In this document: piece after piece, positions 1-64,000 of the stretch | Layout of the letters: each line of letters begins with the position of its first letter | Numbering within the stretch: the first letter of the stretch is position 1 | From: a virus | Direction: 5' to 3' (one strand) | Virus record (IMG/VR): IMGVR_UViG_3300018059_000013 | DNA: 64,000 nt | Program-made: the position numbers and the translations under genes | The notes under the pieces: model-generated | What the model saw: only the letters and a program-made list of their open reading frames with translations | Databases searched by the model: none | What the model was told of the DNA's origin: nothing

Positions 1-1468
1 TGGCTAGCCGAACCAAGTTTCGGATCTGGCGTCCGTTGAACTTGTGTTCTGCGAGGGAATCGAGAGTATTCTTCTCGATCTTCAGCTTCGCTGCTTCGAC
101 CATCCGTTGCCAGATCTTGGACCTTGCCTCGTTGTCGAGAGCCTTGTAGTTCACCCGAGCCGTGATGCGCGAGGCGAAGGCGGGATCGATGACGTCGACC
201 CGGTTGGTAGTGAGGAAGAGGGTTCCATCGAAGCCGTCGAGGAATTTGAGGAAGGTACCGACGATGGCGTTGCGCTCGATGTTGTCGACATCTCGCTTGA
301 CTAGGAAGATATCTGCCTCATCGAGGAGAAGGACAGCGTTCCATTTGGAAGCTCTTTCAAGGACCAGCTTCAACTTGTCCTCGACGCTGTTGAGGTCAAT
401 ACCAATCTCGCCGACGTCAGCGACGTAGAGGGGACGCTTGGAGTGCTCGGCCACTGCCTCTGCTGTGAGGGTCTTGCCAACTCCTGGAGGGCCATCGGCA
501 AGAATGACAGTACCACCGTGTCGCCCTCCAAAGATGTCACCGAATTGACACTCGGGCCCGGCGGAGAAGATCCGCTCGAACAGAGTTCGCACGTTGTCGG
601 GCATGACGACCTTGCCGAACCCGGCCGTGTCGTAGACATGTTCTGAGATGTTGTCGATGTGTACGTAACAGTACGCTTTGCGCTCGAGGAGAAAGACTCG
701 GACGAGAGGAATCACCTCATCGGTGTTGTCCGTGTTGTTGTACCACATCGCTTCTTGGAGCTCGAGATCGCACTCGACGATGGCCTTCTTGGAATTCGCT
801 CCAATCTGCACCTCGACGGGCATAGATCCCCAGCGCGATTTCACGTAGACGGGACCCTTGATCTGGACGAGCTTCCCTGTCAGTTCGGTCTGCATGCGAT
901 GCATGCGGCCCACGTCATCTGCGTGCTTCTTGTAGCTCGTCTCGCTGAACGGTTTAAAGTTCGCCTTGCTGAGGATCTCCTGCAACGTGAGATCCTTGCC
1001 GGTGGGATCTTTCATGTGCTCCGGATAGATGCTACGGTACTCGTTCTCCGAGTTGTCTCCGTAGTTGAACCCGAAACCGATAGTGACGCGGTTGCCCCAC
1101 GAATCGTCGCGGTAGCCGAGCTCTTTGATCGTGACGGGAAAGGTGAGCTTGCCAGCCTGCACGCCCACGATGTCCCCGCGACCCGCGACACCGCTCAACA
1201 GCGCCATGACCTCTTGAAGCGTCTTCGCCGTCTTGTTGAGGATCTCGCTGTGCGGGGTCAGGTAGTTCTCGATGAGGATCTTGATCTGATGGCCGTCGGC
1301 GTAGTGATCCCTCAGCTTGTTGAGGAACGTCTTCGGGACCTTGTTGAGGTAGATCGTCTTTTGGTCGTCGTCTGCTTCGTACGAATAGACGTAGATCGCC
1401 TTTCGCTCGACGCCGGCTTCCTTCGCGATCTTCTGGATGAGAGTTTCTTCGATTTTTATCGTAAGCAT
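1..1468 (-). CDS. AAA+ ATPase, paralog A (partial; C-terminal ~25 aa run off the window start)
   Basis: Reverse translation gives Walker A GPPGVGKT, Walker B LLLDEADIF, sensor TTNR and an arginine finger PAFASRI (SpoVK/CbbX-like SRI motif). The ATPase half aligns closely with ORF 8812..10365. Start ATG at 1466-1468. Confidence 0.8.
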   Translation of the reverse strand, partial: MLTIKIEETLIQKIAKEAGVERKAIYVYSYEADDDQKTIYLNKVPKTFLNKLRDHYADGHQIKILIENYLTPHSEILNKTAKTLQEVMALLSGVAGRGDIVGVQAGKLTFPVTIKELGYRDDSWGNRVTIGFGFNYGDNSENEYRSIYPEHMKDPTGKDLTLQEILSKANFKPFSETSYKKHADDVGRMHRMQTELTGKLVQIKGPVYVKSRWGSMPVEVQIGANSKKAIVECDLELQEAMWYNNTDNTDEVIPLVRVFLLERKAYCYVHIDNISEHVYDTAGFGKVVMPDNVRTLFERIFSAGPECQFGDIFGGRHGGTVILADGPPGVGKTLTAEAVAEHSKRPLYVADVGEIGIDLNSVEDKLKLVLERASKWNAVLLLDEADIFLVKRDVDNIERNAIVGTFLKFLDGFDGTLFLTTNRVDVIDPAFASRITARVNYKALDNEARSKIWQRMVEAAKLKIEKNTLDSLAEHKFNGRQIRNLVRLA

Positions 1469-1603
1469 GGAACCTTTTTCGTTGAAGGAATGAGTTCGAC
1501 CCACGAAAGGCCGAGTGGAACCACGTCCAAAGAAGCGGAAGGAGGTCGGAACGCCCCTCTAGTTGTTCCCCCCGGCCTCTCGTGGGTCGAACCCACGTGT
1601 CTG

Positions 1604-2137
1604 CTAGAGGATGGCCGCGCCGGCGGAAACGGCTGCGACGACGGTCTCGGCCGTCTTCTCGGCCGCGAGAGCTTCGAGCTTCTGGACGCGAACCTCGTTG
1701 TCCGCCTGCATCCTGACGATCGTCTTGATGAGACGCTCGGGCACCTTGATCTGGTTGTTCTCGTGCGCTTCGACGATGAGCTTCAGAACGTCGTACGGGC
1801 GGGTCGAGGTGCCCTTCTCGTTGTCGAAGACGGGCTCATCGAGCGTGAGCTGAAAGTACTTCGGCACGGTTTCGGCTTCGAATGCCTCTCCGTCGCTCGA
1901 GCGACGTTGTTTCGTGCATGTCGTCCTCTTGAGTTCGAGACGCTTGGTGACGATGCGACGGGAACGTTCACGATCCCACGTGTCCTTCGGGTTCTGCAGC
2001 GCATACGCCACTTCGAGAACGTTCTCGTCGACGGTGTATGCAATTGCGCCGATGGGCGTTCCCTTTCGAGGGAGCGCGCTCGGCTCGGTAGAAGGTTGCG
2101 TAGACTTGGTGCGGAGATAAATGACAGTGTTGTTCAC
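1604..2137 (-). CDS. hypothetical protein (177 aa) between X-A and ATPase A
   Basis: Protein-like ORF on the dominant strand; no recognisable motif. Confidence 0.5.
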   Translation of the reverse strand: MNNTVIYLRTKSTQPSTEPSALPRKGTPIGAIAYTVDENVLEVAYALQNPKDTWDRERSRRIVTKRLELKRTTCTKQRRSSDGEAFEAETVPKYFQLTLDEPVFDNEKGTSTRPYDVLKLIVEAHENNQIKVPERLIKTIVRMQADNEVRVQKLEALAAEKTAETVVAAVSAGAAIL

Positions 2138-2393
2138 GATTGCCTCCTTACGGCATTCTGTTGTTGGATGGAGATGTTAGATGTCGTACGTTCAGAGAAC
2201 TTCTACAAAACGGACGATGTCGTTCTCGATCAGAAGAGAATCTTCTGCGGGCAGGTGTCGACGATCGCTGTAATTACGCCTCTAGAGCGTTTGGTGTTGA
2301 AGCGACATGACATGCCCACACTCTCGCACAAAGTGTGCGCTTCCTCCGGTGAGAGTCCTACGAGAACTTGGAGGAAGTCTGTCGGGAAATTGT

Positions 2394-3332
2394 TCAGCGA
2401 GAGGAAGCTCCTGCGACCATGCGCTGCGAGGAGGGTTTCTCTGTTTCGGAGTCTTCCTCTTCTGACTGTGCAATCTCGACGACGTTCGTCGTACGGCTCG
2501 GAGCCGACTCTGTGACTCGAACCTTGGAGTCCTCGGCAGAAGATCCGCCGGGAAGCATGTCCAGGGCCGATTCGATGATGGGGGTGATGTGATCGATGAC
2601 GTTGTCCGCGAGGAACGCGCCGGCCGTTGCCATGCCCGCGACGCGGAACTCCTTGGCAAGACGCTTGACCCGGGGATCCTTCTTGATCCTTGCAGGGGCG
2701 AGATACGTCAAAGCGTATCCCGCTGACGCCTGGATGAGTGCCTTCCCCATGGGGGTGTTGAGCACCGCCTCGACTCCCTCTTTCGTGGCGCCATCGCCCA
2801 TCTTGGCCATGATTGCGAGTGCAATCATCTGGCGTGCACCCTCGGCGATCTTATCGGAGGCGACCCGGAACGCTGCGTCGGCGCTGTCGCTCTTGAATGT
2901 TTCGAAGAACGATTGGGTTTCTTCTTCTGGAGCAGAAGGTCGGCTGGTGGTCGTTTTCACTTCTTTCTTACCCTTCTTGGACGCCAATTCGCCGATCTGA
3001 AACGCGTGTGCATGGGTAGTCGACAGGGTGAGAAACCTGTTCTTTCCCGCGTTCATCTGCACCTCCTCACGGAACTCCATGGCGACGCTCGCTATGGAGG
3101 GTGCGCCTGTGTAGTTCTGGTAACCCGCCGGTTGGGGGAGGTCTTTGTCGAACATGATGACCACGTTCCCCGCACCATTCGTGCCGATGATCTTGGCCTT
3201 GATCTTCCGAGCTTTCGATGCCTTGTGATCGAAGTAGTTCGTCGTGTCGATGGCAGTACCCGAGTTGGGCTTCTGCTGGATGAGAGTGATTTCTTTGCCC
3301 AGGTCCTTCGCCCAGGGATCCGTAATTGCCAT
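2394..3332 (-). CDS. X-family protein, copy A (312 aa); function unknown; paired with AAA ATPase A
   Basis: C-terminal ~150 aa (EGVEAVLNTPMGKALIQ...DPRVKRLAKEFRVAGMATAGAF...LDMLPGG) aligns with the C-terminus of ORF 12041..13192; ATG confirmed at 3330-3332. Confidence 0.7.
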   Translation of the reverse strand: MAITDPWAKDLGKEITLIQQKPNSGTAIDTTNYFDHKASKARKIKAKIIGTNGAGNVVIMFDKDLPQPAGYQNYTGAPSIASVAMEFREEVQMNAGKNRFLTLSTTHAHAFQIGELASKKGKKEVKTTTSRPSAPEEETQSFFETFKSDSADAAFRVASDKIAEGARQMIALAIMAKMGDGATKEGVEAVLNTPMGKALIQASAGYALTYLAPARIKKDPRVKRLAKEFRVAGMATAGAFLADNVIDHITPIIESALDMLPGGSSAEDSKVRVTESAPSRTTNVVEIAQSEEEDSETEKPSSQRMVAGASSR

Positions 3333-3662
3333 TGTTGAGCCGTTCCTTCTTTCTTCCGACCAGGGAGAAATCTTGCTGAGAGTTAAAAAACTAAAACTAG
3401 GGATCGTGAATGACGTGACAGAAGACGAGGTGCAAAAGGACCAATCGATATTTGGTATCGAATAGCTACCTGTATGAGTCCCGGTGTAGCTTTAGGAGGA
3501 ACGAGAGAGTTAGATGCCACCGGTACTGGCAGGGCGGAATGTGCTGGTACCCGTACCTCGTTAGATCCGTTAGATCCCGTTCCCAGTTCTGTCCAACCTC
3601 AATCAGCTTGAAGCATTTAGCGCACGCTTTCGTGCCGACCTCGGTAATGCCGTCCACCGATC

Positions 3663-4049
3663 CTATACGCTCTGGATGTGCTTGATCGCCTCAGTCCGGG
3701 AGACGTATACGATCTTCCCTTCCTTTTGGATGGGGACGAGATCGCTCCCGGACTCCGGCTCTGGCTCCGGAATGTACATCGCGGGAGGAGCGCTGACGCA
3801 GGCTGAGACTGAGTACGCCGATGTGACGGGTTGATCTTTTTTCTTGAAGACCGGCCTCTGGTCGGGATTCTCATCCAACCACTTCGTGTACGTCGCAGGT
3901 GATACAGAGATCTCCTTGACGATCTCCCTCCCACGACCGATCTCGACTCCATCCTCATCGCAGTAGACCCGTTCCCGAGTCTCTACCACGATCTTTTTCA
4001 TCTTCTCGCCGGGTCTGGTGACTCTACCGGTCTTTTCGCAACGAAACAT
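3663..4049 (-). CDS. hypothetical protein (128 aa)
   Basis: Minus-strand ORF with protein-like composition. Confidence 0.45.
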   Translation of the reverse strand: MFRCEKTGRVTRPGEKMKKIVVETRERVYCDEDGVEIGRGREIVKEISVSPATYTKWLDENPDQRPVFKKKDQPVTSAYSVSACVSAPPAMYIPEPEPESGSDLVPIQKEGKIVYVSRTEAIKHIQSV

Positions 4050-4081
4050 GCGGGCTCCTTATTCTATTCTAGTGATTAAGC

Positions 4082-4318
4082 TTAGAGCTTGAGTTCCCAC
4101 AAGCTCGTGTAAGTTATGGTGTGTTCGCAGGGGTCTTCGACGCTCGTGTACCACTCGCCGAATTGGGGGTTTGGGGCTTCGAACACGTGCGCCTCACCGC
4201 ATCTGCAGATCCTGGGAATCTTTATCTTGATCGGGACGTCCCCGACGATCCCATTCTTTGGGATGACGATTTTCACAGAATCTCGTGTGCCATCGTCGTC
4301 CATGTTTGTCTTCAGCAA
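4082..4318 (-). CDS. hypothetical small protein (listed start is TTG; ATG 5 codons in)
   Basis: ORF directly downstream of conserved promoter 4346..4378. Confidence 0.4.
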   Translation of the reverse strand: MLKTNMDDDGTRDSVKIVIPKNGIVGDVPIKIKIPRICRCGEAHVFEAPNPQFGEWYTSVEDPCEHTITYTSLWELKL

Positions 4319-4345
4319 TACCGTTTGGCATTCAATGCCACGTGT

Positions 4346-4378
4346 TTAATTGTAACATCTGACCCATTCGAATTCATC
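4346..4378 (-). promoter_or_regulatory. conserved promoter motif, instance 1: GATGAAT...TGTTACAAT (extended -10)
   Basis: Reverse complement reads GATGAATTCGAATGGGTCAGATGTTACAATTAAAC; same architecture as 13 other sites. Confidence 0.55.
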
Positions 4379-4580
4379 ACTCGGATGTTCGAATTTGTTC
4401 TCGGACCGATGCCTCCAAAGTTGAAGGGGTTTGGACCCAGAGACCGTACTGTTCCCGTGAAAGACCTAGATACTCGTGCAGCGGCCCGTCATCCGCTGGG
4501 GATTCGTGCCACCTGTCGACCCAATCGTAGATCTCGTCGATCGTTGCGATACCTTCTTTGACCGCTTGAACGAAAGTCAT
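4377..4580 (-). CDS. hypothetical small protein (67 aa)
   Basis: Minus-strand ORF. Confidence 0.35.
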   Translation of the reverse strand: MTFVQAVKEGIATIDEIYDWVDRWHESPADDGPLHEYLGLSREQYGLWVQTPSTLEASVREQIRTSE

Positions 4581-4702
4581 GCTTTACTCCGTAGAAACCG
4601 AGGCCTTTTCCGCAAGGGCCCGAGCCCCTCCTCTATTTCTTGTCAAGGTGGGCGCGAGCACACCTCCAGAAGCGCCGCAGATCGCTCTACTGATCGGAAG
4701 TT

Positions 4703-5296
4703 CTAGTACTTGTACTTGAAGCGATCGATCTCGTCTGGGAACATGATCGCCTTCACTTCTCCCCCGACGGCACGCAGCACGTGCGCATCGATGGCTCCGT
4801 GTTCGAGATCCTGGTAATCGTACAGCTTGAAAGATGCACCCTTCTTGATCGTACCTCCGCCCGAGCAGGGCATGTCGTACTTTGCGATGTAGGTCGCACC
4901 AGCGACAGCTCGATCACCTACGTACGCTTTGGATCGTCTTCGAGAGCTCCCCCTTTGGTACAAGGTCTTGTGATCATTGAAGACAGCGATGATCGTGGGC
5001 ATGATCTTCGCATGGACGCGTTTGAAGCGCTCTCGGAACCACGACCGGGGCCGTGAACACTTGGTGAAGCGTGTGATGAATTGAACCTTACCCATCGACG
5101 ACATGTTTCGGATGACCTCGTGGGCGAGGTCGATCTCGGCGTCCGAGCACTTCTCGTAGGACACGAGACGCAGCGCATTAGTGACATCGGGTTCGATGTC
5201 ATCGATGAGCTCGTCGGTCGGATAGATCTCGAACCCAAAATCGAGACGCTTGAGCTGTCCCCTGGATAGGGACGAAAATTTGAGCTGTGGTTCCAT
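4703..5296 (-). CDS. Y-family hypothetical protein, tandem paralog 1 (197 aa)
   Basis: Shares NALRLV...EIDLAxE(V/I)...RPRSWF...KI(M/F)P with the adjacent ORF 5309..5938. Confidence 0.55.
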   Translation of the reverse strand: MEPQLKFSSLSRGQLKRLDFGFEIYPTDELIDDIEPDVTNALRLVSYEKCSDAEIDLAHEVIRNMSSMGKVQFITRFTKCSRPRSWFRERFKRVHAKIMPTIIAVFNDHKTLYQRGSSRRRSKAYVGDRAVAGATYIAKYDMPCSGGGTIKKGASFKLYDYQDLEHGAIDAHVLRAVGGEVKAIMFPDEIDRFKYKY

Positions 5297-5308
5297 TTTG
5301 GTCCTCGG

Positions 5309-5938
5309 TCAGAACCTCCCCGCGAATTCGCAGGGAAACACGATGAGCCGGTGATTCACGGACTGATGACACTCGTTCTTCGTCACCCCTACATGAAATG
5401 TAACGTCCCAGGCGTTGTGTTCGAGTTGCGTCTTCGAGATGATGTCCACGAAGGACCCTGTGCCGATCCCTCTGGTGGGTGATATGGCGAGCGGTGTCGT
5501 GGTCTTGTGCCATCCGTACAGAAGAGAAGGAGCGGAACACGCGCCCGGGTGGCTACGGCGCATTCCCCAAGAGGCGTACGGACCGTACTCGTTGACATTG
5601 TTGATGAGCGGGAAGATCTTTGAAGAGATCACGATCATTCGAGCATCGAACCAGGACCGAGGGTAGTTTCCTTCATTTCTGGAGAAGAGAGACCAGAAGA
5701 GAACCCTCGCCGACGTCGAAGTCCGTTTCAAGATTTCGACTGCAAGGTCAATTTCCTTCTCTTCGATCTCTTCGCGGACGGTGACGAGACGCAGCGCGTT
5801 CATGATTGCTGGATCGACTCGCTTGAGAAGGCTCGGTGCGACCTTACATCCGAGATGCCAATCGAGCATGCAGATCTGCTCGTTGGTGAGTTGATTGAAC
5901 TCTACACCCAATGAACCGTATGTCCCGCTGCACTTCAT
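5309..5938 (-). CDS. Y-family hypothetical protein, tandem paralog 2 (209 aa)
   Basis: Paralog of 4703..5296. Confidence 0.55.
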   Translation of the reverse strand: MKCSGTYGSLGVEFNQLTNEQICMLDWHLGCKVAPSLLKRVDPAIMNALRLVTVREEIEEKEIDLAVEILKRTSTSARVLFWSLFSRNEGNYPRSWFDARMIVISSKIFPLINNVNEYGPYASWGMRRSHPGACSAPSLLYGWHKTTTPLAISPTRGIGTGSFVDIISKTQLEHNAWDVTFHVGVTKNECHQSVNHRLIVFPCEFAGRF

Positions 5939-5941
5939 GAT

Positions 5942-6433
5942 TCACTCCTCTTCGACGAAAAAAAACACGGCGGCGGTATCCTCTTCCGAGGAGTCTTCCA
6001 AGTTATGTTCCATCATGACAGTCGCGACCCATCCGCCCTTCGATTTGCGGAAGATGGATTCACGACACTTTTGCGGAATCAGCTTGAGCTTCTCGAGCGC
6101 TCGAACAACGGGATCGTCCGTCGGTTCTTCTGACACGGGAATCTCAACACGGGAGAATTCGTTGGCGAGAACTTTCTTTTCGATGGAGGAGAGGACCTCG
6201 GCACAGGAGGTCCCTGTGCCGGTCCATTGGGCGCGAAGCTCCTCTGCGTCGAAGATGGTTCCATCATCCGGAATGCCCAACTTGCGAGCGTGCGAGCAAA
6301 AGATCTTCTCCGCACTTTCATCTTCGATCTCGACCTCTTCCTCACTGAAAACATCTTGAGGATCTGGTTCGCCGCCCAACATCGTTCGTCTGTTAGCGAT
6401 CGGTGCCTTCTTGGCCTTTTTCTTCTTGACCAT
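5942..6433 (-). CDS. hypothetical acidic protein with K-rich N-terminus (163 aa)
   Basis: Minus-strand ORF; start abuts the stop of 5309..5938. Confidence 0.45.
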   Translation of the reverse strand: MVKKKKAKKAPIANRRTMLGGEPDPQDVFSEEEVEIEDESAEKIFCSHARKLGIPDDGTIFDAEELRAQWTGTGTSCAEVLSSIEKKVLANEFSRVEIPVSEEPTDDPVVRALEKLKLIPQKCRESIFRKSKGGWVATVMMEHNLEDSSEEDTAAVFFFVEEE

Positions 6434-6436
6434 CGA

Positions 6437-6748
6437 TCACTTTGTGGCCTTGGGCGTACCGGCACCTCGCTTGCGCTTCGCCGCGCGGGTCGCCTGACGC
6501 TGCAACTCGATGATTCCACCCTTGCGCTTGCGCCGATCTTCCTTGTCGGACTTGCGTTGGGCAGGACTCTTGTTGAGATGCCAACTCTTCACGGCGAGTT
6601 TCTCCTCTTCCCTGCCCTCGACCATCAATTCTCTTGCGAGTTGCTTGAGCGAGATGAACCGGTTGCCAATGATGGCTCTGCGGTGGAGACGCTTGAGAAC
6701 CTTGCCTGCCTTCATAATACGATACCTCTCATTCGACGGAGCTCTCAC
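6437..6748 (-). CDS. hypothetical highly basic protein (103 aa)
   Basis: K/R-rich, nucleic-acid-binding-like composition. Confidence 0.4.
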   Translation of the reverse strand: MRAPSNERYRIMKAGKVLKRLHRRAIIGNRFISLKQLARELMVEGREEEKLAVKSWHLNKSPAQRKSDKEDRRKRKGGIIELQRQATRAAKRKRGAGTPKATK

Positions 6749-7286
6749 TGAGCTCGTCCTCTTCGTTGCTGTCGATGAAAATGATCTTCGCTCCGATGAT
6801 CTCGTCCTGCTCGTTCTTCATGACGAAGCAGTCGTAACATCCATCTCCCACACCGGAGCTCGACACGGCTCCGAATTCTCGGATGATTCCTGCACCGGGT
6901 GCTTCCAACGTCAATTCACAGGCCTCGTTGTAAAAGGAACCTTCTTCCCCGTACTCTCCGAGGTTTCCAAATGGATACAGTTGGAAGTCGAAAAAACCCG
7001 CTTGGCCAGAGTCGACACCGACCTGGAAGTCCTGCGCCTTCATCCAGGTGGAGGAGTATCCAGCATCGACGTCCGTGGACTCGTGAAAGATCTGCAGTTC
7101 GCAGACCCTGTTGCCCCACCCTTCCAAGTCTCCCTTGAGAATGAACGCGTTCCAAGTTCCGGGCTTGACTCCTTCGAGTTCTCCGCGGATTTCCTTGTCG
7201 GTCCCCAGGTCGTAGCACGGATCGCTCACAGCCATCTTATTCGAGAGTTGAGAAAAACTGCCCAAGCGGGTTCTGTTCATGTTCAT
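6729..7286 (-). CDS. hypothetical protein (185 aa)
   Basis: Protein-like minus-strand ORF. Confidence 0.5.
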   Translation of the reverse strand: MNMNRTRLGSFSQLSNKMAVSDPCYDLGTDKEIRGELEGVKPGTWNAFILKGDLEGWGNRVCELQIFHESTDVDAGYSSTWMKAQDFQVGVDSGQAGFFDFQLYPFGNLGEYGEEGSFYNEACELTLEAPGAGIIREFGAVSSSGVGDGCYDCFVMKNEQDEIIGAKIIFIDSNEEDELSESSVE

Positions 7287-7576
7287 TCGATCACCAAAGT
7301 TAGGACACGCAGTTAAGAAACGCCCGAAGGACGAAGGGAGAAGAGAGAACGAGAGAGGTCGACAATAAAGGCTGAGAGCTTCCCTCTTGCGGAGGATACT
7401 AAGTGCTCAGAGCTGAATGCTGCAAAGGGTCTAACTGCTGAATGCTGACTGCAGCGTCATTATCGTTATTGTTAATTGATTCCCTTTCGGGAGCCGGTAA
7501 TTACCTGTTCAGGGTAATGAATCAACCGTCTGTTCGTTCTCTTTCTCGCCTTCGCCCTCCGAACTCTGTTACCGGA

Positions 7577-8083
7577 TCAGGCCTTCAGGACCGTCCGATG
7601 ATTTGTCGTTTCGACGGCATCGTTGAGTGCGTCGAACTTCTCCTTGAAACTCTTGATCGCATCGGCCTGCTTGGCCTTGGGCAGATCGCAGCGGAACTCG
7701 TGCGTCGCCTTGACACGTTGCATGGCGTCGTTGTACTCGAACGAGTCTTCGTTCGATTTCTCATGGTCGCGCACAGGCAGACTTTCGATGAACTTGATCT
7801 GTCCCTTGAACTCCTCGAGTTGACGAGTGGCCTGCGAAAGCGTCATTTCCTTGCCGTCGTACTTCACCGTCGTGAGAGCATTGGTGACAGCGAGCCGGGA
7901 CTGAAGAGTCAGGAGCTCCGAACGTGCGGCCTGCGCCTTTTCCATGCAGTCGTTGAACTTGAACGCCGGCTCACGACCGACCTGGTACGACACCGATCCG
8001 GTAGCTCGTTGAGTGTGTTCGGCGATCTCGCCCTTGAGTTTCTTGATACGACGGAGTCCTTGAGAAATGGTCAGATCTGACAT
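7577..8083 (-). CDS. hypothetical coiled-coil protein (168 aa)
   Basis: Helical, heptad-like composition; the overlapping 212-aa plus ORF is an antisense shadow. Confidence 0.5.
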   Translation of the reverse strand: MSDLTISQGLRRIKKLKGEIAEHTQRATGSVSYQVGREPAFKFNDCMEKAQAARSELLTLQSRLAVTNALTTVKYDGKEMTLSQATRQLEEFKGQIKFIESLPVRDHEKSNEDSFEYNDAMQRVKATHEFRCDLPKAKQADAIKSFKEKFDALNDAVETTNHRTVLKA

Positions 8084-8365
8084 GCTGGTTATCCTATCCC
8101 CAATGAGCGATGGTTACTAAATGGATGGACATGTGATCCTTCCACGAGACGAAGTCGAAATAGATTTTCCCGTTGTGGAGAAAGACGGCCAATTCTCCTA
8201 TGAGTGATGGTCGAACATTTCCCATGTACAGGACGTAGTCACCTACGAGAACGCGTGATTGTCTGCATGCATCCCTTGCGACGTTTTGGTAGAGGTAGAA
8301 TTCCGTTCGTACATGGAAAAATTTTGGATCCGAATTAAAACCTGGTCATGTCTCAGGATGACGGA

Positions 8366-8575
8366 TCACGTCGGGAACTCTACGAGATGTCTCGCGCTTG
8401 TCTTCAGAGAAAGAAGGTCTCGATGAACGATTCCTTGGAAGAAGTACAAGGCATCATGATTAGAGATCGATCCCAAATACAGGATGATATCATCCTTGCG
8501 AACGGTGGTTATGTTGCTGGTTTCGTTGATGTTCGTATATAGGAAGATGTCTTCCATAACTCGAAGCAGGATCAT
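8366..8575 (-). CDS. hypothetical small protein (69 aa)
   Basis: Locally AT-rich; weak. Confidence 0.25.
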   Translation of the reverse strand: MILLRVMEDIFLYTNINETSNITTVRKDDIILYLGSISNHDALYFFQGIVHRDLLSLKTSARHLVEFPT

Positions 8576-8806
8576 TCACATCTTCTCGAAGTATCGATCA
8601 TCAATTAGGGCTTTTGGGCCCCACCGTCCGGGTAACCATCCGCGCCCGCCGCTGCTGAGCAGGTATGCGTGGTATCCCGCGGAGTTGTCATTCGCTATTA
8701 TCCACCCAAGGTAAACCACGATCCCACCCGCGGGGATTAAATACAATCTCGTGTGCGGTTTGAGTTGGATGTAGAGGCTAACGCCTTTGGTAGCTCGAAG
8801 CAACAT
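8576..8806 (-). CDS. hypothetical small protein (76 aa)
   Basis: Weak; contains an LIPAGGIVVYLG stretch reminiscent of the small-protein families. Confidence 0.25.
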   Translation of the reverse strand: MLLRATKGVSLYIQLKPHTRLYLIPAGGIVVYLGWIIANDNSAGYHAYLLSSGGRGWLPGRWGPKALIDDRYFEKM

Positions 8807-8811
8807 CAGGA

Positions 8812-10365
8812 TCAGGGCTTACGGGCATTGATCATCGCGATCTTTTCCAATTCAGCGGGGGGTAGTTCACCCGACGTGGGGTGGATGATGCGAACCAACC
8901 TCACGCAGTTACGAATCTCTCGGCCATTGAGATCGATCGCCGAGAGCGCAGAGATATCTCCCAAGGGGAGAATCTTCGCCTTGGCGAGCATGAGCTCCCA
9001 AATCTTCTGACGACGGTTGCTGTCGAGATCCGGGTAGTCCAACCTGACCGTGATGCGCGATGCGAACGCCGGGTCGAGCACCTCGGTGCGGTTCGTGGTC
9101 AGGAAGAGAGTTCCCCTGTACCGGTCGAGCACTCGAAGGAACACACCGACGATGGCGCTGCGCTCCAGCTCCTCCTTCGTACGTTCGGCCATGAAGATGT
9201 CGGCCTCGTCCAAGAGGAGGACGGCATTCCAACGGGTGACTCGTTGAAAGATCGTGTTGAGCGAGGATTCCACCTGGGCCACGTTGGTGCCGAGCTCGGT
9301 GAGATCGATCGAATACAGGGGACGCTTCATCGTGTGAGCGTACACCTCGGCCGTGAGGGTTTTTCCCACACCGGGTTTACCGGCCGCAAGGACGATGACT
9401 CCACCGTGGCGGTCGTTGAAAATGTCTCCGAAACCCTCGCTCCCGTTCCAGTTAAAGAGCGAGGTGAGGATGCTCTTCATGTTGTCGGGAAGAACGAGCC
9501 GCTCGTTCGCCTTCTCATCGTACTCGTACTTCTTCAGATTCTCGACGTCGATGTAAACGTATTCCTTCGTGTCGAGAGAGAAGCAACGTACCAGAGGTAG
9601 ATGTTTGTAACCAACCGATTGTTCGCTGTGGCGCGCACTTCTCGGATTGGATTCCATGTCAGGTTCGATCACGACACGTCCGATGTAGCCGAGAGGCAGA
9701 ACAACGGTCGGATCCCACCAAGTCGCGGACGTCTTGATTGCTTGACCGGTGCAAACGTACTGCGCACCCATTTCGTCCTTCGAGAGACGAATACACTCGA
9801 GGCGACTGGTCTTCCATCGAGTCAACGTTTCCTCTTGAATGGGACGCATGCCAGACGACGAAAGGATACTCCGAACGGTAGCTCCACCCATTTCAGAAAG
9901 GGTGTTCTCACCCAACGAGACAGATTTCGTGATGTTCTCCATACCGTCTGGCATCATGGCGATGGTCATGTTGGTGTAGAGGTACTTGCCAATGAACCCT
10001 TGTTCTAACTGACAGGCGGTCAGGAAGATCGGGTAGGATTTCCCAGCGAGCGTGAACTCGAGAGTCGGTTCGCTATCATCCTGAAGACGAATAAGGATGT
10101 TCGAAAACTTGATCAGGCTGGTCTGGGGTTCATCGAACTCCGCGTCGGAGACCCGATCACCCAAGAGCTTCCTGATCGCCTGTTTCGCCGCTGCACCGAG
10201 ACGCCCATTTCGGAGCAAAGCGCTGAGAATAGGCGGCGCGAGCTCTGCGAGCTTGACAGTCGTGTTTGCCGCGGCCGGATCCAAACCCACGATCTCCGTG
10301 TGTTCGATTCCCGCGTTCGCGGCGGCAGAGATGAGCTTCTTCGTATTGATCGAAAGTGATTCCAT
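8812..10365 (-). CDS. AAA+ ATPase, paralog B (517 aa): divergent N-terminal domain plus C-terminal classical AAA module
   Basis: Walker A GKPGVGKT, Walker B LLLDEADIF, TTNR, PAFASRI. ATG at 10363-10365 with AAGGA Shine-Dalgarno 8 nt upstream. Confidence 0.85.
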   Translation of the reverse strand: MESLSINTKKLISAAANAGIEHTEIVGLDPAAANTTVKLAELAPPILSALLRNGRLGAAAKQAIRKLLGDRVSDAEFDEPQTSLIKFSNILIRLQDDSEPTLEFTLAGKSYPIFLTACQLEQGFIGKYLYTNMTIAMMPDGMENITKSVSLGENTLSEMGGATVRSILSSSGMRPIQEETLTRWKTSRLECIRLSKDEMGAQYVCTGQAIKTSATWWDPTVVLPLGYIGRVVIEPDMESNPRSARHSEQSVGYKHLPLVRCFSLDTKEYVYIDVENLKKYEYDEKANERLVLPDNMKSILTSLFNWNGSEGFGDIFNDRHGGVIVLAAGKPGVGKTLTAEVYAHTMKRPLYSIDLTELGTNVAQVESSLNTIFQRVTRWNAVLLLDEADIFMAERTKEELERSAIVGVFLRVLDRYRGTLFLTTNRTEVLDPAFASRITVRLDYPDLDSNRRQKIWELMLAKAKILPLGDISALSAIDLNGREIRNCVRLVRIIHPTSGELPPAELEKIAMINARKP

Positions 10366-10424
10366 CTAAGTGTCCTTAAGTTTAAGAGGAGAAACGAGCG
10401 CGCCGTACGCTTACTTCCTCTTCT

Positions 10425-10643
10425 TCATTTTCCGTGACGCTCGCATGTTGATTTTCTCTTTGTACGAGCATACCCATTCGTCTCCTCAAATCCACCCGCT
10501 AACTTGACTCCGATCACCCAGCCAGCGAAGGCCATTACGATGTTCAGAAGGCCCCACATCCATCCCCACATAATGAATGCAGACGGAATGAAGATCGCCT
10601 GAAACAGAAAGACGACCCGAAATCTGTAGAGAAAATCTCTCAT
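10425..10643 (-). CDS. small membrane protein (72 aa, two predicted TM helices)
   Basis: Hydrophobic segments FLFQAIFIPSAFIMWGWMWGLLNIVMAFAGWVIGV. Confidence 0.4.
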   Translation of the reverse strand: MRDFLYRFRVVFLFQAIFIPSAFIMWGWMWGLLNIVMAFAGWVIGVKLAGGFEETNGYARTKRKSTCERHGK

Positions 10644-10945
10644 GTCTTTCCCGCAACTTCTCGGATCTGTGCAAGCACCCGGTCAGGATCGAGCTCTGCT
10701 ATTTTGATCTCTTCGAGTCTCTGCCACTCCCTCTGAACGTCATTCTCATTGTAGACGAAGACATCGCATGTCTTCCCACGGGAGGAAATGAGGATCGGCA
10801 TCGCGTTCTTCACAGAAGCGTACACGATGGATCCGTAGAGATTCGCAATCTGGACCCACGGCGTTTTGGAATACTCCAGCGCAGCTGAGGGGAACGTGCG
10901 GACGAAGTGGATACGAGATAGGAGCTCGATCCTGACCCCGCTCAT
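10640..10945 (-). CDS. hypothetical protein (101 aa)
   Basis: Minus-strand ORF inside module B. Confidence 0.4.
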   Translation of the reverse strand: MSGVRIELLSRIHFVRTFPSAALEYSKTPWVQIANLYGSIVYASVKNAMPILISSRGKTCDVFVYNENDVQREWQRLEEIKIAELDPDRVLAQIREVAGKT

Positions 10946-10948
10946 CCG

Positions 10949-11197
10949 CTATTCCGTACTGGTCGGAGTGGGATCGACCTCGACAGGGGAACAGATCGGA
11001 ATGACCCTCGGACCGACGCGTCCACGGGTGACATGGGGTGCCGCACCTCCCTTGCGACCTGCCTCTCGGGCCTCGGCAGCGTTGAACACGTGCGCCGTTC
11101 CCGCCGCGTGAGCAGCCTTTCCGCCCAGCGAAGCGATGAGCTTCACCTTGTTCGGATCCATCAAAGCAAATCCGCGCTTGTTCTTGTTCTCGTTCAT
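10949..11197 (-). CDS. KGG-repeat general-stress-protein-like small protein
   Basis: N-terminus GFALMDPNKVKLIASLGGKAAHAAGTAHVFNAAEAREAGRKGG resembles the KGG stress motif (YciG/GsiB type). Confidence 0.45.
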   Translation of the reverse strand: MNENKNKRGFALMDPNKVKLIASLGGKAAHAAGTAHVFNAAEAREAGRKGGAAPHVTRGRVGPRVIPICSPVEVDPTPTSTE

Positions 11198-11266
11198 GAC
11201 CGTTCCTCCTTGTGGTTACGGGGCAATCTCCCGCAAACTTATTAGCACATCCGAACAGACCGACCG

Positions 11267-11965
11267 CTAACCCTGGGTGCCGACTGCCTTGTCGTCCACG
11301 ACGACGGTGACCTTCTCGTCTTCTTTGACGAGCTTTCCAACTTCCGCGACGAAATCGTCGGACTTCTTCTGCATACCCTCTCCGACTTCCATCCGAGCGA
11401 AGCGACGGATCTGGATGTTCTCACCTAGCTTCGCGACGAGCGCCAGCCGAAGCTGTTCGATCGTCTGCTTGGGATGGTGGATCGACTCCTGCTTGGAGAG
11501 GCACGCTTCCGTGAACCACTTTTCCATCTTCTCGGTGAGGATCTTTTCATGCATCTCTGTGGGAGTGTCCTTGATCTGCTCCCTGAAGATCTCGCGCTGG
11601 GTGTTCGCTTCGACGCTGTTGTAGAGCTTCGACGATTCCATGTCGACGTACGTCGGGTTCATCCCGGCGACTTGCATCGCGACCTCTTCACAGAAGTTCA
11701 CGAAATCCTCGTTCTTGGCGACGAAGTCGGTCTCGCAGTTCACTTCGACGATGACTGCTATCCGATTTCCCAGATGGATGTACGGATGGATGCGACCCTC
11801 GCTTGCGATTCTCGTTCCCTTCGCCACCGCCTTCGCGATGCCCTTTTTCTGGAGGATGACGAGCGCACCGTTGATGTCTCCCTTCGCTTCTTCGAGGGCC
11901 GCCTTGCAGTCTCCCAGGGGAGCGTTGGATCGTTCTCTGACTTCTCTGACTTGTTCGATGGACAT
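11267..11965 (-). CDS. tsf: translation elongation factor Ts (EF-Ts), short form (~232 aa)
   Basis: MSIEQVREVRERSNAPLGDCKAALEEAKGDI...VEVNCETDFVAKNEDFV...LVAKLGENIQIRRFARMEVGEG...DDFVAEV matches EF-Ts N-terminal UBA-like and core motifs. Listed start 11971 is TTG; ATG is at 11965. Confidence 0.85.
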   Translation of the reverse strand: MSIEQVREVRERSNAPLGDCKAALEEAKGDINGALVILQKKGIAKAVAKGTRIASEGRIHPYIHLGNRIAVIVEVNCETDFVAKNEDFVNFCEEVAMQVAGMNPTYVDMESSKLYNSVEANTQREIFREQIKDTPTEMHEKILTEKMEKWFTEACLSKQESIHHPKQTIEQLRLALVAKLGENIQIRRFARMEVGEGMQKKSDDFVAEVGKLVKEDEKVTVVVDDKAVGTQG

Positions 11966-12040
11966 GCTCAAGCTCGCTTCTCTCGACTCCCGAGGATCGT
12001 CTCACCCCGGGAGGGGCTGGTGTTTCTTCCGAAGAGACGA

Positions 12041-13192
12041 TCACTTGCCCGCGACGGCCTTCTTCCCTTCCACGAGAACATCGGAGAGCTCGAGAAGCTC
12101 CTCCTCTGCCTTGACGTCCACCGCGGGGGACTCGGTCGGAGCGGCGATGCGTGCGTTGGTGACCGTCTTCTCCTCGCCACCGGGCAGCAGAGCGAGAGCG
12201 TCGTTGAGGACGGGCATCAGGTGCTCCATCACTCCACCGACGACCATGTCGAGACCTTCGGCCGTTCCCTGGATGCGGAACTCGGCGGCGAGCTTCTGGA
12301 GACGAGGATCAGCTGCCATACCTCCGACGTTCTGTCCCGCCATCGTGATCCCCCAACCCATGACGAGCTGGGTGAAAGCGACGCCGGCAGGAGACTTCAT
12401 GATGGCCTCCACGCTGGCGCCGTGCTCGGGACCGAGAGAGTTCTTCAGGACCTTGCACACGATGGTCGAACCACCCTGGCTGATCCGCTTGCCGGCGACT
12501 CGGTAGGCGGCCTCTTCGCCGTCGGACTTCACGATTTGGAACGCGGTCTTCTTCTCGGTCATTTTAGTCTCCTTCACTTCGGTTGCTGCTACTGCTACTG
12601 CGGGTTTGTCTTCCCAGGTTTCGGGGAGCGCTTTCGTGGACGACTTCTCTTCCAGATACTCCTTCGCTTCTTCGGGAAGGAGATCCGCCTCGGTCGCGTC
12701 GGCGACCTCTTCGGTCTGGCTGAGATGCCAGAAGGTGTGACCATTCAAAGCCGTTTTTCTTCCGAAGGAAACGTGATCCGAGACTGTGTACATCGTGTCG
12801 GGAGACAACCTGAACCCCTGAACCGGAGATCGCTTGTCCACCTTCAAAATGAAGTTCTTGTTGTCGTTTTGGCCGACGACTGTACCGACCATCGCACCGG
12901 CATTCGTCTGGAACTTGATCTGTTTTCCGATCTCGACCTTGCTCATGTAGACTCCATTCATGGTCCAAGTACAGTTCGGCCACGCCGAGCACCCAGTGAA
13001 TTCTTTCTTGGTGTATCTGTTAACTTTCGTGACGCCCAGAGCGCCGCACCTGGGGCACATCTTGGGAACTGGTGTCGCTGCGGCGGCAGCCTTTTCTTTG
13101 GCGGCTTTCTTCTTCTTCGCAGCGGTCGCATTCTTTTTACGGGTCGTGTCGCACGTCGAACACACCAATCCTTTCGGACACAAATAAGACAA
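12041..13192 (-). CDS. X-family protein, copy B (383 aa), with an N-terminal topoisomerase-I-type C4 zinc ribbon and K/A-rich linker
   Basis: CPRCGALGVTKVNRYTKKEFTGCSAWPNCTWT zinc ribbon; C-terminal 150 aa homologous to 2394..3332. Confidence 0.7.
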   Translation of the reverse strand: MSYLCPKGLVCSTCDTTRKKNATAAKKKKAAKEKAAAAATPVPKMCPRCGALGVTKVNRYTKKEFTGCSAWPNCTWTMNGVYMSKVEIGKQIKFQTNAGAMVGTVVGQNDNKNFILKVDKRSPVQGFRLSPDTMYTVSDHVSFGRKTALNGHTFWHLSQTEEVADATEADLLPEEAKEYLEEKSSTKALPETWEDKPAVAVAATEVKETKMTEKKTAFQIVKSDGEEAAYRVAGKRISQGGSTIVCKVLKNSLGPEHGASVEAIMKSPAGVAFTQLVMGWGITMAGQNVGGMAADPRLQKLAAEFRIQGTAEGLDMVVGGVMEHLMPVLNDALALLPGGEEKTVTNARIAAPTESPAVDVKAEEELLELSDVLVEGKKAVAGK

Positions 13193-13219
13193 GAGTCACA
13201 CTGCTTTCGATTCGCCCTC

Positions 13220-13705
13220 TTACGTCTTCTTGGGTTCGTCCTTGGGCCACCACTCGCCGTCGGCTTCGGTGCCGAAGCGATACGTCGACCAGATCTCAGC
13301 TTCCTCGATGGAGGAGTGACGAGCCACCACGATGACAACCGGAGCGGGCTGCTCCGGATAAGTTAATGCGAAGCCCGCGGACTGTCGGGGCATGTTCATG
13401 ACGTTCTTAGAGAAGTCCGGATAGCGCCGCATGATCTTCGGCTTACGAGGAAGCCAAGTTCGCAGACGGGGTCCTCGGGGACATTGGATGATCGTGCCCG
13501 CAGGGCAATCCTCCGCCGAAGATTTGAGAGTCACCGATTCGTGCTCGGGAGCCGGCTCGATCCGACCCTTCTTCGAACTATGAAGATTCTTACAGAAGTT
13601 GAATGCTAGCACGAAACCCGGAAAAACGATGGTATCAACCTTGCCCCCACGAAAGAACACAACACGATGGTACCTGGAGTTCTTCAAGATATCGTTCTCT
13701 TGCAT
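13220..13705 (-). CDS. hypothetical protein (~161 aa)
   Basis: Downstream of conserved promoter 13724..13756. The ATG at 13705 is preceded by GGAGG; the listed start 13720 sits at the predicted transcription start. Confidence 0.45.
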   Translation of the reverse strand: MQENDILKNSRYHRVVFFRGGKVDTIVFPGFVLAFNFCKNLHSSKKGRIEPAPEHESVTLKSSAEDCPAGTIIQCPRGPRLRTWLPRKPKIMRRYPDFSKNVMNMPRQSAGFALTYPEQPAPVVIVVARHSSIEEAEIWSTYRFGTEADGEWWPKDEPKKT

Positions 13706-13723
13706 TCCACATGCCTCCATTTT

Positions 13724-13756
13724 TCAATTGTACCACCGGACCATCGCAGATTCATC
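13724..13756 (-). promoter_or_regulatory. conserved promoter motif, instance 2 (GATGAATC...TGGTACAAT)
   Basis: Reverse complement reads GATGAATCTGCGATGGTCCGGTGGTACAATTGAAAA. Confidence 0.55.
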
Positions 13757-13816
13757 ACAGTGATATTTCCGATCTGACCTACCCTCAGATAGCAATAGCA
13801 AGTTCGTCGGACTCTG

Positions 13817-14416
13817 CTAAAGAGCACTCTCCGTCTTCTTGATTCTCTTGACCATGTCTCGAAACTTCTTATCTTCGAATAGGAGCGTCTCTCGAGGGTG
13901 GAGTTCTCTTTCGATCTCTGCGAGCCGGATGCGTAACCCTGATCGTTCGTTCTTCAGGAGAATTTCTCGAGAGATTCCTCCTTTTCCCTTGGAATGAAGC
14001 CATTTCCAAATGGGAATCTTGAACTCTCCATCCGCAATCCAAGCACAACGTGCACACATGGTCGCGACGAGCGATGGCCATTTGAAGGTTTCGCCCGAGG
14101 ACGTGTGAACGATCTTTTCGGACTGGATTTCATCGAGCTGTTCGTTGCACTGGGAGCAGATCCAGTTACCAGTCGTGGGAGCCCTCAGGAATCCTGCTTT
14201 CTTGACGAAGAGACGGCAGTTGCGTTTGACGAGCGCGACGTTGATGCGATTGATTAACCAACCGAAAGCTCGGGAGATCATGAGAAATCCTTCGAAACGT
14301 ACTTTCCCGTGAAAATGTCGACGTAGATAGCTCTGCTCCGCAGCGAGCCGTTCGTCCACCAAATCGAAACTCCCGAGTACCTGCCGTTGTCGTGGGAAAG
14401 TCGCAGCGCTCTCCAT
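13817..14416 (-). CDS. hypothetical protein with CxxC...CxxC zinc-ribbon-like motifs (199 aa)
   Basis: CSQCN...CARCAW motifs. Confidence 0.45.
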   Translation of the reverse strand: MESAATFPRQRQVLGSFDLVDERLAAEQSYLRRHFHGKVRFEGFLMISRAFGWLINRINVALVKRNCRLFVKKAGFLRAPTTGNWICSQCNEQLDEIQSEKIVHTSSGETFKWPSLVATMCARCAWIADGEFKIPIWKWLHSKGKGGISREILLKNERSGLRIRLAEIERELHPRETLLFEDKKFRDMVKRIKKTESAL

Positions 14417-14769
14417 AACAAACGGGCCATCCGGGCTGAGCCTGCATCTCCGCCTCGGAGGAATTTGCCCGGTACGAATGATCCTGTGTTCTCTGCGACG
14501 CTAGGCTGCTTGGCCAGCCGGGACAGCAGTCTCACTGACGACATCGAAGTAGAGCTCCTGTTCGATCGCGAGACAGTAGAACATCTTCAGACCAAAACTA
14601 GTGAAGACGATGAAGTAACGCCGAACGCCTTCGTCTGTAGTGCCGAGGATGGTGAATTGATCTCCCTTGCAGAGTGTCACCCCGCAGGGACAGAGAGTTG
14701 CACCGAAACGGCTTGCACATTGGTAATCATGCGTGAAGATCGTGGACTTTGCTCGACATTGGGCACTCT

Positions 14770-15027
14770 TCACGTTTCCGCCGTCTTCTCGAATTGGCCG
14801 CAGCCCTGGTGCTCGAACGTGAGGAGTCCGCTCCGGTGCGACTTGGCATTCGTGCAAACGCCCCAGTCCATATCCGGACCGAGATCTGCGGGGTTGTAGA
14901 TCGGAGTGAAGAAGTTGCAACCTCCCGAACAGTCACCCCCGTCTCGTTTGGTCGCGCCGTAGGGCTCGTAATCCTGCGGAAGATTCTTCACGATCGTCAA
15001 AAAGCGTTTGTGATTGGGCGTGTTCAT
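14770..15027 (-). CDS. small Cys-rich protein (85 aa)
   Basis: CSGGCNFF...WGVCTN...EHQGCGQF; GC3-biased codons. Confidence 0.4.
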   Translation of the reverse strand: MNTPNHKRFLTIVKNLPQDYEPYGATKRDGGDCSGGCNFFTPIYNPADLGPDMDWGVCTNAKSHRSGLLTFEHQGCGQFEKTAET

Positions 15028-15320
15028 AGCGTATCCTCTACGACTTTCAAGTACTTGTGGTCAATGTGAAAATTGATCGATGGTTCGATTAGGCAGAGCA
15101 ACCTCTGTTCGAACAGAACAGGGTACCTTCCGAAGGTCGATCCCACCTCAAAGGACATGTCTCCCAGGACAACAAGGTGACTTCTCTTCTGGATCTGGAC
15201 CGTGTTCAATCCGAACACCATCGTAGTTTGATCTCGGGCGACCAACCAGCTGAAGTTCGCAGCTATCACCCGTAGAAGAATTCCCTTGCGGAACGCTGGG
15301 AACACTGGAGCTTCGATCAT
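15024..15320 (-). CDS. hypothetical protein (98 aa)
   Basis: Start/stop overlap with neighbouring genes. Confidence 0.4.
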   Translation of the reverse strand: MIEAPVFPAFRKGILLRVIAANFSWLVARDQTTMVFGLNTVQIQKRSHLVVLGDMSFEVGSTFGRYPVLFEQRLLCLIEPSINFHIDHKYLKVVEDTL

Positions 15321-16309
15321 TCGCTCCTCTGAGAGGGTTGAACGTACGGAATTCCGAGAATCTTGTAGACGTCTTCTTCGTTGGTACCACCGATGTGTTT
15401 GGCGACGATTTCTTCACCGCACATCGCGACTTCCGGTCCGTAGACCGTCTTACGAGCATCCAGGTCCACTCCGTCCGCGACGAGGTAGATTCCGTACTCG
15501 TTCATGCGCATCCCTCTGGACTTCAACATGCCCCGCACGCGCTGGTTATGCATCTTGTTGCCGGTGGCGTAGTTGAGCGCGGCGCCCCAGTGCCAACGAT
15601 TCACTATCCAAAGATCGCATTGGATGCGTTGTGCTTCGTCGTTGACGAGGATGGCGGACTTAATGGGACCGCTCCATAGAACCTGACCGAGCTGTTCGAA
15701 AGCTCTTTTGATCTGAGCATCGGTGGCGAACTTACCGGTATCGTCGTGTTCTACGACGATGTCGATGTCTTTGCAAGTTGCGGTGTGCCGACGGATAGAT
15801 CCACAGATCTCGACCGATTTCACTCCCGACGAGAGAAGGGAATTTTTGATTCGATTGGCGATGGTGAGAGCGATCTCGATCGGAACTCGTTTGGCTTGGG
15901 ATTCCGCCGAGAGGACGTTCTTTGTCAAACTCGCGGAGAGCTCTCCCTGATGAGCTCTGAAGACGAGCTCTTCGAAGGAGGTAATACCCTGTTCGAAGAG
16001 AGCCCCGGCGGTCTTGGGCCCGACACCTGGAACGTTCATCAGGGAGAGGATCTCGACAGGCCATCTCGTGGAGAGATCCTCCAATCGAGTTGATGTTCCT
16101 CTGATGAAAAACTCCTTGATCGTGGCTCCAATGCTCGGTCCCACTCCAGGGATCTTCATGGGAGTACGAAGTTCTTCGTTTGTCCTGCCGCGTACTTGCA
16201 GCGACGCGTTGAGGTACGCTCGTATTTTGTGCGGGTTCTCCGCATCTAGATCCATGAGCCTGGCGACGGCTTCTAAGTGTTCTGACAGTTTGACCGAATC
16301 GTCGCTCAT
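15317..16309 (-). CDS. family X DNA polymerase (Pol beta-like, 330 aa, no PHP domain)
   Basis: Two helix-hairpin-helix motifs (IPGVGPSIGATI, VPGVGPKTAGAL) and a nucleotidyltransferase motif (ICGSIRR...KDIDIVV). Confidence 0.8.
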   Translation of the reverse strand: MSDDSVKLSEHLEAVARLMDLDAENPHKIRAYLNASLQVRGRTNEELRTPMKIPGVGPSIGATIKEFFIRGTSTRLEDLSTRWPVEILSLMNVPGVGPKTAGALFEQGITSFEELVFRAHQGELSASLTKNVLSAESQAKRVPIEIALTIANRIKNSLLSSGVKSVEICGSIRRHTATCKDIDIVVEHDDTGKFATDAQIKRAFEQLGQVLWSGPIKSAILVNDEAQRIQCDLWIVNRWHWGAALNYATGNKMHNQRVRGMLKSRGMRMNEYGIYLVADGVDLDARKTVYGPEVAMCGEEIVAKHIGGTNEEDVYKILGIPYVQPSQRSE

Positions 16310-16319
16310 TCCACCCTCT

Positions 16320-16559
16320 TCACAGAATCTCTGTTCGAAGCGTCGAAGCGTTCTCGTAGTTTCCTGTCAAGAACTCGTTCTCTACGTATTTCTTTTCGAT
16401 GCACTCGACGAACGCTCCCGAAGGGTCCCTAAAGTAGAAGACAACGGCTTCATATCTTTCATCTGTCTCTTTGATGATGTCGAGAATCATGAACTCGTCC
16501 ACGTTCTCGTACCCACTCAGAGTTTGACGAACAAAATCGCCTGTTTTCAATCTTCTCAC
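16320..16559 (-). CDS. small protein of the KxGD(I/V/F)V family (79 aa)
   Basis: MRRLKTGDFVRQ N-terminal motif shared with more than 20 other small ORFs in the window. Confidence 0.4.
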   Translation of the reverse strand: MRRLKTGDFVRQTLSGYENVDEFMILDIIKETDERYEAVVFYFRDPSGAFVECIEKKYVENEFLTGNYENASTLRTEIL

Positions 16560-16585
16560 AATCTAGGGACACCTTCGGGTGAGTC

Positions 16586-17005
16586 TTATTTGCAGGCTTC
16601 CTGCAGCTTGGTGAAGTCGTTCTTGCCAAGCGCGAGCTCGAGAGCCTTCTCGATCCGATCGCAGGCTTCCCTGGCCTTCTTAACTTCCTCGACCTGCTTG
16701 AGCGACATGAGCTCGACCTTCTTGCCGGTCGCGTCTTGAAAGACTTGATCTGGCTTGTTGATCTTGCGGAAGTTGCTGCGGGCCTCGTTGAACTTGTCGA
16801 GACCTTTCTTCGTCAGCTCTACCCGTTCGGCGATGGTCTTCTCGGCAAGAGCCGAAACGACACGATCGCGGACGACCGTGCCAGACTTGGCGATGAGGTC
16901 CTTCACCTCGTCGAGCAACGACACCGCTGCTGGCAAGGTGCCAGTGGGAGCCTCGGTCGAAGTTTCGGTCGTGTTGTTGTCGTTGCTGTCGTTCGTTTCG
17001 CCCAT
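16586..17005 (-). CDS. hypothetical protein (139 aa)
   Basis: Helical, protein-like. Confidence 0.5.
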   Translation of the reverse strand: MGETNDSNDNNTTETSTEAPTGTLPAAVSLLDEVKDLIAKSGTVVRDRVVSALAEKTIAERVELTKKGLDKFNEARSNFRKINKPDQVFQDATGKKVELMSLKQVEEVKKAREACDRIEKALELALGKNDFTKLQEACK

Positions 17006-17020
17006 GATGACATCTCCTTG

Positions 17021-17581
17021 TCAGCAGTTGTGATTTTCGATGAAAGTTTTGAAGGTGTCTTCGTCCATGGTTGACATGAACTCATCGTTCGAACCCAGTC
17101 CGGGGCAGTTGCACTGCGAAGAATAGAACTTCGCACGGGCTTCCGATCTCAGCCCTCCGTAGAGAACTACCAGAGACATGTATCTGTCCGCGCCTTCGTA
17201 TCGAAGCTTCTTTCGAGCGTGATGGTAGTTGACAGCGATCCGCGTGTACTTCTCCAACACATGCATCCGATGGCACCAACCTTGGTGCTTGTGCTTTCGA
17301 CAGAGAATCTCTCCCAAACCGGAAGTGCCTATCGAAGGCCTTCGCAGAATTTCGCTGTTTTTGACCCAGGTGGGAAGCGGCATGGGCTCCATCATCGCAT
17401 TGACGAGACGCTTGATGAACTCGTCACCTCGATCGAGGAGTTGTCGCGCTACTTCTTCCTGCAACGAATCGAGCAGCTCTGAGGAGAGGAGTTGAATTTC
17501 GTTGAGCGTGCTCACATCAACGAGGACCGGTGCTTTCGGAATGACCTGATAATCGATGTGCGCATCGTGAAGGTGATTCAT
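17021..17581 (-). CDS. hypothetical protein (186 aa)
   Basis: Downstream of promoter instance 17614..17646. Confidence 0.5.
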   Translation of the reverse strand: MNHLHDAHIDYQVIPKAPVLVDVSTLNEIQLLSSELLDSLQEEVARQLLDRGDEFIKRLVNAMMEPMPLPTWVKNSEILRRPSIGTSGLGEILCRKHKHQGWCHRMHVLEKYTRIAVNYHHARKKLRYEGADRYMSLVVLYGGLRSEARAKFYSSQCNCPGLGSNDEFMSTMDEDTFKTFIENHNC

Positions 17582-17613
17582 CTTGGGCTCACTCTGCGAA
17601 AATTGCCTACTCT

Positions 17614-17646
17614 ATTATTGTATCACCTGATGAATATCCGTTCATC
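17614..17646 (-). promoter_or_regulatory. conserved promoter motif, instance 3 (GATGAACG...TGATACAAT)
   Basis: Reverse complement reads GATGAACGGATATTCATCAGGTGATACAATAATAG. Confidence 0.55.
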
Positions 17647-17659
17647 AGAGGGACAACAT

Positions 17660-17875
17660 TTATATCTCCTTCACGCAGCGGCTCGGCAGGAACAGTGCTT
17701 CACCCATAGGGGAGATCACGAATACGAATTTGTTGTTCATTTTTCGTTCGAACTCTTCCATTTGGCCGCCCAATAGGATCGTCCCCTCAGAAAGGGAGAG
17801 ATCCAACCGACTGTCTTTGGGATTCGCCAGCGTGAAAAACGCTCGGCATCCGGAGATTGTCACGAAGAGCTTCAT
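17660..17875 (-). CDS. hypothetical small protein (71 aa)
   Basis: ORF only. Confidence 0.3.
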   Translation of the reverse strand: MKLFVTISGCRAFFTLANPKDSRLDLSLSEGTILLGGQMEEFERKMNNKFVFVISPMGEALFLPSRCVKEI

Positions 17876-18139
17876 GGATCTGTCACCACTTCTCTTGGAA
17901 GAACTTCGAAAAATCTCTGGTCGATAGGAGAGAAACTACCTTTACTTCTCCTTCATCTAGGACGATCCACAATCGGCTATGAGAAACAGTTCTTGGTCCG
18001 TCCATGAGTATGACGGCGCCTTGGGCTTTCGAGATCTGCAACCCACAAGAACAGTGAACGAACCTGTTCATCCAAAGCCTTTGGGCACACTGTCCATGGT
18101 GAATTCGGATTGGACGAATCCAGATTCCGAGCCTCGGAA

Positions 18140-18367
18140 TTACATTAACGTCCACGGGTAGTGCGTCCATGGAGAGATCGCTTCTTGCTTGAGATCGAAG
18201 CATCTGATGCAGAACCACGGTTTCCCACCGACCTGGGTCCAGTCGGGATGGTTCTCGTTGCATCCGGGACAGAAGGGGTAGAACAGTCCCGAAAATACCG
18301 ACTGGAAGAACAGACGGATTTTTCCCTTCTTGCGAAGACGCTGCTTGAGATGATCGGGACTGGCCAT
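18140..18367 (-). CDS. small zinc-ribbon protein (75 aa; internal ATG of the listed 169-aa ORF)
   Basis: FCPGCNENHP...FCIRCFD motifs; the S/T-rich N-terminal extension of the listed ORF overlaps gene 18372..18839 and is discounted. Confidence 0.4.
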   Translation of the reverse strand: MASPDHLKQRLRKKGKIRLFFQSVFSGLFYPFCPGCNENHPDWTQVGGKPWFCIRCFDLKQEAISPWTHYPWTLM

Positions 18368-18371
18368 GTTG

Positions 18372-18839
18372 CTACGCTGCTCTGTTGAGAGACTTTGCTT
18401 CGCCCTTCGTGAGAGGGCGAAGCACCCCTGCATACTTGTTGAGATCCTTCGCAAGACGGTTGACGATGTCGTCGAAGTTCCGGTAGATGCACTCTTCATC
18501 GTCCTCTTCCAAAGAGGAACGGTAATCGCTGCAGCAGAGCTGGAGCTTGTTGACATCGACGCTGTCCATTCCATCGTATCCGCCGACGTCGCTGAAACTG
18601 TCGGCGCATTTGATGTAGAACTTTCCCCCGAGATCCTTGATGTACACATTCGAGAAGTTCTCGTAGTACTCTCGCTCCACCTTCACGCGCGCCGAGAATC
18701 CCGCTCTAGAAATCGCTCTCTTGATGAAGTCTGCAACTGTCTTTTGGTTTTCCTTCGCTGTAGCGAGGGCGGGCAGACTCCTACCTGTTTCCCATTCGTA
18801 TCTCGACTTGTCGCGTTTCAGCGTAAGTTTCTCACCCAT
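18372..18839 (-). CDS. hypothetical protein (155 aa)
   Basis: Well-formed, protein-like sequence. Confidence 0.55.
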   Translation of the reverse strand: MGEKLTLKRDKSRYEWETGRSLPALATAKENQKTVADFIKRAISRAGFSARVKVEREYYENFSNVYIKDLGGKFYIKCADSFSDVGGYDGMDSVDVNKLQLCCSDYRSSLEEDDEECIYRNFDDIVNRLAKDLNKYAGVLRPLTKGEAKSLNRAA

Positions 18840-18882
18840 AGTCTACTCCTAGTAAAGCAAAAAAGAAATAAGTCATATCGAA

Positions 18883-19815
18883 TCAGTATCGTAAAGTCTG
18901 GCCGTTCGTCACTCGTTTACACTGCGAGCACGTTTGGATTGGTCCGCATGCGTAACCGCACAGTTTGAAGTACTTACGTTTTGCAGTGGTCGTCGCGCAA
19001 GCGGGCATTCCGTCCGATGCGAGCAGGTGAATGCCGCCTGCCCGCTGTTCGTTCTCCGAACACCCGTTTTGTTTCATGCTCATCATCTCTGTCGTAACCG
19101 GCGAGGCAAAGACGGACACCAGTCGTTGAATCGACATCATCAGAACTGCCTTGCTCAAGAAGGGAACCGCATTGACGATGTACCTTCGAAAAAACTTGAT
19201 CGTCGTCACGGGAACCCTTTCGAAGGCTTGCCCGACGCCGAGCGTAACGGGAACGTTGAGCTCCAACAAATTCGCTCTGATCCACTTTTCCTGCTTGGGA
19301 GAATCGAGCGCCACCAGCAAGATATCCGGAGAGCACGATCTGACTGCCGTGCGAATTCCCGTCTGTTCCTCGGAACAGTCGAACGAGGAGTTCGGTGGGC
19401 TGTACTGGCCCACGATGTTCGTTCCAGGATATTTCTTCCGCAGGAAATCGCCCGCTCTCGTCGCCGACCCAGGACAACCTCCTAGGAGGAAGACTCGACA
19501 GTTGCTCTCCATCGAAATGCGCCCAACCTCTTGGACGAGGTCCCTGCTCGAAATGCGCTCGGGAATGGGGTGGCCCGTGAGGTGTGAAAGGAGGACGATA
19601 GAATGTCCATCGGCGAGGACGAGATCCGCATCCTCATAGGTTCGTGCGTACGTTACGTCGGAGTCCGCTAACCGGAGATTTTCGAGATCTCCCATGCAGA
19701 CGTACTTCGGCTGAAGCCGCTGACGAGCGAAGGCTTCTACGATGGCCCCGGCCTCCGACCTGGTGACCCTGTCGAAACGAATGTTCCTCACACGCACTTC
19801 CGGATCTTGGTGCAC
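18883..19815 (-). CDS. WecG/TagA/CpsF-family (GT26) glycosyltransferase with a Cys-rich C-terminal extension
   Basis: ADGHSIVL, RISSRDLVQEV, RVFLLGG, NIVGQYSPP, ILLVALDSPKQEKW and LGVGQAFE align with E. coli WecG motifs. Confidence 0.7.
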   Translation of the reverse strand: MHQDPEVRVRNIRFDRVTRSEAGAIVEAFARQRLQPKYVCMGDLENLRLADSDVTYARTYEDADLVLADGHSIVLLSHLTGHPIPERISSRDLVQEVGRISMESNCRVFLLGGCPGSATRAGDFLRKKYPGTNIVGQYSPPNSSFDCSEEQTGIRTAVRSCSPDILLVALDSPKQEKWIRANLLELNVPVTLGVGQAFERVPVTTIKFFRRYIVNAVPFLSKAVLMMSIQRLVSVFASPVTTEMMSMKQNGCSENEQRAGGIHLLASDGMPACATTTAKRKYFKLCGYACGPIQTCSQCKRVTNGQTLRY

Positions 19816-19819
19816 GTTC

Positions 19820-20140
19820 TCACTCCTGCGGGTCTCTCACGCTGAACTCTTCGACCCATCCGATTTCAGAACCGAGCATGACGAGCTCTCGGCGGACGCA
19901 ACCGAAGTCGTTGGATCGAATCATCATAGTTCCCAGCCGTACGACTACTGTCCTATCGACGAGCATTCTTGCTGTAGGACGGTCGTCCTTTTCCAGCGTG
20001 AAGACCTCACGAGGAAGGAAGTAGGACCAACCGATGATGATACCAAGGCCCTTCTTCGAATCTTCGAATCGATGATTCATACGATGAGGACGAGACGCGG
20101 CGTGTCTTCGTCGGACCTGTTGTCGATCTTTTCGAAGCAT
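19820..20140 (-). CDS. hypothetical protein (about 85-106 aa)
   Basis: ORF only. Confidence 0.3.
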   Translation of the reverse strand: MLRKDRQQVRRRHAASRPHRMNHRFEDSKKGLGIIIGWSYFLPREVFTLEKDDRPTARMLVDRTVVVRLGTMMIRSNDFGCVRRELVMLGSEIGWVEEFSVRDPQE

Positions 20141-20442
20141 GCACCGGGAATCATCTCTCCAACCTTGATCGACGCCATCTGACCCTTGATGAGAATCAGA
20201 GCCCGGCAGAATCCATCGTTCAACATCTTGGATTGGACGACCTGAAACGTGTCATTCTGGCAGAGCTTGAGTTCATCGATGGGAGGGGAACGTACCATGT
20301 GCGTGACGTACACGTCTGGTTCGAAGACGGGAAATTCGACAGTCGCGAACATACGATACAGACCAGGTTTCATGCTCTGCCTTTTGTTGCTAAATCCGCA
20401 CGTCATACGAACCGAAAGCTCAGGTCGCTCTCCATTTCCCAT
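20077..20442 (-). CDS. hypothetical protein (internal start of the 192-aa ORF)
   Basis: C-terminal half is protein-like; the N-terminal part overlaps 20420..20917. Confidence 0.3.
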   Translation of the reverse strand: MGNGERPELSVRMTCGFSNKRQSMKPGLYRMFATVEFPVFEPDVYVTHMVRSPPIDELKLCQNDTFQVVQSKMLNDGFCRALILIKGQMASIKVGEMIPGACFEKIDNRSDEDTPRLVLIV

Positions 20443-20917
20443 TTTGAATGTACGAAAGAAGCCCACCTGGAGTGGAACTGTTGATGTAGTTTTGGTCGTT
20501 TTCCTTGGGGGCGACGATGCAAAGGTTGTAGTCACCAACCTTAGGATCGAATTCCACGAAGAGATCGAAGGTTCGAAATCGAATCGACGCTCCGAGCAGG
20601 GTGAACTCTGCCGTCGCCTGGACCGGGGGAATTCGAAGGAGGCGAGAACGTCCAATTGAACCCTTTATTCGATCCTCAGCCGTCGTCTGATTGAGATAGA
20701 GATTGGGAGTCGTGTCGTGTTCGGACCTGTATACTTCGACGAGAGGAGATTTTGTCACATCCGACGGACTGATCTCGAAGGATCGGAGAACTTCTTTGAA
20801 GTCCAATTCTTTAGAATAGAGATGATTCCCTGTTCCCACGTTACGTTGTGGATCGCTTTTGATATCCTCGAAATCTCGAAGAGCATGAGCATAATCGATG
20901 ATTTTCTTTAGATTCAT
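20420..20917 (-). CDS. hypothetical protein (165 aa)
   Basis: Protein-like. Confidence 0.45.
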   Translation of the reverse strand: MNLKKIIDYAHALRDFEDIKSDPQRNVGTGNHLYSKELDFKEVLRSFEISPSDVTKSPLVEVYRSEHDTTPNLYLNQTTAEDRIKGSIGRSRLLRIPPVQATAEFTLLGASIRFRTFDLFVEFDPKVGDYNLCIVAPKENDQNYINSSTPGGLLSYIQNGKWRAT

Positions 20918-21186
20918 TCAGGCCTCGCCCACAACTTAACGTCCGATTCGAATTCCCAGAACATACGACCGCCGACGAGAAGGAGAAGTATCCAACTGTC
21001 GGCGAAAAGAGTGCGAGCTAGGACTACTACCCATCCACTCGGCACCCTTTCTTTTCGAACCATGAAGGTCCATTTCCCCGAACCGGGGTGACCCACTTCG
21101 GTGGGTTTTATGTACGTTCGAGTCGGGGCTAACCAGACCGACCGCAGAGGAACGAAAATGGTCGGTAACGGTTTTTTCTTCGCCAC
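20914..21186 (-). CDS. hypothetical membrane protein (90 aa)
   Basis: Weak; contains a TM-like stretch. Confidence 0.25.
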   Translation of the reverse strand: MAKKKPLPTIFVPLRSVWLAPTRTYIKPTEVGHPGSGKWTFMVRKERVPSGWVVVLARTLFADSWILLLLVGGRMFWEFESDVKLWARPE

Positions 21187-21209
21187 GAATCATCGTTCTT
21201 TTCATCCTC

Positions 21210-21277
21210 CGAAGTAGAATACTGCAGAACCCAGGATGAGGAGGTCGGGGTCGAGAGCCCTGCAGTATTCTACTTCG
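21210..21277. repeat. 18-bp perfect inverted repeat (CGAAGTAGAATACTGCAG ... CTGCAGTATTCTACTTCG) with a 32-nt loop
   Basis: Seen directly; lies immediately downstream of the stop of gene 21293..21766. Confidence 0.6.
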
Positions 21278-21292
21278 AAGCATCGTTCGGGT

Positions 21293-21766
21293 TTACGCGG
21301 CGCGCTCTCTCGGCATGATCACCCGACACGAGTAGCAAGCGTACTGACCATTGACGATCGAGCTGGCGGCGACGTCCTTGTTCATAGCGCCGCACTTGCA
21401 GGTGTGATTTCCAAAGGCCGTGAGTTCCGAAAGATACGTGGGATCGTACAACCGGACCGCTTCGGGTGCACAGATCCAGAAGAACCGCCGTTCTCCAGGG
21501 ACGATCGCCTCGATCATTTTCCTGATGACATGGTTCGTCGCGGACATCGACTGTTTCAATGAAAACGCGCCGAGGGTGTACACGTCCAACATGACTAGAA
21601 CTTGTGAACCTTGAACGAGTGGACTCACCACCCGGGCTAGGACAGGACTTGCTTGGCTCAACCATCGATTTTCATGGAGACCGAACGTCGGTTCGTCCGA
21701 AAGAAAGATCCGTGTGCCAGGTTTCAGATCCTCCCAGCCGGAGGGCGTCTTGAATTGTTGGTTCAT
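21293..21766 (-). CDS. hypothetical protein (157 aa)
   Basis: Protein-like. Confidence 0.45.
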   Translation of the reverse strand: MNQQFKTPSGWEDLKPGTRIFLSDEPTFGLHENRWLSQASPVLARVVSPLVQGSQVLVMLDVYTLGAFSLKQSMSATNHVIRKMIEAIVPGERRFFWICAPEAVRLYDPTYLSELTAFGNHTCKCGAMNKDVAASSIVNGQYACYSCRVIMPRERAA

Positions 21767-21768
21767 GG

Positions 21769-22146
21769 TCAGGTCCCAGTCATGACAGGAAGAAGATCTT
21801 CCTCCGAGTCTTCCTCTTCACCGATGTTGGACATGAACTCGTCGAACGCTTCGTCTTGGACGAACCCAAGCTTGAGAAGCTGCTCTTCAACCTCGTTCAT
21901 GGTACGCGCCGTGGCGTAGCAGTTGTCCTGAACCTCGTCCATGTCGTCGGGCACCACTTCATCTAGGATGTCGTAGATTGCTTTCGACATCGATCCACTC
22001 TCTTTGAAGAACTTGATCGGACAGAAGTATGCGTACGTATCGCCGTCGGTTTCATCCTCCTCCAAGTAGAAGCAGAAGTCTGTTGCGGCCATCTTTGTCA
22101 ACGTGCTCTCGTCATCTTTCGCTGACTCGGTCTTATTCGCTTCCAT
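21769..22146 (-). CDS. hypothetical acidic protein (125 aa)
   Basis: GGGAG Shine-Dalgarno 7 nt upstream of the ATG; promoter instance upstream. Confidence 0.5.
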   Translation of the reverse strand: MEANKTESAKDDESTLTKMAATDFCFYLEEDETDGDTYAYFCPIKFFKESGSMSKAIYDILDEVVPDDMDEVQDNCYATARTMNEVEEQLLKLGFVQDEAFDEFMSNIGEEEDSEEDLLPVMTGT

Positions 22147-22187
22147 CTGGGACTCCCGATTGCTTCGGACTTATACAAGTCCATTGT

Positions 22188-22220
22188 TTGATTATACCAC
22201 TTGAGTACCAAGCATTCATC
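22188..22220 (-). promoter_or_regulatory. conserved promoter motif, instance 4 (GATGAATG...TGGTATAAT)
   Basis: Reverse complement reads GATGAATGCTTGGTACTCAAGTGGTATAATCAAACA. Confidence 0.6.
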
Positions 22221-22240
22221 CATGCAATGAACATTGAGTT

Positions 22241-22570
22241 TCAATGCCACCATCGTGTGTGGGCATTCGATTCGCTCGAGAATGGAATCACACCCTTCAT
22301 TCCCGCAGCCAGGAGCACACTGATTCCTTCATCGCAGAGACGAACGCCTACCCACCGCCAGTTGCGCTTGGCCCTGACAACGAAGAGAGACATCACACTT
22401 TCAACTTGCGGCAGCTTCCGCTTGATCGGAAGAAGGGCTTGGAATATCGGACGAAGCTCATTGTTCGCTATCCACACGTGCGCCATGAACTTGAATCTCT
22501 CGTACGCGTCGGAATTGTTCTTCTGAACTTCCGCCCACGTCACGATCGGATACCCCGACGTGCCTTTCAC
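22241..22570 (-). CDS. hypothetical protein (109 aa)
   Basis: ORF only. Confidence 0.4.
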   Translation of the reverse strand: MKGTSGYPIVTWAEVQKNNSDAYERFKFMAHVWIANNELRPIFQALLPIKRKLPQVESVMSLFVVRAKRNWRWVGVRLCDEGISVLLAAGMKGVIPFSSESNAHTRWWH

Positions 22571-22679
22571 GCTCGAGTGGACTGAACGCGCTTGATGACT
22601 GCATCGACGATTACCGCGACGACGTACATCTTGATGAGGTCCAATCCCAGGTTGAAAGCGTAGTTGTTCGTGATAGATT

Positions 22680-22958
22680 TCATCTAAGCTCCTCTAGATA
22701 CGTTTCGTACTTGTTGTCTGTTCGTGCGACCCACCCACGATGACCTGTTTGAGATACGATCAGGTGCCAATCATAATTTGTTGGGTAACGGTTGTTGAAA
22801 AGAGGTGAACCTTTGGTAACGAAGTCGTAGGAGATCACTATCTCCCCAATTCTGAGTATAGCGGGCTTATCAACATCTGCAAAAATGTGTGTCGAATTTT
22901 CGTTCGGTTTTTCGAAGATGTAGAGCCCGGATGTTTCGACTACCTTGAAAATGAGCAT
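22680..22958 (-). CDS. small-family protein (92 aa)
   Basis: LRIGEIVISYDF motif. Confidence 0.35.
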   Translation of the reverse strand: MLIFKVVETSGLYIFEKPNENSTHIFADVDKPAILRIGEIVISYDFVTKGSPLFNNRYPTNYDWHLIVSQTGHRGWVARTDNKYETYLEELR

Positions 22959-23180
22959 TTAACCCACTCCAACAGAAACAACGATTCCATCCTTGACAGA
23001 GAAGTTGATTCTTCCTTCCCGAAAGGTCGATTCGAGGCTGTAGGGCTCTCCGTCGACCTCCACAAGCCGAACGACGAAGTCCATGTCCGCTGCGACCTTA
23101 GTAGCTGCCTCCACGGTCTTTCCGACCATGATTTCGAGCCCTGGAGGGACCGCTTTTTCGGAATTCATGAAAATGCTCAT
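22959..23180 (-). CDS. hypothetical small protein (73 aa)
   Basis: ORF only. Confidence 0.35.
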   Translation of the reverse strand: MSIFMNSEKAVPPGLEIMVGKTVEAATKVAADMDFVVRLVEVDGEPYSLESTFREGRINFSVKDGIVVSVGVG

Positions 23181-23612
23181 TTTTTCACTCCCGCGCGTGT
23201 GCGTGTGCGCGGTTCGTGAGCTTTATCCGTGGGTTCGCTGGTTGGCTCCTGTCCTTCTTTGCCTCATGGATGAGGATTCCTGTAGCGGGATTTTTTTGCA
23301 TCATCTGAGTGCGTTCTGGCACGGTTCTGTTTATCAGATTTGTGTGGTGGTATATGTTCAACTTGTAAGAATCAGAAAAGGCTACGTTTATTTCTTGCAA
23401 GTGCAAACTGCAGATGCTTTCATCAAAATCGGGTTCACGATAGATCCATCCATCGGTTTAAAGATGAACCTCTCGGAGATTGCCCTTACGATGCTAAAAT
23501 CGCTCTGATGGGCCCTCGTGAACAATACGCCCACGGAGTCGTTCTTCATATGATTCCCCAACGAAAAACTCGTCTAAAACGACCTAAAGAGGATACATTC
23601 GTCTGACTTGGG
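23181..23612. other. ~430-bp structured non-coding region A (GC hairpin CCGCGCGTGTGCGTGTGCGCGG, then CGTGAGCT; terminal hairpin TTGTGCTCgaaaGAGCACAA)
   Basis: No convincing ORF on either strand; the hairpin-plus-CGTGAGCT element recurs at 53591..53622. Confidence 0.4.
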
Positions 23613-23816
23613 TCATTGTGCTCGAAAGAGCACAATTTCGAAGACGATCCTATCGATGGTCCCGTCTGGGAGAATGCAGTACCAAGATGGGTACAACGAA
23701 GCGTAGGAATACGTTTCGAAGAGCAGAATTAGGTGAGTTCCTGCGGCGCAGCGACCTCCGCCGTACGGAAAGATGTACTGACCCTCTGGGACCCGCAAAA
23801 TCTCACCGTTAGTCAT
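23613..23816 (-). CDS. Z-family small protein (67 aa)
   Basis: ILPDGTIDRIVFEIVLF matches LLPTGEIRKMIFEIVL in the 32044..32742 array. Confidence 0.4.
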   Translation of the reverse strand: MTNGEILRVPEGQYIFPYGGGRCAAGTHLILLFETYSYASLYPSWYCILPDGTIDRIVFEIVLFRAQ

Positions 23817-23899
23817 CGGCTTTTTGTAGCATGGATTTCCAGGAATCTAGTACGAAGTGTCCCGTCGTGCCTTTTAAGTGTGACAGACGGCCTCTTTGA

Positions 23900-24367
23900 T
23901 CAGAAAGCTTTCTTCTTCTTGGATTCACGCTCGAGCTTGGCGAGGTCGTCGGCCTGTTGACGCCTACGGATGATTCTCATCTTCGTATTGAGAATCTCGG
24001 TACTGCTGGGAGAACCGTCTGACAAAGTTTCGATGAACTCCCAGTGTGGGAGGCCGACGCCGTCGTGGGGCATGATCCCGTCCCGTTCACCGTCGCCGAA
24101 GATGATTCCGATCACGCGCCGAGGAGGGAGGTTCTTGCGAACCTCCGCATGCTGTGTGACGATGTCTTCATCGACATCCAGACCAAGGTCCTTGTTGGAC
24201 GTCAGGACGACCTGGGCGGGATATCCACCCTCCTCGACCGACTGCGTCGCCTCGAGCAAGTAGCTGATCTGCCCGACATTGTACGCGACAGATCGTTCGA
24301 GATCCTGCATATGAAACTTGGTCGACGTAGGCAAACAGTAGAACCCGTCGGTAACTTTACGAACCAT
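23900..24367 (-). CDS. P-family hypothetical protein, copy 1 (155 aa)
   Basis: About 60% identical over 110 aa to 55011..55502 (CLPTS.KFH.Q..ERS...ATQSVE.GGYP..VVLT...QHAEVRKNLPPR...GLPHWEFI). Own promoter instance and GAAGGGGG Shine-Dalgarno upstream. Confidence 0.55.
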   Translation of the reverse strand: MVRKVTDGFYCLPTSTKFHMQDLERSVAYNVGQISYLLEATQSVEEGGYPAQVVLTSNKDLGLDVDEDIVTQHAEVRKNLPPRRVIGIIFGDGERDGIMPHDGVGLPHWEFIETLSDGSPSSTEILNTKMRIIRRRQQADDLAKLERESKKKKAF

Positions 24368-24435
24368 GTCTATAACCCCCTTCGATCGTCGCCTGGCAGC
24401 GGAAGCAGATTATCTGACTCCCATTCCACTATTAG

Positions 24436-24468
24436 CTTAATCTTACCATACGACGAACGCAAATTCAT
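24436..24468 (-). promoter_or_regulatory. conserved promoter motif, instance 5 (GATGAATT...TGGTAAGAT)
   Basis: Reverse complement reads GATGAATTTGCGTTCGTCGTATGGTAAGATTAAGC. Confidence 0.5.
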
Positions 24469-24495
24469 CGGTGAGGGGCTTCTTCGATCGCGCAG

Positions 24496-24723
24496 CTATT
24501 CCGGACAATTCCAAGGACGATCCCGCCAGCACTTGTGCTCTCTAGCGTGTTCTCCTTGCGGAGTGATCGTATCGACCTCACCGCAGTGCTGAGGATTTTC
24601 ACGTTGACATTTGTCCAAGCGTTCGTACCCTCGATTGCAGGACCGAGCCGCAAAGATGAGGCAGACGACAGCTCCTATCAGGAGCGCGAGAGCAAAACAT
24701 CCGATCACTTTTTCGTCCTGCAT
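24496..24723 (-). CDS. small membrane-anchored Cys-containing protein (~75 aa)
   Basis: The internal ATG abuts the DHH gene stop; TM segment VIGCFALALLIGAVVCLIFAA. Confidence 0.35.
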   Translation of the reverse strand: MQDEKVIGCFALALLIGAVVCLIFAARSCNRGYERLDKCQRENPQHCGEVDTITPQGEHAREHKCWRDRPWNCPE

Positions 24724-24724
24724 A

Positions 24725-25840
24725 CTATCCTCGTCCTTCTTGCGTAGGATCCCATCCAGCATGGTCCTGCGGTTTGTGGCCGAGCTTGCTGCACGTTCCG
24801 CACGGATGAAGCTTGGCTGCGAAGGGATGCTTCTCCTCGTACGCATTCACGACGTTCTTGATGTAGGTGTACGGGTTGGCATCTTCCGGTTTGACAGATG
24901 CTCCGAATCCTGCGGCCTTGGTGTGACCGCCGCCACCGTACCACTTGGTGAACGACATGCAGTCGTAGAAGGTGTGGCTCCGAGTCGAGTGCAACATCTT
25001 GGGTTCAAGACCCGCTTCGGTCTTGTCGCACTTGTACTTGAAACCGATGATGAGGTCAGTGTCCTTGTCCATCGCCTCGGCAATGTCAGAAGATGCCCGT
25101 GTGCTGTTGAAGCAGGTCACCTTGGTCCCTCGATCGGAGACGAAATGGTACGCCTCGGCGAGCACGTACTGGGTGCTCTTCACCTGCTTCTTCATGAGAA
25201 TGCTACCGACGGGATGGAACTTCGAATCCCAGTGTTTCGAAATCTCCTCGAACTTGGTATCGAGCCAAAACTCTCTCGGCCAGAAATAGAGAATCTCTCC
25301 CTGAAGTGTGGATTCGTACCATTCAGGATTCGATCGCTGCCACGTGTCTCGGATGCCAGCCCGTTCCGCGAAGCGGGCGACGAACTGCTCGTGAGCGTCC
25401 CACATCTCCTCGTAGAGAGGATCGTAGTCCGCGCTCTCTTTCCAGTCCTTTCGACGAAGCGCCTGAAATGGTTTCCAGACGTGTCTATAAACGAGGGGTG
25501 CGCCGCTGATTCCCGGGTTGAGTTTCTCATCCCCGAACACGGCGAGCTCGCCGAACTTCTCGACGATGTCCTTAACACCCTTGTGATGGTCGAGAACAAT
25601 GGCTCCCATTTTCAAGAACTCTTCGTAGCGCTCCGAGGGAGGGACGATGTCGACGAACAACATGTACGGCCGAGCTTCGAGTTTGCCGTACGGCTCTGTA
25701 CCGTGCTGCGCAAAGATGATCTCCGCATCCGGTAGCACGTCATGTAACAGCATCGCTGCAGAAAGACCGTCGGTGCAGTTGTCGTGAGTCACTATCGTGG
25801 TCACAGCTTTCAACTTCTCGATGTCGATTTTTTTGTTCAT
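24725..25840 (-). CDS. DHH-DHHA1 phosphoesterase (NrnA/RecJ-like, 371 aa)
   Basis: DHH motifs HDNCTDGLSAA, LFVDIVPP, VLDHHKG and DHHA1 GGGGH; ATG confirmed at 25838-25840. Confidence 0.8.
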   Translation of the reverse strand: MNKKIDIEKLKAVTTIVTHDNCTDGLSAAMLLHDVLPDAEIIFAQHGTEPYGKLEARPYMLFVDIVPPSERYEEFLKMGAIVLDHHKGVKDIVEKFGELAVFGDEKLNPGISGAPLVYRHVWKPFQALRRKDWKESADYDPLYEEMWDAHEQFVARFAERAGIRDTWQRSNPEWYESTLQGEILYFWPREFWLDTKFEEISKHWDSKFHPVGSILMKKQVKSTQYVLAEAYHFVSDRGTKVTCFNSTRASSDIAEAMDKDTDLIIGFKYKCDKTEAGLEPKMLHSTRSHTFYDCMSFTKWYGGGGHTKAAGFGASVKPEDANPYTYIKNVVNAYEEKHPFAAKLHPCGTCSKLGHKPQDHAGWDPTQEGRG

Positions 25841-26028
25841 TCTAGCTGTTTCACCTCGGTGTCGAAAAGATGGAATTCTACTAAAACTCCGTCCAACACA
25901 CCGATGAATCTATGAAGATCATCTCCGATATCCAATGAGGATATCACGATGGTGATCGTTCCTTTTGGGACTAGGATCGTGTGTCCGAGGATGTAAGGTG
26001 GTGTCGAAGCTCCTACCTGCGTTTCCAT
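25837..26028 (-). CDS. hypothetical small protein (internal start)
   Basis: Weak. Confidence 0.25.
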   Translation of the reverse strand: METQVGASTPPYILGHTILVPKGTITIVISSLDIGDDLHRFIGVLDGVLVEFHLFDTEVKQLE

Positions 26029-26060
26029 TCTAACCAAAGAATGGAGCTGAAGCAACCTTT

Positions 26061-26279
26061 TCACGCGTCGATCTCTTCTCCTTGTACATCGATCACTCGA
26101 TGGACGGAGAGAAGCTTTCGCTTCGCCGCGGCCATGAACCATTGAGCGCTGTTAGGGTCACACTGGACGAGAACTGCGTTCAGCGCTAGAGCAGCTGCCT
26201 GGTCCTTATTCTCACCCAGAACACTGTACTTTCCCACGTACACACCATTGATCGTCGCGCAACAGAAAGAAGTCATCAT
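26061..26279 (-). CDS. hypothetical small protein
   Basis: Internal ATG; C-terminal part is protein-like. Confidence 0.3.
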   Translation of the reverse strand: MMTSFCCATINGVYVGKYSVLGENKDQAAALALNAVLVQCDPNSAQWFMAAAKRKLLSVHRVIDVQGEEIDA

Positions 26280-26539
26280 GTCGGCCTCCGTGGCGGGATT
26301 ATCCCCTTGTCGATCGCGTCCTGCAGACTCTTTTTCACGTACGCCCGAACGACACGGGCGTCGAGTTTCACCTTGTGAATGATCTTGATGTCCGTCAATA
26401 TCCATCCATCGAGGAACGCCACATCATCGTCGTCTATGAAGCGATCCTTCACAGTCAGTCTGACTATGTAGGAGTGTTCGCTAAACGCACGATCGACGTG
26501 CATGTCTAAAAGACGTTGTTCCTCGATGGTGGGGTCCAT
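26276..26539 (-). CDS. hypothetical small protein (~87 aa)
   Basis: ATG lies 4 nt after the stop of the upstream 55-aa gene. Confidence 0.4.
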   Translation of the reverse strand: MDPTIEEQRLLDMHVDRAFSEHSYIVRLTVKDRFIDDDDVAFLDGWILTDIKIIHKVKLDARVVRAYVKKSLQDAIDKGIIPPRRPT

Positions 26540-26543
26540 GGTT

Positions 26544-26711
26544 TTAGCGAGTGTCAACCTGGTACTTGTTGAGGACAGCCTCGAGCTCTTCCGAGAATGC
26601 GATGGCCTCATTAGAGGGACCGGTCGCGATCTCGATCGCCATCCACTTGTACGCCTTCAAGAGGCTCTCGCTGATGCGTTTCATTCGAAGGATAATCTTG
26701 GCTCGATCCAT
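26544..26711 (-). CDS. hypothetical 55-aa helical protein (below the ORF-track cutoff)
   Basis: MDRAKIILRMKRISESLLKAYKWMAIEIATGPSNEAIAFSEELEAVLNKYQVDTR, read directly from the sequence. Confidence 0.35.
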   Translation of the reverse strand: MDRAKIILRMKRISESLLKAYKWMAIEIATGPSNEAIAFSEELEAVLNKYQVDTR

Positions 26712-26718
26712 TTTGTGC

Positions 26719-26991
26719 TCACTTTCCGCAATACTCGAAGTGTGACTTCTTTTCGATTCCGTGACAGAAAATCACCCATCCGACCTTGTGATTCATGGTC
26801 ATGACGGGAACCCACCACCAACTATAGCGACCTTCGTCGCTTTTCTGGAGATATTCTTCTTCTGCCAGAACTCGGACCACCGCGTAGGCTACGAGATGCT
26901 CAACTACCCGCGACGATGATCCCGGAAGCTCGTGAACGACGAGACTGCCGCTTAAGACGGAAGAGGCCTTGACATAAGCTCCCAACTTCAT
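26719..26991 (-). CDS. hypothetical protein (90 aa)
   Basis: ORF only. Confidence 0.4.
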   Translation of the reverse strand: MKLGAYVKASSVLSGSLVVHELPGSSSRVVEHLVAYAVVRVLAEEEYLQKSDEGRYSWWWVPVMTMNHKVGWVIFCHGIEKKSHFEYCGK

Positions 26992-26997
26992 GAGTAG

Positions 26998-27432
26998 CTA
27001 CTCGTCGTTAGGGTCTTTGTTGGCAGTTTCTCGTACCATACGAGCGTTGACGTATGCCGCGTTGCAAGCATCGCAATTCGTGCGAGACCATCCATCATGA
27101 TGGATTTTTCCGGGAGCTCCACACGTTTCGCAGACCTTCGAGCAAGCTTCTTCAGCTTCGTCAATTGCCGACTCCATTTCGGATGTGGACCCGGCCATGT
27201 AGAACCGCAACCCGCCGAATTTCTCTTTGACCTGGGAAGCATAGTACGATCCCCGTAGATCTTCTGGCGCTTCTAAGATCAATTTTTCCAACTTCTCGGA
27301 GAGTTCTCGCACAATTGGTTCCCAACCGTCGCCGACGTCCAATCCGAACACCATGCAGGTTCCGCGCGTGCGTCGGTCTTTATAGAGGTTCGGAAAGTCC
27401 TTGCACAGAGCCTCATCGAGTTCGATTTTCAT
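26998..27432 (-). CDS. hypothetical protein with a C-terminal Cys cluster (144 aa)
   Basis: CETCGAPG...CDACN motifs. Confidence 0.5.
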   Translation of the reverse strand: MKIELDEALCKDFPNLYKDRRTRGTCMVFGLDVGDGWEPIVRELSEKLEKLILEAPEDLRGSYYASQVKEKFGGLRFYMAGSTSEMESAIDEAEEACSKVCETCGAPGKIHHDGWSRTNCDACNAAYVNARMVRETANKDPNDE

Positions 27433-27447
27433 ACCAAGATTCGGTTT

Positions 27448-27864
27448 TCACTTAAGGGAAGACCTCCCCTTCGATCCCGAAGTGGGGCCCGAGTGCAAGA
27501 AGCACCCGTTATTAGTAGCTGCTAGCCCGAGAAATGTTGCGAGCTCCGTGCACCGGGTTCTCATCGATCTATCGATCGAACGGGTGATGAGCTTCGGAGT
27601 TATTGACTTCGTGACTCCGTCCTGTATCAGGACAGCTTCACTCCAGATGACCATCCGCAATCCGAGCATCATCTGGATTCGCTTAGCGAACGACATACAT
27701 TCGTCGCTAGAGATGATCTCGTCAGAGTTAGATGTGAGCTTGTTGATTGTCGATGCAGCGATTCCCGACCTTGAAAAGAACCCTTTCATCGCCTCGAGCT
27801 CTTCCACCTTCAATTCGAGGGTTTCACTTCCATCGGGGGTGGCTCGCAGGAACATTCTACCCAT
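27448..27864 (-). CDS. hypothetical protein (~139 aa)
   Basis: ATG at 27864 is preceded by AGGAGG, downstream of promoter 27902..27934. The listed start at 27936 lies inside the promoter. Confidence 0.5.
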   Translation of the reverse strand: MGRMFLRATPDGSETLELKVEELEAMKGFFSRSGIAASTINKLTSNSDEIISSDECMSFAKRIQMMLGLRMVIWSEAVLIQDGVTKSITPKLITRSIDRSMRTRCTELATFLGLAATNNGCFLHSGPTSGSKGRSSLK

Positions 27865-27901
27865 GTTGACCTCCTGCCGGATCCTTTTTTCCGACTTACG
27901 T

Positions 27902-27934
27902 TTAATTGTATCACATGACCAATGTGGGTTCATC
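27902..27934 (-). promoter_or_regulatory. conserved promoter motif, instance 6 (GATGAACC...TGATACAAT)
   Basis: Reverse complement reads GATGAACCCACATTGGTCATGTGATACAATTAAA. Confidence 0.6.
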
Positions 27935-28271
27935 AATCCGTGGGAGAGATCGTCTTCATAACCTGCTTGAGTAGCGTCATGTCGTAAGCTTTCCGTGATT
28001 CGGGGTCCATCAAATCTTGAGGCGGCAGCTTGATGGCCGGAAGGGAGAACCCCAAATAGCTCGCAAGGGGCGAGAGCAGAAAGTCCATGCCGTATTCATC
28101 CACCGGATCCACTTGGAACCTTCCGCAGCTCGACCAGTACGGGTTGACGATCCACGATTCTTCGTATTTGAAACCCATACTTCGAATTTCTTCGAACAGA
28201 GAGTTGTTCTCATCGATTGGACCGTTGAACATCCGAGATTTGATCTGCTTCCGACTGAATGAAGTGATCAT
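27933..28271 (-). CDS. hypothetical protein (internal start, ~112 aa)
   Basis: Protein-like from MITSFSRK onward. Confidence 0.35.
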   Translation of the reverse strand: MITSFSRKQIKSRMFNGPIDENNSLFEEIRSMGFKYEESWIVNPYWSSCGRFQVDPVDEYGMDFLLSPLASYLGFSLPAIKLPPQDLMDPESRKAYDMTLLKQVMKTISPTD

Positions 28272-28543
28272 TTTCCTTTTGAGGCTCTTCGAGGAATCGT
28301 GAAAGACTTGTTGGGACGTTGGATCTGCGGAGGAACGGGGTCCGAAGCAGGTTGAACGATGACGAGCTTTTCCTGCAGGAGAGCGAATTCGTACGCTCTT
28401 GCGCTGGTGGGAAAAACCTTCGAACTGTGAAAGACGCTCTTCCAAGGAAACCATACGACCCTTGTCGGGCAGATGATCTCATCCGGCTGCATGGGAGCCG
28501 TGTTACACTCAAAGAACTTTTCGAGAGACTTTTCGAAGTTCAT
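28268..28543 (-). CDS. hypothetical protein (91 aa)
   Basis: ORF only. Confidence 0.3.
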   Translation of the reverse strand: MNFEKSLEKFFECNTAPMQPDEIICPTRVVWFPWKSVFHSSKVFPTSARAYEFALLQEKLVIVQPASDPVPPQIQRPNKSFTIPRRASKGK

Positions 28544-28773
28544 CCATCCTCCGAACCGACGAAGAATTCGACGAGCACACCGTCAGAATTGATCGTGTTG
28601 GTGAGATTACGAATGAAGAGATCGATGAGATCTCGTCTGGCAACATACGTGCTCGCGTTTATTGTTCCGACGTTGTACAGGCAACGAAGCACGTCGTGCT
28701 CGTGGAGTCCGATCTCCTTGCGAGACTTCATGGACAAGCTGTTGAGTCTGCATCGTTTCACGTCAGTGTTCAT
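28540..28773 (-). CDS. hypothetical small protein (internal start)
   Basis: Weak. Confidence 0.25.
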   Translation of the reverse strand: MNTDVKRCRLNSLSMKSRKEIGLHEHDVLRCLYNVGTINASTYVARRDLIDLFIRNLTNTINSDGVLVEFFVGSEDG

Positions 28774-29000
28774 GCGATGAGCGTGCATTCTTCGTCCATC
28801 ATCCGGTACGGTGTCCACAAAAATCGAGTTCCGAAGAAAATCACAACGGATCGATCGAGCTCGGTGGTGAAAGTCGATGTCATCTCGTAGTGAACGATCC
28901 GTGTGGCCACGATCAGAAAGCATTCTCCAGGAATGTGATCGAACTGAACGACGTCTCCCATGGAGCAATCGTAGAGACGTTTTCTAGAGAATTTCTCCAT
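28770..29000 (-). CDS. small-family protein (76 aa, MGDVVQF motif)
   Basis: GD(V)V motif shared with the small-protein family. Confidence 0.35.
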   Translation of the reverse strand: MEKFSRKRLYDCSMGDVVQFDHIPGECFLIVATRIVHYEMTSTFTTELDRSVVIFFGTRFLWTPYRMMDEECTLIA

Positions 29001-29259
29001 TTGCGTTCACATGGTACTCACACGCCAGTTCGATTCGAGTTTGCCCAGGAATGTGAACAATGTGCCAATTGTCGCTGTAGGCCCACTCTCTGTAGAAGCC
29101 CTTCAACGCAATGGTTCTCGGAGGAGTGAAGAACCCTTCGACGACGAGGACGATAGTTGGACCATCTCGAACAATGACGTCAAAGGGATACGTGATTTCG
29201 CGTGTGACGAGACGGTCCACGAACTTCATGATTCTGAACATCAGATTACAGTCCACCAC
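28984..29259 (-). CDS. hypothetical protein (91 aa)
   Basis: ORF only. Confidence 0.4.
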   Translation of the reverse strand: MVDCNLMFRIMKFVDRLVTREITYPFDVIVRDGPTIVLVVEGFFTPPRTIALKGFYREWAYSDNWHIVHIPGQTRIELACEYHVNANGEIL

Positions 29260-29419
29260 AAGTCGACCTTATACTGCATCAGATTACCTCTCCATGGAAT
29301 GACCCTTCCAACCCCATCCATGACGTCGACACCTTCCGGAAAGACGGACAGAACGACCACGATCACATCGACGAATCGATTGTGTCTTAGCACACTTCCG
29401 GAAGGGAGTTCGAAAAAGT

Positions 29420-29872
29420 TCAGTTCAGATTCCAGTCATCGTTGGGATCCTTCGATTCTTCTTTTTTCTTCGGGAGATCGAAGGGAGAGGGAGAAGCTCC
29501 GAGCGCGGACAGATTGCCGTTCTTGCGATCTTCTGCGCGCATGTCGACAGTCTTCAGAACGAGAATTGCACCGGCCTGATCTTCCTTGGACCATCCAGAA
29601 CGGGTGGAGATCCACTTTTCGAAGTCGATCTTTTTGCTCTGATCCGCGAACTTCACGGCGGCAATCGTCAGAATGACCCTTGAGGGAACGCCCAACAGAC
29701 CGAGGATCATGTACAAAGCGCTGAGCGCTTGACCCTGGGTAGTATCGGCGATGGAGTTGCTCCATTCCTTCGAGGGAGACAGAGAACGCTCACCTGAGGG
29801 GAGTTCAACTTCTTCGACATTCTCGACTCCGGGATAGGGAGTGAATTTAAGGTCTTCAAGCGGATCTTTCAT
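29420..29872 (-). CDS. hypothetical protein (150 aa)
   Basis: Protein-like with a central hydrophobic segment. Confidence 0.5.
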   Translation of the reverse strand: MKDPLEDLKFTPYPGVENVEEVELPSGERSLSPSKEWSNSIADTTQGQALSALYMILGLLGVPSRVILTIAAVKFADQSKKIDFEKWISTRSGWSKEDQAGAILVLKTVDMRAEDRKNGNLSALGASPSPFDLPKKKEESKDPNDDWNLN

Positions 29873-29908
29873 GATGGTCTCGATTGTTAAGGAGTAGGAA
29901 AAAAGAAC

Positions 29909-30141
29909 TCAGAACCAAACGTCGTACTGCCTGCTGTATGTCAGGGTCTTCGGCTTGACCTCGTACATGAGATCTTCGATCCCATCGAGATTCTTACGAA
30001 CCCATTCGTCAGCGTCACCTTCCGTGAAGAACTTATACGCAACGTTGGGGGCGTGCGGGTGACACACCTCTCTCCAAAGGTCGTTGCGAAGAATCGAAAT
30101 TGTGAAGCAATCCTGGCTAAGCAGCAGCAGTTCTTGGCGCA
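29909..30141 (-). CDS. hypothetical small protein (77 aa)
   Basis: GC3-rich codons; first gene after promoter 30202..30234. Confidence 0.45.
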
Positions 30142-30201
30142 TGTTCGTGGGTAATTCGCCAGTAGCATGTGTTCGTAACAGGACCTAAGTGTCCCCATTT
30201 G

Positions 30202-30234
30202 CTTAATTCTATCACATGATGCACATGGGTTCAT
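30202..30234 (-). promoter_or_regulatory. conserved promoter motif, instance 7 (GATGAACC...TGATAGAAT)
   Basis: Reverse complement reads GATGAACCCATGTGCATCATGTGATAGAATTAAGC. Confidence 0.6.
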
Positions 30235-30242
30235 CTACGGGT

Positions 30243-30527
30243 TCAGACAAATTCACCAACGAACGTGTGCAAGAAAACCGAGCCCCTCTCCGAGGGATCC
30301 CATCCACTATCGAGTGCCTCGCACACCACGAGAACCACGATGGAAGGGACCATCTTGTTTCCAAGAGGGTACTTGAACTGCATACACCGTCCCGGGCGGT
30401 CGATGTCTTCTTGAACCGTGATCGAGAGAACCTTTTCTTCCTCGAGCTGGGCCTCTTTCACCATGTAGATGAACTTACGTCCACCCGAGAGCTCCAACTT
30501 TCGGCTACCTTTTCTCGGAATTCCCAT
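30243..30527 (-). CDS. hypothetical protein (94 aa)
   Basis: ORF only. Confidence 0.4.
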   Translation of the reverse strand: MGIPRKGSRKLELSGGRKFIYMVKEAQLEEEKVLSITVQEDIDRPGRCMQFKYPLGNKMVPSIVVLVVCEALDSGWDPSERGSVFLHTFVGEFV

Positions 30528-30840
30528 CTTTTTCTCCGTCTTCTAAGATCATTTTATTAGATGCGTTGTAGAGCACCCACCCGACGCCGTAGGGCGTGAG
30601 AACCTTCCCCCGATGATTGTAAGGGTTGATCATCACCTCGTCTTCAACGTAGTAACAGTTAGTGTAGTGATCCTCCAGCGCTAGAAGCACGGTCCCTGCA
30701 GGGATGCGGCGACGAACACTGTAATATCCTTGATCATCTTCGTGGTGCGCTTTCTCGGTACCGATTTTGAAGAGCATTCCTCGCTCGACGAAGATGTTTG
30801 GATCGCTATCAAAGTTTAGCCAGATTACGTGCTTCGTCAT
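30505..30840 (-). CDS. hypothetical protein (111 aa)
   Basis: ORF only. Confidence 0.4.
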   Translation of the reverse strand: MTKHVIWLNFDSDPNIFVERGMLFKIGTEKAHHEDDQGYYSVRRRIPAGTVLLALEDHYTNCYYVEDEVMINPYNHRGKVLTPYGVGWVLYNASNKMILEDGEKDGNSEKR

Positions 30841-31009
30841 GATATTCCTTCGCCCTGATGAAATCGTCGAGCACTGACATCATCCACATGGAATGTTCCT
30901 CGTCGGGACGGGTGACCATATGTTCTAACAGACACCGCGCGAACCAGAGCCATTGGCATGCGAAGGCACGACAATCCTTGATACGACGGCGTTTTTCTTT
31001 GGATGTCAT
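30809..31009 (-). CDS. hypothetical small protein (66 aa)
   Basis: ORF only. Confidence 0.3.
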   Translation of the reverse strand: MTSKEKRRRIKDCRAFACQWLWFARCLLEHMVTRPDEEHSMWMMSVLDDFIRAKEYHDEARNLAKL

Positions 31010-31278
31010 GCTACTGGTTCGAAACAGTCGAAGAGTCTGGAAACGCTGCTGAGGTAGATCGCACCGACTGATGTTTCTCGAAGAACGAAGAACAGGTCGG
31101 TGTACGACAGGATCGTGATGATCTCTCCCACTTTCAAATGTTTGTCGACGCTTGCAACGTTAGAACCTACGTACCCACCCCCACTTCTGACATAGAAGAC
31201 GAGATCTGGTGCGAGTACTTTGACGACGATGGGTAAGATGTTGCCCTTTGTGCTCATGAAGACATCTGGCCAGTTCAT
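31006..31278 (-). CDS. small-family protein (90 aa, KVGEIITIL motif)
   Basis: ORF only. Confidence 0.4.
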   Translation of the reverse strand: MNWPDVFMSTKGNILPIVVKVLAPDLVFYVRSGGGYVGSNVASVDKHLKVGEIITILSYTDLFFVLRETSVGAIYLSSVSRLFDCFEPVA

Positions 31279-31460
31279 CGTTGGCTCGCTCGTATTGCGT
31301 TGTAAGCTGAAACGATCCGCATGAACTCTTTAGGATTTCCCGTCCTTGGATTGTCAGGATGGTAGAACTTGACCAACCATTTGAATTGCACCGAGACCCA
31401 GTTCTCTTGGCCTGGGTTGAGATCCAACGAGTTGTACGCTTCTTTTAGATCAATCGAAAT
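31275..31460 (-). CDS. J-domain (DnaJ-like) mini-protein, ~60 aa, no in-frame ATG
   Basis: Reverse translation gives ISIDLKEAYNSLDLNPGQENWVSVQFKWLVKFYHPDNPRTGNPKEFMRIVSAYNAIRASQR, with the HPD motif after helix II. Stop overlaps the ATG of the downstream gene. Confidence 0.4.
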   Translation of the reverse strand: MSIDLKEAYNSLDLNPGQENWVSVQFKWLVKFYHPDNPRTGNPKEFMRIVSAYNAIRASQR

Positions 31461-31670
31461 CTAGACCTTCACCTTCGTCCAGCGCGGGAAATCAAAAAAA
31501 GTCGGATGCCAACTACTCCATCCTATCGAAATGAGCGGTGGTTTGCGGCTCGAACCGAAAGAGATCGTCCAGCTCTTATCTCCGAAGACAAGAAGAGTCA
31601 CAAAACAGAATCTGTTCGATTTCACTCAACACCCTTCATGTTCGTGACCGCTTGTTTGAACGACATGTTA

Positions 31671-31997
31671 TTAGATGACCCTGAACTCGTAGGAAAAGAG
31701 CAAAATGGAGAGGACTTCACTTTCGAACAACACTACCATGCGATTCGCCGAGGAGCCGTCTCTAACGTATTCGAAGTCCATCAGACAAACGATGATGGAA
31801 CCAACGGGAGCCGGACGAAGCTTTCCTTGGGCCCATCCTGCTACGGTGCAATTCTTCCGAGTGATCTCGAGCAGAGAACCCTTCGCTACGAACATGGGAA
31901 CGGAGTCATTCTGTTCAAGACATCCTTGGTCATACCACCAATGATCTGGCCGGTAGGATACAGAAAATATCCATCTCCCAAATGGAGAACGACCCAC
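31671..31997 (-). CDS. hypothetical protein (108 aa); ambiguous against the overlapping plus ORF 31506..32036
   Basis: Local GC3 bias is weak and neither frame is decisive. The minus strand is preferred only because every other gene is on it. Confidence 0.25.
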   Translation of the reverse strand: MGRSPFGRWIFSVSYRPDHWWYDQGCLEQNDSVPMFVAKGSLLEITRKNCTVAGWAQGKLRPAPVGSIIVCLMDFEYVRDGSSANRMVVLFESEVLSILLFSYEFRVI

Positions 31998-32043
31998 CCT
32001 TGGGCTTTAGCGATCCAATACGATCCAAGAAGTTGATACAGCA

Positions 32044-32202
32044 TTAGAGTGCTTGCATGTGGTTCAAAACGATCTCGAAGATCATTTTTCTAATCTCGCC
32101 AGTCGGGAGCAAGAACCAATCATCTCCGAGATGAATGACGATCTTTCCCCGTGCGAGAGGGCCGAGGAGAACCCAAGAGAGTCCCACGAGCTGATATGGC
32201 AT
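32044..32202 (-). CDS. Z-family small protein (~52 aa, MPYQLVG...FLLPTGEIRKMIFEIVL)
   Basis: Paralog of 32375..32593, 32594..32742 and 23613..23816. Confidence 0.4.
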   Translation of the reverse strand: MPYQLVGLSWVLLGPLARGKIVIHLGDDWFLLPTGEIRKMIFEIVLNHMQAL

Positions 32203-32444
32203 CACTTCTTCTTGGGAATGAGATAACCAATCGCTCTTCCGGCGACGAGGAAGACGAGCCCCCAAAAGGTAAACGTTACAAATACCGGCCACATGAGCGC
32301 CGCCGCGAAAATGATCGTGGGCGCTTTCAACATCTTCGCCTCACCCGTATAAGGTATGTACCGCGCTCCCAAGATCAGGAGAACGAGAACGATCCCAAAC
32401 GGGATGAAGTACCACGCGGGATGTTGCATGAAGATAACGAGCAT
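32202..32444 (-). CDS. small membrane protein (80 aa, 2-3 TM helices)
   Basis: Strongly hydrophobic; stop overlaps the downstream ATG (TGATG). Confidence 0.4.
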   Translation of the reverse strand: MLVIFMQHPAWYFIPFGIVLVLLILGARYIPYTGEAKMLKAPTIIFAAALMWPVFVTFTFWGLVFLVAGRAIGYLIPKKK

Positions 32445-32593
32445 CTGATTTCTTCCATTCCTTTTTCGATGATATCAGCACTCACTGGACCGACGTTTCC
32501 CTTCGGGAACAGAAAGTAGTTCTCCGACAGACGAAGAACGACATACCCCCGTTGATGTTCGAACCAGATAGTTCCTACGAGTTTATAGGGCAT
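32375..32593 (-). CDS. Z-family small protein (MPYKLVG...FLFPKGNVGPV)
   Basis: Paralog; ATG immediately follows the stop of 32594..32742. Confidence 0.4.
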   Translation of the reverse strand: MPYKLVGTIWFEHQRGYVVLRLSENYFLFPKGNVGPVSADIIEKGMEEIRCSLSSCNIPRGTSSRLGSFSFS

Positions 32594-32742
32594 CTAAATT
32601 CTGTCATGTAGAAGACTTGGATGTTTAGATTGACGTGAACTATGTCTCCATCTGGGAACAGGAAGAAATATTCGAACAGTCGGATGGCAACCTTACCCCG
32701 GACATCCGAGGACCACCAGCATCCAGATAGACGATACAACAT
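32594..32742 (-). CDS. Z-family small protein, 49 aa (below the track cutoff)
   Basis: MLYRLSGCWWSSDVRGKVAIRLFEYFFLFPDGDIVHVNLNIQVFYMTEF, read directly from the sequence. Confidence 0.35.
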
Positions 32743-32750
32743 TACGTTAG

Positions 32751-32822
32751 CGATCCCGGCGAGGTTCGAACTCGCGTAAACGGAGTGAAAATCCGCTATC
32801 CTAACCGCTAGATGACGGGACC
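32751..32822 (-). tRNA. tRNA-Glu (anticodon TTC)
   Basis: Cloverleaf: acceptor GGTCCCG/CGGGATC, T-arm GCGAG-TTCGAAC-CTCGC, anticodon arm GCGGA-TTTTCAC-TCCGT; CCA not encoded. Confidence 0.8.
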
Positions 32823-32833
32823 GTGAAGTTCAG

Positions 32834-32905
32834 CTGGTCGAGGCGGAATCGAACCACCGGCGCCCCTTTTCCGGGGCGTACTCGTGCCACTTGAGCTACC
32901 GACCA
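32834..32905 (-). tRNA. tRNA-like gene with a non-canonical anticodon arm (type undetermined)
   Basis: Good acceptor, D-arm (G18 G19) and T-arm (GGTGG-TTCGATT-CCGCC). The anticodon region ACGCCCCGGAAAAGGGGCGCC can only form a 6-nt (GGAAAA) or 8-nt (CGGAAAAG) loop, never 7. Confidence 0.5.
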
Positions 32906-33153
32906 ATCAGTTCTTCGAACATGGAAGAACAAGAGACGAACACTTCACCATGGGGCGAGAGAAAGATTGTATCCTCTCCCTGAGATGCGAGCGGAGGAGA
33001 TATTTTGTCCACTCGCACGAATAGCGTTCCCCGTTCGAACGTTGTGTTGGCGTCGTTCGATTCGTATCCAAAAGGAACGTTCGATCCTGTTGGACCATGG
33101 CAATCGGATTCAGGATAGATCCCGATCCAGGTAGCCGAACGAAAGATGCTCAT
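32896..33153 (-). CDS. hypothetical protein (85 aa); 3' end overlaps the tRNA-like gene by ~10 nt
   Basis: ORF only. Confidence 0.3.
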   Translation of the reverse strand: MSIFRSATWIGIYPESDCHGPTGSNVPFGYESNDANTTFERGTLFVRVDKISPPLASQGEDTIFLSPHGEVFVSCSSMFEELIGR

Positions 33154-33311
33154 CCGTAAACACCTTCAGCGAACATCCACGACAGCTTACAATCAGGACA
33201 CTCAACACGACACGGCTTCTTGCACAGCTTGCTGCCGCACTTGACGTACCTCATCTTGGGATGAGTGCAAAACGCGCCTTTGGGCGGCATCTGGAGTTTG
33301 GGAGGTTTCAT
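33150..33311 (-). CDS. small zinc-ribbon protein (~53 aa, internal start)
   Basis: CTHPKMRYVKCGSKLC...CRVECPDC. Confidence 0.3.
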   Translation of the reverse strand: MKPPKLQMPPKGAFCTHPKMRYVKCGSKLCKKPCRVECPDCKLSWMFAEGVYG

Positions 33312-33457
33312 TCTTTTTCGCGACAACCATTGCGGCGCACCACGAATCCGAACCATCCGATGTCGAATCGAATGCAGTGCTTGACGCAAGTTTCCTCTAC
33401 ATGGAAGACCCATTCACCGGGCCGGCGCCAGGAACCATCTCTCCAGAAGAATTTCAT

Positions 33458-33688
33458 TTACGCGATCAGCCTCCAGTAACTATCCATCACAGAGTCAACG
33501 TACACTATGGTTGTTCTTCCCTTGGTGCAGTCGAACAAACACACCATCGTATGGGTTCGAAACCCGTCGTTCGGGGTCTGTTGCTTGACATAGATCTCGT
33601 CGCTGAGGATGAGGAAGCAGCTCTTCGTGACGTGATTCGTGCCGCGTTCCCACGTTTGTCCCTTCTTGATCCGACCTGTCTTCTTCAT
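33458..33688 (-). CDS. small-family protein (76 aa, IKKGQTWERG motif; Tudor/SH3-like guess)
   Basis: KxGxxV N-terminal motif. Confidence 0.35.
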   Translation of the reverse strand: MKKTGRIKKGQTWERGTNHVTKSCFLILSDEIYVKQQTPNDGFRTHTMVCLFDCTKGRTTIVYVDSVMDSYWRLIA

Positions 33689-33770
33689 CAGCAGTCCGTT
33701 TCGTCGTTATCTGTCGGAAGAGGTTTTTTTTCGGGTTCGAGAGGTTGCACCGGAGAAGGGAGCTTCTTCT

Positions 33771-34124
33771 TCATCGGGCGATCGTCTGTTCTACGATGAC
33801 TACCGCTTCGGGCGGAACAACGACCTGCTCAACGATTTCTTCCCAGCATTTGGATTCGCCCATCCCAGCGTAATGGGATTTTTGGTCCTTGCCGTCCTTG
33901 TCCACGAAGGGAATGTCGAATCCTTCGACATTCATCTTGAAAAACTTCTCGTCCAGCGTGGGACCATCCGCCATGGTGTCATCGTCAAAGACGATGACGA
34001 ACTTGACCCGCCCGGGTCCTACCTCGACGAAGTGAATTTCCTTCGCCAAGTAATCGTGATCCTTCACGCGGTTGATCTGCCTGAACCTGCGAAGTACTTT
34101 GAGTACTGACATCAGAAACCTCAT
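33771..34124 (-). CDS. hypothetical protein (117 aa)
   Basis: Preferred over the overlapping plus ORF on strand consistency. Confidence 0.35.
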   Translation of the reverse strand: MRFLMSVLKVLRRFRQINRVKDHDYLAKEIHFVEVGPGRVKFVIVFDDDTMADGPTLDEKFFKMNVEGFDIPFVDKDGKDQKSHYAGMGESKCWEEIVEQVVVPPEAVVIVEQTIAR

Positions 34125-34142
34125 CGGGATCGTGCATTTCCA

Positions 34143-34433
34143 TCAGACCCTGTCGGGCATCATCTCGTTCCAAACGTTCCAGCGAGAATTGGCGAAGTAG
34201 AATTTTCCGTTGTATCCGAACTGGTCCAGAGCGGTCTGCCAGGTTTTGGAGACCATGTCTTGGTCCGTTCCCTGGCGTTCGGCTCGAACGACCTCCATTG
34301 CGATTGATTCATTCTCGAAATCCTCGACGCGCATGATGAGGAAGCCGATGAAACCATCCTCTCCCTTCACACGAAGAGCCCATTCCTGCCCTTTTCGGAT
34401 CGGGAGATAACCACGGCGGCAAGAAATGTGCAT
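34143..34433 (-). CDS. small-family protein (96 aa, IRKGQEW motif)
   Basis: ORF only. Confidence 0.4.
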   Translation of the reverse strand: MHISCRRGYLPIRKGQEWALRVKGEDGFIGFLIMRVEDFENESIAMEVVRAERQGTDQDMVSKTWQTALDQFGYNGKFYFANSRWNVWNEMMPDRV

Positions 34434-34449
34434 GTCTAACGCTCTTTTT

Positions 34450-34656
34450 TCATATGATGTCCCATCCCGCCTCTATCCACTCTTTTCGGAAGTTGCCGTG
34501 GGCACGATGAACTTTTCCCAAAGGAGTCATGTAAAACATGAGATCCAGTGCAACGTAAACTACAACGAAACAGTACCGTGTTGGATCGATGTAGTGCATT
34601 AGGATGTTTCCTTGAAGCAATCTACCACCAGGGTCTTCCGGCACTGTCGACGACAT
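34450..34656 (-). CDS. hypothetical small protein (68 aa)
   Basis: ORF only. Confidence 0.3.
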   Translation of the reverse strand: MSSTVPEDPGGRLLQGNILMHYIDPTRYCFVVVYVALDLMFYMTPLGKVHRAHGNFRKEWIEAGWDII

Positions 34657-34936
34657 AATTAACGGTCCTGTCAGGATTGAAATAGACGGTGTCTCCCGTG
34701 TGGTACACGATCTTGTAGTCGTACATGTCGTCGTTACGACGATGCAGGGCAGTGCAGTTCTTCATTCGATAGATCGTTTCGACATCTTCGAATTCGGTGA
34801 CAGGAGGAGTCGTAACGACGATCCTCTTCTGTTGGGTGCATTGCAGAACGTTGTGCGATTCCCAGAACCATGAGAAGTCCATGGTGGCCGGAACATCCTT
34901 CAGTCCACACTTGCACTTTCTGACAGCGAGGGTCAC
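34622..34936 (-). CDS. small-family protein (104 aa, HTGDTVYF motif)
   Basis: ORF only. Confidence 0.4.
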   Translation of the reverse strand: MTLAVRKCKCGLKDVPATMDFSWFWESHNVLQCTQQKRIVVTTPPVTEFEDVETIYRMKNCTALHRRNDDMYDYKIVYHTGDTVYFNPDRTVNYVVDSAGRPWW

Positions 34937-35205
34937 GTCTTCGCCTTCAACTTTTCGAGGCAGACTGCACAGGAGATCTTCGTCTTTTCCTTCGTGTACT
35001 TGTAGCTATCTTCCGATATGAAGACGTCTGGATCTCCGGACGACACCATGTACGGCAGTGTCCACGCCATGCTGCAAAGGAGCTGAACGTCGCAGTCGGA
35101 GATGAAACTAGCTGAGTGAACGTTTGTCAATGACATGTCGTCTACTCTCCATGATCCGTCCGGCCAGCATTCCTCACAACGACTATCCCTGTCGCACTTG
35201 ATCAC
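34933..35205 (-). CDS. Cys-rich small protein (90 aa)
   Basis: CEEC...CAVCLEKL motifs. Confidence 0.4.
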   Translation of the reverse strand: MIKCDRDSRCEECWPDGSWRVDDMSLTNVHSASFISDCDVQLLCSMAWTLPYMVSSGDPDVFISEDSYKYTKEKTKISCAVCLEKLKAKT

Positions 35206-35214
35206 TTTAAGCCC

Positions 35215-35676
35215 TCAACTCATTCTACGACGAGTGTATCTTTCACTGACGTATCCACGTCCCATGTTCTTGCCGCAAAACGTATCCGTTTGCGACTGGC
35301 AATTGGGACAGATCAGACGAAGGTTCGTCTTGAGATTATTTTCGCAATTTCCATCGATATGATCGAGTTCGATGGGAGCGGGTTTGCCCAACCATTCCGT
35401 CAACCCGCAAATTTGGCACTGATTGCCGAACTCTTTGAGAAGACGCGATTTTCGACTGCCATCCGTCTTCAGACTATCGAAAGGAATACGACAAGATTTT
35501 GAATGCCCACCGAATTTGTTCCCATCAGAGAACGATTCGTTGCAGAGCAAACACACATGAGTCGTAGGCGGACCCGGAACGGGAGCAGCTGTTCCATCTC
35601 TAGTGTGGCTTCCTCGGTGACCCCCGAGCTGCTGTCCTGAACTGAACTTCTTCTTGCAAACATCGCACGAAAACAT
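35215..35676 (-). CDS. HNH endonuclease with N-terminal C2H2-type zinc fingers, copy 1 (153 aa)
   Basis: CDVCKKKFSSGQQLGGHRGSH (C2H2); CQICG...ELDHIDGN...NLRLICPNCQ (HNH). Directly downstream of tRNA-Gln. Confidence 0.75.
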   Translation of the reverse strand: MFSCDVCKKKFSSGQQLGGHRGSHTRDGTAAPVPGPPTTHVCLLCNESFSDGNKFGGHSKSCRIPFDSLKTDGSRKSRLLKEFGNQCQICGLTEWLGKPAPIELDHIDGNCENNLKTNLRLICPNCQSQTDTFCGKNMGRGYVSERYTRRRMS

Positions 35677-35710
35677 CTATATCGAATGTAGAATAGAAGT
35701 TTTTCTTTTG

Positions 35711-35782
35711 TAGGGGATGAAGGATTCGAACCTCCATACGGCGGGTCAAAGCCGCCTATTCTAGCCGTTGAATTAATCCCCT
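35711..35782 (-). tRNA. tRNA-Gln (anticodon TTG)
   Basis: Acceptor AGGGGAT/ATCCCCT, D-stem ATTC/GAAT, anticodon arm GGCGG-CTTTGAC-CCGCC, T-arm GGAGG-TTCGAAT-CCTTC. Confidence 0.8.
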
Positions 35783-35789
35783 GGTCGAT

Positions 35790-36293
35790 TCAGGTGAGCT
35801 GGCGTGCGAACCAGTTCAGAGCTTCGTCGATAGTCGAGAAGATGTTCGCCTTCGGGAATCGGGCGCGCAAAACCTTTTCGGTCTGCTTGTACGACTTGAG
35901 AGCGTGGCCCTCGATACCTACGGGGTCGAACACGACCACAGTGTCGAGCTGACGATCGTACAGGGCCATGGTCGCTTCCACCATGGAGTACGCGCTCAGA
36001 GGATTACCATCCTGTTGGGGAGATCCGATGTAGAAGACGAGGTGCGTGGCTGCCTTCTTCGCCGCTTCTTCCTTCTTCGCATCGTCCTCGGTCCAGTCTT
36101 CGACGACGGGATTGAAGATGTCTTCCATGTTGTACCCACGGCGAAGAAGAGCGGGGATGAAGTCCGCGCGCCACTTGTTGTTCGCCACCGTACCGCCGAG
36201 AAAGATCAGACGTTTTCGTGCGTTCATTCGAGGAACCTCTTTCGAGAGAATGTACATGAGAGCGATGACGCCCACGATGATGGATTTTTTCAT
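35790..36293 (-). CDS. membrane-anchored protein with a nucleoside 2-deoxyribosyltransferase-like / flavodoxin-like fold (~167 aa)
   Basis: Internal start MKKSIIVGVIALMYIL (TM), then RLIFLGG...VFYIGSP...VVVFDP. The listed N-terminal extension is a low-complexity artefact. Confidence 0.35.
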   Translation of the reverse strand: MKKSIIVGVIALMYILSKEVPRMNARKRLIFLGGTVANNKWRADFIPALLRRGYNMEDIFNPVVEDWTEDDAKKEEAAKKAATHLVFYIGSPQQDGNPLSAYSMVEATMALYDRQLDTVVVFDPVGIEGHALKSYKQTEKVLRARFPKANIFSTIDEALNWFARQLT

Positions 36294-36316
36294 TTCTTTT
36301 AAATTGGTCAAAGCAG

Positions 36317-36784
36317 TTATCTTCTCGTGCACTCTCCAGATTCGGCTTCCTTCATGAGCTCCCTCAGAACGAGACCATTTCCGTAGCGTTTGCGGGAAAA
36401 TTGATTCCCTACGAAGCAGCGCCCGTGGGTGTAGATTCCCAAGGAGTCGCGCCCGCGAATTCCCGCATTCTCGCAGAGATCGACGCTCTCTTGGATTCGA
36501 ACTAGAGCGAGGTGGGCTTGCTTTTCGAGCAATTGGGAGCACGAATCTGCGACTTCTTCGTTGGAACGCGGGACGATCTGAAAGGTGCCCCTTGCTCCGT
36601 ACGAATTCAACCTCCTACAGAAGACAACGTCTTTGTCGAATCCACTCTCTCCTCGAGCTATTAGGAGGAGAGTTTCCACCTGCCAGACTTCGACAGAGAC
36701 TGCAATGGTCGCTCGCACGACCTTGTCGACAACGTCCTCATCAACGTGTTGGGAGAATCTCGGTTCTTTTGTTGCGAGATTCAT
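36317..36784 (-). CDS. lytic transglycosylase (SLT-domain) protein (~156 aa)
   Basis: Catalytic ES (IARGESGFD) and GARGTFQIVP motifs. The internal ATG at 36784 is used; the listed 249-aa N-terminal extension is G/R-rich and overlaps gene 36814..37182. Confidence 0.55.
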   Translation of the reverse strand: MNLATKEPRFSQHVDEDVVDKVVRATIAVSVEVWQVETLLLIARGESGFDKDVVFCRRLNSYGARGTFQIVPRSNEEVADSCSQLLEKQAHLALVRIQESVDLCENAGIRGRDSLGIYTHGRCFVGNQFSRKRYGNGLVLRELMKEAESGECTRR

Positions 36785-36813
36785 CGCAAATGCGAACGCT
36801 GCAGCGTAGAGGT

Positions 36814-37182
36814 TCACTTCGTCTCTCGAGCGAGTTTCTGTTCTGCGTACTTCTTCTCGCGGCTGGACACCTTCTTGACGTCGTCCACCACACGATCCTT
36901 CTTCGCCTGCTCTGTGGCCAGCGGCTTGTTCTTCGCCGCCTCCATTCGGGCCTTGATGCGGGCCTTCTGTTTGACGGCACCGTCGGGGAAACGCTGGTTG
37001 AGAATGGCGAGCTGCTCGTCGAACGAGAGCCGGGCCCACTTCACGTTCCGCCCGTCGACCTTGCAATCGTTCACCCCTACGACGCCCTCTGCATCACGAC
37101 GACGCATCTCCTTGAGATGGGGACTGAACCCCTTGACTCCGACGTGGTGTCGTGCGTGTCCCGCTGTGGTCTTTCCGCTCAT
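36814..37182 (-). CDS. hypothetical basic protein (122 aa)
   Basis: K/R/H-rich, helical C-terminus. Confidence 0.45.
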   Translation of the reverse strand: MSGKTTAGHARHHVGVKGFSPHLKEMRRRDAEGVVGVNDCKVDGRNVKWARLSFDEQLAILNQRFPDGAVKQKARIKARMEAAKNKPLATEQAKKDRVVDDVKKVSSREKKYAEQKLARETK

Positions 37183-37216
37183 GTTGATTCCTCCAGACCT
37201 TTCGGTCCTTCACGGG

Positions 37217-37531
37217 TTAGAGTTTGCGTGCAGATGGGAGATTCAGGATCTCGTGATTGACGAAATGTTTGTACGTCGCCGGAAAGTTTTTCTTGAGCGC
37301 TTGGAGAGCCTGTACGATCTGCTTGAACTCGAAATCGGGTCTCGTGATCCGTATCTTAGTGTTCGCAGATGCAATGCAGGTGACCCATTCTATATGGGAT
37401 CCGCCGCAGTACATGGTTTCATGGCTCTTGAGGCACCCCTCTAGGCTCGGAAGTTCGGACCCAATGATTCCCACGAAACGTTCGCACCTTGGGCAGGTGA
37501 CCCTGTCGCAGCACGGGCAGGGGACTAACAT
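37217..37531 (-). CDS. hypothetical Cys-rich protein (104 aa)
   Basis: CPCCDRVTCPRCE motif. Confidence 0.4.
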   Translation of the reverse strand: MLVPCPCCDRVTCPRCERFVGIIGSELPSLEGCLKSHETMYCGGSHIEWVTCIASANTKIRITRPDFEFKQIVQALQALKKNFPATYKHFVNHEILNLPSARKL

Positions 37532-38421
37532 ACCGGCTCCGGGGTTTCACACCACCAACACTTTTTCGATCCGATATCATTGTTGCGTGAACACTGCTTG
37601 CACGGAGCTTCGACCCGTGTTGTAGAAACCTGCACCTCTTTGGGAGGGCAGAACCTTTCATCGCTCCGCGAGATAAAGCAGTAACCGCCAGGAAGATGAG
37701 CTGCTGCGGTCTTGCCACACTGCTCGTTGGTGCAGACGGGTGTTACTGCTGTATGGAGGGTGGGTGGGAGTCCGGCGTCGTCGTACCCGCTTGCATCCCG
37801 AAGAGAGGACGAACAGTACGGTGCTGTTGCTCCACATCCACACTGACACCGGCCCTTACCGTTGTTGTTCCATGCGAAATCGTCGCGTACCGGAACTTTG
37901 ACTCGGCGGGAAGGTTGCGTCGACGGTGAGCATAGACTCATCTCGTCCATGAAGAGAGGAGGGATCGGCAACTCGAGATACTCAAGGACTGCCGTGTTGA
38001 TCGCGTAGTCTTTTGCCAAGTTGGGGTTCGGAATTCCGATGAAATCTTCAGCTTCCAACTTTGAGAGTTTTACGTCGACGAAATTTAACCTATTTTCGAA
38101 CGCGAACCGGCGATGAGCATCGCTCATGGGAGTTGTGCCAAGACTGTTCGACATGCTCTTGGGTCGAGACATGAGTGCCGCCTCGGCATGAAGTCGCTCA
38201 TGCTCTTCAATGATTTCCCGAGCTTTCTGAATGTTCTGGAGCTCGACTATCGCGTTCTTGATGTCTTCGTCTGGAATCGACGGAGAGATGTTGAGCCATC
38301 CGGGATCGTAGACTATGATGGGCATCCGTACTTCGAACGCCAATTCTGCGTTCTTGCGATCGATCTGTTCTTGCAGAATCGAACTCCACGACTTCTTCGG
38401 TTTCTCGTGCTCGTCATCCAT
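37525..38421 (-). CDS. hypothetical protein with a Cys-rich C-terminus (298 aa)
   Basis: Long, protein-like ORF. Confidence 0.5.
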   Translation of the reverse strand: MDDEHEKPKKSWSSILQEQIDRKNAELAFEVRMPIIVYDPGWLNISPSIPDEDIKNAIVELQNIQKAREIIEEHERLHAEAALMSRPKSMSNSLGTTPMSDAHRRFAFENRLNFVDVKLSKLEAEDFIGIPNPNLAKDYAINTAVLEYLELPIPPLFMDEMSLCSPSTQPSRRVKVPVRDDFAWNNNGKGRCQCGCGATAPYCSSSLRDASGYDDAGLPPTLHTAVTPVCTNEQCGKTAAAHLPGGYCFISRSDERFCPPKEVQVSTTRVEAPCKQCSRNNDIGSKKCWWCETPEPVC

Positions 38422-38459
38422 CTTGACCTCCTACAGCCGTTGATGTTTGAATCGGGATC

Positions 38460-38633
38460 TCAGAACAACAGACCAAGAGCCCAACGTGTGAACACATACA
38501 TCCATGTTCCGGGCCAGATCATCGAGAGCAATGCACACTTCCAAAATGGATACGTGCGCGGAAACAAACCGTGCATGACGCCGTAGAGCAATACGAACGT
38601 GATGAGCGTGCAAATCGTGTACAGAGTGAACAT
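38460..38633 (-). CDS. 57-aa hydrophobic membrane peptide (below the track cutoff)
   Basis: MFTLYTICTLITFVLLYGVMHGLFPRTYPFWKCALLSMIWPGTWMYVFTRWALGLLF. Confidence 0.3.
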   Translation of the reverse strand: MFTLYTICTLITFVLLYGVMHGLFPRTYPFWKCALLSMIWPGTWMYVFTRWALGLLF

Positions 38634-38887
38634 TCTAGCTCCCCAAATCGGAATCTCAAGTTTGGGAGGGAAGAACGCACCGTTCGACCGACCCAGAGTT
38701 GAACGCCCGATTGCGTTCTTTTTAGCCCGGTGTTTCTCCGGGTATGCGTGCGCTAAGCGCTGTCTTTGTCCCTAGGCTTGCTGCTTGGCGGTGCTTCGGG
38801 ATCGATATCGTGACGCCGTCGAGGAAGGAAAATTTCAGCTCCCATAGAAGGACTTCTTCATGATGTTTCTCCTTTCTCAAAGATTCG

Positions 38888-38964
38888 CGGTTCATCCAAG
38901 ATTCGAACTTGGAACCGAACGGGTTCTAACACCCGAGCGCTCTACCAATTTGAGCTAATGAACC
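38888..38964 (-). tRNA. tRNA-like gene (77 nt) with an irregular anticodon arm, type undetermined
   Basis: Perfect acceptor GGTTCAT/ATGAACC, D-arm GCTC...GAGC, T-arm CCAAG-TTCGAAT-CTTGG. The anticodon region CGGGT-GTTAGA-ACCCG gives a 6-nt loop (or 8-nt with a 4-bp stem). Confidence 0.5.
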
Positions 38965-39218
38965 TGGTTATTGTAGATTTCGTACTGGTACGAACAGAGT
39001 TCACACAGTCCCGAAGATGTCGAAACAATCGCTTTTCTTCTCGATATATACGAAACCAGAACTAGATCACCTGCTTTTGCGACGATCTTTTGATTCGAAC
39101 AAAGAATGTGATTGAAGGGAATCACTCCCAACCCGGGAACTTCGATCAACGTCGTTTTCAGACAGACGTGGGTAGCAGTTCGAATTCGCCATGCCCGGGC
39201 TGCTCCTCCGTCTTTCAC
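38955..39218 (-). CDS. small-family protein (87 aa, KAGDLVLV motif); 3' end overlaps the tRNA-like gene
   Basis: ORF only. Confidence 0.3.
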   Translation of the reverse strand: MKDGGAARAWRIRTATHVCLKTTLIEVPGLGVIPFNHILCSNQKIVAKAGDLVLVSYISRRKAIVSTSSGLCELCSYQYEIYNNQVH

Positions 39219-39222
39219 CGTT

Positions 39223-39438
39223 TCACCAGTTCTTCAGATCACGGATCTTGCGAGTGTCACCCTCGAACCACACCAGCCCAAAAAAACCCCGCTCGTAGAA
39301 CAGGGTCGCCAGCCCGGCCTTCCCCAGTTCCGAAGCCTCGTACAACGTGGGGAAGTCCACACGACGAGCGCCCGTCCATCGACGTTGGAAAGGCTTGTGT
39401 CCGATCTTGGTAGGTTTCTTTCCAGTGAACATGTTCAT
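39223..39438 (-). CDS. hypothetical small protein (internal start MNMFTGKK)
   Basis: ORF only. Confidence 0.3.
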   Translation of the reverse strand: MNMFTGKKPTKIGHKPFQRRWTGARRVDFPTLYEASELGKAGLATLFYERGFFGLVWFEGDTRKIRDLKNW

Positions 39439-39632
39439 TCTCCGCAGGGTTCGCAGTACGATTTGCCGAAAGAAGGAGCTGCCCTGTTGCAACAGAGGCA
39501 CGCTCCCGAAATGAACGGCTTTCCTGACTGGGAGATGAATTGACGCTGTGCGGCATCTATCTCCTCCTTCGTCAGGGAAACGAGCACGGGTTTTCCTGTT
39601 TCGTCCCGAGCGAACAGTTGGACGATCTTCAT
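39435..39632 (-). CDS. hypothetical small Cys-containing protein (65 aa)
   Basis: CLCCN...CEPCGE. Confidence 0.4.
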   Translation of the reverse strand: MKIVQLFARDETGKPVLVSLTKEEIDAAQRQFISQSGKPFISGACLCCNRAAPSFGKSYCEPCGE

Positions 39633-39937
39633 GAGGATTTGATCCCCATGAGCTGTTCGAGATGTTCGACTCGGACCCTGAGCTCCGCGAGGTCGTTGTC
39701 CCGTGTCGTATCGGGAGGAGCTTCGACCTGAACAGGCGTAGCCTCCAACGTGATGGTCACCCGGACCAACTCACCGGCGTCGTTGATCTCTTCGACGATT
39801 GCGCTCGGAGGAAGCTTGTTGACGCTGGCGATCGCCGCCGCCTTGGCCCGCGCCTTCTCGGGAGTCTGAACCTGGTGAACCTTGGTGTTCTCCTTGCCCA
39901 TGTAGATGTCGTGCTTGGTGAACAGGACGTCGATCAT
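39629..39937 (-). CDS. hypothetical protein (102 aa)
   Basis: ORF only. Confidence 0.45.
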   Translation of the reverse strand: MIDVLFTKHDIYMGKENTKVHQVQTPEKARAKAAAIASVNKLPPSAIVEEINDAGELVRVTITLEATPVQVEAPPDTTRDNDLAELRVRVEHLEQLMGIKSS

Positions 39938-40203
39938 TTTTCACTCTCCTTTAGCCAACGGGCGCGGGCAGAGAGGATGAGCTCTTCTGCCCGCGCCGTC
40001 GAGTTTGAAATCGTGGAAAGGGTTTCGTTGAGGTCGTTGACCTCTTCGTCGGTGAGAGTTTTCTCCTCACCGGACATGAGAACATGCGCCCGGAAGAATC
40101 CTTCGATGTCGTTCCATCGATCCCAGTTGATTCCCGAGCGCTTGTTGTCAATCACATTCTTCGTCCTCTTCCTCATCGTAGTAGTCGTCCTCTTCTTCTT
40201 CAT
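39934..40203 (-). CDS. hypothetical protein (89 aa, basic N-terminus)
   Basis: ORF only. Confidence 0.4.
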   Translation of the reverse strand: MKKKRTTTTMRKRTKNVIDNKRSGINWDRWNDIEGFFRAHVLMSGEEKTLTDEEVNDLNETLSTISNSTARAEELILSARARWLKESEK

Positions 40204-40417
40204 CCTTGGGATTGCAGAGGTGGATCTGAGTCAGCTTGTCGACGATTTTCCCGTCTTTCCAAGCTTCGAATCGAACCTGATTGGTGTTCCCATCCTGCTC
40301 GCATTCTTTGATCTCGGCATCGTAGGCCCGAGAGGCGAGGCGGCGGGAAGAACTGACGTACTGATTCACATCAGCACCATCGAAGTCCTGTACGACGACC
40401 GTGTACACTAAGCTCAT
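40148..40417 (-). CDS. hypothetical protein with a poly-acidic C-terminus (~89 aa)
   Basis: ATG at 40417 preceded by AAGGA; downstream of promoter 40437..40472. Confidence 0.4.
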   Translation of the reverse strand: MSLVYTVVVQDFDGADVNQYVSSSRRLASRAYDAEIKECEQDGNTNQVRFEAWKDGKIVDKLTQIHLCNPKDEEEEDDYYDEEEDEECD

Positions 40418-40436
40418 AAAAAGATCCTTTGTTACC

Positions 40437-40472
40437 TTGTTAATTGTATCACACGAAGAAAATAGATTCATC
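40437..40472 (-). promoter_or_regulatory. conserved promoter motif, instance 8 (GATGAATC...TGATACAAT)
   Basis: Reverse complement reads GATGAATCTATTTTCTTCGTGTGATACAATTAACAAGG. Confidence 0.6.
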
Positions 40473-40502
40473 ACGCAGATATCCCATATGTGTCCGTGCC
40501 CT

Positions 40503-40688
40503 TTAGAGCACTTCTTCGCACCATGAGTCGGTATCACGCACGTACGTGTCGTACACTTTACCGTCGGGACCGAGGTAAAAGTACTTCACCACGGTTGTTC
40601 CACCAAAATCGACGTCCACCTGGCCCACGGGCAAAATGATATCGCCCGGTCTGAACCGAAATACGGAAGTGGTGAGCTTAAAGATCAT
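40503..40688 (-). CDS. small-family protein (61 aa, RPGDIILPVGQ)
   Basis: ORF only. Confidence 0.4.
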   Translation of the reverse strand: MIFKLTTSVFRFRPGDIILPVGQVDVDFGGTTVVKYFYLGPDGKVYDTYVRDTDSWCEEVL

Positions 40689-40918
40689 TCGAACTTAATC
40701 ATGCTTCTGAGCTCGTTGCCGGGGTAAGTGAGATGGTGGCCAACTCCTCCGAAAGTCATGAACAGATGCGTGCTCCACGATCCCCATTTCAGGGGATTGT
40801 CTGTCAATAGCATGACGATGTCGCCTGCCTTACACTCGACAAATGTATAGTCTTTGTTGGACGTACCTAGCAGGGAAGTTTCGAACCGTAGGCTAGAGAC
40901 TAACTTCAGAAACTTCAT
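40685..40918 (-). CDS. small-family protein (77 aa, KAGDIVMLL)
   Basis: ORF only. Confidence 0.4.
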   Translation of the reverse strand: MKFLKLVSSLRFETSLLGTSNKDYTFVECKAGDIVMLLTDNPLKWGSWSTHLFMTFGGVGHHLTYPGNELRSMIKFE

Positions 40919-40987
40919 TTACTTCTTCCCAAGAGGACGTACGAACTGGCATTGTACTTCCAGCATTTTTGAGGAGCTTGAGGAGCA

Positions 40988-41161
40988 TCAGATCTCTCTC
41001 CAATATCCGAGCTCGATTCCTCGTTGGGGATTGACAGTCGTCTTCCACCGCCTTCCATCGCTGAGGAAGAAGTTCCATCTCGGAGGAAACGAATCGCCGG
41101 GTTGTTCGTACAAGAAGATGACGACTGTTCCCGCGGGGAATCCCCACGAATGCAGAAGCAT
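40988..41161 (-). CDS. W-family small protein (~57 aa, internal start)
   Basis: HSWGFPAGTVVIFL...NFFLSDGRRWKTTV...GIELGYWREI; paralog of 41176..41385. Confidence 0.35.
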   Translation of the reverse strand: MLLHSWGFPAGTVVIFLYEQPGDSFPPRWNFFLSDGRRWKTTVNPQRGIELGYWREI

Positions 41162-41175
41162 CTTGGCAATGAACG

Positions 41176-41385
41176 TCACAATTCTTCCCAATATCCAAGT
41201 TCGACGCCCCACATCGGGCCAGAAGAGGTTTGGAACAACCTGTTGTTGCAAGAGTAGAAATACTGGACTATGAATCTCTTTCCCAAGAGATTGGGGAACT
41301 GTCCTCTGGCCTTTTTCAAAAGGACAACGACGCTCCCTTTCGGGAATCCCCACCATGAAGTGCTGACCATTCTTCCGACAAACAT
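41176..41385 (-). CDS. W-family small protein
   Basis: TSWWGFPKGSVVVLL...GVELGYWEEL. Confidence 0.35.
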   Translation of the reverse strand: MFVGRMVSTSWWGFPKGSVVVLLKKARGQFPNLLGKRFIVQYFYSCNNRLFQTSSGPMWGVELGYWEEL

Positions 41386-41453
41386 GATGAGAGCCGCAGA
41401 TCTGGATCGAACAGACGACAACCGCTTTACGAAAACGGGGCTCTACCTCTGAG

Positions 41454-41933
41454 CTACTGCGGCGAAGGATATTTGTAGTACTTTTTTCGTAGTATCAATC
41501 GCGATGTCTTAAATTTTCCTCTGTTTTTTCCAGCGTACGAATCAGTTTGCGCGTGGCAATTAGGACAGATGAATCTGAGATTTTCTATCGAATTGATCTC
41601 AGGATTTCCGTCAACGTGATCCATTTGAATGGGAGCGGATTTCCCACACCATTCTTCGATCCCGCAAATTTCGCATTTTACTCCTCTTTCAGAGAGGAGT
41701 CTCGTCTTTCTAGTACCATCTTTTTTGACATCTTCGAATGCCAGTGCGTGCAATCGTTTGTGACCGCCCAGCCGATATCCAGTCTCAAAATGCTTTCTGC
41801 AGATATTGTACGTATGAGTTTTGTCAGATGGTGGAATTTTCCACGAAGGATCTCTTCGTGTGTGTCCACTACGATGTCCTCCTAAACGAGAAGAATTCTC
41901 GAACTCTTTCCCATGCACGTCGCATGAAAACAT
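41454..41933 (-). CDS. HNH endonuclease with N-terminal C2H2-type zinc fingers, copy 2
   Basis: MFSCDVHGKEF...GGHRSGH; CEICG...QMDHVDGN...NLRFICPNCH. Paralog of 35215..35676. Confidence 0.75.
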   Translation of the reverse strand: MFSCDVHGKEFENSSRLGGHRSGHTRRDPSWKIPPSDKTHTYNICRKHFETGYRLGGHKRLHALAFEDVKKDGTRKTRLLSERGVKCEICGIEEWCGKSAPIQMDHVDGNPEINSIENLRFICPNCHAQTDSYAGKNRGKFKTSRLILRKKYYKYPSPQ

Positions 41934-42165
41934 GCGGAAAATGTACAAAAGAAATCATGATTGAACATCTCGAAAGGACATGAACCACCCGAGAAAATCT
42001 GCATCTTTCCATTGGACTCCATCTGTCCGTCGCTTCTCAGCACGAAGCATCCACTAAGCTCAGAATCTCTTAGGACTATGAAGCAATGGTTCTTGGATTT
42101 GGACCACCACATCGAACCCTGGGTGAGGAGAGGTTGGGCTGCAACCCAAGCTGTATCGTCGAAGC

Positions 42166-42717
42166 TCACGGTGCCTTGTGATTTCCGAACTCGTACTTGC
42201 CGGTCGGTTTGAAGTTGATCAGTTGACGTGTGTGGTGTCCGCCGCACCCCCACGATATGTCGTACTTCTCCGCAATTCTCCAGATTGCGGGCCAGCCGTC
42301 GACCCTCGGTTCTCTTCCCTTTTCGTACGTTCCTGTCGCACCGAAGCATCCCCCGTAGCTGCGAGGTCCGACGTCGATGCTCGTGTACCCGACTTCGAAG
42401 CACTCTTCCATGAACGGATCCATGTCGATGTATGGAGTCAACCCAACGAAATCGAGAACGCTAGCATGATTAACGACCTCCTCGAGGTCTGAGAAGTACG
42501 GACGAGATCTTACAACCTTTCCGCTGGAAAGGATGAGAATGGGATGCCATTCGAACTGAGACTTGTAATGGCGGCCGTATGTTTTGACAGATATGATGTC
42601 AGCAACGTAGGCATGGGTTCGATAGAAAGGATCCAGCTCGATTCTGTTTCCTTCGAAATCGAACACAGAATTTGCACTTCTAACGTCAACGAACATCATG
42701 TCACCGGTGTGTACCAT
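42166..42717 (-). CDS. hypothetical protein (183 aa)
   Basis: Protein-like, W/G/Y-rich C-terminus. Confidence 0.5.
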   Translation of the reverse strand: MVHTGDMMFVDVRSANSVFDFEGNRIELDPFYRTHAYVADIISVKTYGRHYKSQFEWHPILILSSGKVVRSRPYFSDLEEVVNHASVLDFVGLTPYIDMDPFMEECFEVGYTSIDVGPRSYGGCFGATGTYEKGREPRVDGWPAIWRIAEKYDISWGCGGHHTRQLINFKPTGKYEFGNHKAP

Positions 42718-42917
42718 TCATCTCCAACCAGAAACAACGATCCGCCGCCGATCGCGAAGTTTCTCGGGTGGAGATACATCACGCTCCCATCCGAGAATAG
42801 ACCGAATCCTCTGATGCACCAATTCGCTGGAGGCACGAGGACGAGGAAGGAACCACCTCGTCCTTTCCACACTTGACCCGTGGCCATCATTTTCCATGAA
42901 TCGGTACCCTTCATCAC
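42696..42917 (-). CDS. W-family small protein (73 aa, FGLFSDGSVMYLHP)
   Basis: ORF only. Confidence 0.35.
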   Translation of the reverse strand: MMKGTDSWKMMATGQVWKGRGGSFLVLVPPANWCIRGFGLFSDGSVMYLHPRNFAIGGGSLFLVGDEWYTPVT

Positions 42918-42941
42918 TGAGAGATCGAATGTCTTGCGTCT

Positions 42942-43262
42942 TCAGAGCTTGGCATCCTTGACTTTCTCGTTCATAGATTCGAACCACTGCGCGTTGCAGA
43001 TCTTGCACTTCACATGGAAGTGCGGAACTCTCGGACAGAGCAGTCTTCCGATCCACCATCGTCGCTTGCCGTAGCAGAGGTTGCTGTACTTGAGCCAGGT
43101 CTCCTCCTTGTAGTGTCGATGGCACGCACGACAGAAGTCTTCTCGGAATCTGAACGACCCGTACGGGTGGGCGGGCATATCTTTCGTCTCTTCCTCGGAT
43201 CTAACGAGCTTGTCCCAGGCCTCGCGAAAGTCCGCGATCGTGAGAGGATCTTTAGCAGTCAT
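42942..43262 (-). CDS. hypothetical Cys/His-rich protein (106 aa)
   Basis: CRACHRH...CPRVPHFHVKCKICN motifs. Confidence 0.45.
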   Translation of the reverse strand: MTAKDPLTIADFREAWDKLVRSEEETKDMPAHPYGSFRFREDFCRACHRHYKEETWLKYSNLCYGKRRWWIGRLLCPRVPHFHVKCKICNAQWFESMNEKVKDAKL

Positions 43263-43477
43263 AGCTCAACCCACTGTTCGTAGCTCTCTATGTCGGGAGC
43301 CCATACGATCTTTCCGTCGGAAAGCAAGAACACGCATGAAGGCGCTCCGTTGTAGGTCCAGGTGCATCTGGCAACGAGAATTGCCACCTCCCCTTTTTCC
43401 AGTGGAAAATAGCATTTACCGTTCCCGCTCGGATCTGTCCACACATGCGCAGGGGTCGTGAATCGAATGAGTGTCAT
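43259..43477 (-). CDS. W-family small protein (72 aa)
   Basis: YFPLEKGEVAILV...VFLLSDGKIVWAPDIESYEQWVEL. Confidence 0.4.
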   Translation of the reverse strand: MTLIRFTTPAHVWTDPSGNGKCYFPLEKGEVAILVARCTWTYNGAPSCVFLLSDGKIVWAPDIESYEQWVEL

Positions 43478-43486
43478 TTGTCCCTA

Positions 43487-43708
43487 CTAGATAAATTCCC
43501 AATCTTTAGTCGAGAAAATCGGAGTCCATCCGATCCTGCCATCGTCTAAGAGAAAGAAATGAGCTGGCATTGGGTCAATTGGACTTTTTCTCCACATGAA
43601 GGAAGCGATTATCATCGCCATCGTTCCCTTTTTCACCCAGATGGAATCTTCTGGTGTACCCTCGCCGGTCCAGGCATATATGCCGTTCAAAAAACGGACG
43701 ATAGTCAC
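43487..43708 (-). CDS. W-family small protein (~73 aa, probable GTG start with AGGAAG Shine-Dalgarno)
   Basis: VTIVRFLNGIYAWTGEGTPEDSIWVKKGTMAMIIA...HFFLLDDGRIGWTPIFSTKDWEFI aligns along its full length with 43259..43477. Confidence 0.35.
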   Translation of the reverse strand: MTIVRFLNGIYAWTGEGTPEDSIWVKKGTMAMIIASFMWRKSPIDPMPAHFFLLDDGRIGWTPIFSTKDWEFI

Positions 43709-43799
43709 TTGTTCTTCCTGCGCATGAAGGCGAAGAATGAAGAGGCGAGCCTGTACGAGTTGACGATGGATTTCATGGTTCTTGATTCTTCGATCCACA

Positions 43800-44090
43800 T
43801 CATTCGATCTGCTTCCAAGCGTGGTCTTGGATGGTGAACCAGCACCCGCAAGCGCCGTGCCCGACCACCCACGCAAAAGCGTACTGCAGATGGTCTAAAG
43901 CATGATTGCGGTTCTGTTCCTCAGTGAATCCTATGATGAGCAGAATACTGTTGTATACGTTCTCGTGATGGACTAGTTGACCCACGCGCGGATCATCTGT
44001 TCTTGTTGAGAGTTTACACAACTGTAAATGGTCTCCCGGATATTGCGCCGTAAAACTCCATAAAGATCCGACCAAGTGATCGTAGATCAT
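43800..44090 (-). CDS. hypothetical protein (96 aa)
   Basis: ORF only. Confidence 0.35.
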   Translation of the reverse strand: MIYDHLVGSLWSFTAQYPGDHLQLCKLSTRTDDPRVGQLVHHENVYNSILLIIGFTEEQNRNHALDHLQYAFAWVVGHGACGCWFTIQDHAWKQIE

Positions 44091-44272
44091 TCGATTTGTC
44101 CCTTCATGAGGGAAGGATGGAGAAGGGCGTACCTCGATCTTCCTTTATAGAAGATGAAAGCGGGGATTGAATCGTTTTCAGACCCCGGCTCGAGGAATGG
44201 ATTAACCAGCAGCACGATGAACGGAACTCCTGCGGAGAGAAAGACGTCTCCCGCTTTCGGATCGAACATCAC
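44087..44272 (-). CDS. small-family protein (61 aa, KAGDVFL)
   Basis: ORF only. Confidence 0.35.
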   Translation of the reverse strand: MMFDPKAGDVFLSAGVPFIVLLVNPFLEPGSENDSIPAFIFYKGRSRYALLHPSLMKGQIE

Positions 44273-45426
44273 TCTGTCTCGGGCGGAACTTCGTAGATCT
44301 TGTTGGCGATCTCGAGCTCCTTCTGTTCCTCGTATGTCAGGATGCCCGTTTCACCCTTGCCGACGTGGTAGACGGCTTCTTGCCAGAGCTCCTTGCGATT
44401 GCCGTGTAGGAAGTCGAAGTCGAGCCGTTGGGAACCATTGAGTTTCACGACCCACAACCGACGATTAAACGCGGGATCCGTGATGAACTGCATGGGGTTC
44501 GAAGTCGCCGCGAAACCCTGGCGAAGAGCGTACCGCTGGGGCTTCCTCGCCCAAGGCAATCGGACGTCGATGAACTGCGATGTGAGCAGCTGTTTGAAAA
44601 CATCCTGCGTCTTCGGATACGCAAGGACAGAAAGCTCGTCGAAGCAGGCGACGGTCTTTCCGACGATCGCTTCCTGAAACTTCTGCGGGCTCTTAATGTC
44701 GCACAGGATCTCTCCCGTGCGCGCCTCGAAGGGTTCGGGCAAGAGCTCTCTGAAGAACCTCGTCTTACCGACGCCTGCCGGACCCTGGAAGACGAAGCAT
44801 CCGTCGTGTGACGATCCGGGTTCGAGCGCCCGCTTGGCCGTTCCGATGATCCATTTGCGGAACAACCGATTCGCGGCGGGAACATCATCAGCAGCGATCG
44901 CCGTGCCGAACGCTCTGGGCAGGAACGTGTCGATGACGCTGGTCTTGCTCGGGTCCCAGCCTGCGAACTCCTGCTTGAATTTCAGCGAAGTGAAGTCGCT
45001 TACCTCCAGGTCGTCCAGAGCATTCTCGAGGTGACCTCGAAGCGCCGGGCTATTGATTCCGGTCTGCTTGCTGATCATGGTGATGATGTCGAGCTTGGTC
45101 TTGGGCAGAATGGGATTTCCATCGAAGTAGACCTGCCCGTTCTCCTCATCCTTCATGAGCATGCCCTTCACGGCGGGGCTGTTCGTGAGCCATTCATGGA
45201 CGAAGATGGCGGAAGATTTGAAGACGATGTTCTCCTTCTTGTCCATGGTGAAGTGGACGGTGTCGTATCCGACCTTTCCCGCTGCTTCCTTGCGAGCTTG
45301 ATCTAGGGTCTTGGCGAAGTAGTTTCCAATGAGACCCTTTGCCTTCTTCTTGATTTCACCCGTGATGAGAGACTTACCCGTTGAGAGCAACATCTTGCCC
45401 ACGATGTCTCCGATTCCCTTCGCCAT
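44269..45426 (-). CDS. D5 / P4-primase C-terminal-type P-loop NTPase (SF3 helicase-like, 385 aa)
   Basis: Walker A FQGPAGVGKTRF, Walker B VACFDE, downstream ATSNP (sensor-like); the domain order resembles phage/plasmid primase-helicase C-terminal NTPases. Confidence 0.7.
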   Translation of the reverse strand: MAKGIGDIVGKMLLSTGKSLITGEIKKKAKGLIGNYFAKTLDQARKEAAGKVGYDTVHFTMDKKENIVFKSSAIFVHEWLTNSPAVKGMLMKDEENGQVYFDGNPILPKTKLDIITMISKQTGINSPALRGHLENALDDLEVSDFTSLKFKQEFAGWDPSKTSVIDTFLPRAFGTAIAADDVPAANRLFRKWIIGTAKRALEPGSSHDGCFVFQGPAGVGKTRFFRELLPEPFEARTGEILCDIKSPQKFQEAIVGKTVACFDELSVLAYPKTQDVFKQLLTSQFIDVRLPWARKPQRYALRQGFAATSNPMQFITDPAFNRRLWVVKLNGSQRLDFDFLHGNRKELWQEAVYHVGKGETGILTYEEQKELEIANKIYEVPPETE

Positions 45427-45432
45427 GTTATT

Positions 45433-45783
45433 CTACTTTCTTCTTCCAGAGTACTCGAAGAAAATCTCTTCGTATTCGCAGGAAGAATGGAAGTCTTCCC
45501 ACTTGCCAGAACCCAGGACGATCCTACGACATCCGGGAATGATCCGGTTTGCCTCGATGAGAGCACGATTGAGTCCTGTGCAGACACCACTCATCTCTCT
45601 AGCTAACCTCATGATGTCCACAAAGGTCGGGTTCCCCTGAAATTCGACCATGAGAGGTCGGTAATCGAAGCAGAACACGATATCTTCGGGGCGGAAGGCT
45701 CGAACGATGTAATGCGCTTGATCCTGATTCATCGAAATGCTCGTCAGTCCCGAAGCGTCCATCAAAAATGCGGTGGACATCAC
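45433..45783 (-). CDS. degenerate vWA-like protein (116 aa), tandem paralog of 45780..46304
   Basis: Aligns with the neighbouring vWA protein, but the MIDAS motif DxSxS is replaced by DASG and TGGTDL by GVCTGL. Confidence 0.5.
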   Translation of the reverse strand: MMSTAFLMDASGLTSISMNQDQAHYIVRAFRPEDIVFCFDYRPLMVEFQGNPTFVDIMRLAREMSGVCTGLNRALIEANRIIPGCRRIVLGSGKWEDFHSSCEYEEIFFEYSGRRK

Positions 45784-46304
45784 TTCACCCGGTATTGACG
45801 AAGACTGTTCTTACTATAGACACTGAAGGGAGCATGCGTCTTTTTCATCCACCCATCGGGGACGATGTCTGCAGCATCACTGTTGTGGACGAAGATCACG
45901 AGATCGTAATCGAATTCCTTGTTCAGGCTCTCGTGGTTGCCGTCCGATAGGACGAAGAGTTTCCCATCGGGGGACATCTTCCGTGCGTACAGAATCGCCT
46001 GGCGGAGGTCCGTCCCTCCGGTCTGGGTCTTGCGCACATTGATGATGTCTTCGTACGTCGGATTTCCGAGGAACGAAACTGCGAAGGACGTATGATGCCA
46101 GCCCACCACGCAGTCACCGGGACGGAAGCGATGGGAGATGTATCTCGCCATGTCCATGAACATGCTACCCGATGTGCTGCCCGAGTAATCGATGAGAAAC
46201 ACGGTCTTTTCGTTGTTTTCCATAATGTCTACTTTCCTTCGTTCCAGGCACCCACGAGCGGAAGAACGATGATCGTTTTGAGAGAAACTTTCGACTCGAT
46301 CCAC
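45780..46304 (-). CDS. von Willebrand factor A (vWA) domain protein with an intact MIDAS motif (174 aa)
   Basis: VFLIDYSGSTSGS (DxSxS), TGGTDLRQAI, and LSDGN at the end of the domain. Confidence 0.6.
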   Translation of the reverse strand: MDRVESFSQNDHRSSARGCLERRKVDIMENNEKTVFLIDYSGSTSGSMFMDMARYISHRFRPGDCVVGWHHTSFAVSFLGNPTYEDIINVRKTQTGGTDLRQAILYARKMSPDGKLFVLSDGNHESLNKEFDYDLVIFVHNSDAADIVPDGWMKKTHAPFSVYSKNSLRQYRVK

Positions 46305-46591
46305 GCCTTTACCTTCTCACGGTCGAGATCGGTGCAATGGACATTCTTGTAGTGCATCTTACCGTTCGACTTACGTCGGGTCGGCACGCACTTGGTGACG
46401 AATTGTTCCATGCGCTCGCTGCTGGTGCAACCGCCGCTACCGAGATCGTTAGCCTCAAGGTACTCGAGGAATTCGTCGAGGAAATCGTCGACCTCGCTCT
46501 CGGAGAGCAGAGGGAAGAACACGCACAGGATTTCGAATCCCTTGTAGTCGAATTCACGGAGGTGTTTTTTCTTTCGGAGCCTGCGATTCAT
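46229..46591 (-). CDS. YggL (DUF469)-family protein
   Basis: MNRRLRKKKHLREFDYKGFEI...DDFLDEFLEYLEANDLGSGG matches the YggL N-terminal signature RRLRKKLH..EF..GF. Confidence 0.6.
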   Translation of the reverse strand: MNRRLRKKKHLREFDYKGFEILCVFFPLLSESEVDDFLDEFLEYLEANDLGSGGCTSSERMEQFVTKCVPTRRKSNGKMHYKNVHCTDLDREKVKAWIESKVSLKTIIVLPLVGAWNEGK

Positions 46592-46863
46592 CACAACCAC
46601 TCATCCTTGACGAACATCCATTCGCTGCGAAATTTGCCAGCAGGCGTCAGAACCCGACCCGTCCAACAATCATACTGATCGTTGTACTTGGTGCAAACAT
46701 CGACGACTAACATGATCTCGTCCGGCATCATGCTATTTTGATCACATTTGATGATGAAAACATCGCCGAGCTGCGGAGGGTTCGATTGAGATCGAACTGT
46801 TGAATTGAATCTTCGGATCACATCCGCTCCCAATCGCTCATCGTCCAATCCCAAGGATTCCAA
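46591..46863 (-). CDS. small-family protein (90 aa, QLGDVFII)
   Basis: ORF only. Confidence 0.35.
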   Translation of the reverse strand: MESLGLDDERLGADVIRRFNSTVRSQSNPPQLGDVFIIKCDQNSMMPDEIMLVVDVCTKYNDQYDCWTGRVLTPAGKFRSEWMFVKDEWL

Positions 46864-47084
46864 AGGTTCGAATCTCTTCTGAGAATGAACCTTCCGACAG
46901 TTCCATTGTTCATGAGAACGTCTGCTTCGTAGTAATTCGTCTGGGAAAGAACAAGGAGAATGTCTACGCGAGTTTTGGTCCCGGGCCGTTTCTTCGGCTT
47001 CTTGGGAATGTAGACGAGTATGTCTCCTGCTTTAACGTCTATGCCCAGCTTCGAATTCATTCGACTACTCTGATTCCTCCGCAC
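46818..47084 (-). CDS. small-family protein (88 aa, KAGDILVYI)
   Basis: ORF only. Confidence 0.35.
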   Translation of the reverse strand: MRRNQSSRMNSKLGIDVKAGDILVYIPKKPKKRPGTKTRVDILLVLSQTNYYEADVLMNNGTVGRFILRRDSNLWNPWDWTMSDWERM

Positions 47085-47290
47085 AAGGAGACGATAGAGA
47101 TCTTATCTCCTCTCAGGAGCTCGAAGCGCTGGTACTTGTGCGTTACCGACTGCCACTTGCCTAGAGAACTCAATCGAAGAAGGTATTCTTCTGGCTCAAT
47201 CTCTGATTGGGCTTGCTGCCACCAGTATGGATAACTGTAGATGCGGCAGAGTTCTCCGGGCTCAAGGCTTTCGATGCGACAGATTCTCAC
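47057..47290 (-). CDS. hypothetical small protein (77 aa)
   Basis: ORF only. Confidence 0.3.
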   Translation of the reverse strand: MRICRIESLEPGELCRIYSYPYWWQQAQSEIEPEEYLLRLSSLGKWQSVTHKYQRFELLRGDKISIVSLCGGIRVVE

Positions 47291-47544
47291 GGATTCTTTT
47301 CTAGATAGAGCTCGTCGCGTCTCGACTGGATGTGCTCACGGAGAGGACCACCGGTCGTATGACCGTATAGGATCATCCAATCGTCGATCTTCTTGTAGTT
47401 GTTAGAACGCAGCGCTTCACGCAAATCATCGAACTTGCGATCGGTCTTGAGTTGATTCTTCTTGAAGCGGGACAGGAGGAAGTACCCTCCGAATCCTGTT
47501 CCTCCGAGGAGTGCCAGCAGAACGAGGAACTCTGCGAAGATCAT
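47287..47544 (-). CDS. small membrane protein (85 aa, N-terminal TM)
   Basis: FLVLLALLGGTGFGGYFLL. Confidence 0.4.
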   Translation of the reverse strand: MIFAEFLVLLALLGGTGFGGYFLLSRFKKNQLKTDRKFDDLREALRSNNYKKIDDWMILYGHTTGGPLREHIQSRRDELYLEKNP

Positions 47545-48467
47545 TTCTTGGGGGTGATCTGAAGGATGAAGTTGGGATTCTGCGGGACCATGACGGACCC
47601 ACCCTTCTCGGCGGCGTAGGCGTACACGTCGCGGACGTAGTATTCGGGATTGCGATGCAGCGCCGCCCCAATGATGTCGATCTTCTTGGCGGTGGCCTGC
47701 GCTTCGACGTCCTGCTTCACGATGTCGAGCTTGGCCGTTTCGATCTCGGCCTGCACCTTCTCGCGCTCGGCGATCGCCTTGTCTTTCAGGACGGCCTGGG
47801 TCGCCCGGTCGGTGTTGGCGTGGACCAGCTGCTCCGGAAAGCTGAGGTTAGAGAGATTGAGACCGTAGACGGTCACGAAGTTTCCCTCCACCTTTGCGAG
47901 TTGGTCGGTGAACTTCTTCTTGATCTGCTCGAAGATTTCATCTCGTCGTGCATTGACGTCATTTGCGATGACCGGAGACACTGCCTCGCGAACCGCCTCA
48001 CCGAGAGCGGGCCGGATGTAGGTGTTGTAGACCTGTCGACTCGTGATGGTGAGTTCGGGATGCGGCTCGATCGGGTCAGAGTTATCGTCCTTCGGAGCTT
48101 TGGGATCGACCGCGCGGGCGTTGCCGGGGGAGAGCGTGCTGAGGAGACCTTTAATGGCATCTTCGTTATCGCAGTTCGCGCTGAACCTGACGTAGATGTC
48201 GAGGTTGAACTGGACACTGTCTTTCGTCATCGCGTTGAGAGGTTCCTTGATGGTGCGCTGCCCGCAATCGACCATGCGAACTTCGGGGTAGATTGACGTG
48301 AAGTAGGTGCCGGGTCCGAGGATGGGACCCTCGAATCCCTTTCCGCCCGAGTAGAAAGCCAGCCAACCCGTCTTGTCGAACATTCGACCTTTGTGCGCCT
48401 GCGGCACGTCTTGGCTCGAACATCCGACTGCGAGCGCTGCGAAAGCGAGGATACCTAGTCTTCTCAT
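47541..48467 (-). CDS. SPFH/Band-7 (HflK/C, stomatin-like) domain lipoprotein
   Basis: Internal ATG at 48467 gives the lipoprotein signal MRRLGILAFAALAVGC (lipobox AVGC). SPFH core TKDSVQFNLDIYVRF...IRPALGEAVREAVS...FVTVYGLNLSNLSFP. The listed N-terminal extension is R-rich junk. Confidence 0.7.
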   Translation of the reverse strand: MRRLGILAFAALAVGCSSQDVPQAHKGRMFDKTGWLAFYSGGKGFEGPILGPGTYFTSIYPEVRMVDCGQRTIKEPLNAMTKDSVQFNLDIYVRFSANCDNEDAIKGLLSTLSPGNARAVDPKAPKDDNSDPIEPHPELTITSRQVYNTYIRPALGEAVREAVSPVIANDVNARRDEIFEQIKKKFTDQLAKVEGNFVTVYGLNLSNLSFPEQLVHANTDRATQAVLKDKAIAEREKVQAEIETAKLDIVKQDVEAQATAKKIDIIGAALHRNPEYYVRDVYAYAAEKGGSVMVPQNPNFILQITPKK

Positions 48468-48478
48468 TTGATCGACTC

Positions 48479-48700
48479 CTAACGTATGATCTGCCAACCA
48501 TATCCCGTCCAATGTCGGACAAGATAGTATTCGTTTTCTTCGATAGATCCATCGCCGTGGACGTAGATAATCCCCCATTCGAACGTTCCCACGACAAGCA
48601 GCCTCACTTTGTGGGCGGTCATATGATCGTTCTCTATAATGTCCCCGACTTCTACCTGAAAATCTACTGGGACGTCTGCGTGCGACCTGTACACACTCAT
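48479..48700 (-). CDS. small-family protein (73 aa, VGDIIE)
   Basis: ORF only. Confidence 0.35.
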   Translation of the reverse strand: MSVYRSHADVPVDFQVEVGDIIENDHMTAHKVRLLVVGTFEWGIIYVHGDGSIEENEYYLVRHWTGYGWQIIR

Positions 48701-48960
48701 GAAGATCTGTACGGACCGTTCTTAGGAAGAACTTTCCTAACGTCAAGGACGTCAAGCGCGCTCAGGCACAGCCTTTTAATCCCGGGTCGAAGATGGCTTC
48801 CGTAGACGTTGTCTCTCAGCTCGCTCGTATCGAGCGTGCCCCATACGAGCTTCATTGCTTCGAGGGGTTCGCGCTCCTCATCCATGATGTACTCTTCGAG
48901 AGTCTTCTCTAGGTACGCGATGTGCACCATCCTGATAGCACGATTCACTTCGTCCTCCAA
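48697..48960 (-). CDS. hypothetical protein (87 aa)
   Basis: ORF only. Confidence 0.4.
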   Translation of the reverse strand: MEDEVNRAIRMVHIAYLEKTLEEYIMDEEREPLEAMKLVWGTLDTSELRDNVYGSHLRPGIKRLCLSALDVLDVRKVLPKNGPYRSS

Positions 48961-48993
48961 ATATTCGAGGTCATCAGGTATGTTCGTCAGTGT

Positions 48994-49491
48994 TCAGTCG
49001 ATATCGTCGTCGTACGATCTTGGACTAGGACGCGGTTTCTTCATGATGAAACAGTATCCTCTGATTGTCTTTATCTTGCACCAGTCGTACGTTGCTACGC
49101 ACCCTGCGATAGCCAATAATGCGAGGATGACCTGCGTGCCGAGGATCGGCCTCCGGATGAGCAGGAAATCGAAGTCGTATATCACGGACACTCGATGCGA
49201 TTTGAGACCTTCTCCTCCGACGTAATGGATGAAGACGTCGTAGTGTTCCGAAGAACTTTGAAAGCTTTGTTCTTTGCCTGCGATGACGCGAGGGGTGCGA
49301 AATTTCTTCGTGTACCCGGTAACTACCCGTTTTTCGATTTGAAGTAATAGATCGGGCTGTTTCCGTGCCTCGTATTTGTAGATGAGCTTGCTGATCCAGC
49401 AGAGGTATTCTTTTCTGACAAGATCGAATTCGATGATCTGCCCGTTCTTGGGTCGAACCCAGCTCCAAATCTTGTCAGCGTCGAATTTCAT
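48994..49491 (-). CDS. hypothetical protein with a C-terminal TM segment (165 aa)
   Basis: ORF only. Confidence 0.45.
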   Translation of the reverse strand: MKFDADKIWSWVRPKNGQIIEFDLVRKEYLCWISKLIYKYEARKQPDLLLQIEKRVVTGYTKKFRTPRVIAGKEQSFQSSSEHYDVFIHYVGGEGLKSHRVSVIYDFDFLLIRRPILGTQVILALLAIAGCVATYDWCKIKTIRGYCFIMKKPRPSPRSYDDDID

Positions 49492-49525
49492 CTATCGAAC
49501 TTTCTGGCAGTTCTGAATGGACAAA

Positions 49526-49549
49526 GGGTTCGGGAGTACTCCCGAACCC
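49526..49549. terminator. perfect GC-rich hairpin GGGTTCGGGAGTACTCCCGAACCC, candidate terminator after gene 49571..50491
   Basis: 10-bp perfect stem 22 nt downstream of the stop; flanked by a T-rich run on the plus strand and a weak U-run (UUUGU) on the minus-strand transcript. Confidence 0.4.
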
Positions 49550-49570
49550 TTCCTTCCCATTTTGGATGAT

Positions 49571-50491
49571 CTAGACGAATCCCCATGAGATCCACGTCTT
49601 CGTGGATTCGTCGTAGTACGCGGTCTCTCCTGAGAAATCGACGTGGAACTTGTACTTGCCCTTTTGATCGGAACCGACTCCCTGGAGGAATTCGGGATCG
49701 CTCGGCAACGATACCATATACTCGGAGTCGATGTCTTCGACGAGGTTCTTCTCCGACTGTTCATCTGTGCACTCGGACTGCTCTTTCCAGTACTTCACAA
49801 GAGCCACGAATGCCTCGGGATCGAGCTTTCTGAATCCGGCGGGGCTCATGCGAGAGTGATGCCGCTCGGCGTATTGGTAGAACGGTGAGGACAGTTTCTT
49901 CACCAATTCGAGTCCGTCCGGAGACTTGAGAAAGCCGATGATGCCTTCACGAGCTACGGCCGCCGTGTAGTCGGGCCCGAGCGACAACATCGCTCGGGCC
50001 TCGGCATCGTCAACCTCTGGGTCTCCTCGACAATCTTCCCAACGAAATTCTGCCAGTATCGTCCTGATGAGACCTGCTCCCATGACCCTCAAGGACTCGA
50101 TCCCTGTGACACGGATGTCTTCCGGCATCGTCGACTTTTCGACGTATTTCTTGGTGGCAGGAACGCTCTCCATGATGCCATCGAGGTACGAATCTCGAAT
50201 GGTGAACTGCACGTAGATTTCGGGACCTTCTTCTCGGTCCGCGTCAGCATTCTCGATGGTCGCTCGAAGTTCGGGGGAGCAGAATTCGTACGTGCCCGCT
50301 CCCTTGAAGCCGGCGTCGACCAGAGCTTCCTGCAGCTTTTGAAAGAACGGAGCAAAGTACTCCATCGTCGGATACGGAGGATTGGGAACTGCGACCTTGC
50401 CGGTTTCGTCGGGGTCTTCGGAGTCGAGACCCTCCTCACCGAGATAGTGTTGGAAAGCGGCGATCGCTGGGAACTTGCTGTAGGAATTCAC
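49571..50491 (-). CDS. hypothetical protein (306 aa)
   Basis: Long, protein-like ORF. Confidence 0.5.
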   Translation of the reverse strand: MNSYSKFPAIAAFQHYLGEEGLDSEDPDETGKVAVPNPPYPTMEYFAPFFQKLQEALVDAGFKGAGTYEFCSPELRATIENADADREEGPEIYVQFTIRDSYLDGIMESVPATKKYVEKSTMPEDIRVTGIESLRVMGAGLIRTILAEFRWEDCRGDPEVDDAEARAMLSLGPDYTAAVAREGIIGFLKSPDGLELVKKLSSPFYQYAERHHSRMSPAGFRKLDPEAFVALVKYWKEQSECTDEQSEKNLVEDIDSEYMVSLPSDPEFLQGVGSDQKGKYKFHVDFSGETAYYDESTKTWISWGFV

Positions 50492-50685
50492 GACATCCTC
50501 CGCAGGATCTCTGTCTTGATGAGCGCATAGCGCTCTGTCGCCAGGCTGAGATCTGCCAGGTCCGTCTTGCCTTCGATCGTTCCCATCGTCGTCCCGAGCC
50601 TTGCGCCCTTCTGACGAATGGAGTTGATGCTTTCTTCGAAAACTTGCATCAGATCACCTATACTCAACTTCTTCAAATCTTCCAT
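50488..50685 (-). CDS. hypothetical small protein (65 aa)
   Basis: GGAGG Shine-Dalgarno 6 nt upstream of the ATG. Confidence 0.4.
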   Translation of the reverse strand: MEDLKKLSIGDLMQVFEESINSIRQKGARLGTTMGTIEGKTDLADLSLATERYALIKTEILRRMS

Positions 50686-50865
50686 CGCGATGACCTCCTC
50701 AGATCAATTTGATGATGTTTGGTTGCCCTACCAGCTGCATGGACCGTGGGTGTCGCTTATGAAGAACCAACGAATCCGATCGAAGATAACCTTCAGACAC
50801 TTCATGTGCTCTCTTTGATTCTCGTGGGGAAGTCCGCTTTCACGATACCATAAACCCCAACTTGG

Positions 50866-50898
50866 TTTATTGTACCATGGGTTGCATCACAGTTCATC
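50866..50898 (-). promoter_or_regulatory. conserved promoter motif, instance 9 (GATGAACT...TGGTACAAT)
   Basis: Reverse complement reads GATGAACTGTGATGCAACCCATGGTACAATAAACC. Confidence 0.55.
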
Positions 50899-50993
50899 AA
50901 ACAGAAAATGCATCTTCTTGATGGAGTCTCTCAAGGGAAGAACGATTCTCCACAGCATGATGATGTGAATTTTTCTGCTCCATGAGAGACGAG

Positions 50994-51308
50994 CTACGGT
51001 GATAGCACGAATGACTGCGCTGTTGTAGGGAGAGAACATCGAATCTCCTCAAGGATAAGATCGGATCTGTTGAAACAGATGCTGCACACGTTCCCACGAA
51101 GAAACACGAGGAACGACCATGTGTCTTCGAAGAGTTCTCTATCAGAGAGCTTTGCGTACGAGAACTCTTCGAAGACCAGCATGATCTCTCCCTTCTCTAG
51201 GGTGAGAGAGGGTTCATCTAGAAGAGAGCAATCGCACTTCAATGATCGGTGACAGGCCACCGTATGACGTTGTACGTCATGCAATTTCTTCCTGAAGGAG
51301 TAGATCAT
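50994..51308 (-). CDS. small-family protein (104 aa, LEKGEIMLV)
   Basis: ORF only. Confidence 0.35.
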   Translation of the reverse strand: MIYSFRKKLHDVQRHTVACHRSLKCDCSLLDEPSLTLEKGEIMLVFEEFSYAKLSDRELFEDTWSFLVFLRGNVCSICFNRSDLILEEIRCSLPTTAQSFVLSP

Positions 51309-51517
51309 AGCAGCTCCGAGTCGTTAGTCCAGGAAGCCCTGTCGACGAAACGTATGCTATGTCCGAACTTGTCTAACCAGATAGCATGGCCTCGTTCGTC
51401 CGGATCTGAAATGAGGAGGTAAATTGCGTTACCGGTAGAGCACGGTACCCTAATCACATCTCCCTTCTTCCAAGTTCCCTGCAACTTTCCCATGTTCGAC
51501 ATGTAGCCGTCTTTCAA
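51305..51517 (-). CDS. small-family protein (70 aa, KKGDVIRV)
   Basis: ORF only. Confidence 0.35.
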   Translation of the reverse strand: MKDGYMSNMGKLQGTWKKGDVIRVPCSTGNAIYLLISDPDERGHAIWLDKFGHSIRFVDRASWTNDSELL

Positions 51518-52011
51518 GATGCTTTCTTCGCTTCGACCACTTCTCTTTCCTTCACGATCAGGTAGAGGCTTCCCAGCTTTTCCTCGAGGAAACGAAGATG
51601 GAGCTTGGTCCGCATCAGGTCATCCTTCAGCTCGAGCATCTCGAGGGCTTCGATGAGATCTTCCTTCGACTCTGCTCTGATGACGGGTGGAGCGGACAGG
51701 TCGAACCCGTAGCACTGCTCCCTGGTTTCGTCCCACAAGGAGACGTAGCCACCCTCCTCATCGTAGTTGACGACAGTACCCAGGTGGAGCTCGGTCTTGC
51801 CGTTGAGAGTTCTTTCGAAGACGACCCTTCCTTTCATCTTAACAATGAACCGTCCCTCGAAGATAGCCGGAGGAAGAATGTCCATGTCGACCTTGACCTT
51901 CCTCTTGCGAGAGGTGAAGACCTTCTTCTTTTCCTTTGCTTTTCGCATCATGGGAACACTCTCATCGTTTCTTCGGTGAAGATAGTCTCTTGGGCTCTGG
52001 GGTGACGCCAT
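51514..52011 (-). CDS. hypothetical protein (165 aa)
   Basis: ORF only. Confidence 0.45.
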   Translation of the reverse strand: MASPQSPRDYLHRRNDESVPMMRKAKEKKKVFTSRKRKVKVDMDILPPAIFEGRFIVKMKGRVVFERTLNGKTELHLGTVVNYDEEGGYVSLWDETREQCYGFDLSAPPVIRAESKEDLIEALEMLELKDDLMRTKLHLRFLEEKLGSLYLIVKEREVVEAKKAS

Positions 52012-52222
52012 CCATCAGAAATGGAGAAGACATCTCGGTCTTCATTTGTTCGCAGGAAATTCTTGCGGCATCTCCCGCACCGCAGTAGCAATGATTAACG
52101 CAGCACACGTTGCAGTATCCGCTACTGCACGGACATCTCCATGCTCGGCAGACTTTACTTCTGCATACGGGTACGGGCGTCCACCAGAATCCGATGAAGA
52201 GGAAGACGAGAAGACGGATCAT
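51962..52222 (-). CDS. secreted Cys-rich small protein (signal peptide plus 12 Cys)
   Basis: MIRLLVFLFIGFWWTPVPVC then CRAWRCPCSSGYCNVCCVNHCYCG. Confidence 0.35.
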   Translation of the reverse strand: MIRLLVFLFIGFWWTPVPVCRSKVCRAWRCPCSSGYCNVCCVNHCYCGAGDAARISCEQMKTEMSSPFLMDGVTPEPKRLSSPKKR

Positions 52223-52425
52223 TTTTCTGTTTCGACCTCAGGATCATTTCGACGAAAAAGGTACGTTGCGATCCTGTTTCCGAGAATCGTACCGATGAAG
52301 ATGCTCCAGGGATGCGCCGGCGGCATGAAAAAATAGACGAGCGCGTACGCGACGAGAGCTGAACTCACCATCGATACGACGTCAAAAATGTTGACCTTGA
52401 GAAGAATCTTAAGTGTTCGGTTCAT
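52219..52425 (-). CDS. small membrane protein (internal start MNRTLKILL)
   Basis: TM helices. Confidence 0.35.
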   Translation of the reverse strand: MNRTLKILLKVNIFDVVSMVSSALVAYALVYFFMPPAHPWSIFIGTILGNRIATYLFRRNDPEVETEK

Positions 52426-52637
52426 TGTGCCTCTGCCGGTGCCATCTGTTGAATGATGAATTCCCACACGAGAAAAGTCGGAGACCCTCTCACACACCAC
52501 GACTTCGCAGCCTTGGCGAAGCGCCAGATCGAGTCTTTATCGTATCCCTTGGACGTGAGACCCTCAACCTCCATTTTCGCAAGCTCGATGATTTCGGGAG
52601 CGTACACTTTCTTTTCTTCGACGATCTTTGCTTTCAT
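52422..52637 (-). CDS. hypothetical small protein (71 aa)
   Basis: First gene after promoter 52667..52700. Confidence 0.4.
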   Translation of the reverse strand: MKAKIVEEKKVYAPEIIELAKMEVEGLTSKGYDKDSIWRFAKAAKSWCVRGSPTFLVWEFIIQQMAPAEAQ

Positions 52638-52666
52638 TTGAATCGCAAGCTACATGCTACCCATTT

Positions 52667-52700
52667 AAATTCTATCACATGGTCGATGCAGAGGTTCATC
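52667..52700 (-). promoter_or_regulatory. conserved promoter motif, instance 10 (GATGAACC...TGATAGAAT)
   Basis: Reverse complement reads GATGAACCTCTGCATCGACCATGTGATAGAATTTAAATG. Confidence 0.6.
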
Positions 52701-52828
52701 CTACGAGGATTCTACCTCCCGAGGCGCTTGCGCTCCGCCTTCTTCTTTTCGCTGTGCTTCTTGAGCATGCTGTAGATGAACGTACCGACCGAATATAGAA
52801 TGACGACAGTTTGCATTTCAATCTCCAA

Positions 52829-53035
52829 TCACAACATCACGTAACCTAATTTGAGCCAGTCTTTTCTTTGAAGCTCTTGAATGGATGTTCGATGAACGTT
52901 CGTTTGATTCAGGATCCGGCGCCAAACCCAACAAATTCCATTCTCTTCGATTCGAAGAATCAAATATACCGCGAGCATTTTTTTACTATCCTCGTCGTAC
53001 CAGGCGAATAGATCGCCTACTTCAATGTCAGACAA
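52829..53035 (-). CDS. small-family protein (68 aa, VGDLFAW)
   Basis: ORF only. Confidence 0.35.
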   Translation of the reverse strand: MSDIEVGDLFAWYDEDSKKMLAVYLILRIEENGICWVWRRILNQTNVHRTSIQELQRKDWLKLGYVML

Positions 53036-53216
53036 GGATGTAGTTCAAGTGGAACCAACTGCTCCGCAAGTAATAAGCTTCCTCAGTTGCTCTCGAAAGA
53101 TGTCCTAGCGACGTCATGAAGTAAACAGCTTTTTCGTCGACTGCCAATACCAGGAAGGAGATGAATGTACTGCGTCGGAGCACGAAAACGTCTCCGGGTT
53201 GCGTCCGATCTGTCAT
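53028..53216 (-). CDS. small-family protein (62 aa, PGDVFVL)
   Basis: ORF only. Confidence 0.35.
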   Translation of the reverse strand: MTDRTQPGDVFVLRRSTFISFLVLAVDEKAVYFMTSLGHLSRATEEAYYLRSSWFHLNYILV

Positions 53217-53446
53217 AGTCTATCTTCGATCTTCTGATATCCTCGTTTGAGCCAACCAGAATGCCACCTATACGTTTGGTCGAAGCATGTCATGTAGGTA
53301 ACGTTGTTTGCCAACACACGAACGATCAGAAAGTAGCAAGAGAGATGAGCACCCAAGCTGGGAGAGTGGAAGTAGTAAATGTCTCCCTCTCGGACCATCC
53401 TGTCCTTGATATTGCTTCCGATCTCAAAGTGATCCCACCACGGCAT
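53213..53446 (-). CDS. small-family protein (77 aa, EGDIYYF)
   Basis: AGGTGG Shine-Dalgarno; directly downstream of promoter 53461..53493. Confidence 0.4.
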   Translation of the reverse strand: MPWWDHFEIGSNIKDRMVREGDIYYFHSPSLGAHLSCYFLIVRVLANNVTYMTCFDQTYRWHSGWLKRGYQKIEDRL

Positions 53447-53460
53447 ATTCCACCCACCTT

Positions 53461-53493
53461 ATTATTGTACCACACGATTCACGTACGTTCATC
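53461..53493 (-). promoter_or_regulatory. conserved promoter motif, instance 11 (GATGAACG...TGGTACAAT)
   Basis: Reverse complement reads GATGAACGTACGTGAATCGTGTGGTACAATAATAAGG. Confidence 0.6.
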
Positions 53494-53495
53494 GA

Positions 53496-54030
53496 ATGGA
53501 ATCGCTCCAAAAAAGAGCGAGCAACTCACTGCTCGCATTTCTACACGTCAGATGCACTATTTTTCCTACATTTCCTTGCGAATGTACTACGCGCGCGCCT
53601 GTGTGCGCGCAAGGCGTGAGCTACAAAAGTAGCTCTTAGAGAGAATCCTCATCTAAGTTCCGAGAGCCTCATGGCGGGTCACGTGGTGATTGGATCTTAG
53701 GAAGAATGCATCCTGTTCCAGGGCGTCCTGATGAATTGACGCAATTTTCTCGGGATCGATAGGTTTTTGCAGAAAGAGATCGAGCATCAATGAGAAGTAC
53801 TTCTCATTGATGCTCAAGGGCCCTACCCAAGAGTTCTATTCAGACCTATTTCATCCTCTTGGCGAGAGAGGAGAGCTCACGATTCAGACGTTTCTGACAA
53901 CAGAAACACCCGGAGCCATCGAGTCCCGGACGTAGACAGTTCATCGAAACTGTCGCTCGACGAGTGAAGGAACTTCTGATTCCTTCCCATAGGAACATGA
54001 GAGTCTCTCTGAACGTTAGCTTTCCGAGCC
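53496..54030. other. ~530-bp highly structured non-coding region B
   Basis: Four hairpins plus a 30-nt perfect palindrome GCATCAATGAGAAGTACTTCTCATTGATGC at 53784..53813; the GC hairpin GCGCGCGCCTGTGTGCGCGC followed by CGTGAGCT recurs at 23190..23221. No convincing ORF. Confidence 0.4.
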
Positions 54031-54033
54031 ACA

Positions 54034-54312
54034 TCAGGCAGCTTTCTTGCTCAAAAAGTTGATCGCTTTTTGGCACCCTTCAGAGAGTGTGCGCGCTTCG
54101 ACGAGAATCTGGATCCAACCATCATGATGACGAAGCATACCGTACAGGGAAGAACCCTGGCCGTACATCCGAAACATGAGAGCTTCTCGACCCTTGTTGA
54201 GAATCTCGAGAGCCTCTTCGAGAGTGCGAGCTTCGCAACTACCGTTTCGTCCGGTGCATCGGATCGCAGAAATGGGGGTGATGCCCCTCTCGAGGTCGAC
54301 TTTGACGATCAT
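54034..54312 (-). CDS. hypothetical protein (internal start, ~93 aa)
   Basis: C-terminal part is protein-like. Confidence 0.3.
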   Translation of the reverse strand: MIVKVDLERGITPISAIRCTGRNGSCEARTLEEALEILNKGREALMFRMYGQGSSLYGMLRHHDGWIQILVEARTLSEGCQKAINFLSKKAA

Positions 54313-54403
54313 GGATCGACCGTGACCGTGTAGAAGTCCTTCGTTAGATCTCCCCACGAAGCTGCGAGGAATGTCATCGTACCCAATCGAAATTTCATCG
54401 AAC

Positions 54404-54739
54404 CTATTCTCCTTCTTTCCATGAACAGTGAGACTCTCCTGAATCCGGACACTTCCAGTTCTTTCCCGTCCACTCGCTGTAGTGCCAACCTTGGGCGGGC
54501 CACCATGTCCTGGCATAGAGACGCCCATCGTGTTCCCAGTATTCCTGTTCTCTGTCCATTTCTGCGACTTCGAAAGGATCCATCGAACGAATCTGGTGCT
54601 CTCGAGCAACAGGGAACTTGGAACGAACTGCAATGAGATCGATCTTCTGTGCCATGGGAACATGGGAGGGATTCCAACCCTTCAGATGCGCTTGCCACGG
54701 ATGGCGTGCACCATGTCCAGAACTTGCTTCAACCTTCAA
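54404..54739 (-). CDS. hypothetical W-rich protein (111 aa)
   Basis: ORF only. Confidence 0.3.
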   Translation of the reverse strand: MKVEASSGHGARHPWQAHLKGWNPSHVPMAQKIDLIAVRSKFPVAREHQIRSMDPFEVAEMDREQEYWEHDGRLYARTWWPAQGWHYSEWTGKNWKCPDSGESHCSWKEGE

Positions 54740-55010
54740 CTTGAAGGAACGACGCTTAGGACGTCTGCAGAGGTTCTAATTCTATTGTTAAAAAGAGACT
54801 TACGGACCGTCTCGAATTCGCATTTGCCTCTTCGGTTGATACCGGTGAATAGAAAGGGCTTCGTTGCCCGACAGAACGAGCTGATATTACGAGGGTTTTT
54901 CTTACCCAGTAACCACTCTCAGTGCAAATTCGGACCGAGAATGTTCAGCTCGTTCTGTCGGGAAACCCGAGGGAATCTAATCCCTCGGGATCCCTCACTC
55001 GTTCACTCGT

Positions 55011-55502
55011 TCACGCCGCCTTCGTGGCAGTCTTCTTCGCCGCCGCTGCAGCCTGCTTCGCAGCCTCGCGGCCGTCGCGGTTCTGCTTGAGCCTCTCACC
55101 GGTGGCGGCGATCGTGTCCATCGACGCCGAACCATCCTCGTTCGTCGGGATGAACTCCCAATGCGGCAGGCCGATTCCCTTTGCAGGGACGTCTCCGTAG
55201 GTCGAACCGTCCGACATGACGACGCCGGTGACCTTGCGCGGGGGAAGGTTCTTGCGAACCTCGGCGTGCTGGGTCGCGACCTCGTCGCCGAGGCTCAGCT
55301 CGAGGTCGCCGTCGGGAGCGGTGAGAACCACCGCCGGGGGATACCCACCGTCCTCGACGGACTGGGTCGCGCTGAGGATGTATGCCGTTTGGTCAGGCGC
55401 GAAAGCTCCGCTGCGCTCACGTTCCTGGCAGTGGAACTTCGACGACGTGGGGAGACAGAAAATGCCGACGAGCGACTTGGTGGTGCGATTCTTGCGGATC
55501 AT
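55011..55502 (-). CDS. P-family hypothetical protein, copy 2 (163 aa, A/K-rich C-terminal tail)
   Basis: Paralog of 23900..24367; AGGAG Shine-Dalgarno 8 nt upstream; own promoter instance. Confidence 0.55.
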   Translation of the reverse strand: MIRKNRTTKSLVGIFCLPTSSKFHCQERERSGAFAPDQTAYILSATQSVEDGGYPPAVVLTAPDGDLELSLGDEVATQHAEVRKNLPPRKVTGVVMSDGSTYGDVPAKGIGLPHWEFIPTNEDGSASMDTIAATGERLKQNRDGREAAKQAAAAAKKTATKAA

Positions 55503-55569
55503 GATTGAAACTCCTGATAGATGTGAGATGGTGGGTTTGGAGGAAGTATTTCCTTTTTACCACCTAAGA

Positions 55570-55601
55570 CCATTATAACATTTGACTGAAATTGATTCAT
55601 C
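55570..55601 (-). promoter_or_regulatory. conserved promoter motif, instance 12 (GATGAATC...TGTTATAAT)
   Basis: Reverse complement reads GATGAATCAATTTCAGTCAAATGTTATAATGG. Confidence 0.6.
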
Positions 55602-55612
55602 CTTCCGAGATA

Positions 55613-55861
55613 CTATGTGTCCGATGCGCTCAGGATGGGAACCCAGCACGCATCGACATGGAGGGGATTCTCAGTCACGAGAACTCCTTCGACCAAAAAA
55701 ATGTATTGTTGGCTGCAACTGGTGATTCCCATGAAGAGAGCGATAGCTGGTTTTTGCACGATGTAATAGCACGGGGTTTGCTCATCGAATCGAAAAAATT
55801 TGTGTTCCCACTTTGAGCAAGGGTTCACTTTGAACACTGATCCGATCGAATGATCGATCAT
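55613..55861 (-). CDS. hypothetical small protein, tandem paralog a
   Basis: PAIALFMGITS...IFLVEGVLVTENPLHVD resembles the neighbouring ORF. Confidence 0.35.
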   Translation of the reverse strand: MIDHSIGSVFKVNPCSKWEHKFFRFDEQTPCYYIVQKPAIALFMGITSCSQQYIFLVEGVLVTENPLHVDACWVPILSASDT

Positions 55862-56097
55862 AGTCGTTTCCACGTGTTCAAATGCCTGCACACTTCAGTG
55901 ACGAACACTCCATCTACGAGCAGCAAATACAGAGTGCCCTCTAGAGCGTCGCCAGGCAAGATACCCATGACGAGGGCGATGACCGGCGTCGTGGTGTGGT
56001 AATCTCCGCCGTCGACCCGAAAAAATCCGTGGCCGCTGATAAACGGAGCTCCCTTGAAGATATCCTCTTTTATCACCACGTCGCCGAGCACGAGCAT
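55858..56097 (-). CDS. hypothetical small protein, tandem paralog b
   Basis: PVIALVMGILPGD...YLLLVDGVFVTEV. Confidence 0.35.
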   Translation of the reverse strand: MLVLGDVVIKEDIFKGAPFISGHGFFRVDGGDYHTTTPVIALVMGILPGDALEGTLYLLLVDGVFVTEVCRHLNTWKRL

Positions 56098-56354
56098 CAG
56101 CCGTTGTTCTTGAACGTCGGAAATGCCTGGTCGAACGCTTCCTGCGCCTTCTGGAGCTCTGCCATGCACGCTCCGTACTCGACCCAGTTCTTGGCCTTGA
56201 GAGCCTTCTTCGTCGCAATGGAGAGAGTCTCCGCAAGCCGCATAAACATCACGAGTGGACCTTCCATCGGCGAACGCTTGACGACATTCACCGTGACAGT
56301 GATCGGCTTCTGCTTGGTTGTCGACTTCTTCGTAACCTTCTTCTTCGTTTTCAT
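56097..56354 (-). CDS. hypothetical K-rich protein (85 aa)
   Basis: ORF only. Confidence 0.4.
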   Translation of the reverse strand: MKTKKKVTKKSTTKQKPITVTVNVVKRSPMEGPLVMFMRLAETLSIATKKALKAKNWVEYGACMAELQKAQEAFDQAFPTFKNNG

Positions 56355-57346
56355 GATCGTCTCCTTCTCATTCCGAATACGATCATCGCTACCATCAGGA
56401 TGATCGACGTGATGTTAGTTCTTGCGTGCACCATTCGGCATCCACCGGCATCGATACGACGATCTGGATGTGGAACGGGTCCACTCTCCTCCAGGTTAAA
56501 CGTCGTTCCCGCGAAGAGGAACGCATCCTTGAAGAGCGAATCGAAACCTGCAGTGGTCGTGTAAACATGCCCGAAGTTGTCTGAACATTCTCCGCCGCGC
56601 GAGACGACGCCGATGATCGCTCCTGTAGCTTCGCTGATGGCGGGACCACCGCTATCACCCTGGCACGATCCTACGTCCACCTCGAATTCGTGCTCTCCGA
56701 GGATGAAACCCGTAGAGGTTTTCGTTCGACCTTGTGTTAGGACGCTAACGTTGCCTCGGCGGAATCGACTTCCGATGGGTACATTCTTATCGTTTTTCCC
56801 ATACCCAACTGACAGAACCTTTTCTCCCATAGCAGCAGGAGACTTAAGGCGGACAGCCAACACATCGATATTAGTTATCGGAGTTTCGAGCACGATGATT
56901 GCGATGTCGTGATCGCACAAGTTTTTTCCGTTCGTGGTGAATATCGCAATAGCTCGTGAACGAGGTGGATCGGAAAAGTGGGGAGTCGCACCGGAATAGA
57001 CTCCTATGCTCGTCGGGTCCATGTTTCCCTCCACGTGGTCTCCGTTCAAGCTGTCGCTGTTTTGGTTACAGGCGATTTGGTACGTGATAACTTTCGAAAT
57101 GCAGTGTCTCGCTGTGAGAACGACGTTGGAAGCGATGAGTGTACCTGTACAAAGGCCGAACGTATCACCGTTGATCGTTCGAATAGCGACCACACTCTCG
57201 TTGGAACTCGCGTCGTTATCTTCCATTCCTCCGAAGATGGCGGGTTTCGAAGTGTTTGATCCGATTTGGATGATTTCATTCTCTGAAGATTCGATCGTGC
57301 ATCCCGATAGAATCAGAGAGATAATCGGGATGCACGATCGAATCAT
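56351..57346 (-). CDS. trypsin-like (S1) serine protease lipoprotein with a MYXO-CTERM-like C-terminal sorting tail
   Basis: Lipoprotein signal MIRSCIPIISLILSGC; catalytic triad contexts LTARHC, DIAII, GDSGGP; C-terminal GGCRMV plus TM helix plus RRRR. Confidence 0.75.
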   Translation of the reverse strand: MIRSCIPIISLILSGCTIESSENEIIQIGSNTSKPAIFGGMEDNDASSNESVVAIRTINGDTFGLCTGTLIASNVVLTARHCISKVITYQIACNQNSDSLNGDHVEGNMDPTSIGVYSGATPHFSDPPRSRAIAIFTTNGKNLCDHDIAIIVLETPITNIDVLAVRLKSPAAMGEKVLSVGYGKNDKNVPIGSRFRRGNVSVLTQGRTKTSTGFILGEHEFEVDVGSCQGDSGGPAISEATGAIIGVVSRGGECSDNFGHVYTTTAGFDSLFKDAFLFAGTTFNLEESGPVPHPDRRIDAGGCRMVHARTNITSIILMVAMIVFGMRRRRS

Positions 57347-57606
57347 TTCGTTACCGGGATGTTTTTGGTTCGCTTTACCGGTTGTTTCGGAATGACGATG
57401 ATTGTCTCTTGGACAAGCTCAATCCGCTCCTCATCGAGCAATTCGATGTACGCTGGCTCGTGGTGCAACATCAGCTGTTCCGGCTGGCGTGTGGGAACGA
57501 CGGCGGGGTCAACCTTCCGCATCTCCTGGCGGTCAGCTCTCGAATTGACGCAGGCCTCGATGGTAAGGACGCTGAGGAGAACACAAAATGGAATTGCTCT
57601 GGTCAA
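57343..57606 (-). CDS. secreted small protein (signal peptide) upstream of the protease
   Basis: MTRAIPFCVLLSVLTIEAC. Confidence 0.4.
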   Translation of the reverse strand: MTRAIPFCVLLSVLTIEACVNSRADRQEMRKVDPAVVPTRQPEQLMLHHEPAYIELLDEERIELVQETIIVIPKQPVKRTKNIPVTK

Positions 57607-57681
57607 GATGACTCCGGTTCTTTAGATACGAGATAGAGATAGAATTTGTGGATGGGAGAAATTTCCCATTTGAACGAGAGT

Positions 57682-57915
57682 TCAGTTCGGTTGTGCCCAT
57701 TTAGGGCGTTTGGCGATCCAGACTCTCGAATGAGAATTCCAGAAGAGAGTTTTTTCCGGCTCATTCTTGAACATCAAGATGTTCGCTCTCACGTCGACTG
57801 CCAAGTGAACAGAATCGTCGGGAGAAAAAAACGACTTCTTCTTCCTTTCGAGAGCTTCAATTGCACCAGGATAGAGCGTCTTCGCTCCCTCGACGGATAT
57901 TTGTCCTATGAGCAT
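57682..57915 (-). CDS. hypothetical small protein (77 aa)
   Basis: ORF only. Confidence 0.35.
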   Translation of the reverse strand: MLIGQISVEGAKTLYPGAIEALERKKKSFFSPDDSVHLAVDVRANILMFKNEPEKTLFWNSHSRVWIAKRPKWAQPN

Positions 57916-57936
57916 CGTCGTAGGACCCTCATCCTA

Positions 57937-58230
57937 CTAAACCGGATCGTTACCTGCCTTCTTTTTCTCGGCTTCAGCCTTCGCGATGAGCTTTGCCATC
58001 TGCTTCATCCGACGAGCTTCTTCCTTCGAAGTGTTCACACCCTTACGAATGCTTCCTCCGGCGGAGAAGTTGGGAGAGACGTACGGGGTGTAGTGATTGT
58101 GTTTCGCTCGCCCGGCAGTTTCGGGCCTCGGCTCCGAACGTGGTTCGGGCATCTCGGGCATCAGGTCCGTAGAGGCTCCCATTGCAAGGGCCATCGAAGC
58201 GAGCATCATCAGCGGCATTCGTCGATTCAT
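57937..58230 (-). CDS. secreted protein (~97 aa, signal peptide, K-rich C-terminus)
   Basis: ATG at 58230 preceded by GGAGG; MNRRMPLMMLASMALAMGAS signal peptide; downstream of promoter 58280..58309. Confidence 0.45.
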   Translation of the reverse strand: MNRRMPLMMLASMALAMGASTDLMPEMPEPRSEPRPETAGRAKHNHYTPYVSPNFSAGGSIRKGVNTSKEEARRMKQMAKLIAKAEAEKKKAGNDPV

Positions 58231-58279
58231 GAATCCTCCTCGGGCGTTTCGTTGGAGGTTGAAAACCTCCATTTAGTAA

Positions 58280-58309
58280 ATTTTACCATAGGACGGACAT
58301 TCATTCATC
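58280..58309 (-). promoter_or_regulatory. conserved promoter motif, instance 13 (GATGAATG...TGGTAAAAT)
   Basis: Reverse complement reads GATGAATGAATGTCCGTCCTATGGTAAAATTTAC. Confidence 0.55.
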
Positions 58310-58332
58310 CCATGAGAAATTCTCTGCATCGA

Positions 58333-58656
58333 TCAGAACTTCGGAGTTAGCGAGGCCGAACGAATTTCGCACACTTTCTTTGTCTTGACGAAGATGATCT
58401 TGTTATCTCGTTCGTTCTTCTCATCGAATATGAGAACGGCCCTCTCAGAATTTGCCGTTTCCCAGCAGTTCTTTGTGACGACTAAGCCGGTGTAGTCTCG
58501 ACTGCCAACACGGGCTTTTATCGAGTACACGTTCGACTCCACACGGGTCACCTCTCCGATGTAGACCTGCGGTCCGATGAGAAGGAAGATGATGAGGAAC
58601 TTCACTTGTTCACCGGTTTGATCTGTCCTGAAGAGACGTTGCATTCGTACGAACAC
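58333..58656 (-). CDS. hypothetical protein (107 aa)
   Basis: ORF only. Confidence 0.4.
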   Translation of the reverse strand: MFVRMQRLFRTDQTGEQVKFLIIFLLIGPQVYIGEVTRVESNVYSIKARVGSRDYTGLVVTKNCWETANSERAVLIFDEKNERDNKIIFVKTKKVCEIRSASLTPKF

Positions 58657-58814
58657 ACGGGTTTCATGTTCGTGATGACGTCACACAACGCAGAATACTC
58701 GGACTGAACGAACTCTTTCTTGCAGCCGGTGCACAAGACCTTTCGTGTGCGATGTCCGAGTTTGCCGCTCCATCCGTCCTTGTCTACTTGAACTTCTTTC
58801 CGTCCCACACCCAT
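58602..58814 (-). CDS. small zinc-ribbon protein (70 aa)
   Basis: CTGCKKEF...CSYEC. Confidence 0.35.
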   Translation of the reverse strand: MGVGRKEVQVDKDGWSGKLGHRTRKVLCTGCKKEFVQSEYSALCDVITNMKPVCSYECNVSSGQIKPVNK

Positions 58815-59083
58815 GATAGCTTCATCCCCTTCTTGAGATAATGTGGTTGATCAGCGGAGACGTAGAACTTTCCATCATCTTCGTCGAAGTTGTACACCCA
58901 GCTTGCGAATCCCTCATCATCCTTGAACGTCTTCGGTGGAAAGACAAGCACCTTCTTATTCAGAAGGTACAGACCCTTCATGACACCGGGCAGGAAGTCC
59001 TCGACATCGTAGTTGCCGAGTAAGTCTTCGTTGATGAGCTCGATCAAGTTCGACGGGGCAACAAGAGGGTACGTCTTCTTCAT
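58784..59083 (-). CDS. hypothetical protein (99 aa)
   Basis: ORF only. Confidence 0.45.
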   Translation of the reverse strand: MKKTYPLVAPSNLIELINEDLLGNYDVEDFLPGVMKGLYLLNKKVLVFPPKTFKDDEGFASWVYNFDEDDGKFYVSADQPHYLKKGMKLSWVWDGKKFK

Positions 59084-59084
59084 G

Positions 59085-59250
59085 CTACTTCGAACTTCTC
59101 CATAGCTTCACCGAAATGACCTCGAACTTATCGTTGTCCTTCTCGATGAATTCGATCTTCTGTACGAGTTCTGTCCACGATTCTGCATGGAGAAAGTGTT
59201 TCGCCTTGGGGCCCTTATTGATTTCGACTTCGATTTCGAACTTCATTGGA
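59085..59250 (-). CDS. 55-aa hypothetical protein (below the track cutoff)
   Basis: MKFEIEVEINKGPKAKHFLHAESWTELVQKIEFIEKDNDKFEVISVKLWRSSK; AGGAAG Shine-Dalgarno; downstream of promoter 59316..59345. Confidence 0.35.
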
Positions 59251-59315
59251 GGATCTTCCTGGTGCGGACGACCTCTTTCGTTTGTTTCACGTCCCCGACC
59301 TCCACTCCTAATTGA

Positions 59316-59345
59316 ATTATACCATAGGACAGAAACCGGTTCATC
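59316..59345 (-). promoter_or_regulatory. conserved promoter motif, instance 14 (GATGAACC...TGGTATAAT)
   Basis: Reverse complement reads GATGAACCGGTTTCTGTCCTATGGTATAATTCAATTAGG. Confidence 0.6.
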
Positions 59346-59354
59346 ACATCGATA

Positions 59355-59585
59355 TCAAGTGATCTTTACTAGTTTCGATACGTTGAAACGCATGAGCTCT
59401 GCGCCTCGCTCGCATACGACGATCTCATCGTTCACAACAAGATAGATGATATTGAGAAACTTCTCACGTAGAGCATTCAGGGCAACGGCTTGTTCTTTTG
59501 TGAGTCGATTCTCTGAATCCATGAGACCCTCAAATTCGAGTTGCGAACACCACATACGACGATCGACAAGAAGCACCGCGATCAT
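59355..59585 (-). CDS. hypothetical small protein (76 aa)
   Basis: ORF only. Confidence 0.35.
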   Translation of the reverse strand: MIAVLLVDRRMWCSQLEFEGLMDSENRLTKEQAVALNALREKFLNIIYLVVNDEIVVCERGAELMRFNVSKLVKIT

Positions 59586-60024
59586 CGATGACGTTGATAG
59601 AGCTAAGTCCCCGACCCCTTGAACCGTCCTCTTCCCATGTCATCCATCCTCGGTAGCTCTTCGTTAGGACAGAAGTTCTGCATGTCAGATCGATGAAGAC
59701 CGTGCATCCGTTCATGATCATCGCCGGACCGACAGTGCAGACTTCTAAGGAATGGACGTCGTCTGTGGATACTTCACCGTTCGGACCGATCGTGAGCATT
59801 TCATCCTTGACGAAGGAGCTGCACTTCGGTTCCGACCTATTTTCCACGTCGGCGACCTCGGTACGGTGGAAGAAGTACTGAGAGTTGCGGGTCACACAAG
59901 AGATGGCTCTACCTGCTTCACCCGGTCCCATGGGTGGAGGAACATATCTCGGAGAGGGCGTCGATGGACCGGCGACCGTGCATGCGAACAATCCGAAGAG
60001 AGGAAGCAGGAGAAATTTCTTCAT
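59530..60024 (-). CDS. lipoprotein (164 aa)
   Basis: MKKFLLLPLFGLFAC lipobox. Confidence 0.45.
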   Translation of the reverse strand: MKKFLLLPLFGLFACTVAGPSTPSPRYVPPPMGPGEAGRAISCVTRNSQYFFHRTEVADVENRSEPKCSSFVKDEMLTIGPNGEVSTDDVHSLEVCTVGPAMIMNGCTVFIDLTCRTSVLTKSYRGWMTWEEDGSRGRGLSSINVIDDRGASCRSSYVVFATRI

Positions 60025-60057
60025 TCTGCATTCTAATCCATCGAACGTTCTTTTACA

Positions 60058-61614
60058 TCACTTGAAACGCATGCATCGTCCGCCGACCAGAGCGCTCTTC
60101 GCTTCAGGGCGTTGAACTCTCAGAATCGTTTCTCCCGGCATGTACTGCACGTTAAGATCGGAACGGGAGCTGCCATAGCCGATACCTCGACCTTTCAGTG
60201 CGAAGAGTCCGTTGGAAAGATCCAGGGTGGTTTCGCTGAGGTTGCCAGCGAGATCCATCCAGACCTCCGCTCCAACGGAGACACGATCTGCAACCACCCT
60301 TCCGGGTGCTGCGATCTGCCAGGACTTGTCGCTGTTCGAAGCTCCGAGATTTGGGTAGTGGTAGTTGTGCTGGTTGAGAAAGCTCCCAATAGTGGGTAGC
60401 ACGTCTCCCGCATCGAATGTCGCATTGATCACGTTGACATCGGCGCATCGACCTCCCGACTGGACAGTTCCGTCAAGGATATCTCCGAGAAGAGCTCCAT
60501 GGTTGTCGTACTGCGAGCCACACCCGGAGACCGAGTTCGGACGGTTCGGGCTTGCTGTCACGAAGTCTACCACCTCGGAGGTCGCGAGCTGTCCACCATC
60601 CCAGTGGCAGAAGGCTGCGAGCATGGCGTTGGTGACGCAGTTCATCGACTTGACATCGAGAAATTCCTGCGCAGGGATGACCTTACCACTCGAGTCCAGA
60701 GCGTCAGCTCTCGGGACCTCGCCGTTCTTTGTTTGGACGTTCGCAGGGTAGTAGTACGTTGGGAATCCGTACGCGGTGGTATAGGTGCCACAGTTGTTGC
60801 CGTGGAGGTCGGCGAAGACCTGCCCACCGAACTGATGGTTGAGCCCGACGCTGACGTTTTGATCGTTCGTCGGAGGAAGGATGACACCCGGACCCGCTTG
60901 CTCTTGGGTCTGCCCATCGTGCCGAGGATCTCCTAGAAGGAGCCGGGGGATCGTGATGCTCCCACCCTCGTAGTCAGAGGGCAGGTAGTTGTTCCAGTTG
61001 GAGTTCCAGTACGTCGGCTTGTTGAAGTTGATCCATGACTTGATGTCGGGCTTGTTAGACATCTGCTGGGTGATGTCAGCGATGAAGGCTCTGATTCGTC
61101 CTGCAGTCACCTCGTACTTGTCGAGGTATGTTATCTTACCGGGATGGTTCGGGTCATTGTAGCCTGGCACCGGGAGGCTCCGGCAACAGCTTTCGTGGGC
61201 TGTTCCGGACTCACCGACCTCACCTCTTCCACAGGTGTCTCCGCCGAGGTGATTGAGGCAGCTCTTCTGGTCTGCGGGAAGACAGATGCCCTGGTATCCG
61301 CACGCGTGGGTCGCGCAGTCGGAGCGCTGGACGCAACTCTGACCGATTGGACACTGCACGAAGGCGAGACCCCCACAGTCGACGCCGGTCTCACCCGCAT
61401 TCTTGATCCCATCCGAGTGGGTCTCTCCCGGAGGGAACGCGTCTGACATGGGAGCATCCGAACCTGCATCCGGGATCGATCCATCCTCACCGGGAAGAGG
61501 GTCTGCATCTTCGTTCGGGATCGGAGTGTCGGGTTTCGGTGTCGTGTCGACGGAGACGTTGCATGCGAGCAAACCACTCGCTGCGAGCAGGAAAAAAATC
61601 GTCCGCTTCTTCAC
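60058..61614 (-). CDS. FGE-sulfatase (SUMF1/EgtB/PvdO-like) domain lipoprotein (518 aa)
   Basis: Lipoprotein signal MKKRTIFFLLAASGLLAC; C-terminal GYGSSRSD...ALVGGRCMRF resembles the FGE-domain end motif. Confidence 0.65.
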   Translation of the reverse strand: MKKRTIFFLLAASGLLACNVSVDTTPKPDTPIPNEDADPLPGEDGSIPDAGSDAPMSDAFPPGETHSDGIKNAGETGVDCGGLAFVQCPIGQSCVQRSDCATHACGYQGICLPADQKSCLNHLGGDTCGRGEVGESGTAHESCCRSLPVPGYNDPNHPGKITYLDKYEVTAGRIRAFIADITQQMSNKPDIKSWINFNKPTYWNSNWNNYLPSDYEGGSITIPRLLLGDPRHDGQTQEQAGPGVILPPTNDQNVSVGLNHQFGGQVFADLHGNNCGTYTTAYGFPTYYYPANVQTKNGEVPRADALDSSGKVIPAQEFLDVKSMNCVTNAMLAAFCHWDGGQLATSEVVDFVTASPNRPNSVSGCGSQYDNHGALLGDILDGTVQSGGRCADVNVINATFDAGDVLPTIGSFLNQHNYHYPNLGASNSDKSWQIAAPGRVVADRVSVGAEVWMDLAGNLSETTLDLSNGLFALKGRGIGYGSSRSDLNVQYMPGETILRVQRPEAKSALVGGRCMRFK

Positions 61615-61631
61615 AGTGACCTCGATTCAGA

Positions 61632-62678
61632 TTAGTTGACCACGCAGGGAAGAGTGGGACCGAAGACAACGAATGCACCACCAACCGAAGGAGCTGCATG
61701 CATGTTGACTTGATTCGTTCCCTTGTTGATTTCGAAGAGAAACGCTCCGTTACCTGCAACGGGATTGGGAGGAAGGACTTGAACAGGGGCAAACGCTCCA
61801 TTGGGAGCTCCGACCGGAAATACGGCCGAACCTTGTCCGAGTTGGCCATTCATATTGTTGATATCAGCTGTTGCCGTACCAGCTCCCAAAGCCGTAACAA
61901 CTAGATGATAGTTGTATGTGATTCCTGCTTGCGAAGCAGTGCACGTAAACGACACGGGAGCAGGAATGCAGACGTTGTTTGTACAACTCCACCCTTTTCC
62001 GAGCCATCCATCGGAGCAAGCTGTGGGTCCAGCAACGTCGCAATTAGGAACTCTAAGCGACCCACAATTATCGGTAAGACCCGGTGCAGCGAGCACCCCA
62101 CAGTTCTTCCCTGTTCTTGCGCAAAAAGTTGCGTCTGCTTCTGGAACACAAACCGGTGCGGCACACACGTTCTCCGGTGAGCATGTTGCGGGAAGAATGC
62201 AAACTCCGCAATCAGGAATTGTTCTGGGTTTTCCGCAGTTGTCAAACAGAACTGACACTGAACCACACTGCTTGCCGAGCTTGCTGCACAGAACTACGTT
62301 GGTGTCGGGAACACAGTCGACAGGAGCATCTTTGCAGGTGTTGATGCTGCAGATTTCCTTGTTCCCGCAGACACCGCACACCTGCACGCTTCGAAGCTCT
62401 CCGCAGTTGTCGGTGGCAGAGAACTGCCCGCACTGCTTTCCGTTGCGTCCGCAGAAAGATGCGTTGTCTTCGGGGACGCAGCTGGGGGGCTGGAACACGT
62501 CGGGCTGGTCGGAATCCGATCCGACGTCCGGAACGCTCGCATCGACGTTAGGGGTGGGCTTCGGAGCAGGCGGAGGAATGTCTCCTTGCACCTGTTGCGG
62601 GTTCGCTCCCGAACAGGCGACGATCACCAGCGTGCCGAGAACCGTGAGAGGAAGAAGACGCGCGAGCGACAGTTTCAT
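61632..62678 (-). CDS. lipoprotein with three ~45-aa Cys-rich repeats
   Basis: Lipobox LVIVAC; repeats C.P(E/D).(N/T/A)..FC.R.GK.CG......DNCG..R...C..C. Confidence 0.6.
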   Translation of the reverse strand: MKLSLARLLPLTVLGTLVIVACSGANPQQVQGDIPPPAPKPTPNVDASVPDVGSDSDQPDVFQPPSCVPEDNASFCGRNGKQCGQFSATDNCGELRSVQVCGVCGNKEICSINTCKDAPVDCVPDTNVVLCSKLGKQCGSVSVLFDNCGKPRTIPDCGVCILPATCSPENVCAAPVCVPEADATFCARTGKNCGVLAAPGLTDNCGSLRVPNCDVAGPTACSDGWLGKGWSCTNNVCIPAPVSFTCTASQAGITYNYHLVVTALGAGTATADINNMNGQLGQGSAVFPVGAPNGAFAPVQVLPPNPVAGNGAFLFEINKGTNQVNMHAAPSVGGAFVVFGPTLPCVVN

Positions 62679-62734
62679 TGTTTACCCCAGCAAACGTTGA
62701 CGTATTTCGTTGAAAGCAGCGATGAGAGAAATGA

Positions 62735-62977
62735 TCATTCGTCGATTTTGACGAATCGGGACGACGTTCGGATAGGGATGTGGGTCCAATAGGTCTTTCC
62801 ATCTTGCCGCAGAAAGAACGTCTGAAGTGCGACGGTTTCTGACATGTTTCCGCGCGGATCGTCCTTTCTTTCGTGCAAGAGAATGATGACTTCACCCTTA
62901 TCCATCCATACGAGATCTCCTGCATTCTGACCCACTACAGTGACGGGTCCACCCATGAACCTGTAGACGTTCGACAT
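62735..62977 (-). CDS. small-family protein (80 aa, GDLVWMDKGE)
   Basis: Shares the KGDxLW(I/M)DK motif with 63460..63672. Confidence 0.35.
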   Translation of the reverse strand: MSNVYRFMGGPVTVVGQNAGDLVWMDKGEVIILLHERKDDPRGNMSETVALQTFFLRQDGKTYWTHIPIRTSSRFVKIDE

Positions 62978-62978
62978 G

Positions 62979-63197
62979 TCAGTACCGCAGGATGATGACG
63001 AACAACCACCAGAAGAACCAGAAGATGCACGGGATCGCAGAGACGATGATTCCCCACGAAGCTGCCGTGTCGTTTCTGTTGCGTCGAAGAGCGATCATGG
63101 AGACGATCATTCCCAATAACGACAAGGACCCGAAGGTGATGAAACCTCCGAGTCCGAGCATGAGTCCGATCATGCCCAGTTTGTTACCGAACTTCAT
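62979..63197 (-). CDS. small membrane protein (internal start MKFGNKLG)
   Basis: Three hydrophobic segments. Confidence 0.4.
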   Translation of the reverse strand: MKFGNKLGMIGLMLGLGGFITFGSLSLLGMIVSMIALRRNRNDTAASWGIIVSAIPCIFWFFWWLFVIILRY

Positions 63198-63463
63198 CGT
63201 TGTACTTGCCTCTCGTCGACAGTTGCCTGTACGGGGAAGTCGTCTGCATCTAGTCTCTCCTTGACGAGCGCTGCCGTGGGTTTGCAACGGGTGGCGGGCT
63301 TGATCAACTTCGATCCGCCCTGGAGGAGCTGAACGCTCGAGGGCGAACGGCTACTGCACGTGATCGTCTCCGTGATGGTGTACGGAACGGGCGCGAGCTC
63401 GAAGTGGTGGATTGAACACCCGACGAAGGAGAGAACGATGATCGCGAGCGCAACAAACTTCAT
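63194..63463 (-). CDS. small lipoprotein (internal start MKFVALAIIVLSFVGC)
   Basis: Lipobox FVGC. Confidence 0.4.
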   Translation of the reverse strand: MKFVALAIIVLSFVGCSIHHFELAPVPYTITETITCSSRSPSSVQLLQGGSKLIKPATRCKPTAALVKERLDADDFPVQATVDERQVQR

Positions 63464-63672
63464 TGCGAGTCTTCTTTCAGAGTGATAGTCCACCACGGAC
63501 GACTAAAACAACTAAGAGGAGCGTCGATCCATGCGATCGTTCCGTCTACCATCAACGCGAGGACGACAGGTTCTCCGTTGAAGTGATGACGAAAGACATC
63601 TCCCACCACGAGGAAAGGTCGTTCCTTGTCGATCCAGAGCATGTCACCCTTCTTCAGGTAGACTTGGGCCAT
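63460..63672 (-). CDS. small-family protein (MAQVYLKKGDMLWIDKE)
   Basis: Paralog of 62735..62977. Confidence 0.35.
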   Translation of the reverse strand: MAQVYLKKGDMLWIDKERPFLVVGDVFRHHFNGEPVVLALMVDGTIAWIDAPLSCFSRPWWTITLKEDSQ

Positions 63673-63784
63673 ACGCTCACCAGCAGAACGATGATCTTGT
63701 ACTCCGTGCACATCACACCAACGATGAGCGCCAGCATGAGAGCGTAGAGCTCGATCTTCACTTTAAGATCTTCCTCCATTTCGA

Positions 63785-64000
63785 TCACTCCCAGTACGTA
63801 CCGATGAGCTCGTGCGTTTGAGGGAAGTGCTCTTGAAGCTCATCGGGAACTCCTCCGTCGTCATCTCCGGTGATGAGGAGCTCGCATTCCTTTTCTGTTG
63901 GTAGACGACCGACCACACCAAAGTCAGTACGAAGCACATCCTTCAGAATGATCTTATCCAAGACGATATGAGAGTCCGAGAACGCCCAGTTGCACAGGGA
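63785..64000 (-). CDS. hypothetical protein, C-terminal fragment (N-terminus beyond the window end)
   Basis: Reverse translation gives ...VLRTDFGVVGRLPTEKECELLITGDDDGGVPDELQEHFPQTHELIGTYWE*. Confidence 0.3.
   Translation of the reverse strand, partial: SLCNWAFSDSHIVLDKIILKDVLRTDFGVVGRLPTEKECELLITGDDDGGVPDELQEHFPQTHELIGTYWE

Follow-up and report, generated by a model that had tools for sequence, protein, structure and literature searches.

Are the two pairs of X and AAA ATPase genes found within one 13-kb stretch of a huge phage copies of a single module, and is X, a protein of no recognized family, functionally tied to the ATPase? We addressed these questions for the locus at the start of the window, i.e. 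the whole stretch of 64,000 nucleotides analysed here (IMG/VR record IMGVR_UViG_3300018059_000013). The locus proved to consist of two separate gene families that adjoin in one huge-phage lineage, and the link between X and the ATPase is facultative.

Source phage and gene layout

The window originates from a 322,706-bp contig of an uncultivated huge phage with phage-like content, whose host is probably a member of Planctomycetota. The stretch from X-A to ATPase A recurs identically on a 350,418-bp contig, also with phage-like content. All genes of both X/ATPase regions are encoded on the minus strand, and the gene positions and the two X...AAA arrangements given in the first-pass annotation were confirmed.

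In the first region, X-A (positions 2394–3332, 312 aa) begins with a small beta domain, continues with the X C-terminal helical domain (approximately residues 140–262, positions 2547–2915) and ends in a disordered tail (2397–2546) with a KVRV motif, an acidic stretch and a short end of basic and small residues (RMVAGASSR). Between X-A and ATPase A lies a small conserved gene, orf177 (1604–2137), whose orthologues occupy the same position in the related loci L012 (59% identity), L011 (34%) and L014; it has no match in Pfam, PHROG, NCBIfam or PADLOC and belongs to no known family. ATPase A (1–1468; Pfam AAA, 68.9 bits; phrog_29662, E 8.7e-44) has 489 of its 526 aa inside the window, and its C-terminal 37 aa lie past the window start. 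The complete gene is found on an identical NCBI contig (L008:11865–13445).

In the second region, X-B (12041–13192) is 383 aa long from a TTG start, or 374 aa according to gene callers. Its parts are, in order, a Cys-rich N-terminus, a small beta domain, the X C-terminal helical domain (approximately residues 214–340, positions 12173–12553) and a tail. The topoisomerase-I-type (Top1) zinc ribbon reported earlier for X-B is retained as a possible C4 ribbon at residues 46–77 (12962–13057): Pfam PF01396 matches it with E 1.2e-5, but the score of 25.4 bits is under the Pfam cut-off of 32. The ribbon is in frame in L007 and was removed by a TnpB insertion in L005. X-B is followed by a phage-encoded EF-Ts (11267–11971, 234 aa), which is genuine (TIGR00116, 166.9 bits vs a cut-off of 104); L011 and L012, though syntenic, lack it, and it represents an insertion specific to the lineage, placed between X-B and the KGG gene. 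The identity of the KGG-repeat protein (10949–11197, 82 aa) is confirmed as well (PF10685, 34.3 bits vs a cut-off of 20.4). Next come orf101 (10640–10945), a conserved unknown found at the same position in L005, L007, L008 and L012; orf72 (10425–10643), a small hydrophobic peptide partly kept in L007; and ATPase B (8812–10365, 517 aa; Pfam AAA, 67.7 bits; phrog_29662, E 5.8e-43), which is accessory within the lineage. The small gene orf76 (8576–8806) lies 3' of ATPase B.

The two ATPases and their relatives

ATPases A and B are 40% identical across 332 aa (BLAST, E 1e-81), aligned from residue ~161, in agreement with their proposed paralogy, and with the L011 orthologue of A the BLAST alignment reaches back to residue ~110. 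The N-terminal ~300 aa had been described as unrelated. Profile-profile comparison contradicts this: residues 1–157 of A are colinear with residues 1–160 of B and Planctomycetota homologues (probability 80%, E 1.4e-5). As judged from these alignments, the two proteins are homologous over their whole length, though diverged, and their N-domains are not the swapped specificity domains suggested at first. Within orthologue sets the N-domains diverge gradually. In the related huge phages L011 and L012 the orthologues of A, and likewise those of B, are each ~63–70% identical, whereas A and B share only ~31–40%; thus the paralogy is old. ATPase A carries the Walker A motif GPPGVGKT, the Walker B motif LLLDEAD and the ASRI motif. 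The segment preceding Walker A and the ASRI context, both pointed out in the first-pass annotation, are conserved across the ATPase family.

The two paralogs are full-length members of a classic-clade AAA ATPase family (phrog_29662 / AR9 gp082 type) that is widespread and stand-alone, with relatives in at least 84 viral and at least 434 bacterial loci. Members of phrog_29662 include AR9 gp082 and PBS1 gp276 from Bacillus jumbo phages, annotated as "ATP-dependent protease" and AAA family ATPase, and gp045 of Rhizobium phage B1VFA. The window ATPases belong to the same family (PHROG profile match at E ~1e-43), are 30–43% identical to its members across the AAA module and the preceding pre-Walker-A segment, and have, like them, a single AAA and a length of ~520–600 aa. 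Unlike in the window, the neighbours of these phage genes are unrelated to X. The window ATPases are also related to the DUF7025-AAA-AAA_lid_13 architecture (PF22942/PF00004/PF23232), and no mention of DUF7025 was found in the literature searched. The homologue in B1VFA scores just above the PF22942 threshold (27.5 bits vs a cut-off of 27) and matches AAA_lid_13 weakly; the window ATPases, in contrast, stay below the thresholds of both the PF22942 and AAA_lid_13 models (E ~0.05 for the latter).

The best matches among solved structures are classic-clade unfoldases, namely VAT (E 3.6e-12), Cdc48/p97, FtsH and PAN, with which the window ATPases share Walker A, Walker B and the sensor-1 motif TTNR. 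Unlike these unfoldases, they have a single AAA module, one Arg in the ASRI context in place of the RPGR-type second region of homology, and no aromatic residue in pore loop 1, where ELGTN is found opposite KYYG of VAT. Hence, classical threading of a tail by the ATPase is not obviously available.

The window ATPases are closer to chromosomal genes of Planctomycetota than to the phage members of phrog_29662. These chromosomal genes, which are the nearest full-length relatives, are flanked by genes for PEPCK, SecA, sulfatase and DUF1559 proteins, and ATPase B is 38–39% identical over residues 1–496 to such genes from Isosphaeraceae, Gemmataceae and Pirellulaceae MAGs. In the NJ tree ATPase B joins the Planctomycetota genes and A branches outside, a poor fit to a simple block duplication. 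Outside the lineage, we sampled 160 ATPase loci, 80 from viruses and 80 from bacteria; none had an X gene within 6–8 kb, and no conserved neighbour of any kind was found.

The X family and the proposed defence role

X-A and X-B have a common C-terminal domain, as noted before, with 31% identity over 151 aa (E 1e-22); a profile of this domain detects X-A with E 1.3e-50 and X-B with E 4.6e-44 (hmmsearch). The family profile retrieved 1013 cluster representatives at E<=1e-3, clusters being counted at 50% identity. Thus, the X proteins are a large, new, previously unannotated family of huge phages with more than 1000 clusters. The helical domain of ~130 aa is C-terminal in 160 of 160 proteins examined, whose length varies from 116 to 3283 aa. 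Its motifs in X-A are KSD..AAFRVA, G..LTYLAP, DPR..LAKEFRVAGM and LP. In the AF2 model m270717d977b0 the X-A domain, with pLDDT 82–90, is predicted to consist of two ~40-residue helices and short ones, and the tail has pLDDT <50 (model residues 139–182). A disordered tail with the pattern LP..VRV..poly-Glu..Lys/Ala end is kept family-wide (151 representatives measured). The N-termini are highly variable, mostly small beta-barrels, repeats or zinc ribbons; the small beta domains of X-A and X-B may be related, but the signal is weak (hhalign E 8e-4, probability 24%).

No match to X was found among the searched family libraries, solved structures or deposited phage genomes; X is not a housekeeping family, and it has neither sequence nor fold resemblance to a known adaptor, scaffold or targeting domain. 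X copies often form tandem arrays, among them arrays of 3–4 copies, and the arrays in L097 and L103 are devoid of any ATPase. X-A is no closer to X-B than to unrelated family members (31% vs a median of 34%). In the NJ tree of C-domains the X-A and X-B groups fall within one clade of 16 of the 165 sequences.

The first-pass annotation saw here a segmentally duplicated X + AAA module that diversifies its specificity domains, the signature of a defence, counter-defence or selfish system. Two arrangements inside 13 kb and the common X clade would agree with this, as would the faster evolution of N-terminal than of C-terminal regions in both the X and ATPase families, and weak matches to the anti-phage ATPase IetA. 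However, the likeness to IetA/IteA (42–52 bits in total; 46–52 in PADLOC, 43–50 in NCBIfam) is at the level of the generic AAA domain, the NCBIfam scores being far under that library's IteA cut-off of 510 bits; no IetS-like protease partner was seen at the locus, and PADLOC has no match for X or orf177. Besides, the genes are phage-borne and, in contrast to Ietas, lie outside bacterial defence islands, and the closest relatives of the ATPases are ordinary chromosomal genes of Planctomycetota. The homologous, unswapped ATPase N-domains, the position of ATPase B nearer to Planctomycetota genes than to ATPase A, the X-A/X-B identity not exceeding the family median, the dispensability of ATPase B and the pairing that is not kept outside the lineage also speak against such a module. 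No evidence supports a defence-system role for the X/ATPase locus, and we consider this explanation highly improbable.

Linkage of X to AAA+ ATPases

The order X-A, orf177, AAA is kept in L011, L012 and L014. In a second lineage (L095, L099, L208 and L209) an X gene (~295 aa) overlaps a small ORF and is accompanied by a Clp/Hsp100-like ATPase with the Clp_N+AAA+AAA_2+ClpB_D2-small architecture, the X proteins there being only 48–58% identical to each other. The strongest case for a functional link is that the order X, small ORF, AAA+ recurs with AAA+ proteins of two unrelated clades. In L005 and L007, X-B is kept at 68–75% identity together with EF-Ts, KGG and orf101, and a 1.85–2.4 kb cassette bearing ATPase B and orf76 is missing (the synteny break was mapped with blastn and tblastn). 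Therefore the pair is not obligate, and the idea of a fixed two-component module does not hold. Most other X loci bear no AAA+ gene in the sequence examined; this applies to about ten other X-locus groups, two of them with 8–10 kb of flank. One has an FtsK-like ATPase. Gene order stays conserved among related phages with or without functional linkage.

Based on the recurrence in the second lineage, we tentatively favour a role for X proteins as clients or adaptors of AAA+ remodelling machines. The remodeler-adaptor pairing considered at the outset gains some support from the Clp/Hsp100-type lineage; the facultative linkage and the missing aromatic residue in pore loop 1 of the ATPase weaken it. 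Like in the pairs ClpS-ClpA, SspB-ClpX and MecA-ClpC, X, as a putative partner, adjoins an AAA+ gene and combines a variable recognition part with a constant part. Unlike them, X resembles no known adaptor and is linked facultatively. A MoxR-vWA pair was noted in jumbo phages (PMC7824862) and has the phage context in common with X/AAA.

It is also quite possible, if somewhat doubtful, that X and the ATPases merely lie side by side in a "dark" non-structural phage region and have independent functions. The X C-domain would then be an oligomerisation or targeting domain that carries the varied N-terminal domains to a structure built by the phage or belonging to the host (capsid interior, compartment or membrane), and the ATPases would be host-derived chaperones for other substrates. 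Targeting domains, e.g. of scaffold-fusion or encapsulin cargo, have a conserved C-terminal module and variable N-terminal cargo, and the X layout may be analogous. The persistence of X-B without ATPase B, the stand-alone ATPases of bacteria with no X nearby, and the tandem X arrays lacking an ATPase point the same way, as do the assembly-chaperone or translocase roles proposed for jumbo-phage AAA+ proteins (PMC7824862). Against this reading, the gene order recurs with different AAA+ families, and in the Clp lineage the X gene overlaps the small ORF; also, X has no fold or sequence tie to scaffold or targeting domains, and no PHROG structural family occurs among 93 X-gene neighbours.

A related proposal, modelled on the BCS1/ClpA-type "translocase for packaged proteins", is that X is virion-internal cargo, unfolded or translocated into or out of the prohead by the adjoining AAA+ or Clp. 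The numerous X paralogs, up to 3283 aa long, with a common C-terminal module, and the AAA+ genes adjoining X in two lineages are consistent with it, and a similar role of jumbo-phage AAA+ chaperones has been hypothesised (PMC7824862). However, structural genes were not found near X clusters, the AR9 homologue of the ATPase lies behind an early promoter, and bacteria carry the ATPase gene on their chromosomes as well, so that we regard this proposal as unlikely.

If X proteins are indeed clients or adaptors, the ATPase would engage them at the C-domain and tail, and the variable N-terminus would be the portion delivered, or would bind a target. The work would be done by the phage AAA+ adjoining X, that is, by ATPase A or B here and by the Clp/Hsp100-like protein in the other lineage, whereas X proteins whose genes have no neighbouring AAA+ may be served by a host ATPase or by one encoded elsewhere in the phage genome.

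Gene layout and source phage

All genes in window positions 1-16000 lie on the minus strand, and every ORF that the first-pass annotation had placed at this locus was found at its coordinates on that strand. Module A comprises X-A (2394-3332), orf177 (1604-2137) and ATPase A (1-1468), the last of these being cut by the window start and 526 aa long in an identical NCBI contig. Module B comprises X-B (12041-13192), the genes for EF-Ts, the KGG protein, orf101 and orf72 (together 10425-11971), and ATPase B (8812-10365). The KGG protein is genuine by its Pfam match, and so is EF-Ts, which scores 166.9 bits against the TIGR00116 equivalog cut-off of 104.05 and at 234 aa is shorter than the 293-position model. 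Directly past the orf177 stop, within the 135-bp gap before ATPase A, lies the minus-strand hairpin CACGTGGGTTCGACCCACG (~1575-1595), whose loop looks like that of a T-arm in a tRNA (GGTTCGA). The element may act as a terminator or processing site, or be what is left of a tRNA. Scanning bases 1-14000 for promoters and terminators was uninformative. Two adjoining minus-strand genes of the same region (4703-5296 and 5309-5938; 197 and 209 aa) are tandem paralogs with 30% identity over 172 aa (E 5e-18).

An ENA metagenome contig of 322,706 bp encodes X-B, and an NCBI contig of 350,418 bp (GCA_902730045.1) matches the window with full identity from X-A to ATPase A. The gene content of the source phage includes PolX, DNA ligase, EF-Ts, a VapE-like protein (44269-45426), an SPFH/Band-7 protein (47541-48755) and a trypsin-like serine protease (56351-57346), along with many short genes without assigned function on one strand; because of this content we consider the source an uncultivated huge phage. 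A nucleoside 2-deoxyribosyltransferase-like gene (35790-36542) is also encoded on the minus strand, as are the three window genes just located. Three ordinary tRNAs are supported by Rfam: Glu (32751-32822), Gln (35711-35782) and Thr (41392-41463). ARAGORN additionally called two minus-strand tRNA-like genes (32833-32905 and 38887-38964) that lack Rfam support and have two-base "anticodons" left undetermined; these could be spurious calls, or else tRNAs that are degenerate or unusual.

The two ATPases and their relatives

ATPases A and B align over 332 aa with 40% identity (E 1e-81). They score 68.9 and 67.7 bits, respectively, against the Pfam AAA model (PF00004, gathering cut-off 21.2) and carry Walker A (GPPGVGKT and GKPGVGKT, pattern GxxGxGK[TS]), Walker B (LLLDEAD, pattern hhhhDE) and sensor-1 (TTNR, with the Asn/Thr residues) motifs; judged by these features they are classic-clade AAA proteins. 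Both match phrog_29662 (E 8.7e-44 for A, 5.8e-43 for B) over profile positions 287-519 of 548, the N-terminal half being left unmatched. Relatives are encoded by the Bacillus jumbo phages AR9 and PBS1, where they are annotated as "ATP-dependent protease" and the AR9 gene sits behind an early promoter, and by the Rhizobium phages B1VFA, V1VFA-S and RHph_X66. The B1VFA protein gp045 matches PF22942 (DUF7025) with 27.5 bits against a cut-off of 27 and, weakly, AAA_lid_13 (E 0.0017); the window ATPases have no match to PF22942 and reach only E 0.05-0.06 with AAA_lid_13 (PF23232). A literature search for DUF7025 returned nothing relevant, and the upstream neighbour of the B1VFA gene is not X-like. 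A PDB match to Ctap1 was followed up and indicated nothing beyond a generic FtsH-like AAA protein.

The N-terminal ~300 aa of A and B had been described as unrelated, which does not hold. The BLAST alignment begins at residue ~161 (~110 for the A orthologue of L011, a locus in a related huge phage), and when profiles were compared, residues 1-157 of the A group aligned colinearly with residues 1-160 of B and its Planctomycetota relatives (probability 80%, E 1.4e-5). Since the N-terminal regions align colinearly, the two ATPases are paralogs over their full length that have diverged. At the pore-loop-1 position the HMMER alignment sets ELGTN-V opposite SKYYG of VAT, and [EQ][LI]G without an aromatic residue occurs in 8/8 aligned family members. 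The aromatic-hydrophobic loop K-[YFW]-[VIY]-G, sought between Walker A and Walker B as the mark of threading unfoldases of the VAT, Cdc48-D2 or FtsH type, was absent. Classical substrate threading is therefore not evident in these ATPases.

The first-pass annotation had read the locus as a diversifying defence or counter-defence module with exchanged specificity domains. Matches to the IetA/IteA defence ATPase do exist, with 49.5 and 42.8 bits, but they are generic AAA-level matches far under the NF042959 equivalog cut-off of 510, for a system that also calls for an IetS partner, and an IetA-type defence ATPase was rejected. PADLOC gave no match for the neighbours X-A, X-B and orf177. Moreover, the N-domains are not swapped and the ATPase orthologues diverge gradually. 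A defence module is thus the least supported of the readings considered and very improbable.

Relatives of the ATPases were found in at least 84 IMG/VR stretches and in at least 434 stretches of bacterial and archaeal genomes chosen as species representatives. Over its full length B is most closely related to genes of Isosphaeraceae, Gemmataceae, Pirellulaceae and Planctomycetaceae MAGs, with 38-39% identity over residues 1-496; they are bordered by PEPCK, SecA, sulfatase, DUF1559 and cyclase genes, and so are chromosomal. In its AAA module B is 55-56% identical to these genes vs 48% to A, and in a neighbor-joining tree built without bootstrap B groups with them, A lying outside. This closer match suggests that the host belongs to Planctomycetota, a first lead to the host of this huge-phage lineage, and the ATPases are of host-like origin. 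The match also argues against a recent duplication of the block within the phage; a trivial recent segmental duplication was rejected, the paralogs being ancient. A literature search on huge phages of Planctomycetes returned nothing relevant. No conserved neighbour of the ATPase genes was found: the largest neighbour cluster covers 7/85 loci of the viral set, and in bacteria such clusters do not extend beyond related taxa. One IMG/VR contig (3300002461_000812) is the sole other of 80 viral loci with two copies of the ATPase family within ~17 kb. The ATPase side is ordinary, adding fresh members to a known, functionally uncharacterised family; besides suggesting a Planctomycetota host, it speaks for setting the defence reading aside.

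The X family and its C-terminal signature

The shared C-terminal domain of the X proteins was confirmed: X-A and X-B align over ~150 C-terminal residues with 31% identity (E 1e-22), and both match the family profile (E 1.3e-50 and 4.6e-44, respectively). Searched exhaustively with HMMER, the X alignment yielded 1013 cluster representatives at E<=1e-3, 459 of them at E<=1e-10; word-indexed searches retrieved close relatives only. The domain is defined as a helical unit of ~130 aa with the motifs K.D...A.YRVA, G..L.Y.P and DPR..LA.EFR..GM, ending in LP, located at the extreme C-terminus and followed by a tail with VRV, poly-Glu and Lys/Ala parts. In 160/160 examined proteins, ranging from 116 to 3283 aa, it is found at the very C-terminus, no more than 23 residues following the envelope. 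Among 151 representatives the tail past the domain has a median length of 40 aa, contains 21% Glu and in 83% of cases an R[VIL] motif such as VRV; its net charge is about -5 before the final eight residues, which themselves carry +1.7 net, with Lys at -5 and Ala at -3 and -1.

The N-termini are diverse. In 82 members Pfam was nearly empty there, with isolated matches to MazE/AbrB-like, SH3-like, pentapeptide and PolyA_pol head domains. The zinc ribbon of X-B (PF01396) is sub-threshold, with 25.4 bits (E 1.2e-5) against a gathering cut-off of 32, and shows the CPRC...C..C pattern. An AF2 model of full-length X-B was poor (pLDDT 50). A remote relationship between the small N-terminal beta domains of X-A and X-B is possible (hhalign E 8e-4, probability 24%). 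In a groundwater relative an IS605-family TnpB/OrfB gene of 380 aa (L005:7482-8624) has inserted itself immediately upstream of the X-B gene and removed the zinc-ribbon N-terminus of this X-B orthologue. By domain identity X-A and X-B (31%) are no closer to each other than to unrelated members (medians 34% and 30%), yet in a neighbor-joining tree their groups fall together within a clade of 16/165. The paralogy is ancient in both families, and the X C-terminal domain family is new.

X-A, X-B and orf177 had no match in Pfam, PHROG, NCBIfam or PADLOC, and X had none in PDB below E 0.1, either as single sequences or as a profile. A tblastn search of 50,697 deposited phage genomes with X-B and a consensus-like stand-alone X domain found no match. 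DNA- and peptide-motif scans of IMG/VR and 185,579 GTDB species genomes gave chance matches only; since such scans see only members keeping the chosen motif, divergent X copies could have escaped them. X is a large unannotated family of over 1000 clusters at 50% identity, apparently confined to uncultivated huge phages. Its genes frequently form tandem arrays, with four copies each in L095, L097 and L103 and three in L119. One of the four paralogs in L097 (11289-13046, 586 aa), whose N-termini are quite different, shows a zinc-ribbon-like Cys cluster at its N-terminus together with MORN-like repeats. Genes neighbouring X include 0 PHROG structural families; a reading of X as virion cargo is unlikely.

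X genes beside AAA+ ATPases

The first-pass annotation had proposed a conserved two-gene module of X and an AAA+ ATPase, which the distribution of both genes contradicts. Outside this lineage no X-like ORF was found at E<=1 in any of 160 ATPase loci (80 viral and 80 bacterial). In the related phages L007 and L005, X-B (75% and 68% identical, respectively), EF-Ts, the KGG protein, orf101 and orf168 are retained and ATPase B is missing: homology to the window ends at ~10411 and ~10539 and restarts at ~8569 and ~8087, respectively, so ATPase B and the small gene after it, orf76, form a clean presence/absence cassette. In place of the cassette (window 8570-10410) these phages carry unrelated small ORFs (L007:10457-10690, L005:11005-11785). 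Inspection of about ten groups of other X loci found no P-loop NTPase in the flanks covered, save one FtsK-like gene; most of these loci thus lack an AAA+ gene within those flanks. The linkage of X and ATPase is facultative.

Nevertheless, the arrangement recurs. Both arrangements are kept in the divergent relatives L011 (349-kb contig) and L012, neither of which has EF-Ts, so EF-Ts is a later insertion; L014 and L124 likewise retain module A. In a second phage lineage, an X gene (~295 aa) is followed by an ORF of ~100-118 aa and then by a Clp/Hsp100-like ATPase (L095:11259-13649, L099:11281-13662, L208:5023-7398, L209:3168-5578), the X proteins being mutually 48-58% and the Clp proteins 47-64% identical. 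The Clp-like proteins contain Clp_N, AAA_2 (219 bits), AAA_lid_9 and ClpB_D2-small domains, with degenerate D1 Walker A and B motifs (GDSGVGKRS, ILFINGIE) and a D2 pore loop GYAQ instead of GYVG. The Clp-like gene of L209 is broken into two ORFs (537 and 265 aa). The small ORF (L095:10869-11213 and its orthologues in the other three loci) overlaps the upstream X stop codon by ~11 nt and carries the motif LPxIRVRAEE..KVKKFATA, an echo of the X tail LP..VRV..E.

Under a crude null of our own arithmetic, which assumes ~2 AAA+ genes of the unfoldase type in every 300 kb and a downstream window of 1.5 kb, finding the arrangement in two of ~12 lineages would have P ~0.01, a value that is optimistic because of functional clustering in phage genomes. 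The main rival, a substantial possibility, is one of mere synteny, with X serving as a targeting or oligomerisation module. We tentatively prefer, at somewhat less than an even chance, that X proteins would be clients or adaptors of AAA+ machines, engaged through the C-domain and tail.

Overall, the first-pass observation stands as to the ORFs and the paralogy and fails as to the unrelated N-domains, and its interpretation is supported in part. The X side is the interesting part: a large, unannotated family with a distinctive tail, found beside two unrelated AAA+ families. Because of this recurrence the client/adaptor hypothesis can be tested with few recombinant proteins. The X domain, its tail signature and the array habit offer annotators a way into a sizeable part of the "dark matter" of huge phages. 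A bolder and rather improbable extension is that the C-domain with its LP..VRV..poly-Glu..Lys/Ala tail is a portable docking/degron module that hands diversified N-terminal domains and captured host proteins to AAA+ unfoldases, either phage AAA/Clp or those of the host. If this were true, X would be a phage-encoded, expandable adaptor family that remodels or destroys host proteins, and the tandem paralog arrays would be the record of an arms race.

Follow-up and report, generated by a model that had tools for sequence, protein, structure and literature searches.

The stretch of DNA analyzed here, referred to as the window, is the final 64 kb of a ~350-kb metagenomic contig that represents an uncultivated huge phage, and it was inspected together with about 19 kb of flanking sequence. 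Its base composition is about 52% G+C (A+T about 47%), and the region is rich in small ORFs and paralogues. Positions 20000-40000 match none of the catalogued phages at the nucleotide level. A PHROGs scan of about half of the window ORFs returned an HNH endonuclease as the sole family and no transcription factor, and in a Pfam search of ~115 window ORFs we found no MotA, AsiA, sigma, RNA polymerase, helix-turn-helix, repressor or other transcription-factor domain. The EF-Ts of the phage is closest to sequences from Myxococcota, a weak lead to its host. The gaps between the minus-strand genes of the window contain a repeated 30-nt motif, GATGAAY-N14-TGnTAyAAT, that is oriented along the coding strand in all 14 copies. 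The initial annotation had counted at least 14 instances, and these are accounted for by 13 copies of identical spacing and one, at 52700, with a 16-nt gap (N16).

Sequence and statistics of the motif

The exact sequence TGnTAYAAT occurs ten times in the window, where 1.18 occurrences are expected, and in 10 of 10 cases it is preceded by GATGAAY at a distance of precisely 14 nt. A search of both strands for GATGAA-N15-TGnTAnAAT with at most one mismatch yielded 13 matches (GATGAA-N15-TGNTANAAT) against an expectation of 0.04. The strand exclusivity that had been claimed for the motif is borne out by both searches, with 13/13 pattern matches and 10/10 exact TGnTAYAAT sites on the minus strand. 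The spacing of 8-13 nt given at the same time has to be corrected: the pattern as written finds nothing, and the real gap is 14 nt after GATGAAY, or 13 after GATGAAyy. As evidenced by a PWM scan of both strands, the distribution of scores is bimodal, with 13 sites at 29-40 bits (19-38 bits when left out one at a time) and everything else at no more than 7.4 bits on the minus and 6.4 bits on the plus strand. A motif as frequent within genes or on the plus strand as upstream of minus-strand genes is not what we see in the window, as 14 of 14 copies are intergenic and on the minus strand. Canonical TTGACA/TATAAT sites are not enriched here (observed versus expected 3/7.4, 11/12.4 and 9/11.2), a standard scan for them misses the motif sites, and no other intergenic motif of the window stands out.

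In sigma-70 numbering, GATGAA occupies positions -36 to -31, TC -20/-19, RTG -16 to -14 and TAyAAT -12 to -7. The box has T-34, G-33 and A-32 in common with TTGACA and no other of its bases, and a spacer of 17 bp separates the -35-like hexamer ATGAAY (-35 to -30) from the -10 hexamer, GATGAA itself being 18 bp away. TAyAAT is found in all copies, with T-12, A-11, A-8 and T-7 in 38/38 and A-9 in 37/38, and T-15 and G-14 are each present in 36/38, although for the relatives this agreement at the strongest positions is circular in part, their copies having been retrieved with the PWM derived from the window. Beyond the features described in the initial annotation we find a conserved TC at -20/-19 (T in 31/38, C in 37/38), a purine at -16 (38/38), a pyrimidine at -42 (37/38) and a run rich in A/T between -6 and +3 (A+T 69% versus 47% in the whole window); the predicted +1, ~7 nt downstream of the -10 hexamer, is a purine in 19 of 21 copies. 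At position -24 the most common base is T (17/38). GATGAA is conserved more strictly than is common for the -35 element of a primary sigma factor. An A/T-rich UP element was not found, with A+T fractions of 0.54 at -66 to -47 and 0.51 at -46 to -37 over a background of ~0.47. Note that a variant copy beyond the window start, GTTGAAC-N14-CTTATAAT, reads TTGAAC-N17-TATAAT, suggesting that whatever reads this position treats it as a -35 element.

Individual copies, their genes and their conservation

All copies lie on the minus strand and are given here from the high-coordinate end of the window. GATGAAC-N14-TGGTATAAT at 59316..59345 (36.1 bits) is identical in L150 and L151, with a predicted start at ~59309 and the first ORF ATG at 59246. 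GATGAAT-N14-TGGTAAAAT at 58280..58309 (38.9 bits, predicted start ~58273) precedes ATG 58230, and GATGAAT-N14-TGTTATAAT at 55572..55601 (35.8 bits, predicted start ~55565) precedes ATG 55502. The gene starting at 55502 is a member of the P0241 paralogue family, and its paralogue starting at ATG 24367 likewise follows a copy, GATGAAT-N14-TGGTAAGAT at 24440..24469 (35.0 bits). At 53464..53493, GATGAAC-N14-TGGTACAAT (38.7 bits) has its ATG (53446) 17 nt past the -10 hexamer, and this is the one copy of the 14 with a terminator-like hairpin upstream (53517-53536). The atypical copy GATGAAC-N16-TGATAGAAT at 52669..52700, upstream of ATG 52637, has a spacer longer by 2 nt and its TC off register, so that its function is less certain than that of the others. 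The lowest score of the 13, 29.2 bits, belongs to GATGAAC-N14-TGGTACAAT at 50869..50898, where AC replaces TC at -20/-19 and 183 nt pass before an ORF of 35 aa or more begins, at 50685.

GATGAAT-N14-TGATACAAT at 40443..40472 (38.8 bits) stands before ATG 40417. In GATGAAC-N14-TGATAGAAT at 30206..30235 (38.8 bits) a listed ORF-start ATG, 30234, falls inside the GATGAA box; this start and another at 27936 had been described as lying within promoters, and both are indeed inside or at one. The latter adjoins GATGAAC-N14-TGATACAAT at 27905..27934 (40.4 bits), whose box is overlapped by the stop codon of the upstream gene and whose ATG is at 27864; the intergenic example first given on the plus strand is present at 27902. 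GATGAAT-N14-TGGTATAAT at 22191..22220 (32.0 bits) precedes ATG 22146. Two copies have orthologous counterparts in L146, L147 and L156, namely GATGAAC-N14-TGATACAAT at 17617..17646 (39.4 bits, ATG 17581) and GATGAAT-N14-TGGTACAAT at 13727..13756 (35.8 bits, ATG 13705 with GGAGG). GATGAAT-N14-TGTTACAAT at 4349..4378 (34.4 bits) is again overlapped in its box by an upstream stop codon, and candidate starts are at 4318 and 4303.

The start codons downstream often have a strong Shine-Dalgarno sequence, and those reported earlier are in place (AGGAGG for 27864 and 58230, AGGAG for 55502, GGGAG for 22146). The distance from the end of the -10 hexamer to the start codon was first put at 20-40 nt but measures 17-72 nt, and 183 nt in the single case of 50898. 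Most copies directly follow the stop codon of the upstream gene without a terminator, and the leaders fold no more stably than random windows (mean -8.2 versus -9.1 kcal/mol, p=0.76). The operon map expected from the motif is usable, but since most of the putative promoters have no upstream terminator the transcription units probably overlap.

In relatives with ~60-80% protein identity, the motif is found before orthologous genes, with the boxes retained and the spacers and flanks diverged. We count 11 copies in L146 and L158, 3 in L147, 2 in L156 and 4 in L160, while L159, which overlaps the window end with 100% identity, adds 5 more just upstream of the window. Judged against called genes, these copies are likewise intergenic, on the coding strand and before start codons. 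The TC is shifted or lost in L160 and L159, the remaining motif being retained. All loci compared by blastn are collinear with the window and show no breakpoint at any motif. The motif is absent from the two stretches checked in the distant huge phages L154 and L155. L154 encodes an AAA ATPase 38% identical to that of the window and, three genes downstream, a protein with Sigma70_r2/r4 domains, but neither the window nor L152 nor the syntenic stretches of close relatives contain a sigma gene.

Readings of the motif

We consider it probable that the motif constitutes a clade-specific class of extended -10 promoters of a huge phage that is read by a sigma-70-type holoenzyme. A promoter class of this type with a fixed upstream box had been proposed in the initial annotation, and it is supported by the statistics, by the orientation and location of the copies between genes, by the purine at the predicted +1 and by the conservation in relatives. 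The motif would provide a near-perfect extended -10 element (T/n-R-T-G-n-T-A-y-A-A-T, -17 to -7), followed by an A/T-rich discriminator and, ~7 nt downstream, the purine at which transcription is predicted to start, and its invariant GATGAA would be placed in the -35 register by the TGA core (-34 to -32) and the 17-bp spacer. The likeliest reader would be the RNA polymerase holoenzyme of the host with its primary sigma factor, whose regions 2.4 and 3.0 would contact the extended -10 element, with the GATGAA box read by region 4 or by something bound to region 4. The invariant C-19 and the pyrimidine at -42 may represent phage-specific extras by which binding is strengthened or tuned, comparable to those in T4 early promoters; we know of no contact assigned to -19 and -42 in standard sigma-70 promoters. 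Bacterial TRTGn promoters have in common with the motif a TRTGn-TATAAT-like element at -17 to -7, the 17-bp spacer, a -35-region hexamer with TGA in it and a start at a purine ~7 nt downstream, but they carry TTGACA in place of ATGAAY, and the latter is conserved as strongly as the -10 element. From copy to copy, bacterial promoters are far more variable than this motif.

The closest analogue is found in the early promoters of T4, with which the motif has in common a phage-specific hexamer at -36 to -31, an excellent -10 element with TGn and further conserved positions. T4-type early promoters ('uber' UP/-35/TGn/-10 promoters) occur in dozens of near-identical copies per genome, upstream of early genes and of numerous small ORFs that are novel, and they are read by the unmodified host sigma-70 holoenzyme (PMC2988021, PMC1524935). 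Their hexamer in T4 is GTTTAC at -36 to -31, and G is favoured at -33 in RB49, RB43 and Aeh1 (PMC1524935, PMC2988021). The likeness is one of design and not of homology. The hexamer is GATGAA here, the T4 promoters have an A/T-rich UP element where this motif has none, and C-19 and Y-42 are conserved in the motif; the two phages are unrelated as far as is visible from the nucleotide comparison of 20000-40000 and from PHROGs for half of the ORFs. As T4 early promoters combine a phage-specific hexamer with host polymerase alone, the box does not by itself show that a dedicated regulator is needed. Nevertheless, a GATGAA that is invariant, never drifts to TTGACA and has A instead of T at -35 fits a more specific reader, and with the domain searches covering 64 of ~350 kb, a dedicated phage factor may be encoded elsewhere in the genome.

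Such a factor might be an activator of the T4 MotA/AsiA type, as the initial annotation had suggested, acting on middle or delayed-early promoters: host sigma would sit on the extended -10 element, and a phage protein bound to GATGAA, perhaps also to C-19 or Y-42, would replace the contact of region 4 with the -35 element. T4 middle promoters do combine a host-type -10 element, often with TGn, with a phage box in place of a canonical -35 element in many copies (PMC2988021, PMC6755090), and an invariant non-canonical box together with an excellent -10 element and TGn matches this architecture (PMC2988021). The tight conservation in comparison to typical -35 elements, the further invariant positions outside known sigma contacts and a region without canonical -35/-10 promoters point in the same direction. 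The MotA box, however, has the consensus (a/t)(a/t)(a/t)TGCTTtA and tolerates changes, and its centre is at -30, 12+/-1 bp from the -10 element (PMC2988021). GATGAA does not qualify as one by this definition (PMC2988021), as it has no TGCTT, is nearly invariant and lies at -36 to -31 with fixed spacing, 18 bp from the -10 element. It departs from the MotA box in both sequence and spacing. The exact -35 register with a spacing of 17-18 bp, the TGA also present in TTGACA and the TTGAAC variant speak for a -35-type box and against the need for a dedicated regulator of the MotA style, and the domain searches described above (Pfam for ~115 ORFs, PHROGs for about half) returned neither MotA nor AsiA nor another transcription factor. 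In addition, the motif heads what appears to be the earliest gene block, so that an activator would have to be co-injected or synthesized beforehand from elsewhere. On balance we regard an activator of this kind as unlikely.

A phage-encoded factor of the sigma-70 family, primary-like in regions 2.4 and 3.0 and with a region 4 that prefers GATGAA, is quite doubtful. The fixed two-box geometry with a near-invariant consensus is typical of promoters for a dedicated sigma factor, and the Sigma70_r2/r4 protein of L154 offers a precedent in a distant huge phage, but the motif is lacking in the checked stretches of L154 and L155, the close relatives yielded no sigma gene in the stretches named above, and the -10 element with TRTG is a textbook element of primary sigma. 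To our knowledge, the phage sigma factors T4 gp55, SPO1 gp28 and gp33/34 and phiEco32 gp36 all use -10 elements that differ from TATAAT.

We give little credence to a function of GATGAA...TC as an operator, which could be superimposed on any other reading and through which a dimeric phage repressor could shut off the whole class later in infection. GATGAA (-36 to -31) and T-n-n-r-T-C (-24 to -19) form an imperfect 18-bp inverted repeat that overlaps the -35 element and spacer, a typical repressor position; T-20, C-19 and the frequent T at -24 fit its right half, the copy at 17646 is a perfect palindrome, GATGAACGGATATTCATC, and further copies, among them 30235, have CATC at the end. The left half never varies, however, while only 2/6 positions of the right half are conserved, unlike the sites of homodimers, the TC shifts or vanishes in L160 and L159 where the other bases are retained, and Pfam detected no helix-turn-helix or repressor domain in the window.

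Early promoters of the phiKZ/AR9 type resemble the motif in that one strongly conserved consensus recurs tens of times across the genome of a giant phage, at a fixed distance from the start (PMC5312081). They are single A/T-rich blocks, in AR9 AAATATATATTAT-N6-G with the start 6 nt downstream, and are recognized by multisubunit phage polymerases without sigma (PMC5312081). The motif does not conform to this type: it has two boxes in sigma-70 geometry, the upstream one containing G+C, it lies in DNA of 52% G+C, and Pfam detected no RNA polymerase domain in the window. Least probable by far is an intergenic signal other than a promoter, be it a site of recombination or module shuffling, a signal for replication or packaging or a PeSL-type promoter-terminator cassette: the motif is a repeated intergenic element amid small ORFs and paralogues, and T4-like phages likewise carry PeSL elements between novel ORFs (PMC4122927), but its information is placed, spaced and oriented as one would expect of a sigma-70-type promoter, the compared loci are collinear across it, and the single upstream hairpin, at 53493, and leaders that fold like random windows do not describe a PeSL cassette.

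As sigma-70-type extended -10 promoters, the copies would drive a one-directional block of ~60 kb or longer that consists mostly of small unknown genes, and from gene content only we infer that they are used early or in the middle of infection. Those located directly after stop codons without a terminator would act as internal promoters that reinforce long polycistronic transcripts. The motif is of a well-known kind but has a new consensus, and its 14 copies before gene clusters, together with the recurrence in relatives, make it most likely that it is the phage's own promoter class.

Composition and setting of the probable promoter motif

The window contains 10 exact matches to TGNTAYAAT, all on the minus strand and against 1.18 expected by chance, and at each of these 10 sites GATGAAY begins upstream at a distance of exactly 14 nt from the TG. 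The initial annotation had described a gap of 8-13 nt, with which GATGAAY and TGnTAYAAT gave no match at all; the gap is fixed at 14 nt. With up to one mismatch allowed, GATGAA-N15-TGNTANAAT is found 13 times in the window (0.04 expected), in 13 of 13 cases on the minus strand. A position weight matrix derived from the 13 copies and scanned over 128 kb, i.e. both strands, scored them at 29-40 bits (19-38 in leave-one-out), while the next best site anywhere reached 7.4, a distance that marks the motif as a discrete class. A 14th copy at 52700 (copies are named by the 5' coordinate of the GATGAA box) has a gap of 16 nt. The earlier count of at least 14 copies and their confinement to the minus strand hold, and so do the plus-strand example at 27902, the two ORF starts within promoters (27936 and 30234) and all four examples of Shine-Dalgarno sequences. 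Among the matches listed in searches of IMG/VR and of the metagenome collection, the exact motif occurred only singly, at about the chance rate, and no multi-copy contig was seen.

Positions were compiled for 38 copies, including 13 from the window, with the last T of TAyAAT set to -7 according to sigma-70 numbering. GATGAA at -36 to -31 is essentially invariant, preceded by a pyrimidine at -42 (37/38) and followed by a further one at -30 (33/38). The spacer carries T-20 (31/38) and C-19 (37/38), and the extended -10 consists of a purine at -16 (38/38), T-15 and G-14 (36/38 each), any base except C at -13 (38/38) and the hexamer TAyAAT at -12 to -7, in which T-12, A-11, A-8 and T-7 are found in all 38 copies and A-9 in 37. 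In the -35 register the hexamer reads ATGAAY, is separated by 17 bp from the -10 and has T-34, G-33 and A-32 in common with TTGACA. The stretch from -6 to +3 has an A+T content of 69% versus 47% for the whole window, and a purine is located 7 nt past the -10 hexamer in 19 of 21 copies. An A/T-rich UP element was not found, upstream A+T being 51-54%. In its right half, the spacer repeats GATGAA weakly in inverted orientation (T-n-n-r-T-C), and the palindrome is perfect only at 17646.

A gene call self-trained on codon usage placed about 115 of the 123 genes in the window on the minus strand, and all 14 copies are intergenic, flanked on both sides by minus-strand genes. The majority start 7-30 nt past the upstream stop codon, those at 27934 and 4378 overlap it, and the distance from the end of the -10 to a plausible start codon is 17-72 nt, or 183 nt at 50898. 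Convincing minus-strand terminators are few in the window (63126-63155, 53517-53536, 39285-39307 and 31500-31514), and a terminator-like hairpin precedes only the copy at 53493. As terminators are mostly missing upstream, most copies would boost read-through transcription rather than begin isolated operons. At the one clear terminator-then-promoter layout of the window, a perfect hairpin with a 17-bp stem at 53780-53817 (-), inside a doubtful ORF of 54 aa, is followed by the terminator-like hairpin with its T run at 53517-53536 (-), immediately upstream of promoter 53493.

Several leaders looked suggestive by eye of a stabilising 5' hairpin, but the folding energies of positions +1 to +45 are no different from those of random windows, and such a hairpin was rejected as a general transcript feature. 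The same energies, together with the restriction of the upstream hairpin to 53493, also speak against a terminator/promoter cassette of the PeSL type known from T4-like phages (PMC4122927). Canonical TTGACA-N16-18-TATAAT sites are not enriched in the window (3 vs 7.4, 11 vs 12.4 and 9 vs 11.2 expected), and k-mer enrichment revealed no consistent second intergenic motif or promoter class there.

Related phages and the end of the contig

Eleven copies of the motif were found in loci L146 and L158 of a relative (SRR21686405, a 349-kb contig) with about 66-70% protein identity to the window, three in L147 (SRR31712301; AAA ATPase 70% identical), two in L156 (SRR21686422; EF-Ts 71% identical, 76-82% nucleotide identity) and four, plus two variants, in L160 (SRR15221285; homologue of protein P0241 59% identical). 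Loci L154 and L155 from huge phages with 38-41% AAA ATPase identity contain none in about 21 kb each. In the relatives the copies are situated directly upstream of called genes and in the same orientation, several precede orthologues of window genes, and the boxes are kept where spacers and flanks have diverged from those of the window.

Variants occur as well. On the same contig as the window, about 4.4 kb past the window start (L152, position 17730), GTTGAAC-N14-CTTATAAT, i.e. a canonical TTGAAC-17-TATAAT, precedes a ligase operon. A drifted GAGGAAT is present in L159, a decayed orthologue in L158 reads GTAGAAT...GATTATAAT, and GCCGAAA-N14-GGGTATAAT is found twice in L160. Taken together, these lineage-specific variants define a persistent core of G-36, G-33, A-32 and A-31 plus the -10. 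In L160 a GATGAAA-N14-TGATATAAT copy, a good match that points antisense into a plus-strand gene, is arranged back-to-back with a variant copy (5326-5355 (-) and 5414-5443 (+)). The two copies that pair GCCGAAA with GGGTATAAT in place of GATGAA with TGnTATAAT, one further location being about 9920-9955 (+), may represent a co-varying subclass.

Across the overlapping stretches fetched, the window is 100% identical to NCBI CACVEL010000001.1 (GCA_902730045.1, 350,418 bp), which runs 16 nt beyond the window end. An independent ENA contig, L150 (322,706 bp), begins within 2 nt of the end of CACVEL010000001.1 (L150 1-20). These coincident ends were considered as a physical genome end, but the L159 assembly points to an assembly breakpoint instead: its last 2.8 kb (11323-14110) are 100% identical to window 61213-64000, and it continues across the contig end for another 11.3 kb, upstream of the window end, that contain small genes and five more promoters. 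L159 is thus contiguous with the window and not a more distant lineage. As the 350,418-bp contig also has no record of the exact sequences of two proteins from the additional stretch, P0265 and P0260, its end is apparently an assembly break where the sequence is repeated or varies between strains, and part of the genome may be missing from the deposited record at this point. A megablast of window positions 20000-40000 against catalogued phages returned no nucleotide match, and the literature searched held no mention of the source accessions.

Gene content of the block

The only families recognised by Pfam and NCBIfam in the window are AAA ATPases, a family X DNA polymerase, EF-Ts, a WecG-type glycosyltransferase, Band 7, YggL, VapE-like and trypsin-like proteins, and a nucleoside deoxyribosyltransferase-like protein. 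Two of these are related to translation, a full EF-Ts homologue at 11267-11965 (-), whose match to TIGR00116 (167 bits) exceeds the curated cut-off, and a homologue of the 50S-binding protein YggL at 46229-46600 (-). The best named cellular matches of EF-Ts are from Haliangium, Polyangiaceae, Nannocystaceae and Myxococcota at 42-52% identity, further ones coming from Omnitrophica and Acidobacteriota, a similarity that would provide a weak lead to Myxococcota as hosts. Note that EF-Ts is missing at the corresponding position in the close relatives L146 and L147, and that GTDB genomes searched with the AAA ATPase yielded only an unrelated match of 28%. The window further encodes tRNA-Glu, tRNA-Gln and tRNA-Thr, with tRNAs at 32750-32822, 35710-35782 and 41391-41463 (-), and two tRNA-like genes found by ARAGORN at 32833-32905 and 38887-38964 (-) that have irregular anticodon loops and stay below the threshold of the Rfam tRNA model. 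PHROGs, run on about half of the window ORFs, gave as its sole match an HNH endonuclease at 35215-35676 (-) (PHROG 10822, E=2e-24), which carries a C2H2 zinc finger at its N-terminus, is surrounded by small ORFs, immediately precedes tRNA-Gln on the coding strand, and may be a mobile element.

Paralogy within the block is extensive (8812-10365 with 1-1468, 2394-3332 with 12041-13192 and 4703-5296 with 5309-5938, all (-)). It includes AAA ATPases of 517 and 526 aa with one patch of 71% nucleotide identity; by eye, two neighbouring ORFs of about 200 aa appear related and two block proteins have a C-terminal module in common (...RLAKEFRV/AAEFRI...LPGG). A paralogue family with an N-terminal FCLPTSxKFH is found in this phage clade only, 32 proteins in 5.8 billion, with at least 4 copies in the 349-kb relative. 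Members are located at 55011-55502 and 23900-24367 (-) in the window, 10001-10492 in L158, 3610-4110 and 6826-7338 in L159, and 2521-3039, 5489-5965 and 10001-10771 in L160, and most copies examined are preceded by a GATGAA-class promoter or by a degenerate form of one. Their leader opens with the hairpin GGTGGyA...TrCCACC, in which one base pair differs between copies by a compensatory change (C:G to T:A), and could be a cis-regulatory or stabilising element. RNAalifold returned no structure for the leaders of one paralogue family, the automatic alignment having shifted the hairpins against one another.

Upstream of the first promoter copy in the window, two large predicted lipoproteins of 348 and 518 aa (60058-62678 (-)) both carry lipobox signal peptides and are without a match in Pfam, NCBIfam and PHROGs; Cys-rich CGxxxxC modules are repeated in the one of 348 aa. 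Two genes of other loci lack a window counterpart. One (L158 8712-9092) codes for a response-regulator receiver domain that stands alone, shortly before a promoter copy, and the other (L154 12697-13704) for a sigma-70-family protein three genes downstream of the AAA ATPase homologue; L154 belongs either to a distantly related huge phage or to a contig that was binned with a metagenome-assembled genome (GCA_040384165.1, 62% G+C).

Reading of the motif as probable promoters and its implications

The information content of the motif, its two-box geometry with a 17-bp spacer and TRTG extension, the A/T-rich discriminator, the purine at +1, and its position, orientation and conservation strongly suggest that the copies are promoters read by a sigma-70-family holoenzyme. 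We favour the host primary sigma as the probable reader, its region 4 contacting the GATGAA box, because the box stands in the exact -35 register with a common TGA core, because a TTGAAC variant exists, and because the extended -10 is a textbook element of primary sigma factors. T4-type early promoters are a direct precedent that supports this assignment: they work without a phage factor, have a phage-specific hexamer GTTTAC at -36 to -31, TGn and extra conserved positions, and are followed by many novel small ORFs (PMC2988021, PMC1524935).

Three alternatives stay alive because GATGAA is strictly invariant with an A at -35 and because C-19 and Y-42 are unexplained by the host sigma. An activator or sigma appropriation appears unlikely; the motif differs from the MotA box of T4 middle promoters in both sequence and spacing (PMC2988021). 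A phage-encoded sigma is quite unlikely, and Pfam and NCBIfam detected no sigma, RNA polymerase, MotA or AsiA domain in the window. An operator role, which could overlie any other model, we regard as very unlikely. It is conceivable, if doubtful, that GATGAA, C-19 and Y-42 are read by a hitherto unrecognised specificity factor of this huge-phage clade, the host primary sigma alone not being enough; this would be either a new sigma-like protein or a protein, injected or made early, that usurps sigma region 4. Sigma appropriation as in T4 would then have been invented a second time and independently, and the factor would be encoded by one of the ORFan genes. The promoters of jumbo-phage virion polymerases are single A/T-rich blocks and unlike the GATGAA motif (PMC5312081).

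Judging by gene content and layout, the promoters read in our favoured model by the host primary sigma may be early ones. Reused, highly conserved promoter classes are standard in large lytic phages, so the GATGAA class belongs to a familiar kind; its upstream box is unusual, the phage clade is uncultivated, and the consensus itself was not found in the literature searched.

The motif provides a first transcription map for an uncultivated 350-kb phage in a region whose genes match almost no known family, marking 14 likely transcript starts, or about 20 with the flanks. It corrects start codons, for example from 27936 to 27864 and from 58272 to 58230, and eliminates the spurious start at 30234 inside the box. 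The promoters could be candidate strong parts for the host group, and with the consensus relatives can be identified and the extent of this gene class traced in each. In the present phage it delimits a co-regulated block, possibly one for host takeover. If the box needs a phage factor, the clade would offer a new system in which to study the redirection of bacterial RNA polymerase; if the host polymerase suffices, the box would reveal what that polymerase accepts.

Follow-up and report, generated by a model that had tools for sequence, protein, structure and literature searches.

Among the genes of huge phages are those for "elongation factors G, Tu and Ts", which have been proposed to keep translation efficient in the course of infection (Al-Shayeb et al. 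2020, Nature 578:425, PMC7162821). In the GenBank supplements of that study, tsf, the gene for EF-Ts, is annotated in other huge phages both as full-length proteins, of 194 aa and 307 aa, and as N-terminal fragments (PMC7162821). We found no paper in the literature that characterises a phage EF-Ts experimentally. The replicase of Q-beta holds a protein of the same family (3MMP, 3AGP and 4R71, structures that are among the phmmer matches of the protein described below), but Q-beta has no EF-Ts gene of its own and recruits the long-form EF-Ts of its host into an RNA replicase. Among cellular proteins, two kinds of short EF-Ts serve as points of reference here: that of Thermus, which is dimeric, with structures 1AIP and 1TFE, and the chromosomal short forms of Myxococcota and other phyla.

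Here we describe a tsf gene in a 64-kb stretch of DNA (64,000 nt; hereafter the window). Like the translation genes reported from huge phages (PMC7162821), it lies amid phage-type genes, tRNAs and a gene for a YggL-type protein, and not in a cellular operon. The features that set this gene apart from what was already known are a monophyletic clade of phage EF-Ts with its own motif and tail, a conserved gene order of X-B, tsf and KGG, purifying selection, intact EF-Tu contacts and repeated captures of tsf among IMG/VR contigs.

An intact EF-Ts of the short, single-core form

Positions 11267–11965 of the window, on the minus strand, hold an intact open reading frame with an ATG start that encodes 232 aa, the stop codon being included in the coordinates. 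Its product is a real, intact EF-Ts of bacterial type. The protein matches PF00889 at E=3.5e-24 (86 bits against a cut-off of 27; Pfam) and scores 165.4 bits with the 'tsf' equivalog model TIGR00116 (cut-off 104.05; NCBIfam). In a phmmer search against the PDB, window residues 3–195 align from end to end with residues 4–195 of Thermus thermophilus 1AIP_C (196 aa, E=7.8e-36), whereas the long EF-Ts of E. coli aligns only piecemeal and gives a poor global superposition (rmsd ~24 Å). The end-to-end fit to the one and the piecemeal fit to the other identify the window EF-Ts as a short form with a single core subdomain, of the class of ~195–220 aa, without the duplicated subdomain C or the coiled-coil insert.

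Within this architecture, a UBA-like N-terminal domain occupies residues ~1–52 and the core bears the TDFV motif (T79-D80-F81-V82). The C-terminal helix, EGMQKKSDDFVAEV, aligns with E. coli residues 260–281, and a clade-specific tail of ~20 aa, modelled at low confidence, ends the protein. An AF2 model of the monomer, for which an alignment of 98 short EF-Ts was the input, has a mean pLDDT of 84.9, with poor prediction limited to the last ~25 residues. Helices at residues 3–13, 17–26 and 31–51 of the model make up the UBA-like three-helix N-terminal domain. Foldseek places the model on the EF-Tu-bound Thermus EF-Ts chains 1AIP_C/H with target-normalised TM scores of 0.85–0.89 and rmsd values of 2.1–2.5 Å; the match to 1AIP_H has E=1.8e-17, a target-normalised TM score of 0.89 and an rmsd of 2.1 Å. 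The isolated dimerisation domain, 1TFE, is matched with a target-normalised TM score of 0.89. The family models PF00889 and TIGR00116 and the likeness to 1AIP bear out the original prediction, made from the sequence alone, of a 232-aa EF-Ts with a UBA-like N terminus and the core motifs.

The window protein and Thermus EF-Ts are 38–40% identical and have in common one UBA-like N-terminal domain, a single core subdomain and the TDFV motif. They differ in that the window protein adds an E. coli-type C-terminal helix ('EGxxKKxxDFxAEV') and the 20-aa tail, and in that its gene is phage-borne and standalone rather than part of an rpsB–tsf operon. A further difference lies in the Thermus stretch 'RRFCRFELG', which in the window protein reads 'RRFARMEVG', with alanine in place of cysteine; in Thermus, that cysteine forms an inter-subunit disulfide. 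The chromosomal short EF-Ts of Myxococcota and other phyla, of ~218 aa, have the same C-terminal helix and are 43–53% identical to the window protein.

EF-Tu contacts are kept amid clade-specific changes

Residues reported to be important for the interface with EF-Tu are K51, G54, D80, F81, I125, G126 and the TDFV motif in E. coli and R13, K24, D77 and N82 in Mtb (PMC9529903). We mapped contact residues by phmmer and conserved-column alignments, leaving out E. coli G54, whose placement in the numbering is ambiguous. E. coli R12, K23, K51, D80, F81 and G126 correspond to window R10, K21, K49, D80, F81 and G181, all of them identical, and Mtb N82 corresponds to the identical N85. The sole non-identity among the mapped contacts is conservative, with L180 of the window protein in the place of E. 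coli I125. Loss of these contacts, the outcome for which the check had been set beforehand, was not seen.

Conservation across the family gives the same picture. T79, D80 and F81 do not vary in the 98 short EF-Ts, and the conservation of V82 is at least 90%; the Asp and Phe of this motif act on the nucleotide pocket of EF-Tu (PMC9529903). R10 and K21, the Arg and Lys that contact domain I of EF-Tu, are also invariant among short EF-Ts, and the window protein keeps every one of the 24 columns that are invariant across the 98 sequences.

Changes are found at other conserved sites. The N-terminal loop reads 'SNAPLGDCK' in the clade formed by the window protein and its phage relatives, as against 'TGAGMMDCK' in cellular short EF-Ts, and the clade carries six substitutions (L9V, T13S, R39Q, K48A, E123Q and K163H) at sites where conservation among the cellular short forms is 97% or more. 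Two more, K134T and G145E, occur in the window protein alone, at positions that are otherwise invariant. The C-terminal tail is common to P0001 and P0002. Because of these clade-wide and private substitutions at conserved sites, the EF-Tu-binding properties of the window EF-Ts may differ from those of a housekeeping EF-Ts.

A standalone gene in a conserved phage neighbourhood

As a positive control for the cellular arrangement, GTDB was scanned with a single genome for each species, and we took from it four genomes whose tsf genes are among the closest cellular ones: those of two Myxococcota MAGs, of Haliangium and of a member of the Nannocystaceae. In each of the four, Ribosomal_S2 precedes tsf and AA_kinase (pyrH) follows it, so that tsf lies between rpsB and pyrH, whereas the window tsf lies between the genes that we call X-B and KGG. 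Among the called genes from position 1267 to the end of the window, there is no Pfam match to Ribosomal_S2 (rpsB), AA_kinase/pyrH or RRF (frr), and the claim that tsf stands alone here holds.

The upstream neighbour, X-B (12041–12946, minus strand), encodes 301 aa, is kept directly 5′ of tsf in two related contigs, L002 and L120, and has a paralogue at 2394–3332 to which it is 31% identical (E=5e-23); the 301-aa form has no match in Pfam or PHROGs. The downstream neighbour (10949–11197, minus strand) encodes an 82-aa KGG-repeat protein of the general-stress type (PF10685, E=2.9e-8) and is kept 3′ of tsf in both L002 and L120. It is followed by a gene for a 101-aa protein (10640–10945, minus strand), which is part of the same string of co-oriented genes and is conserved in the same two contigs. 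Further along, a 517-aa AAA+ ATPase (8812–10365, minus strand) is the paralogue of a second AAA ATPase gene, which begins at 1468 and is cut off by the start of the window (40% identity, E=1e-81). Since the AAA pair is paralogous, the duplicated module proposed in the original prediction is real, and the PF10685 match and the paralogue alignments place tsf as described there, inside the module and between the KGG gene and X-B. The AAA gene at 8812–10365 is missing from L002; as that contig has tsf without it, the AAA gene is not tied to tsf.

The ribosome-binding site of tsf (GAGAGAAG) is weak beside that of the next gene, KGG, which has a strong AGGAGG. A promoter and terminator scan near tsf gave nothing above shuffle expectation.

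The nearest proteins to the window EF-Ts (P0002–P0004 and P0122) are 71–76% identical to it, and all come from other samples. Two contigs were long enough for an analysis of synteny: L002 (Logan SRR21686422, 11.7 kb) and L120 (groundwater ERR2108712, 11.9 kb). Both have the gene order of the window, with WecG, PolX, further genes, X-B, tsf, KGG and the 101-aa gene, and they have 17 and 20 genes, respectively, in common with it; for L002, the proteins of the shared genes are 56–88% identical to those of the window. A TnpB/IS605 element has inserted in L120, with tsf still in place. Between the window tsf and its 71%-identical orthologue in L002, dN/dS is 0.275 at a dS of ~0.95 (Nei–Gojobori). 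Residues 1–105, the EF-Tu-binding part, are ~86% identical between these two proteins, and the helical middle (residues 106–150) and the tail are divergent. We infer that the common ancestor of these phages already had tsf and that purifying selection has maintained the gene since.

These observations also bear on whether tsf might be a captured host gene without a selected function in the phage. Huge phage genomes contain many sporadic host-derived genes, and both the weak ribosome-binding site and the unique K134T and G145E at invariant positions would suit a mere passenger. Set against this, the open reading frame is intact in at least five members of the clade, the locus has been kept in phages whose proteins have diverged to the degree seen in L002, dN/dS is 0.275 at a dS of ~0.95, and the ~50% identity of the protein to any cellular EF-Ts indicates an old capture. 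Together, the conserved synteny and the dN/dS exclude mis-assembly of the locus and make a functionless passenger unlikely, and we regard that reading as quite improbable.

The element is very probably a huge dsDNA phage

The exact window EF-Ts protein is found on CACVEL010000001.1 (GCA_902730045.1), a record of 350,418 bp, the final 64 kb of which (record positions 286403–350402) make up the window. One genome of exactly this length, ER_PHAGE_49_29 (scaffold PLM4_65_coex_sep16_scaffold_0), has been reported from sub-soil saprolite at East River, Colorado (Al-Shayeb et al. 2020, PMC7162821, Supplementary Table 1). Genes of ER_PHAGE_49_29 are present in the published terminase and major-capsid trees, one of its genes is listed as a DNA polymerase, and in its taxonomic profile 82% is unknown and 7.6% is assigned to Proteobacteria (PMC7162821). 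It was not circularised by its authors and has no CIR tag (PMC7162821). The element is very probably a huge dsDNA phage of at least 350 kb, namely ER_PHAGE_49_29 from the East River sub-soil, the link to which, by identity of length, is strong but indirect.

The window itself has ~117 genes, of which 111 are on the minus strand; most are shorter than 150 aa, and the majority are unassigned open reading frames. Small, co-oriented and unassigned open reading frames are typical of phage gene architecture, and the window looks like the accessory arm of a huge phage. The few Pfam and PHROG matches in it are to AAA, HNH, DHH phosphoesterase, a VapE-type helicase/primase, PolX, a WecG glycosyltransferase, Band_7 and trypsin. 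PHROGs matched a handful of the window's genes and so adds little independent support for phage identity. No phage structural genes were found within the 64 kb.

We therefore weighed whether the DNA could instead be a chromosome or plasmid with a rearranged rpsB–tsf operon, or carry a mis-assembled tsf. The lack of a phage structural gene in the window and the missing CIR tag of ER_PHAGE_49_29 would be in keeping with such an origin. It is opposed by the absence of rpsB, pyrH and frr from the 64 kb, by the recurrence of the same neighbourhood in independent assemblies of other samples, by the place that the published trees of terminase and capsid give to the ER_PHAGE_49_29 scaffold and by the phage-typical gene architecture, and we hold it to be extremely improbable. 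Of the two settings originally considered for this gene, the phage context of the contig favours the first, a phage, and speaks against the other, an unusual second tsf on a chromosome. An analogy to the Q-beta replicase had been drawn as well, and it is not relevant here: the element is very probably a dsDNA phage, a DNA polymerase is listed for its genome, and there is no RNA replicase or RdRp family among the Pfam matches of the window genes.

A separate clade of phage EF-Ts and an old capture

Short forms of the Myxococcota type are among the nearest cellular EF-Ts, and the identity to any cellular EF-Ts reaches a maximum of ~53%. In a bootstrapped neighbour-joining (NJ) tree, the window protein and P0002–P0004 form a clade with 100% support, and a wider clade that includes P0007 and a 133-kb IMG/VR contig, L012, has 87% support. 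With midpoint rooting, the phage clade sits on a long branch. Polyangia/Myxococcota appear as its sister with a bootstrap of only 15%, and for that reason Myxococcota were dropped as the donor of the phage tsf. The comparison with bacterial EF-Ts that the original prediction called for thus gives a separate phage clade but no donor. Capture of tsf from a bacterium by an ancestor of the phage lineage, followed by its retention in that lineage, is the best explanation of these relationships.

Other viral contigs also carry the gene. A profile-guided scan found tsf on 30 IMG/VR viral contigs of up to 536 kb. In 28 of them the gene is full-length and has small or non-operon neighbours, with no S2 or pyrH among the larger flanking open reading frames tested; L015 has pyrH downstream of tsf and looks like host sequence, and L041 is a partial match. 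The IMG/VR viral EF-Ts share 32–46% identity with the window protein and branch in several separate parts of the tree, and these scattered positions indicate that large phages have captured tsf repeatedly.

PHROGs v4 has no family that matches EF-Ts, and positions 1–25000 of the window have no megablast match in INPHARED. With the window EF-Ts as the query, all tblastn matches in INPHARED are below 40% identity, one of them a partial match in a 595-kb uncultured phage. Judged by record title, several of the INPHARED tblastn matches look host-derived or mislabelled (one bears the title Salmonella enterica). In the phage collections that we searched, tsf is confined to uncultured large phages.

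The novelty implied for a phage-borne EF-Ts does not stand, as such genes were reported in 2020 (PMC7162821), and the genome of the window appears to be from the same dataset. Neither the N-terminal peptide of the window EF-Ts nor a TIGR00116 entry for its genome occurs among 200 GenBank files of the supplements, a set in which the ER_PHAGE_49_29 file is not included (PMC7162821), and we found no individual discussion of this tsf gene or its lineage in Al-Shayeb et al. 2020. Likewise, the 'translation takeover' suggested for the window gene amounts to a hypothesis already published for genes of this kind.

A probable role in translation elongation

Several other genes of the window are associated with translation. 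ARAGORN and Rfam (RF00005) agree on three scattered tRNAs, all on the minus strand: tRNA-Glu (TTC) at 32751–32822 (57.4 bits), tRNA-Gln (TTG) at 35711–35782 (60.6 bits) and tRNA-Thr (CGT) at 41392–41463 (56.2 bits). Two further ARAGORN calls, at 32833–32905 and 38887–38964, have two-base anticodons and fall below the Rfam tRNA threshold, and they are not counted. The second translation-associated protein gene after tsf (46229–46600, minus strand) encodes a YggL-type 50S-ribosome-binding protein of 123 aa (PF04320, E=6.1e-16). By tblastn, it is 37.5% identical to positions 3098–3382 of L010, a contig that, together with L011, represents a more distant relative. The relative has a compact cluster of genes for an RNA ligase, EF-Ts, a 130-aa protein, a tRNA_bind protein, a 452-aa protein and a YggL homologue; the last lies ~2 kb from tsf in L010, and the RNA ligase gene is directly upstream of tsf in L011. 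The tRNAs and YggL gene of the window and the cluster of RNA ligase, tsf, tRNA_bind and YggL in the relative form a supporting context for a role in translation.

Rather than acting on the host pool, the phage EF-Ts might be dedicated to an EF-Tu encoded by the phage, or might tune EF-Tu for the phage tRNAs. EF-Tu as well as EF-Ts has been reported in huge phages (PMC7162821), tRNAs are present in the window, and the divergent N-terminal motif could reflect co-evolution with a non-host EF-Tu. However, neither the genes of the 64-kb window nor the related contigs have a match to EF-Tu (GTP_EFTU), and a dedicated partner of this kind seems to us distinctly improbable.

The phage protein could also be directed against host defence, its main effect being to protect or re-partition host EF-Tu by masking its surfaces or by depleting the GDP-bound form. 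The Lit protease and type IV Thoeris both cleave EF-Tu, and Avs7 enhances defence by specifically recruiting EF-Tu in its open, GDP-type form (PMC13581612); the open, GDP-type EF-Tu is exactly the form that EF-Ts binds. Further points in favour are the clade-specific changes in the N-terminal domain at otherwise conserved sites and the RNA ligase gene upstream of tsf in L011. A known general role of phage RNA ligases is the repair of tRNAs after cleavage by host nucleases, and tRNA repair by an RNA ligase has been raised for jumbo phages in a review. In the window protein, nevertheless, the catalytic TDFV motif is intact and the residue of every invariant column is kept, as expected of a working exchange factor, and no defence or anti-defence gene was identified adjoining tsf in the window. 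Counter-defence as the main role is, on balance, unlikely.

A related and rather unlikely idea concerns the clade as a whole, that is, the window protein with P0002–P0004, and with P0007 and one IMG/VR contig as looser members. Its members might be specialised modulators of EF-Tu rather than simple boosters of elongation, and might either shield EF-Tu from Lit, type IV Thoeris or Avs7 or form mixed dimers with short EF-Ts of the host that redirect EF-Tu to phage tRNAs. The idea draws on the altered N-terminal loop and the added tail of the clade, and the evidence presented here speaks neither for it nor against it.

The reading that we favour, with a probability of roughly 0.6, is that the gene encodes a functional EF-Ts of a huge phage that most likely carries out nucleotide exchange on the EF-Tu of the host and so sustains elongation in infection. 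In such a mechanism, the phage EF-Ts would bind host EF-Tu-GDP, probably as a homodimer of the Thermus type, and Phe81 of the TDFV motif would enter the nucleotide pocket of EF-Tu and speed up the release of GDP. The pool of EF-Tu-GTP-aminoacyl-tRNA would thereby be raised or maintained, allowing elongation to keep up with phage protein synthesis, and the EF-Ts would act alongside the phage tRNAs and the YggL-type ribosome-binding protein. Exchange activity on host EF-Tu, dimerisation and the benefit to the phage are what we infer for the protein.

The locus offers a clean, well-supported example of how a core translation factor, away from its universal operon, can be stably resident in a phage lineage and subject to purifying selection. 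At 232 aa, the compact protein and its relatives are convenient subjects for the biochemistry of phage EF-Ts. The repeated captures of EF-Ts by different large phages support the view, already published, that translation elongation is a step in which huge phages invest.

Genomic setting of the tsf gene

The tsf gene (11267–11965, minus strand) lies within a duplication. A gene pair encoding an AAA+ ATPase and the protein X-B is present twice on the minus strand, at 2–3332 and 8812–12946, with the two ATPase copies 40% identical and the two X-B copies 31% identical. In the second copy, the ATPase and X-B genes are separated by tsf, the gene for a KGG-repeat protein and two further small genes. 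A related contig from Logan SRR21686422, which keeps the order X-B, tsf and KGG, is without the ATPase copy of this second pair. The same contig retains, at 82% identity, the window's 330-aa family X (Pol beta/lambda-like) DNA polymerase (15317–16309, minus strand), for which a PHROG search returned no match. In a groundwater relative (L120, ERR2108712), a TnpB/IS605 OrfB-type gene (7482–8624 of that contig; PF01385 and PF07282) is inserted immediately upstream of X-B and tsf; no such gene occurs at the corresponding position in the window or in the Logan contig.

Towards the end of the window, a trypsin-like serine protease and two adjoining large cysteine-rich proteins are encoded on the minus strand (56351–57346 and 60058–62678). 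The protease has a hydrophobic N terminus and a hydrophobic C-terminal segment, and the cysteine-rich proteins, of 518 and 348 aa and with no family match, have signal-peptide-like or lipoprotein-like starts. Judged from these sequence features, the genes would form a secreted or envelope set, unusual for a phage arm. An independent ENA contig of 322,706 bp (ERZ27267795 k141_484889) matches the final 17,650 bp of the window, through to the window end (63983–64000), at 100% identity. It ends 2 nt past the end of the NCBI contig, and both assemblies are therefore broken at the same point. This common break suggests a genome terminus or the boundary of a terminal repeat.

Other viral tsf genes and a possible translation cluster

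A large set of IMG/VR viral contigs (L018–L034 and L039–L040; GC content 44–49%, up to 279 kb) shares a 194–202-aa EF-Ts with the common motif GAGM(M/I)LCKEAL, and the genes flanking it are likewise small and similar from contig to contig. The best match to these proteins in the comparison set is P0006, a tandem-duplicated EF-Ts, at about 57% identity. These contigs constitute a viral tsf lineage of their own, and a more populous one.

At 35 kb from tsf, the window carries a second ribosome-associated gene of the phage, encoding a YggL-type 50S-ribosome-binding protein (46229–46600, minus strand; PF04320, E = 6.1e-16) with no match in a PHROG search. ARAGORN additionally predicts two minus-strand 'tRNA-???' elements with two-base anticodons (32833–32905 and 38887–38964), one directly adjoining tRNA-Glu; both score below the Rfam tRNA gathering score and may represent tRNA-like sequences that are degenerate or unusual.

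In a more distant relative, whose EF-Ts (P0007) is 53% identical to that of the window, tsf lies in a gene cluster (L010 1–3382 and L011 1–1522; Logan SRR29078280 and SRR29078222). The cluster is tightly packed: an RNA ligase gene (PF09414) is followed by tsf, then by genes for a 130-aa protein, a tRNA_bind protein (PF01588) and a 452-aa protein, and finally by a YggL-like gene, the product of which is 37.5% identical to the YggL-type protein of the window. It looks like a small module for translation and tRNA repair carried by a mobile element.
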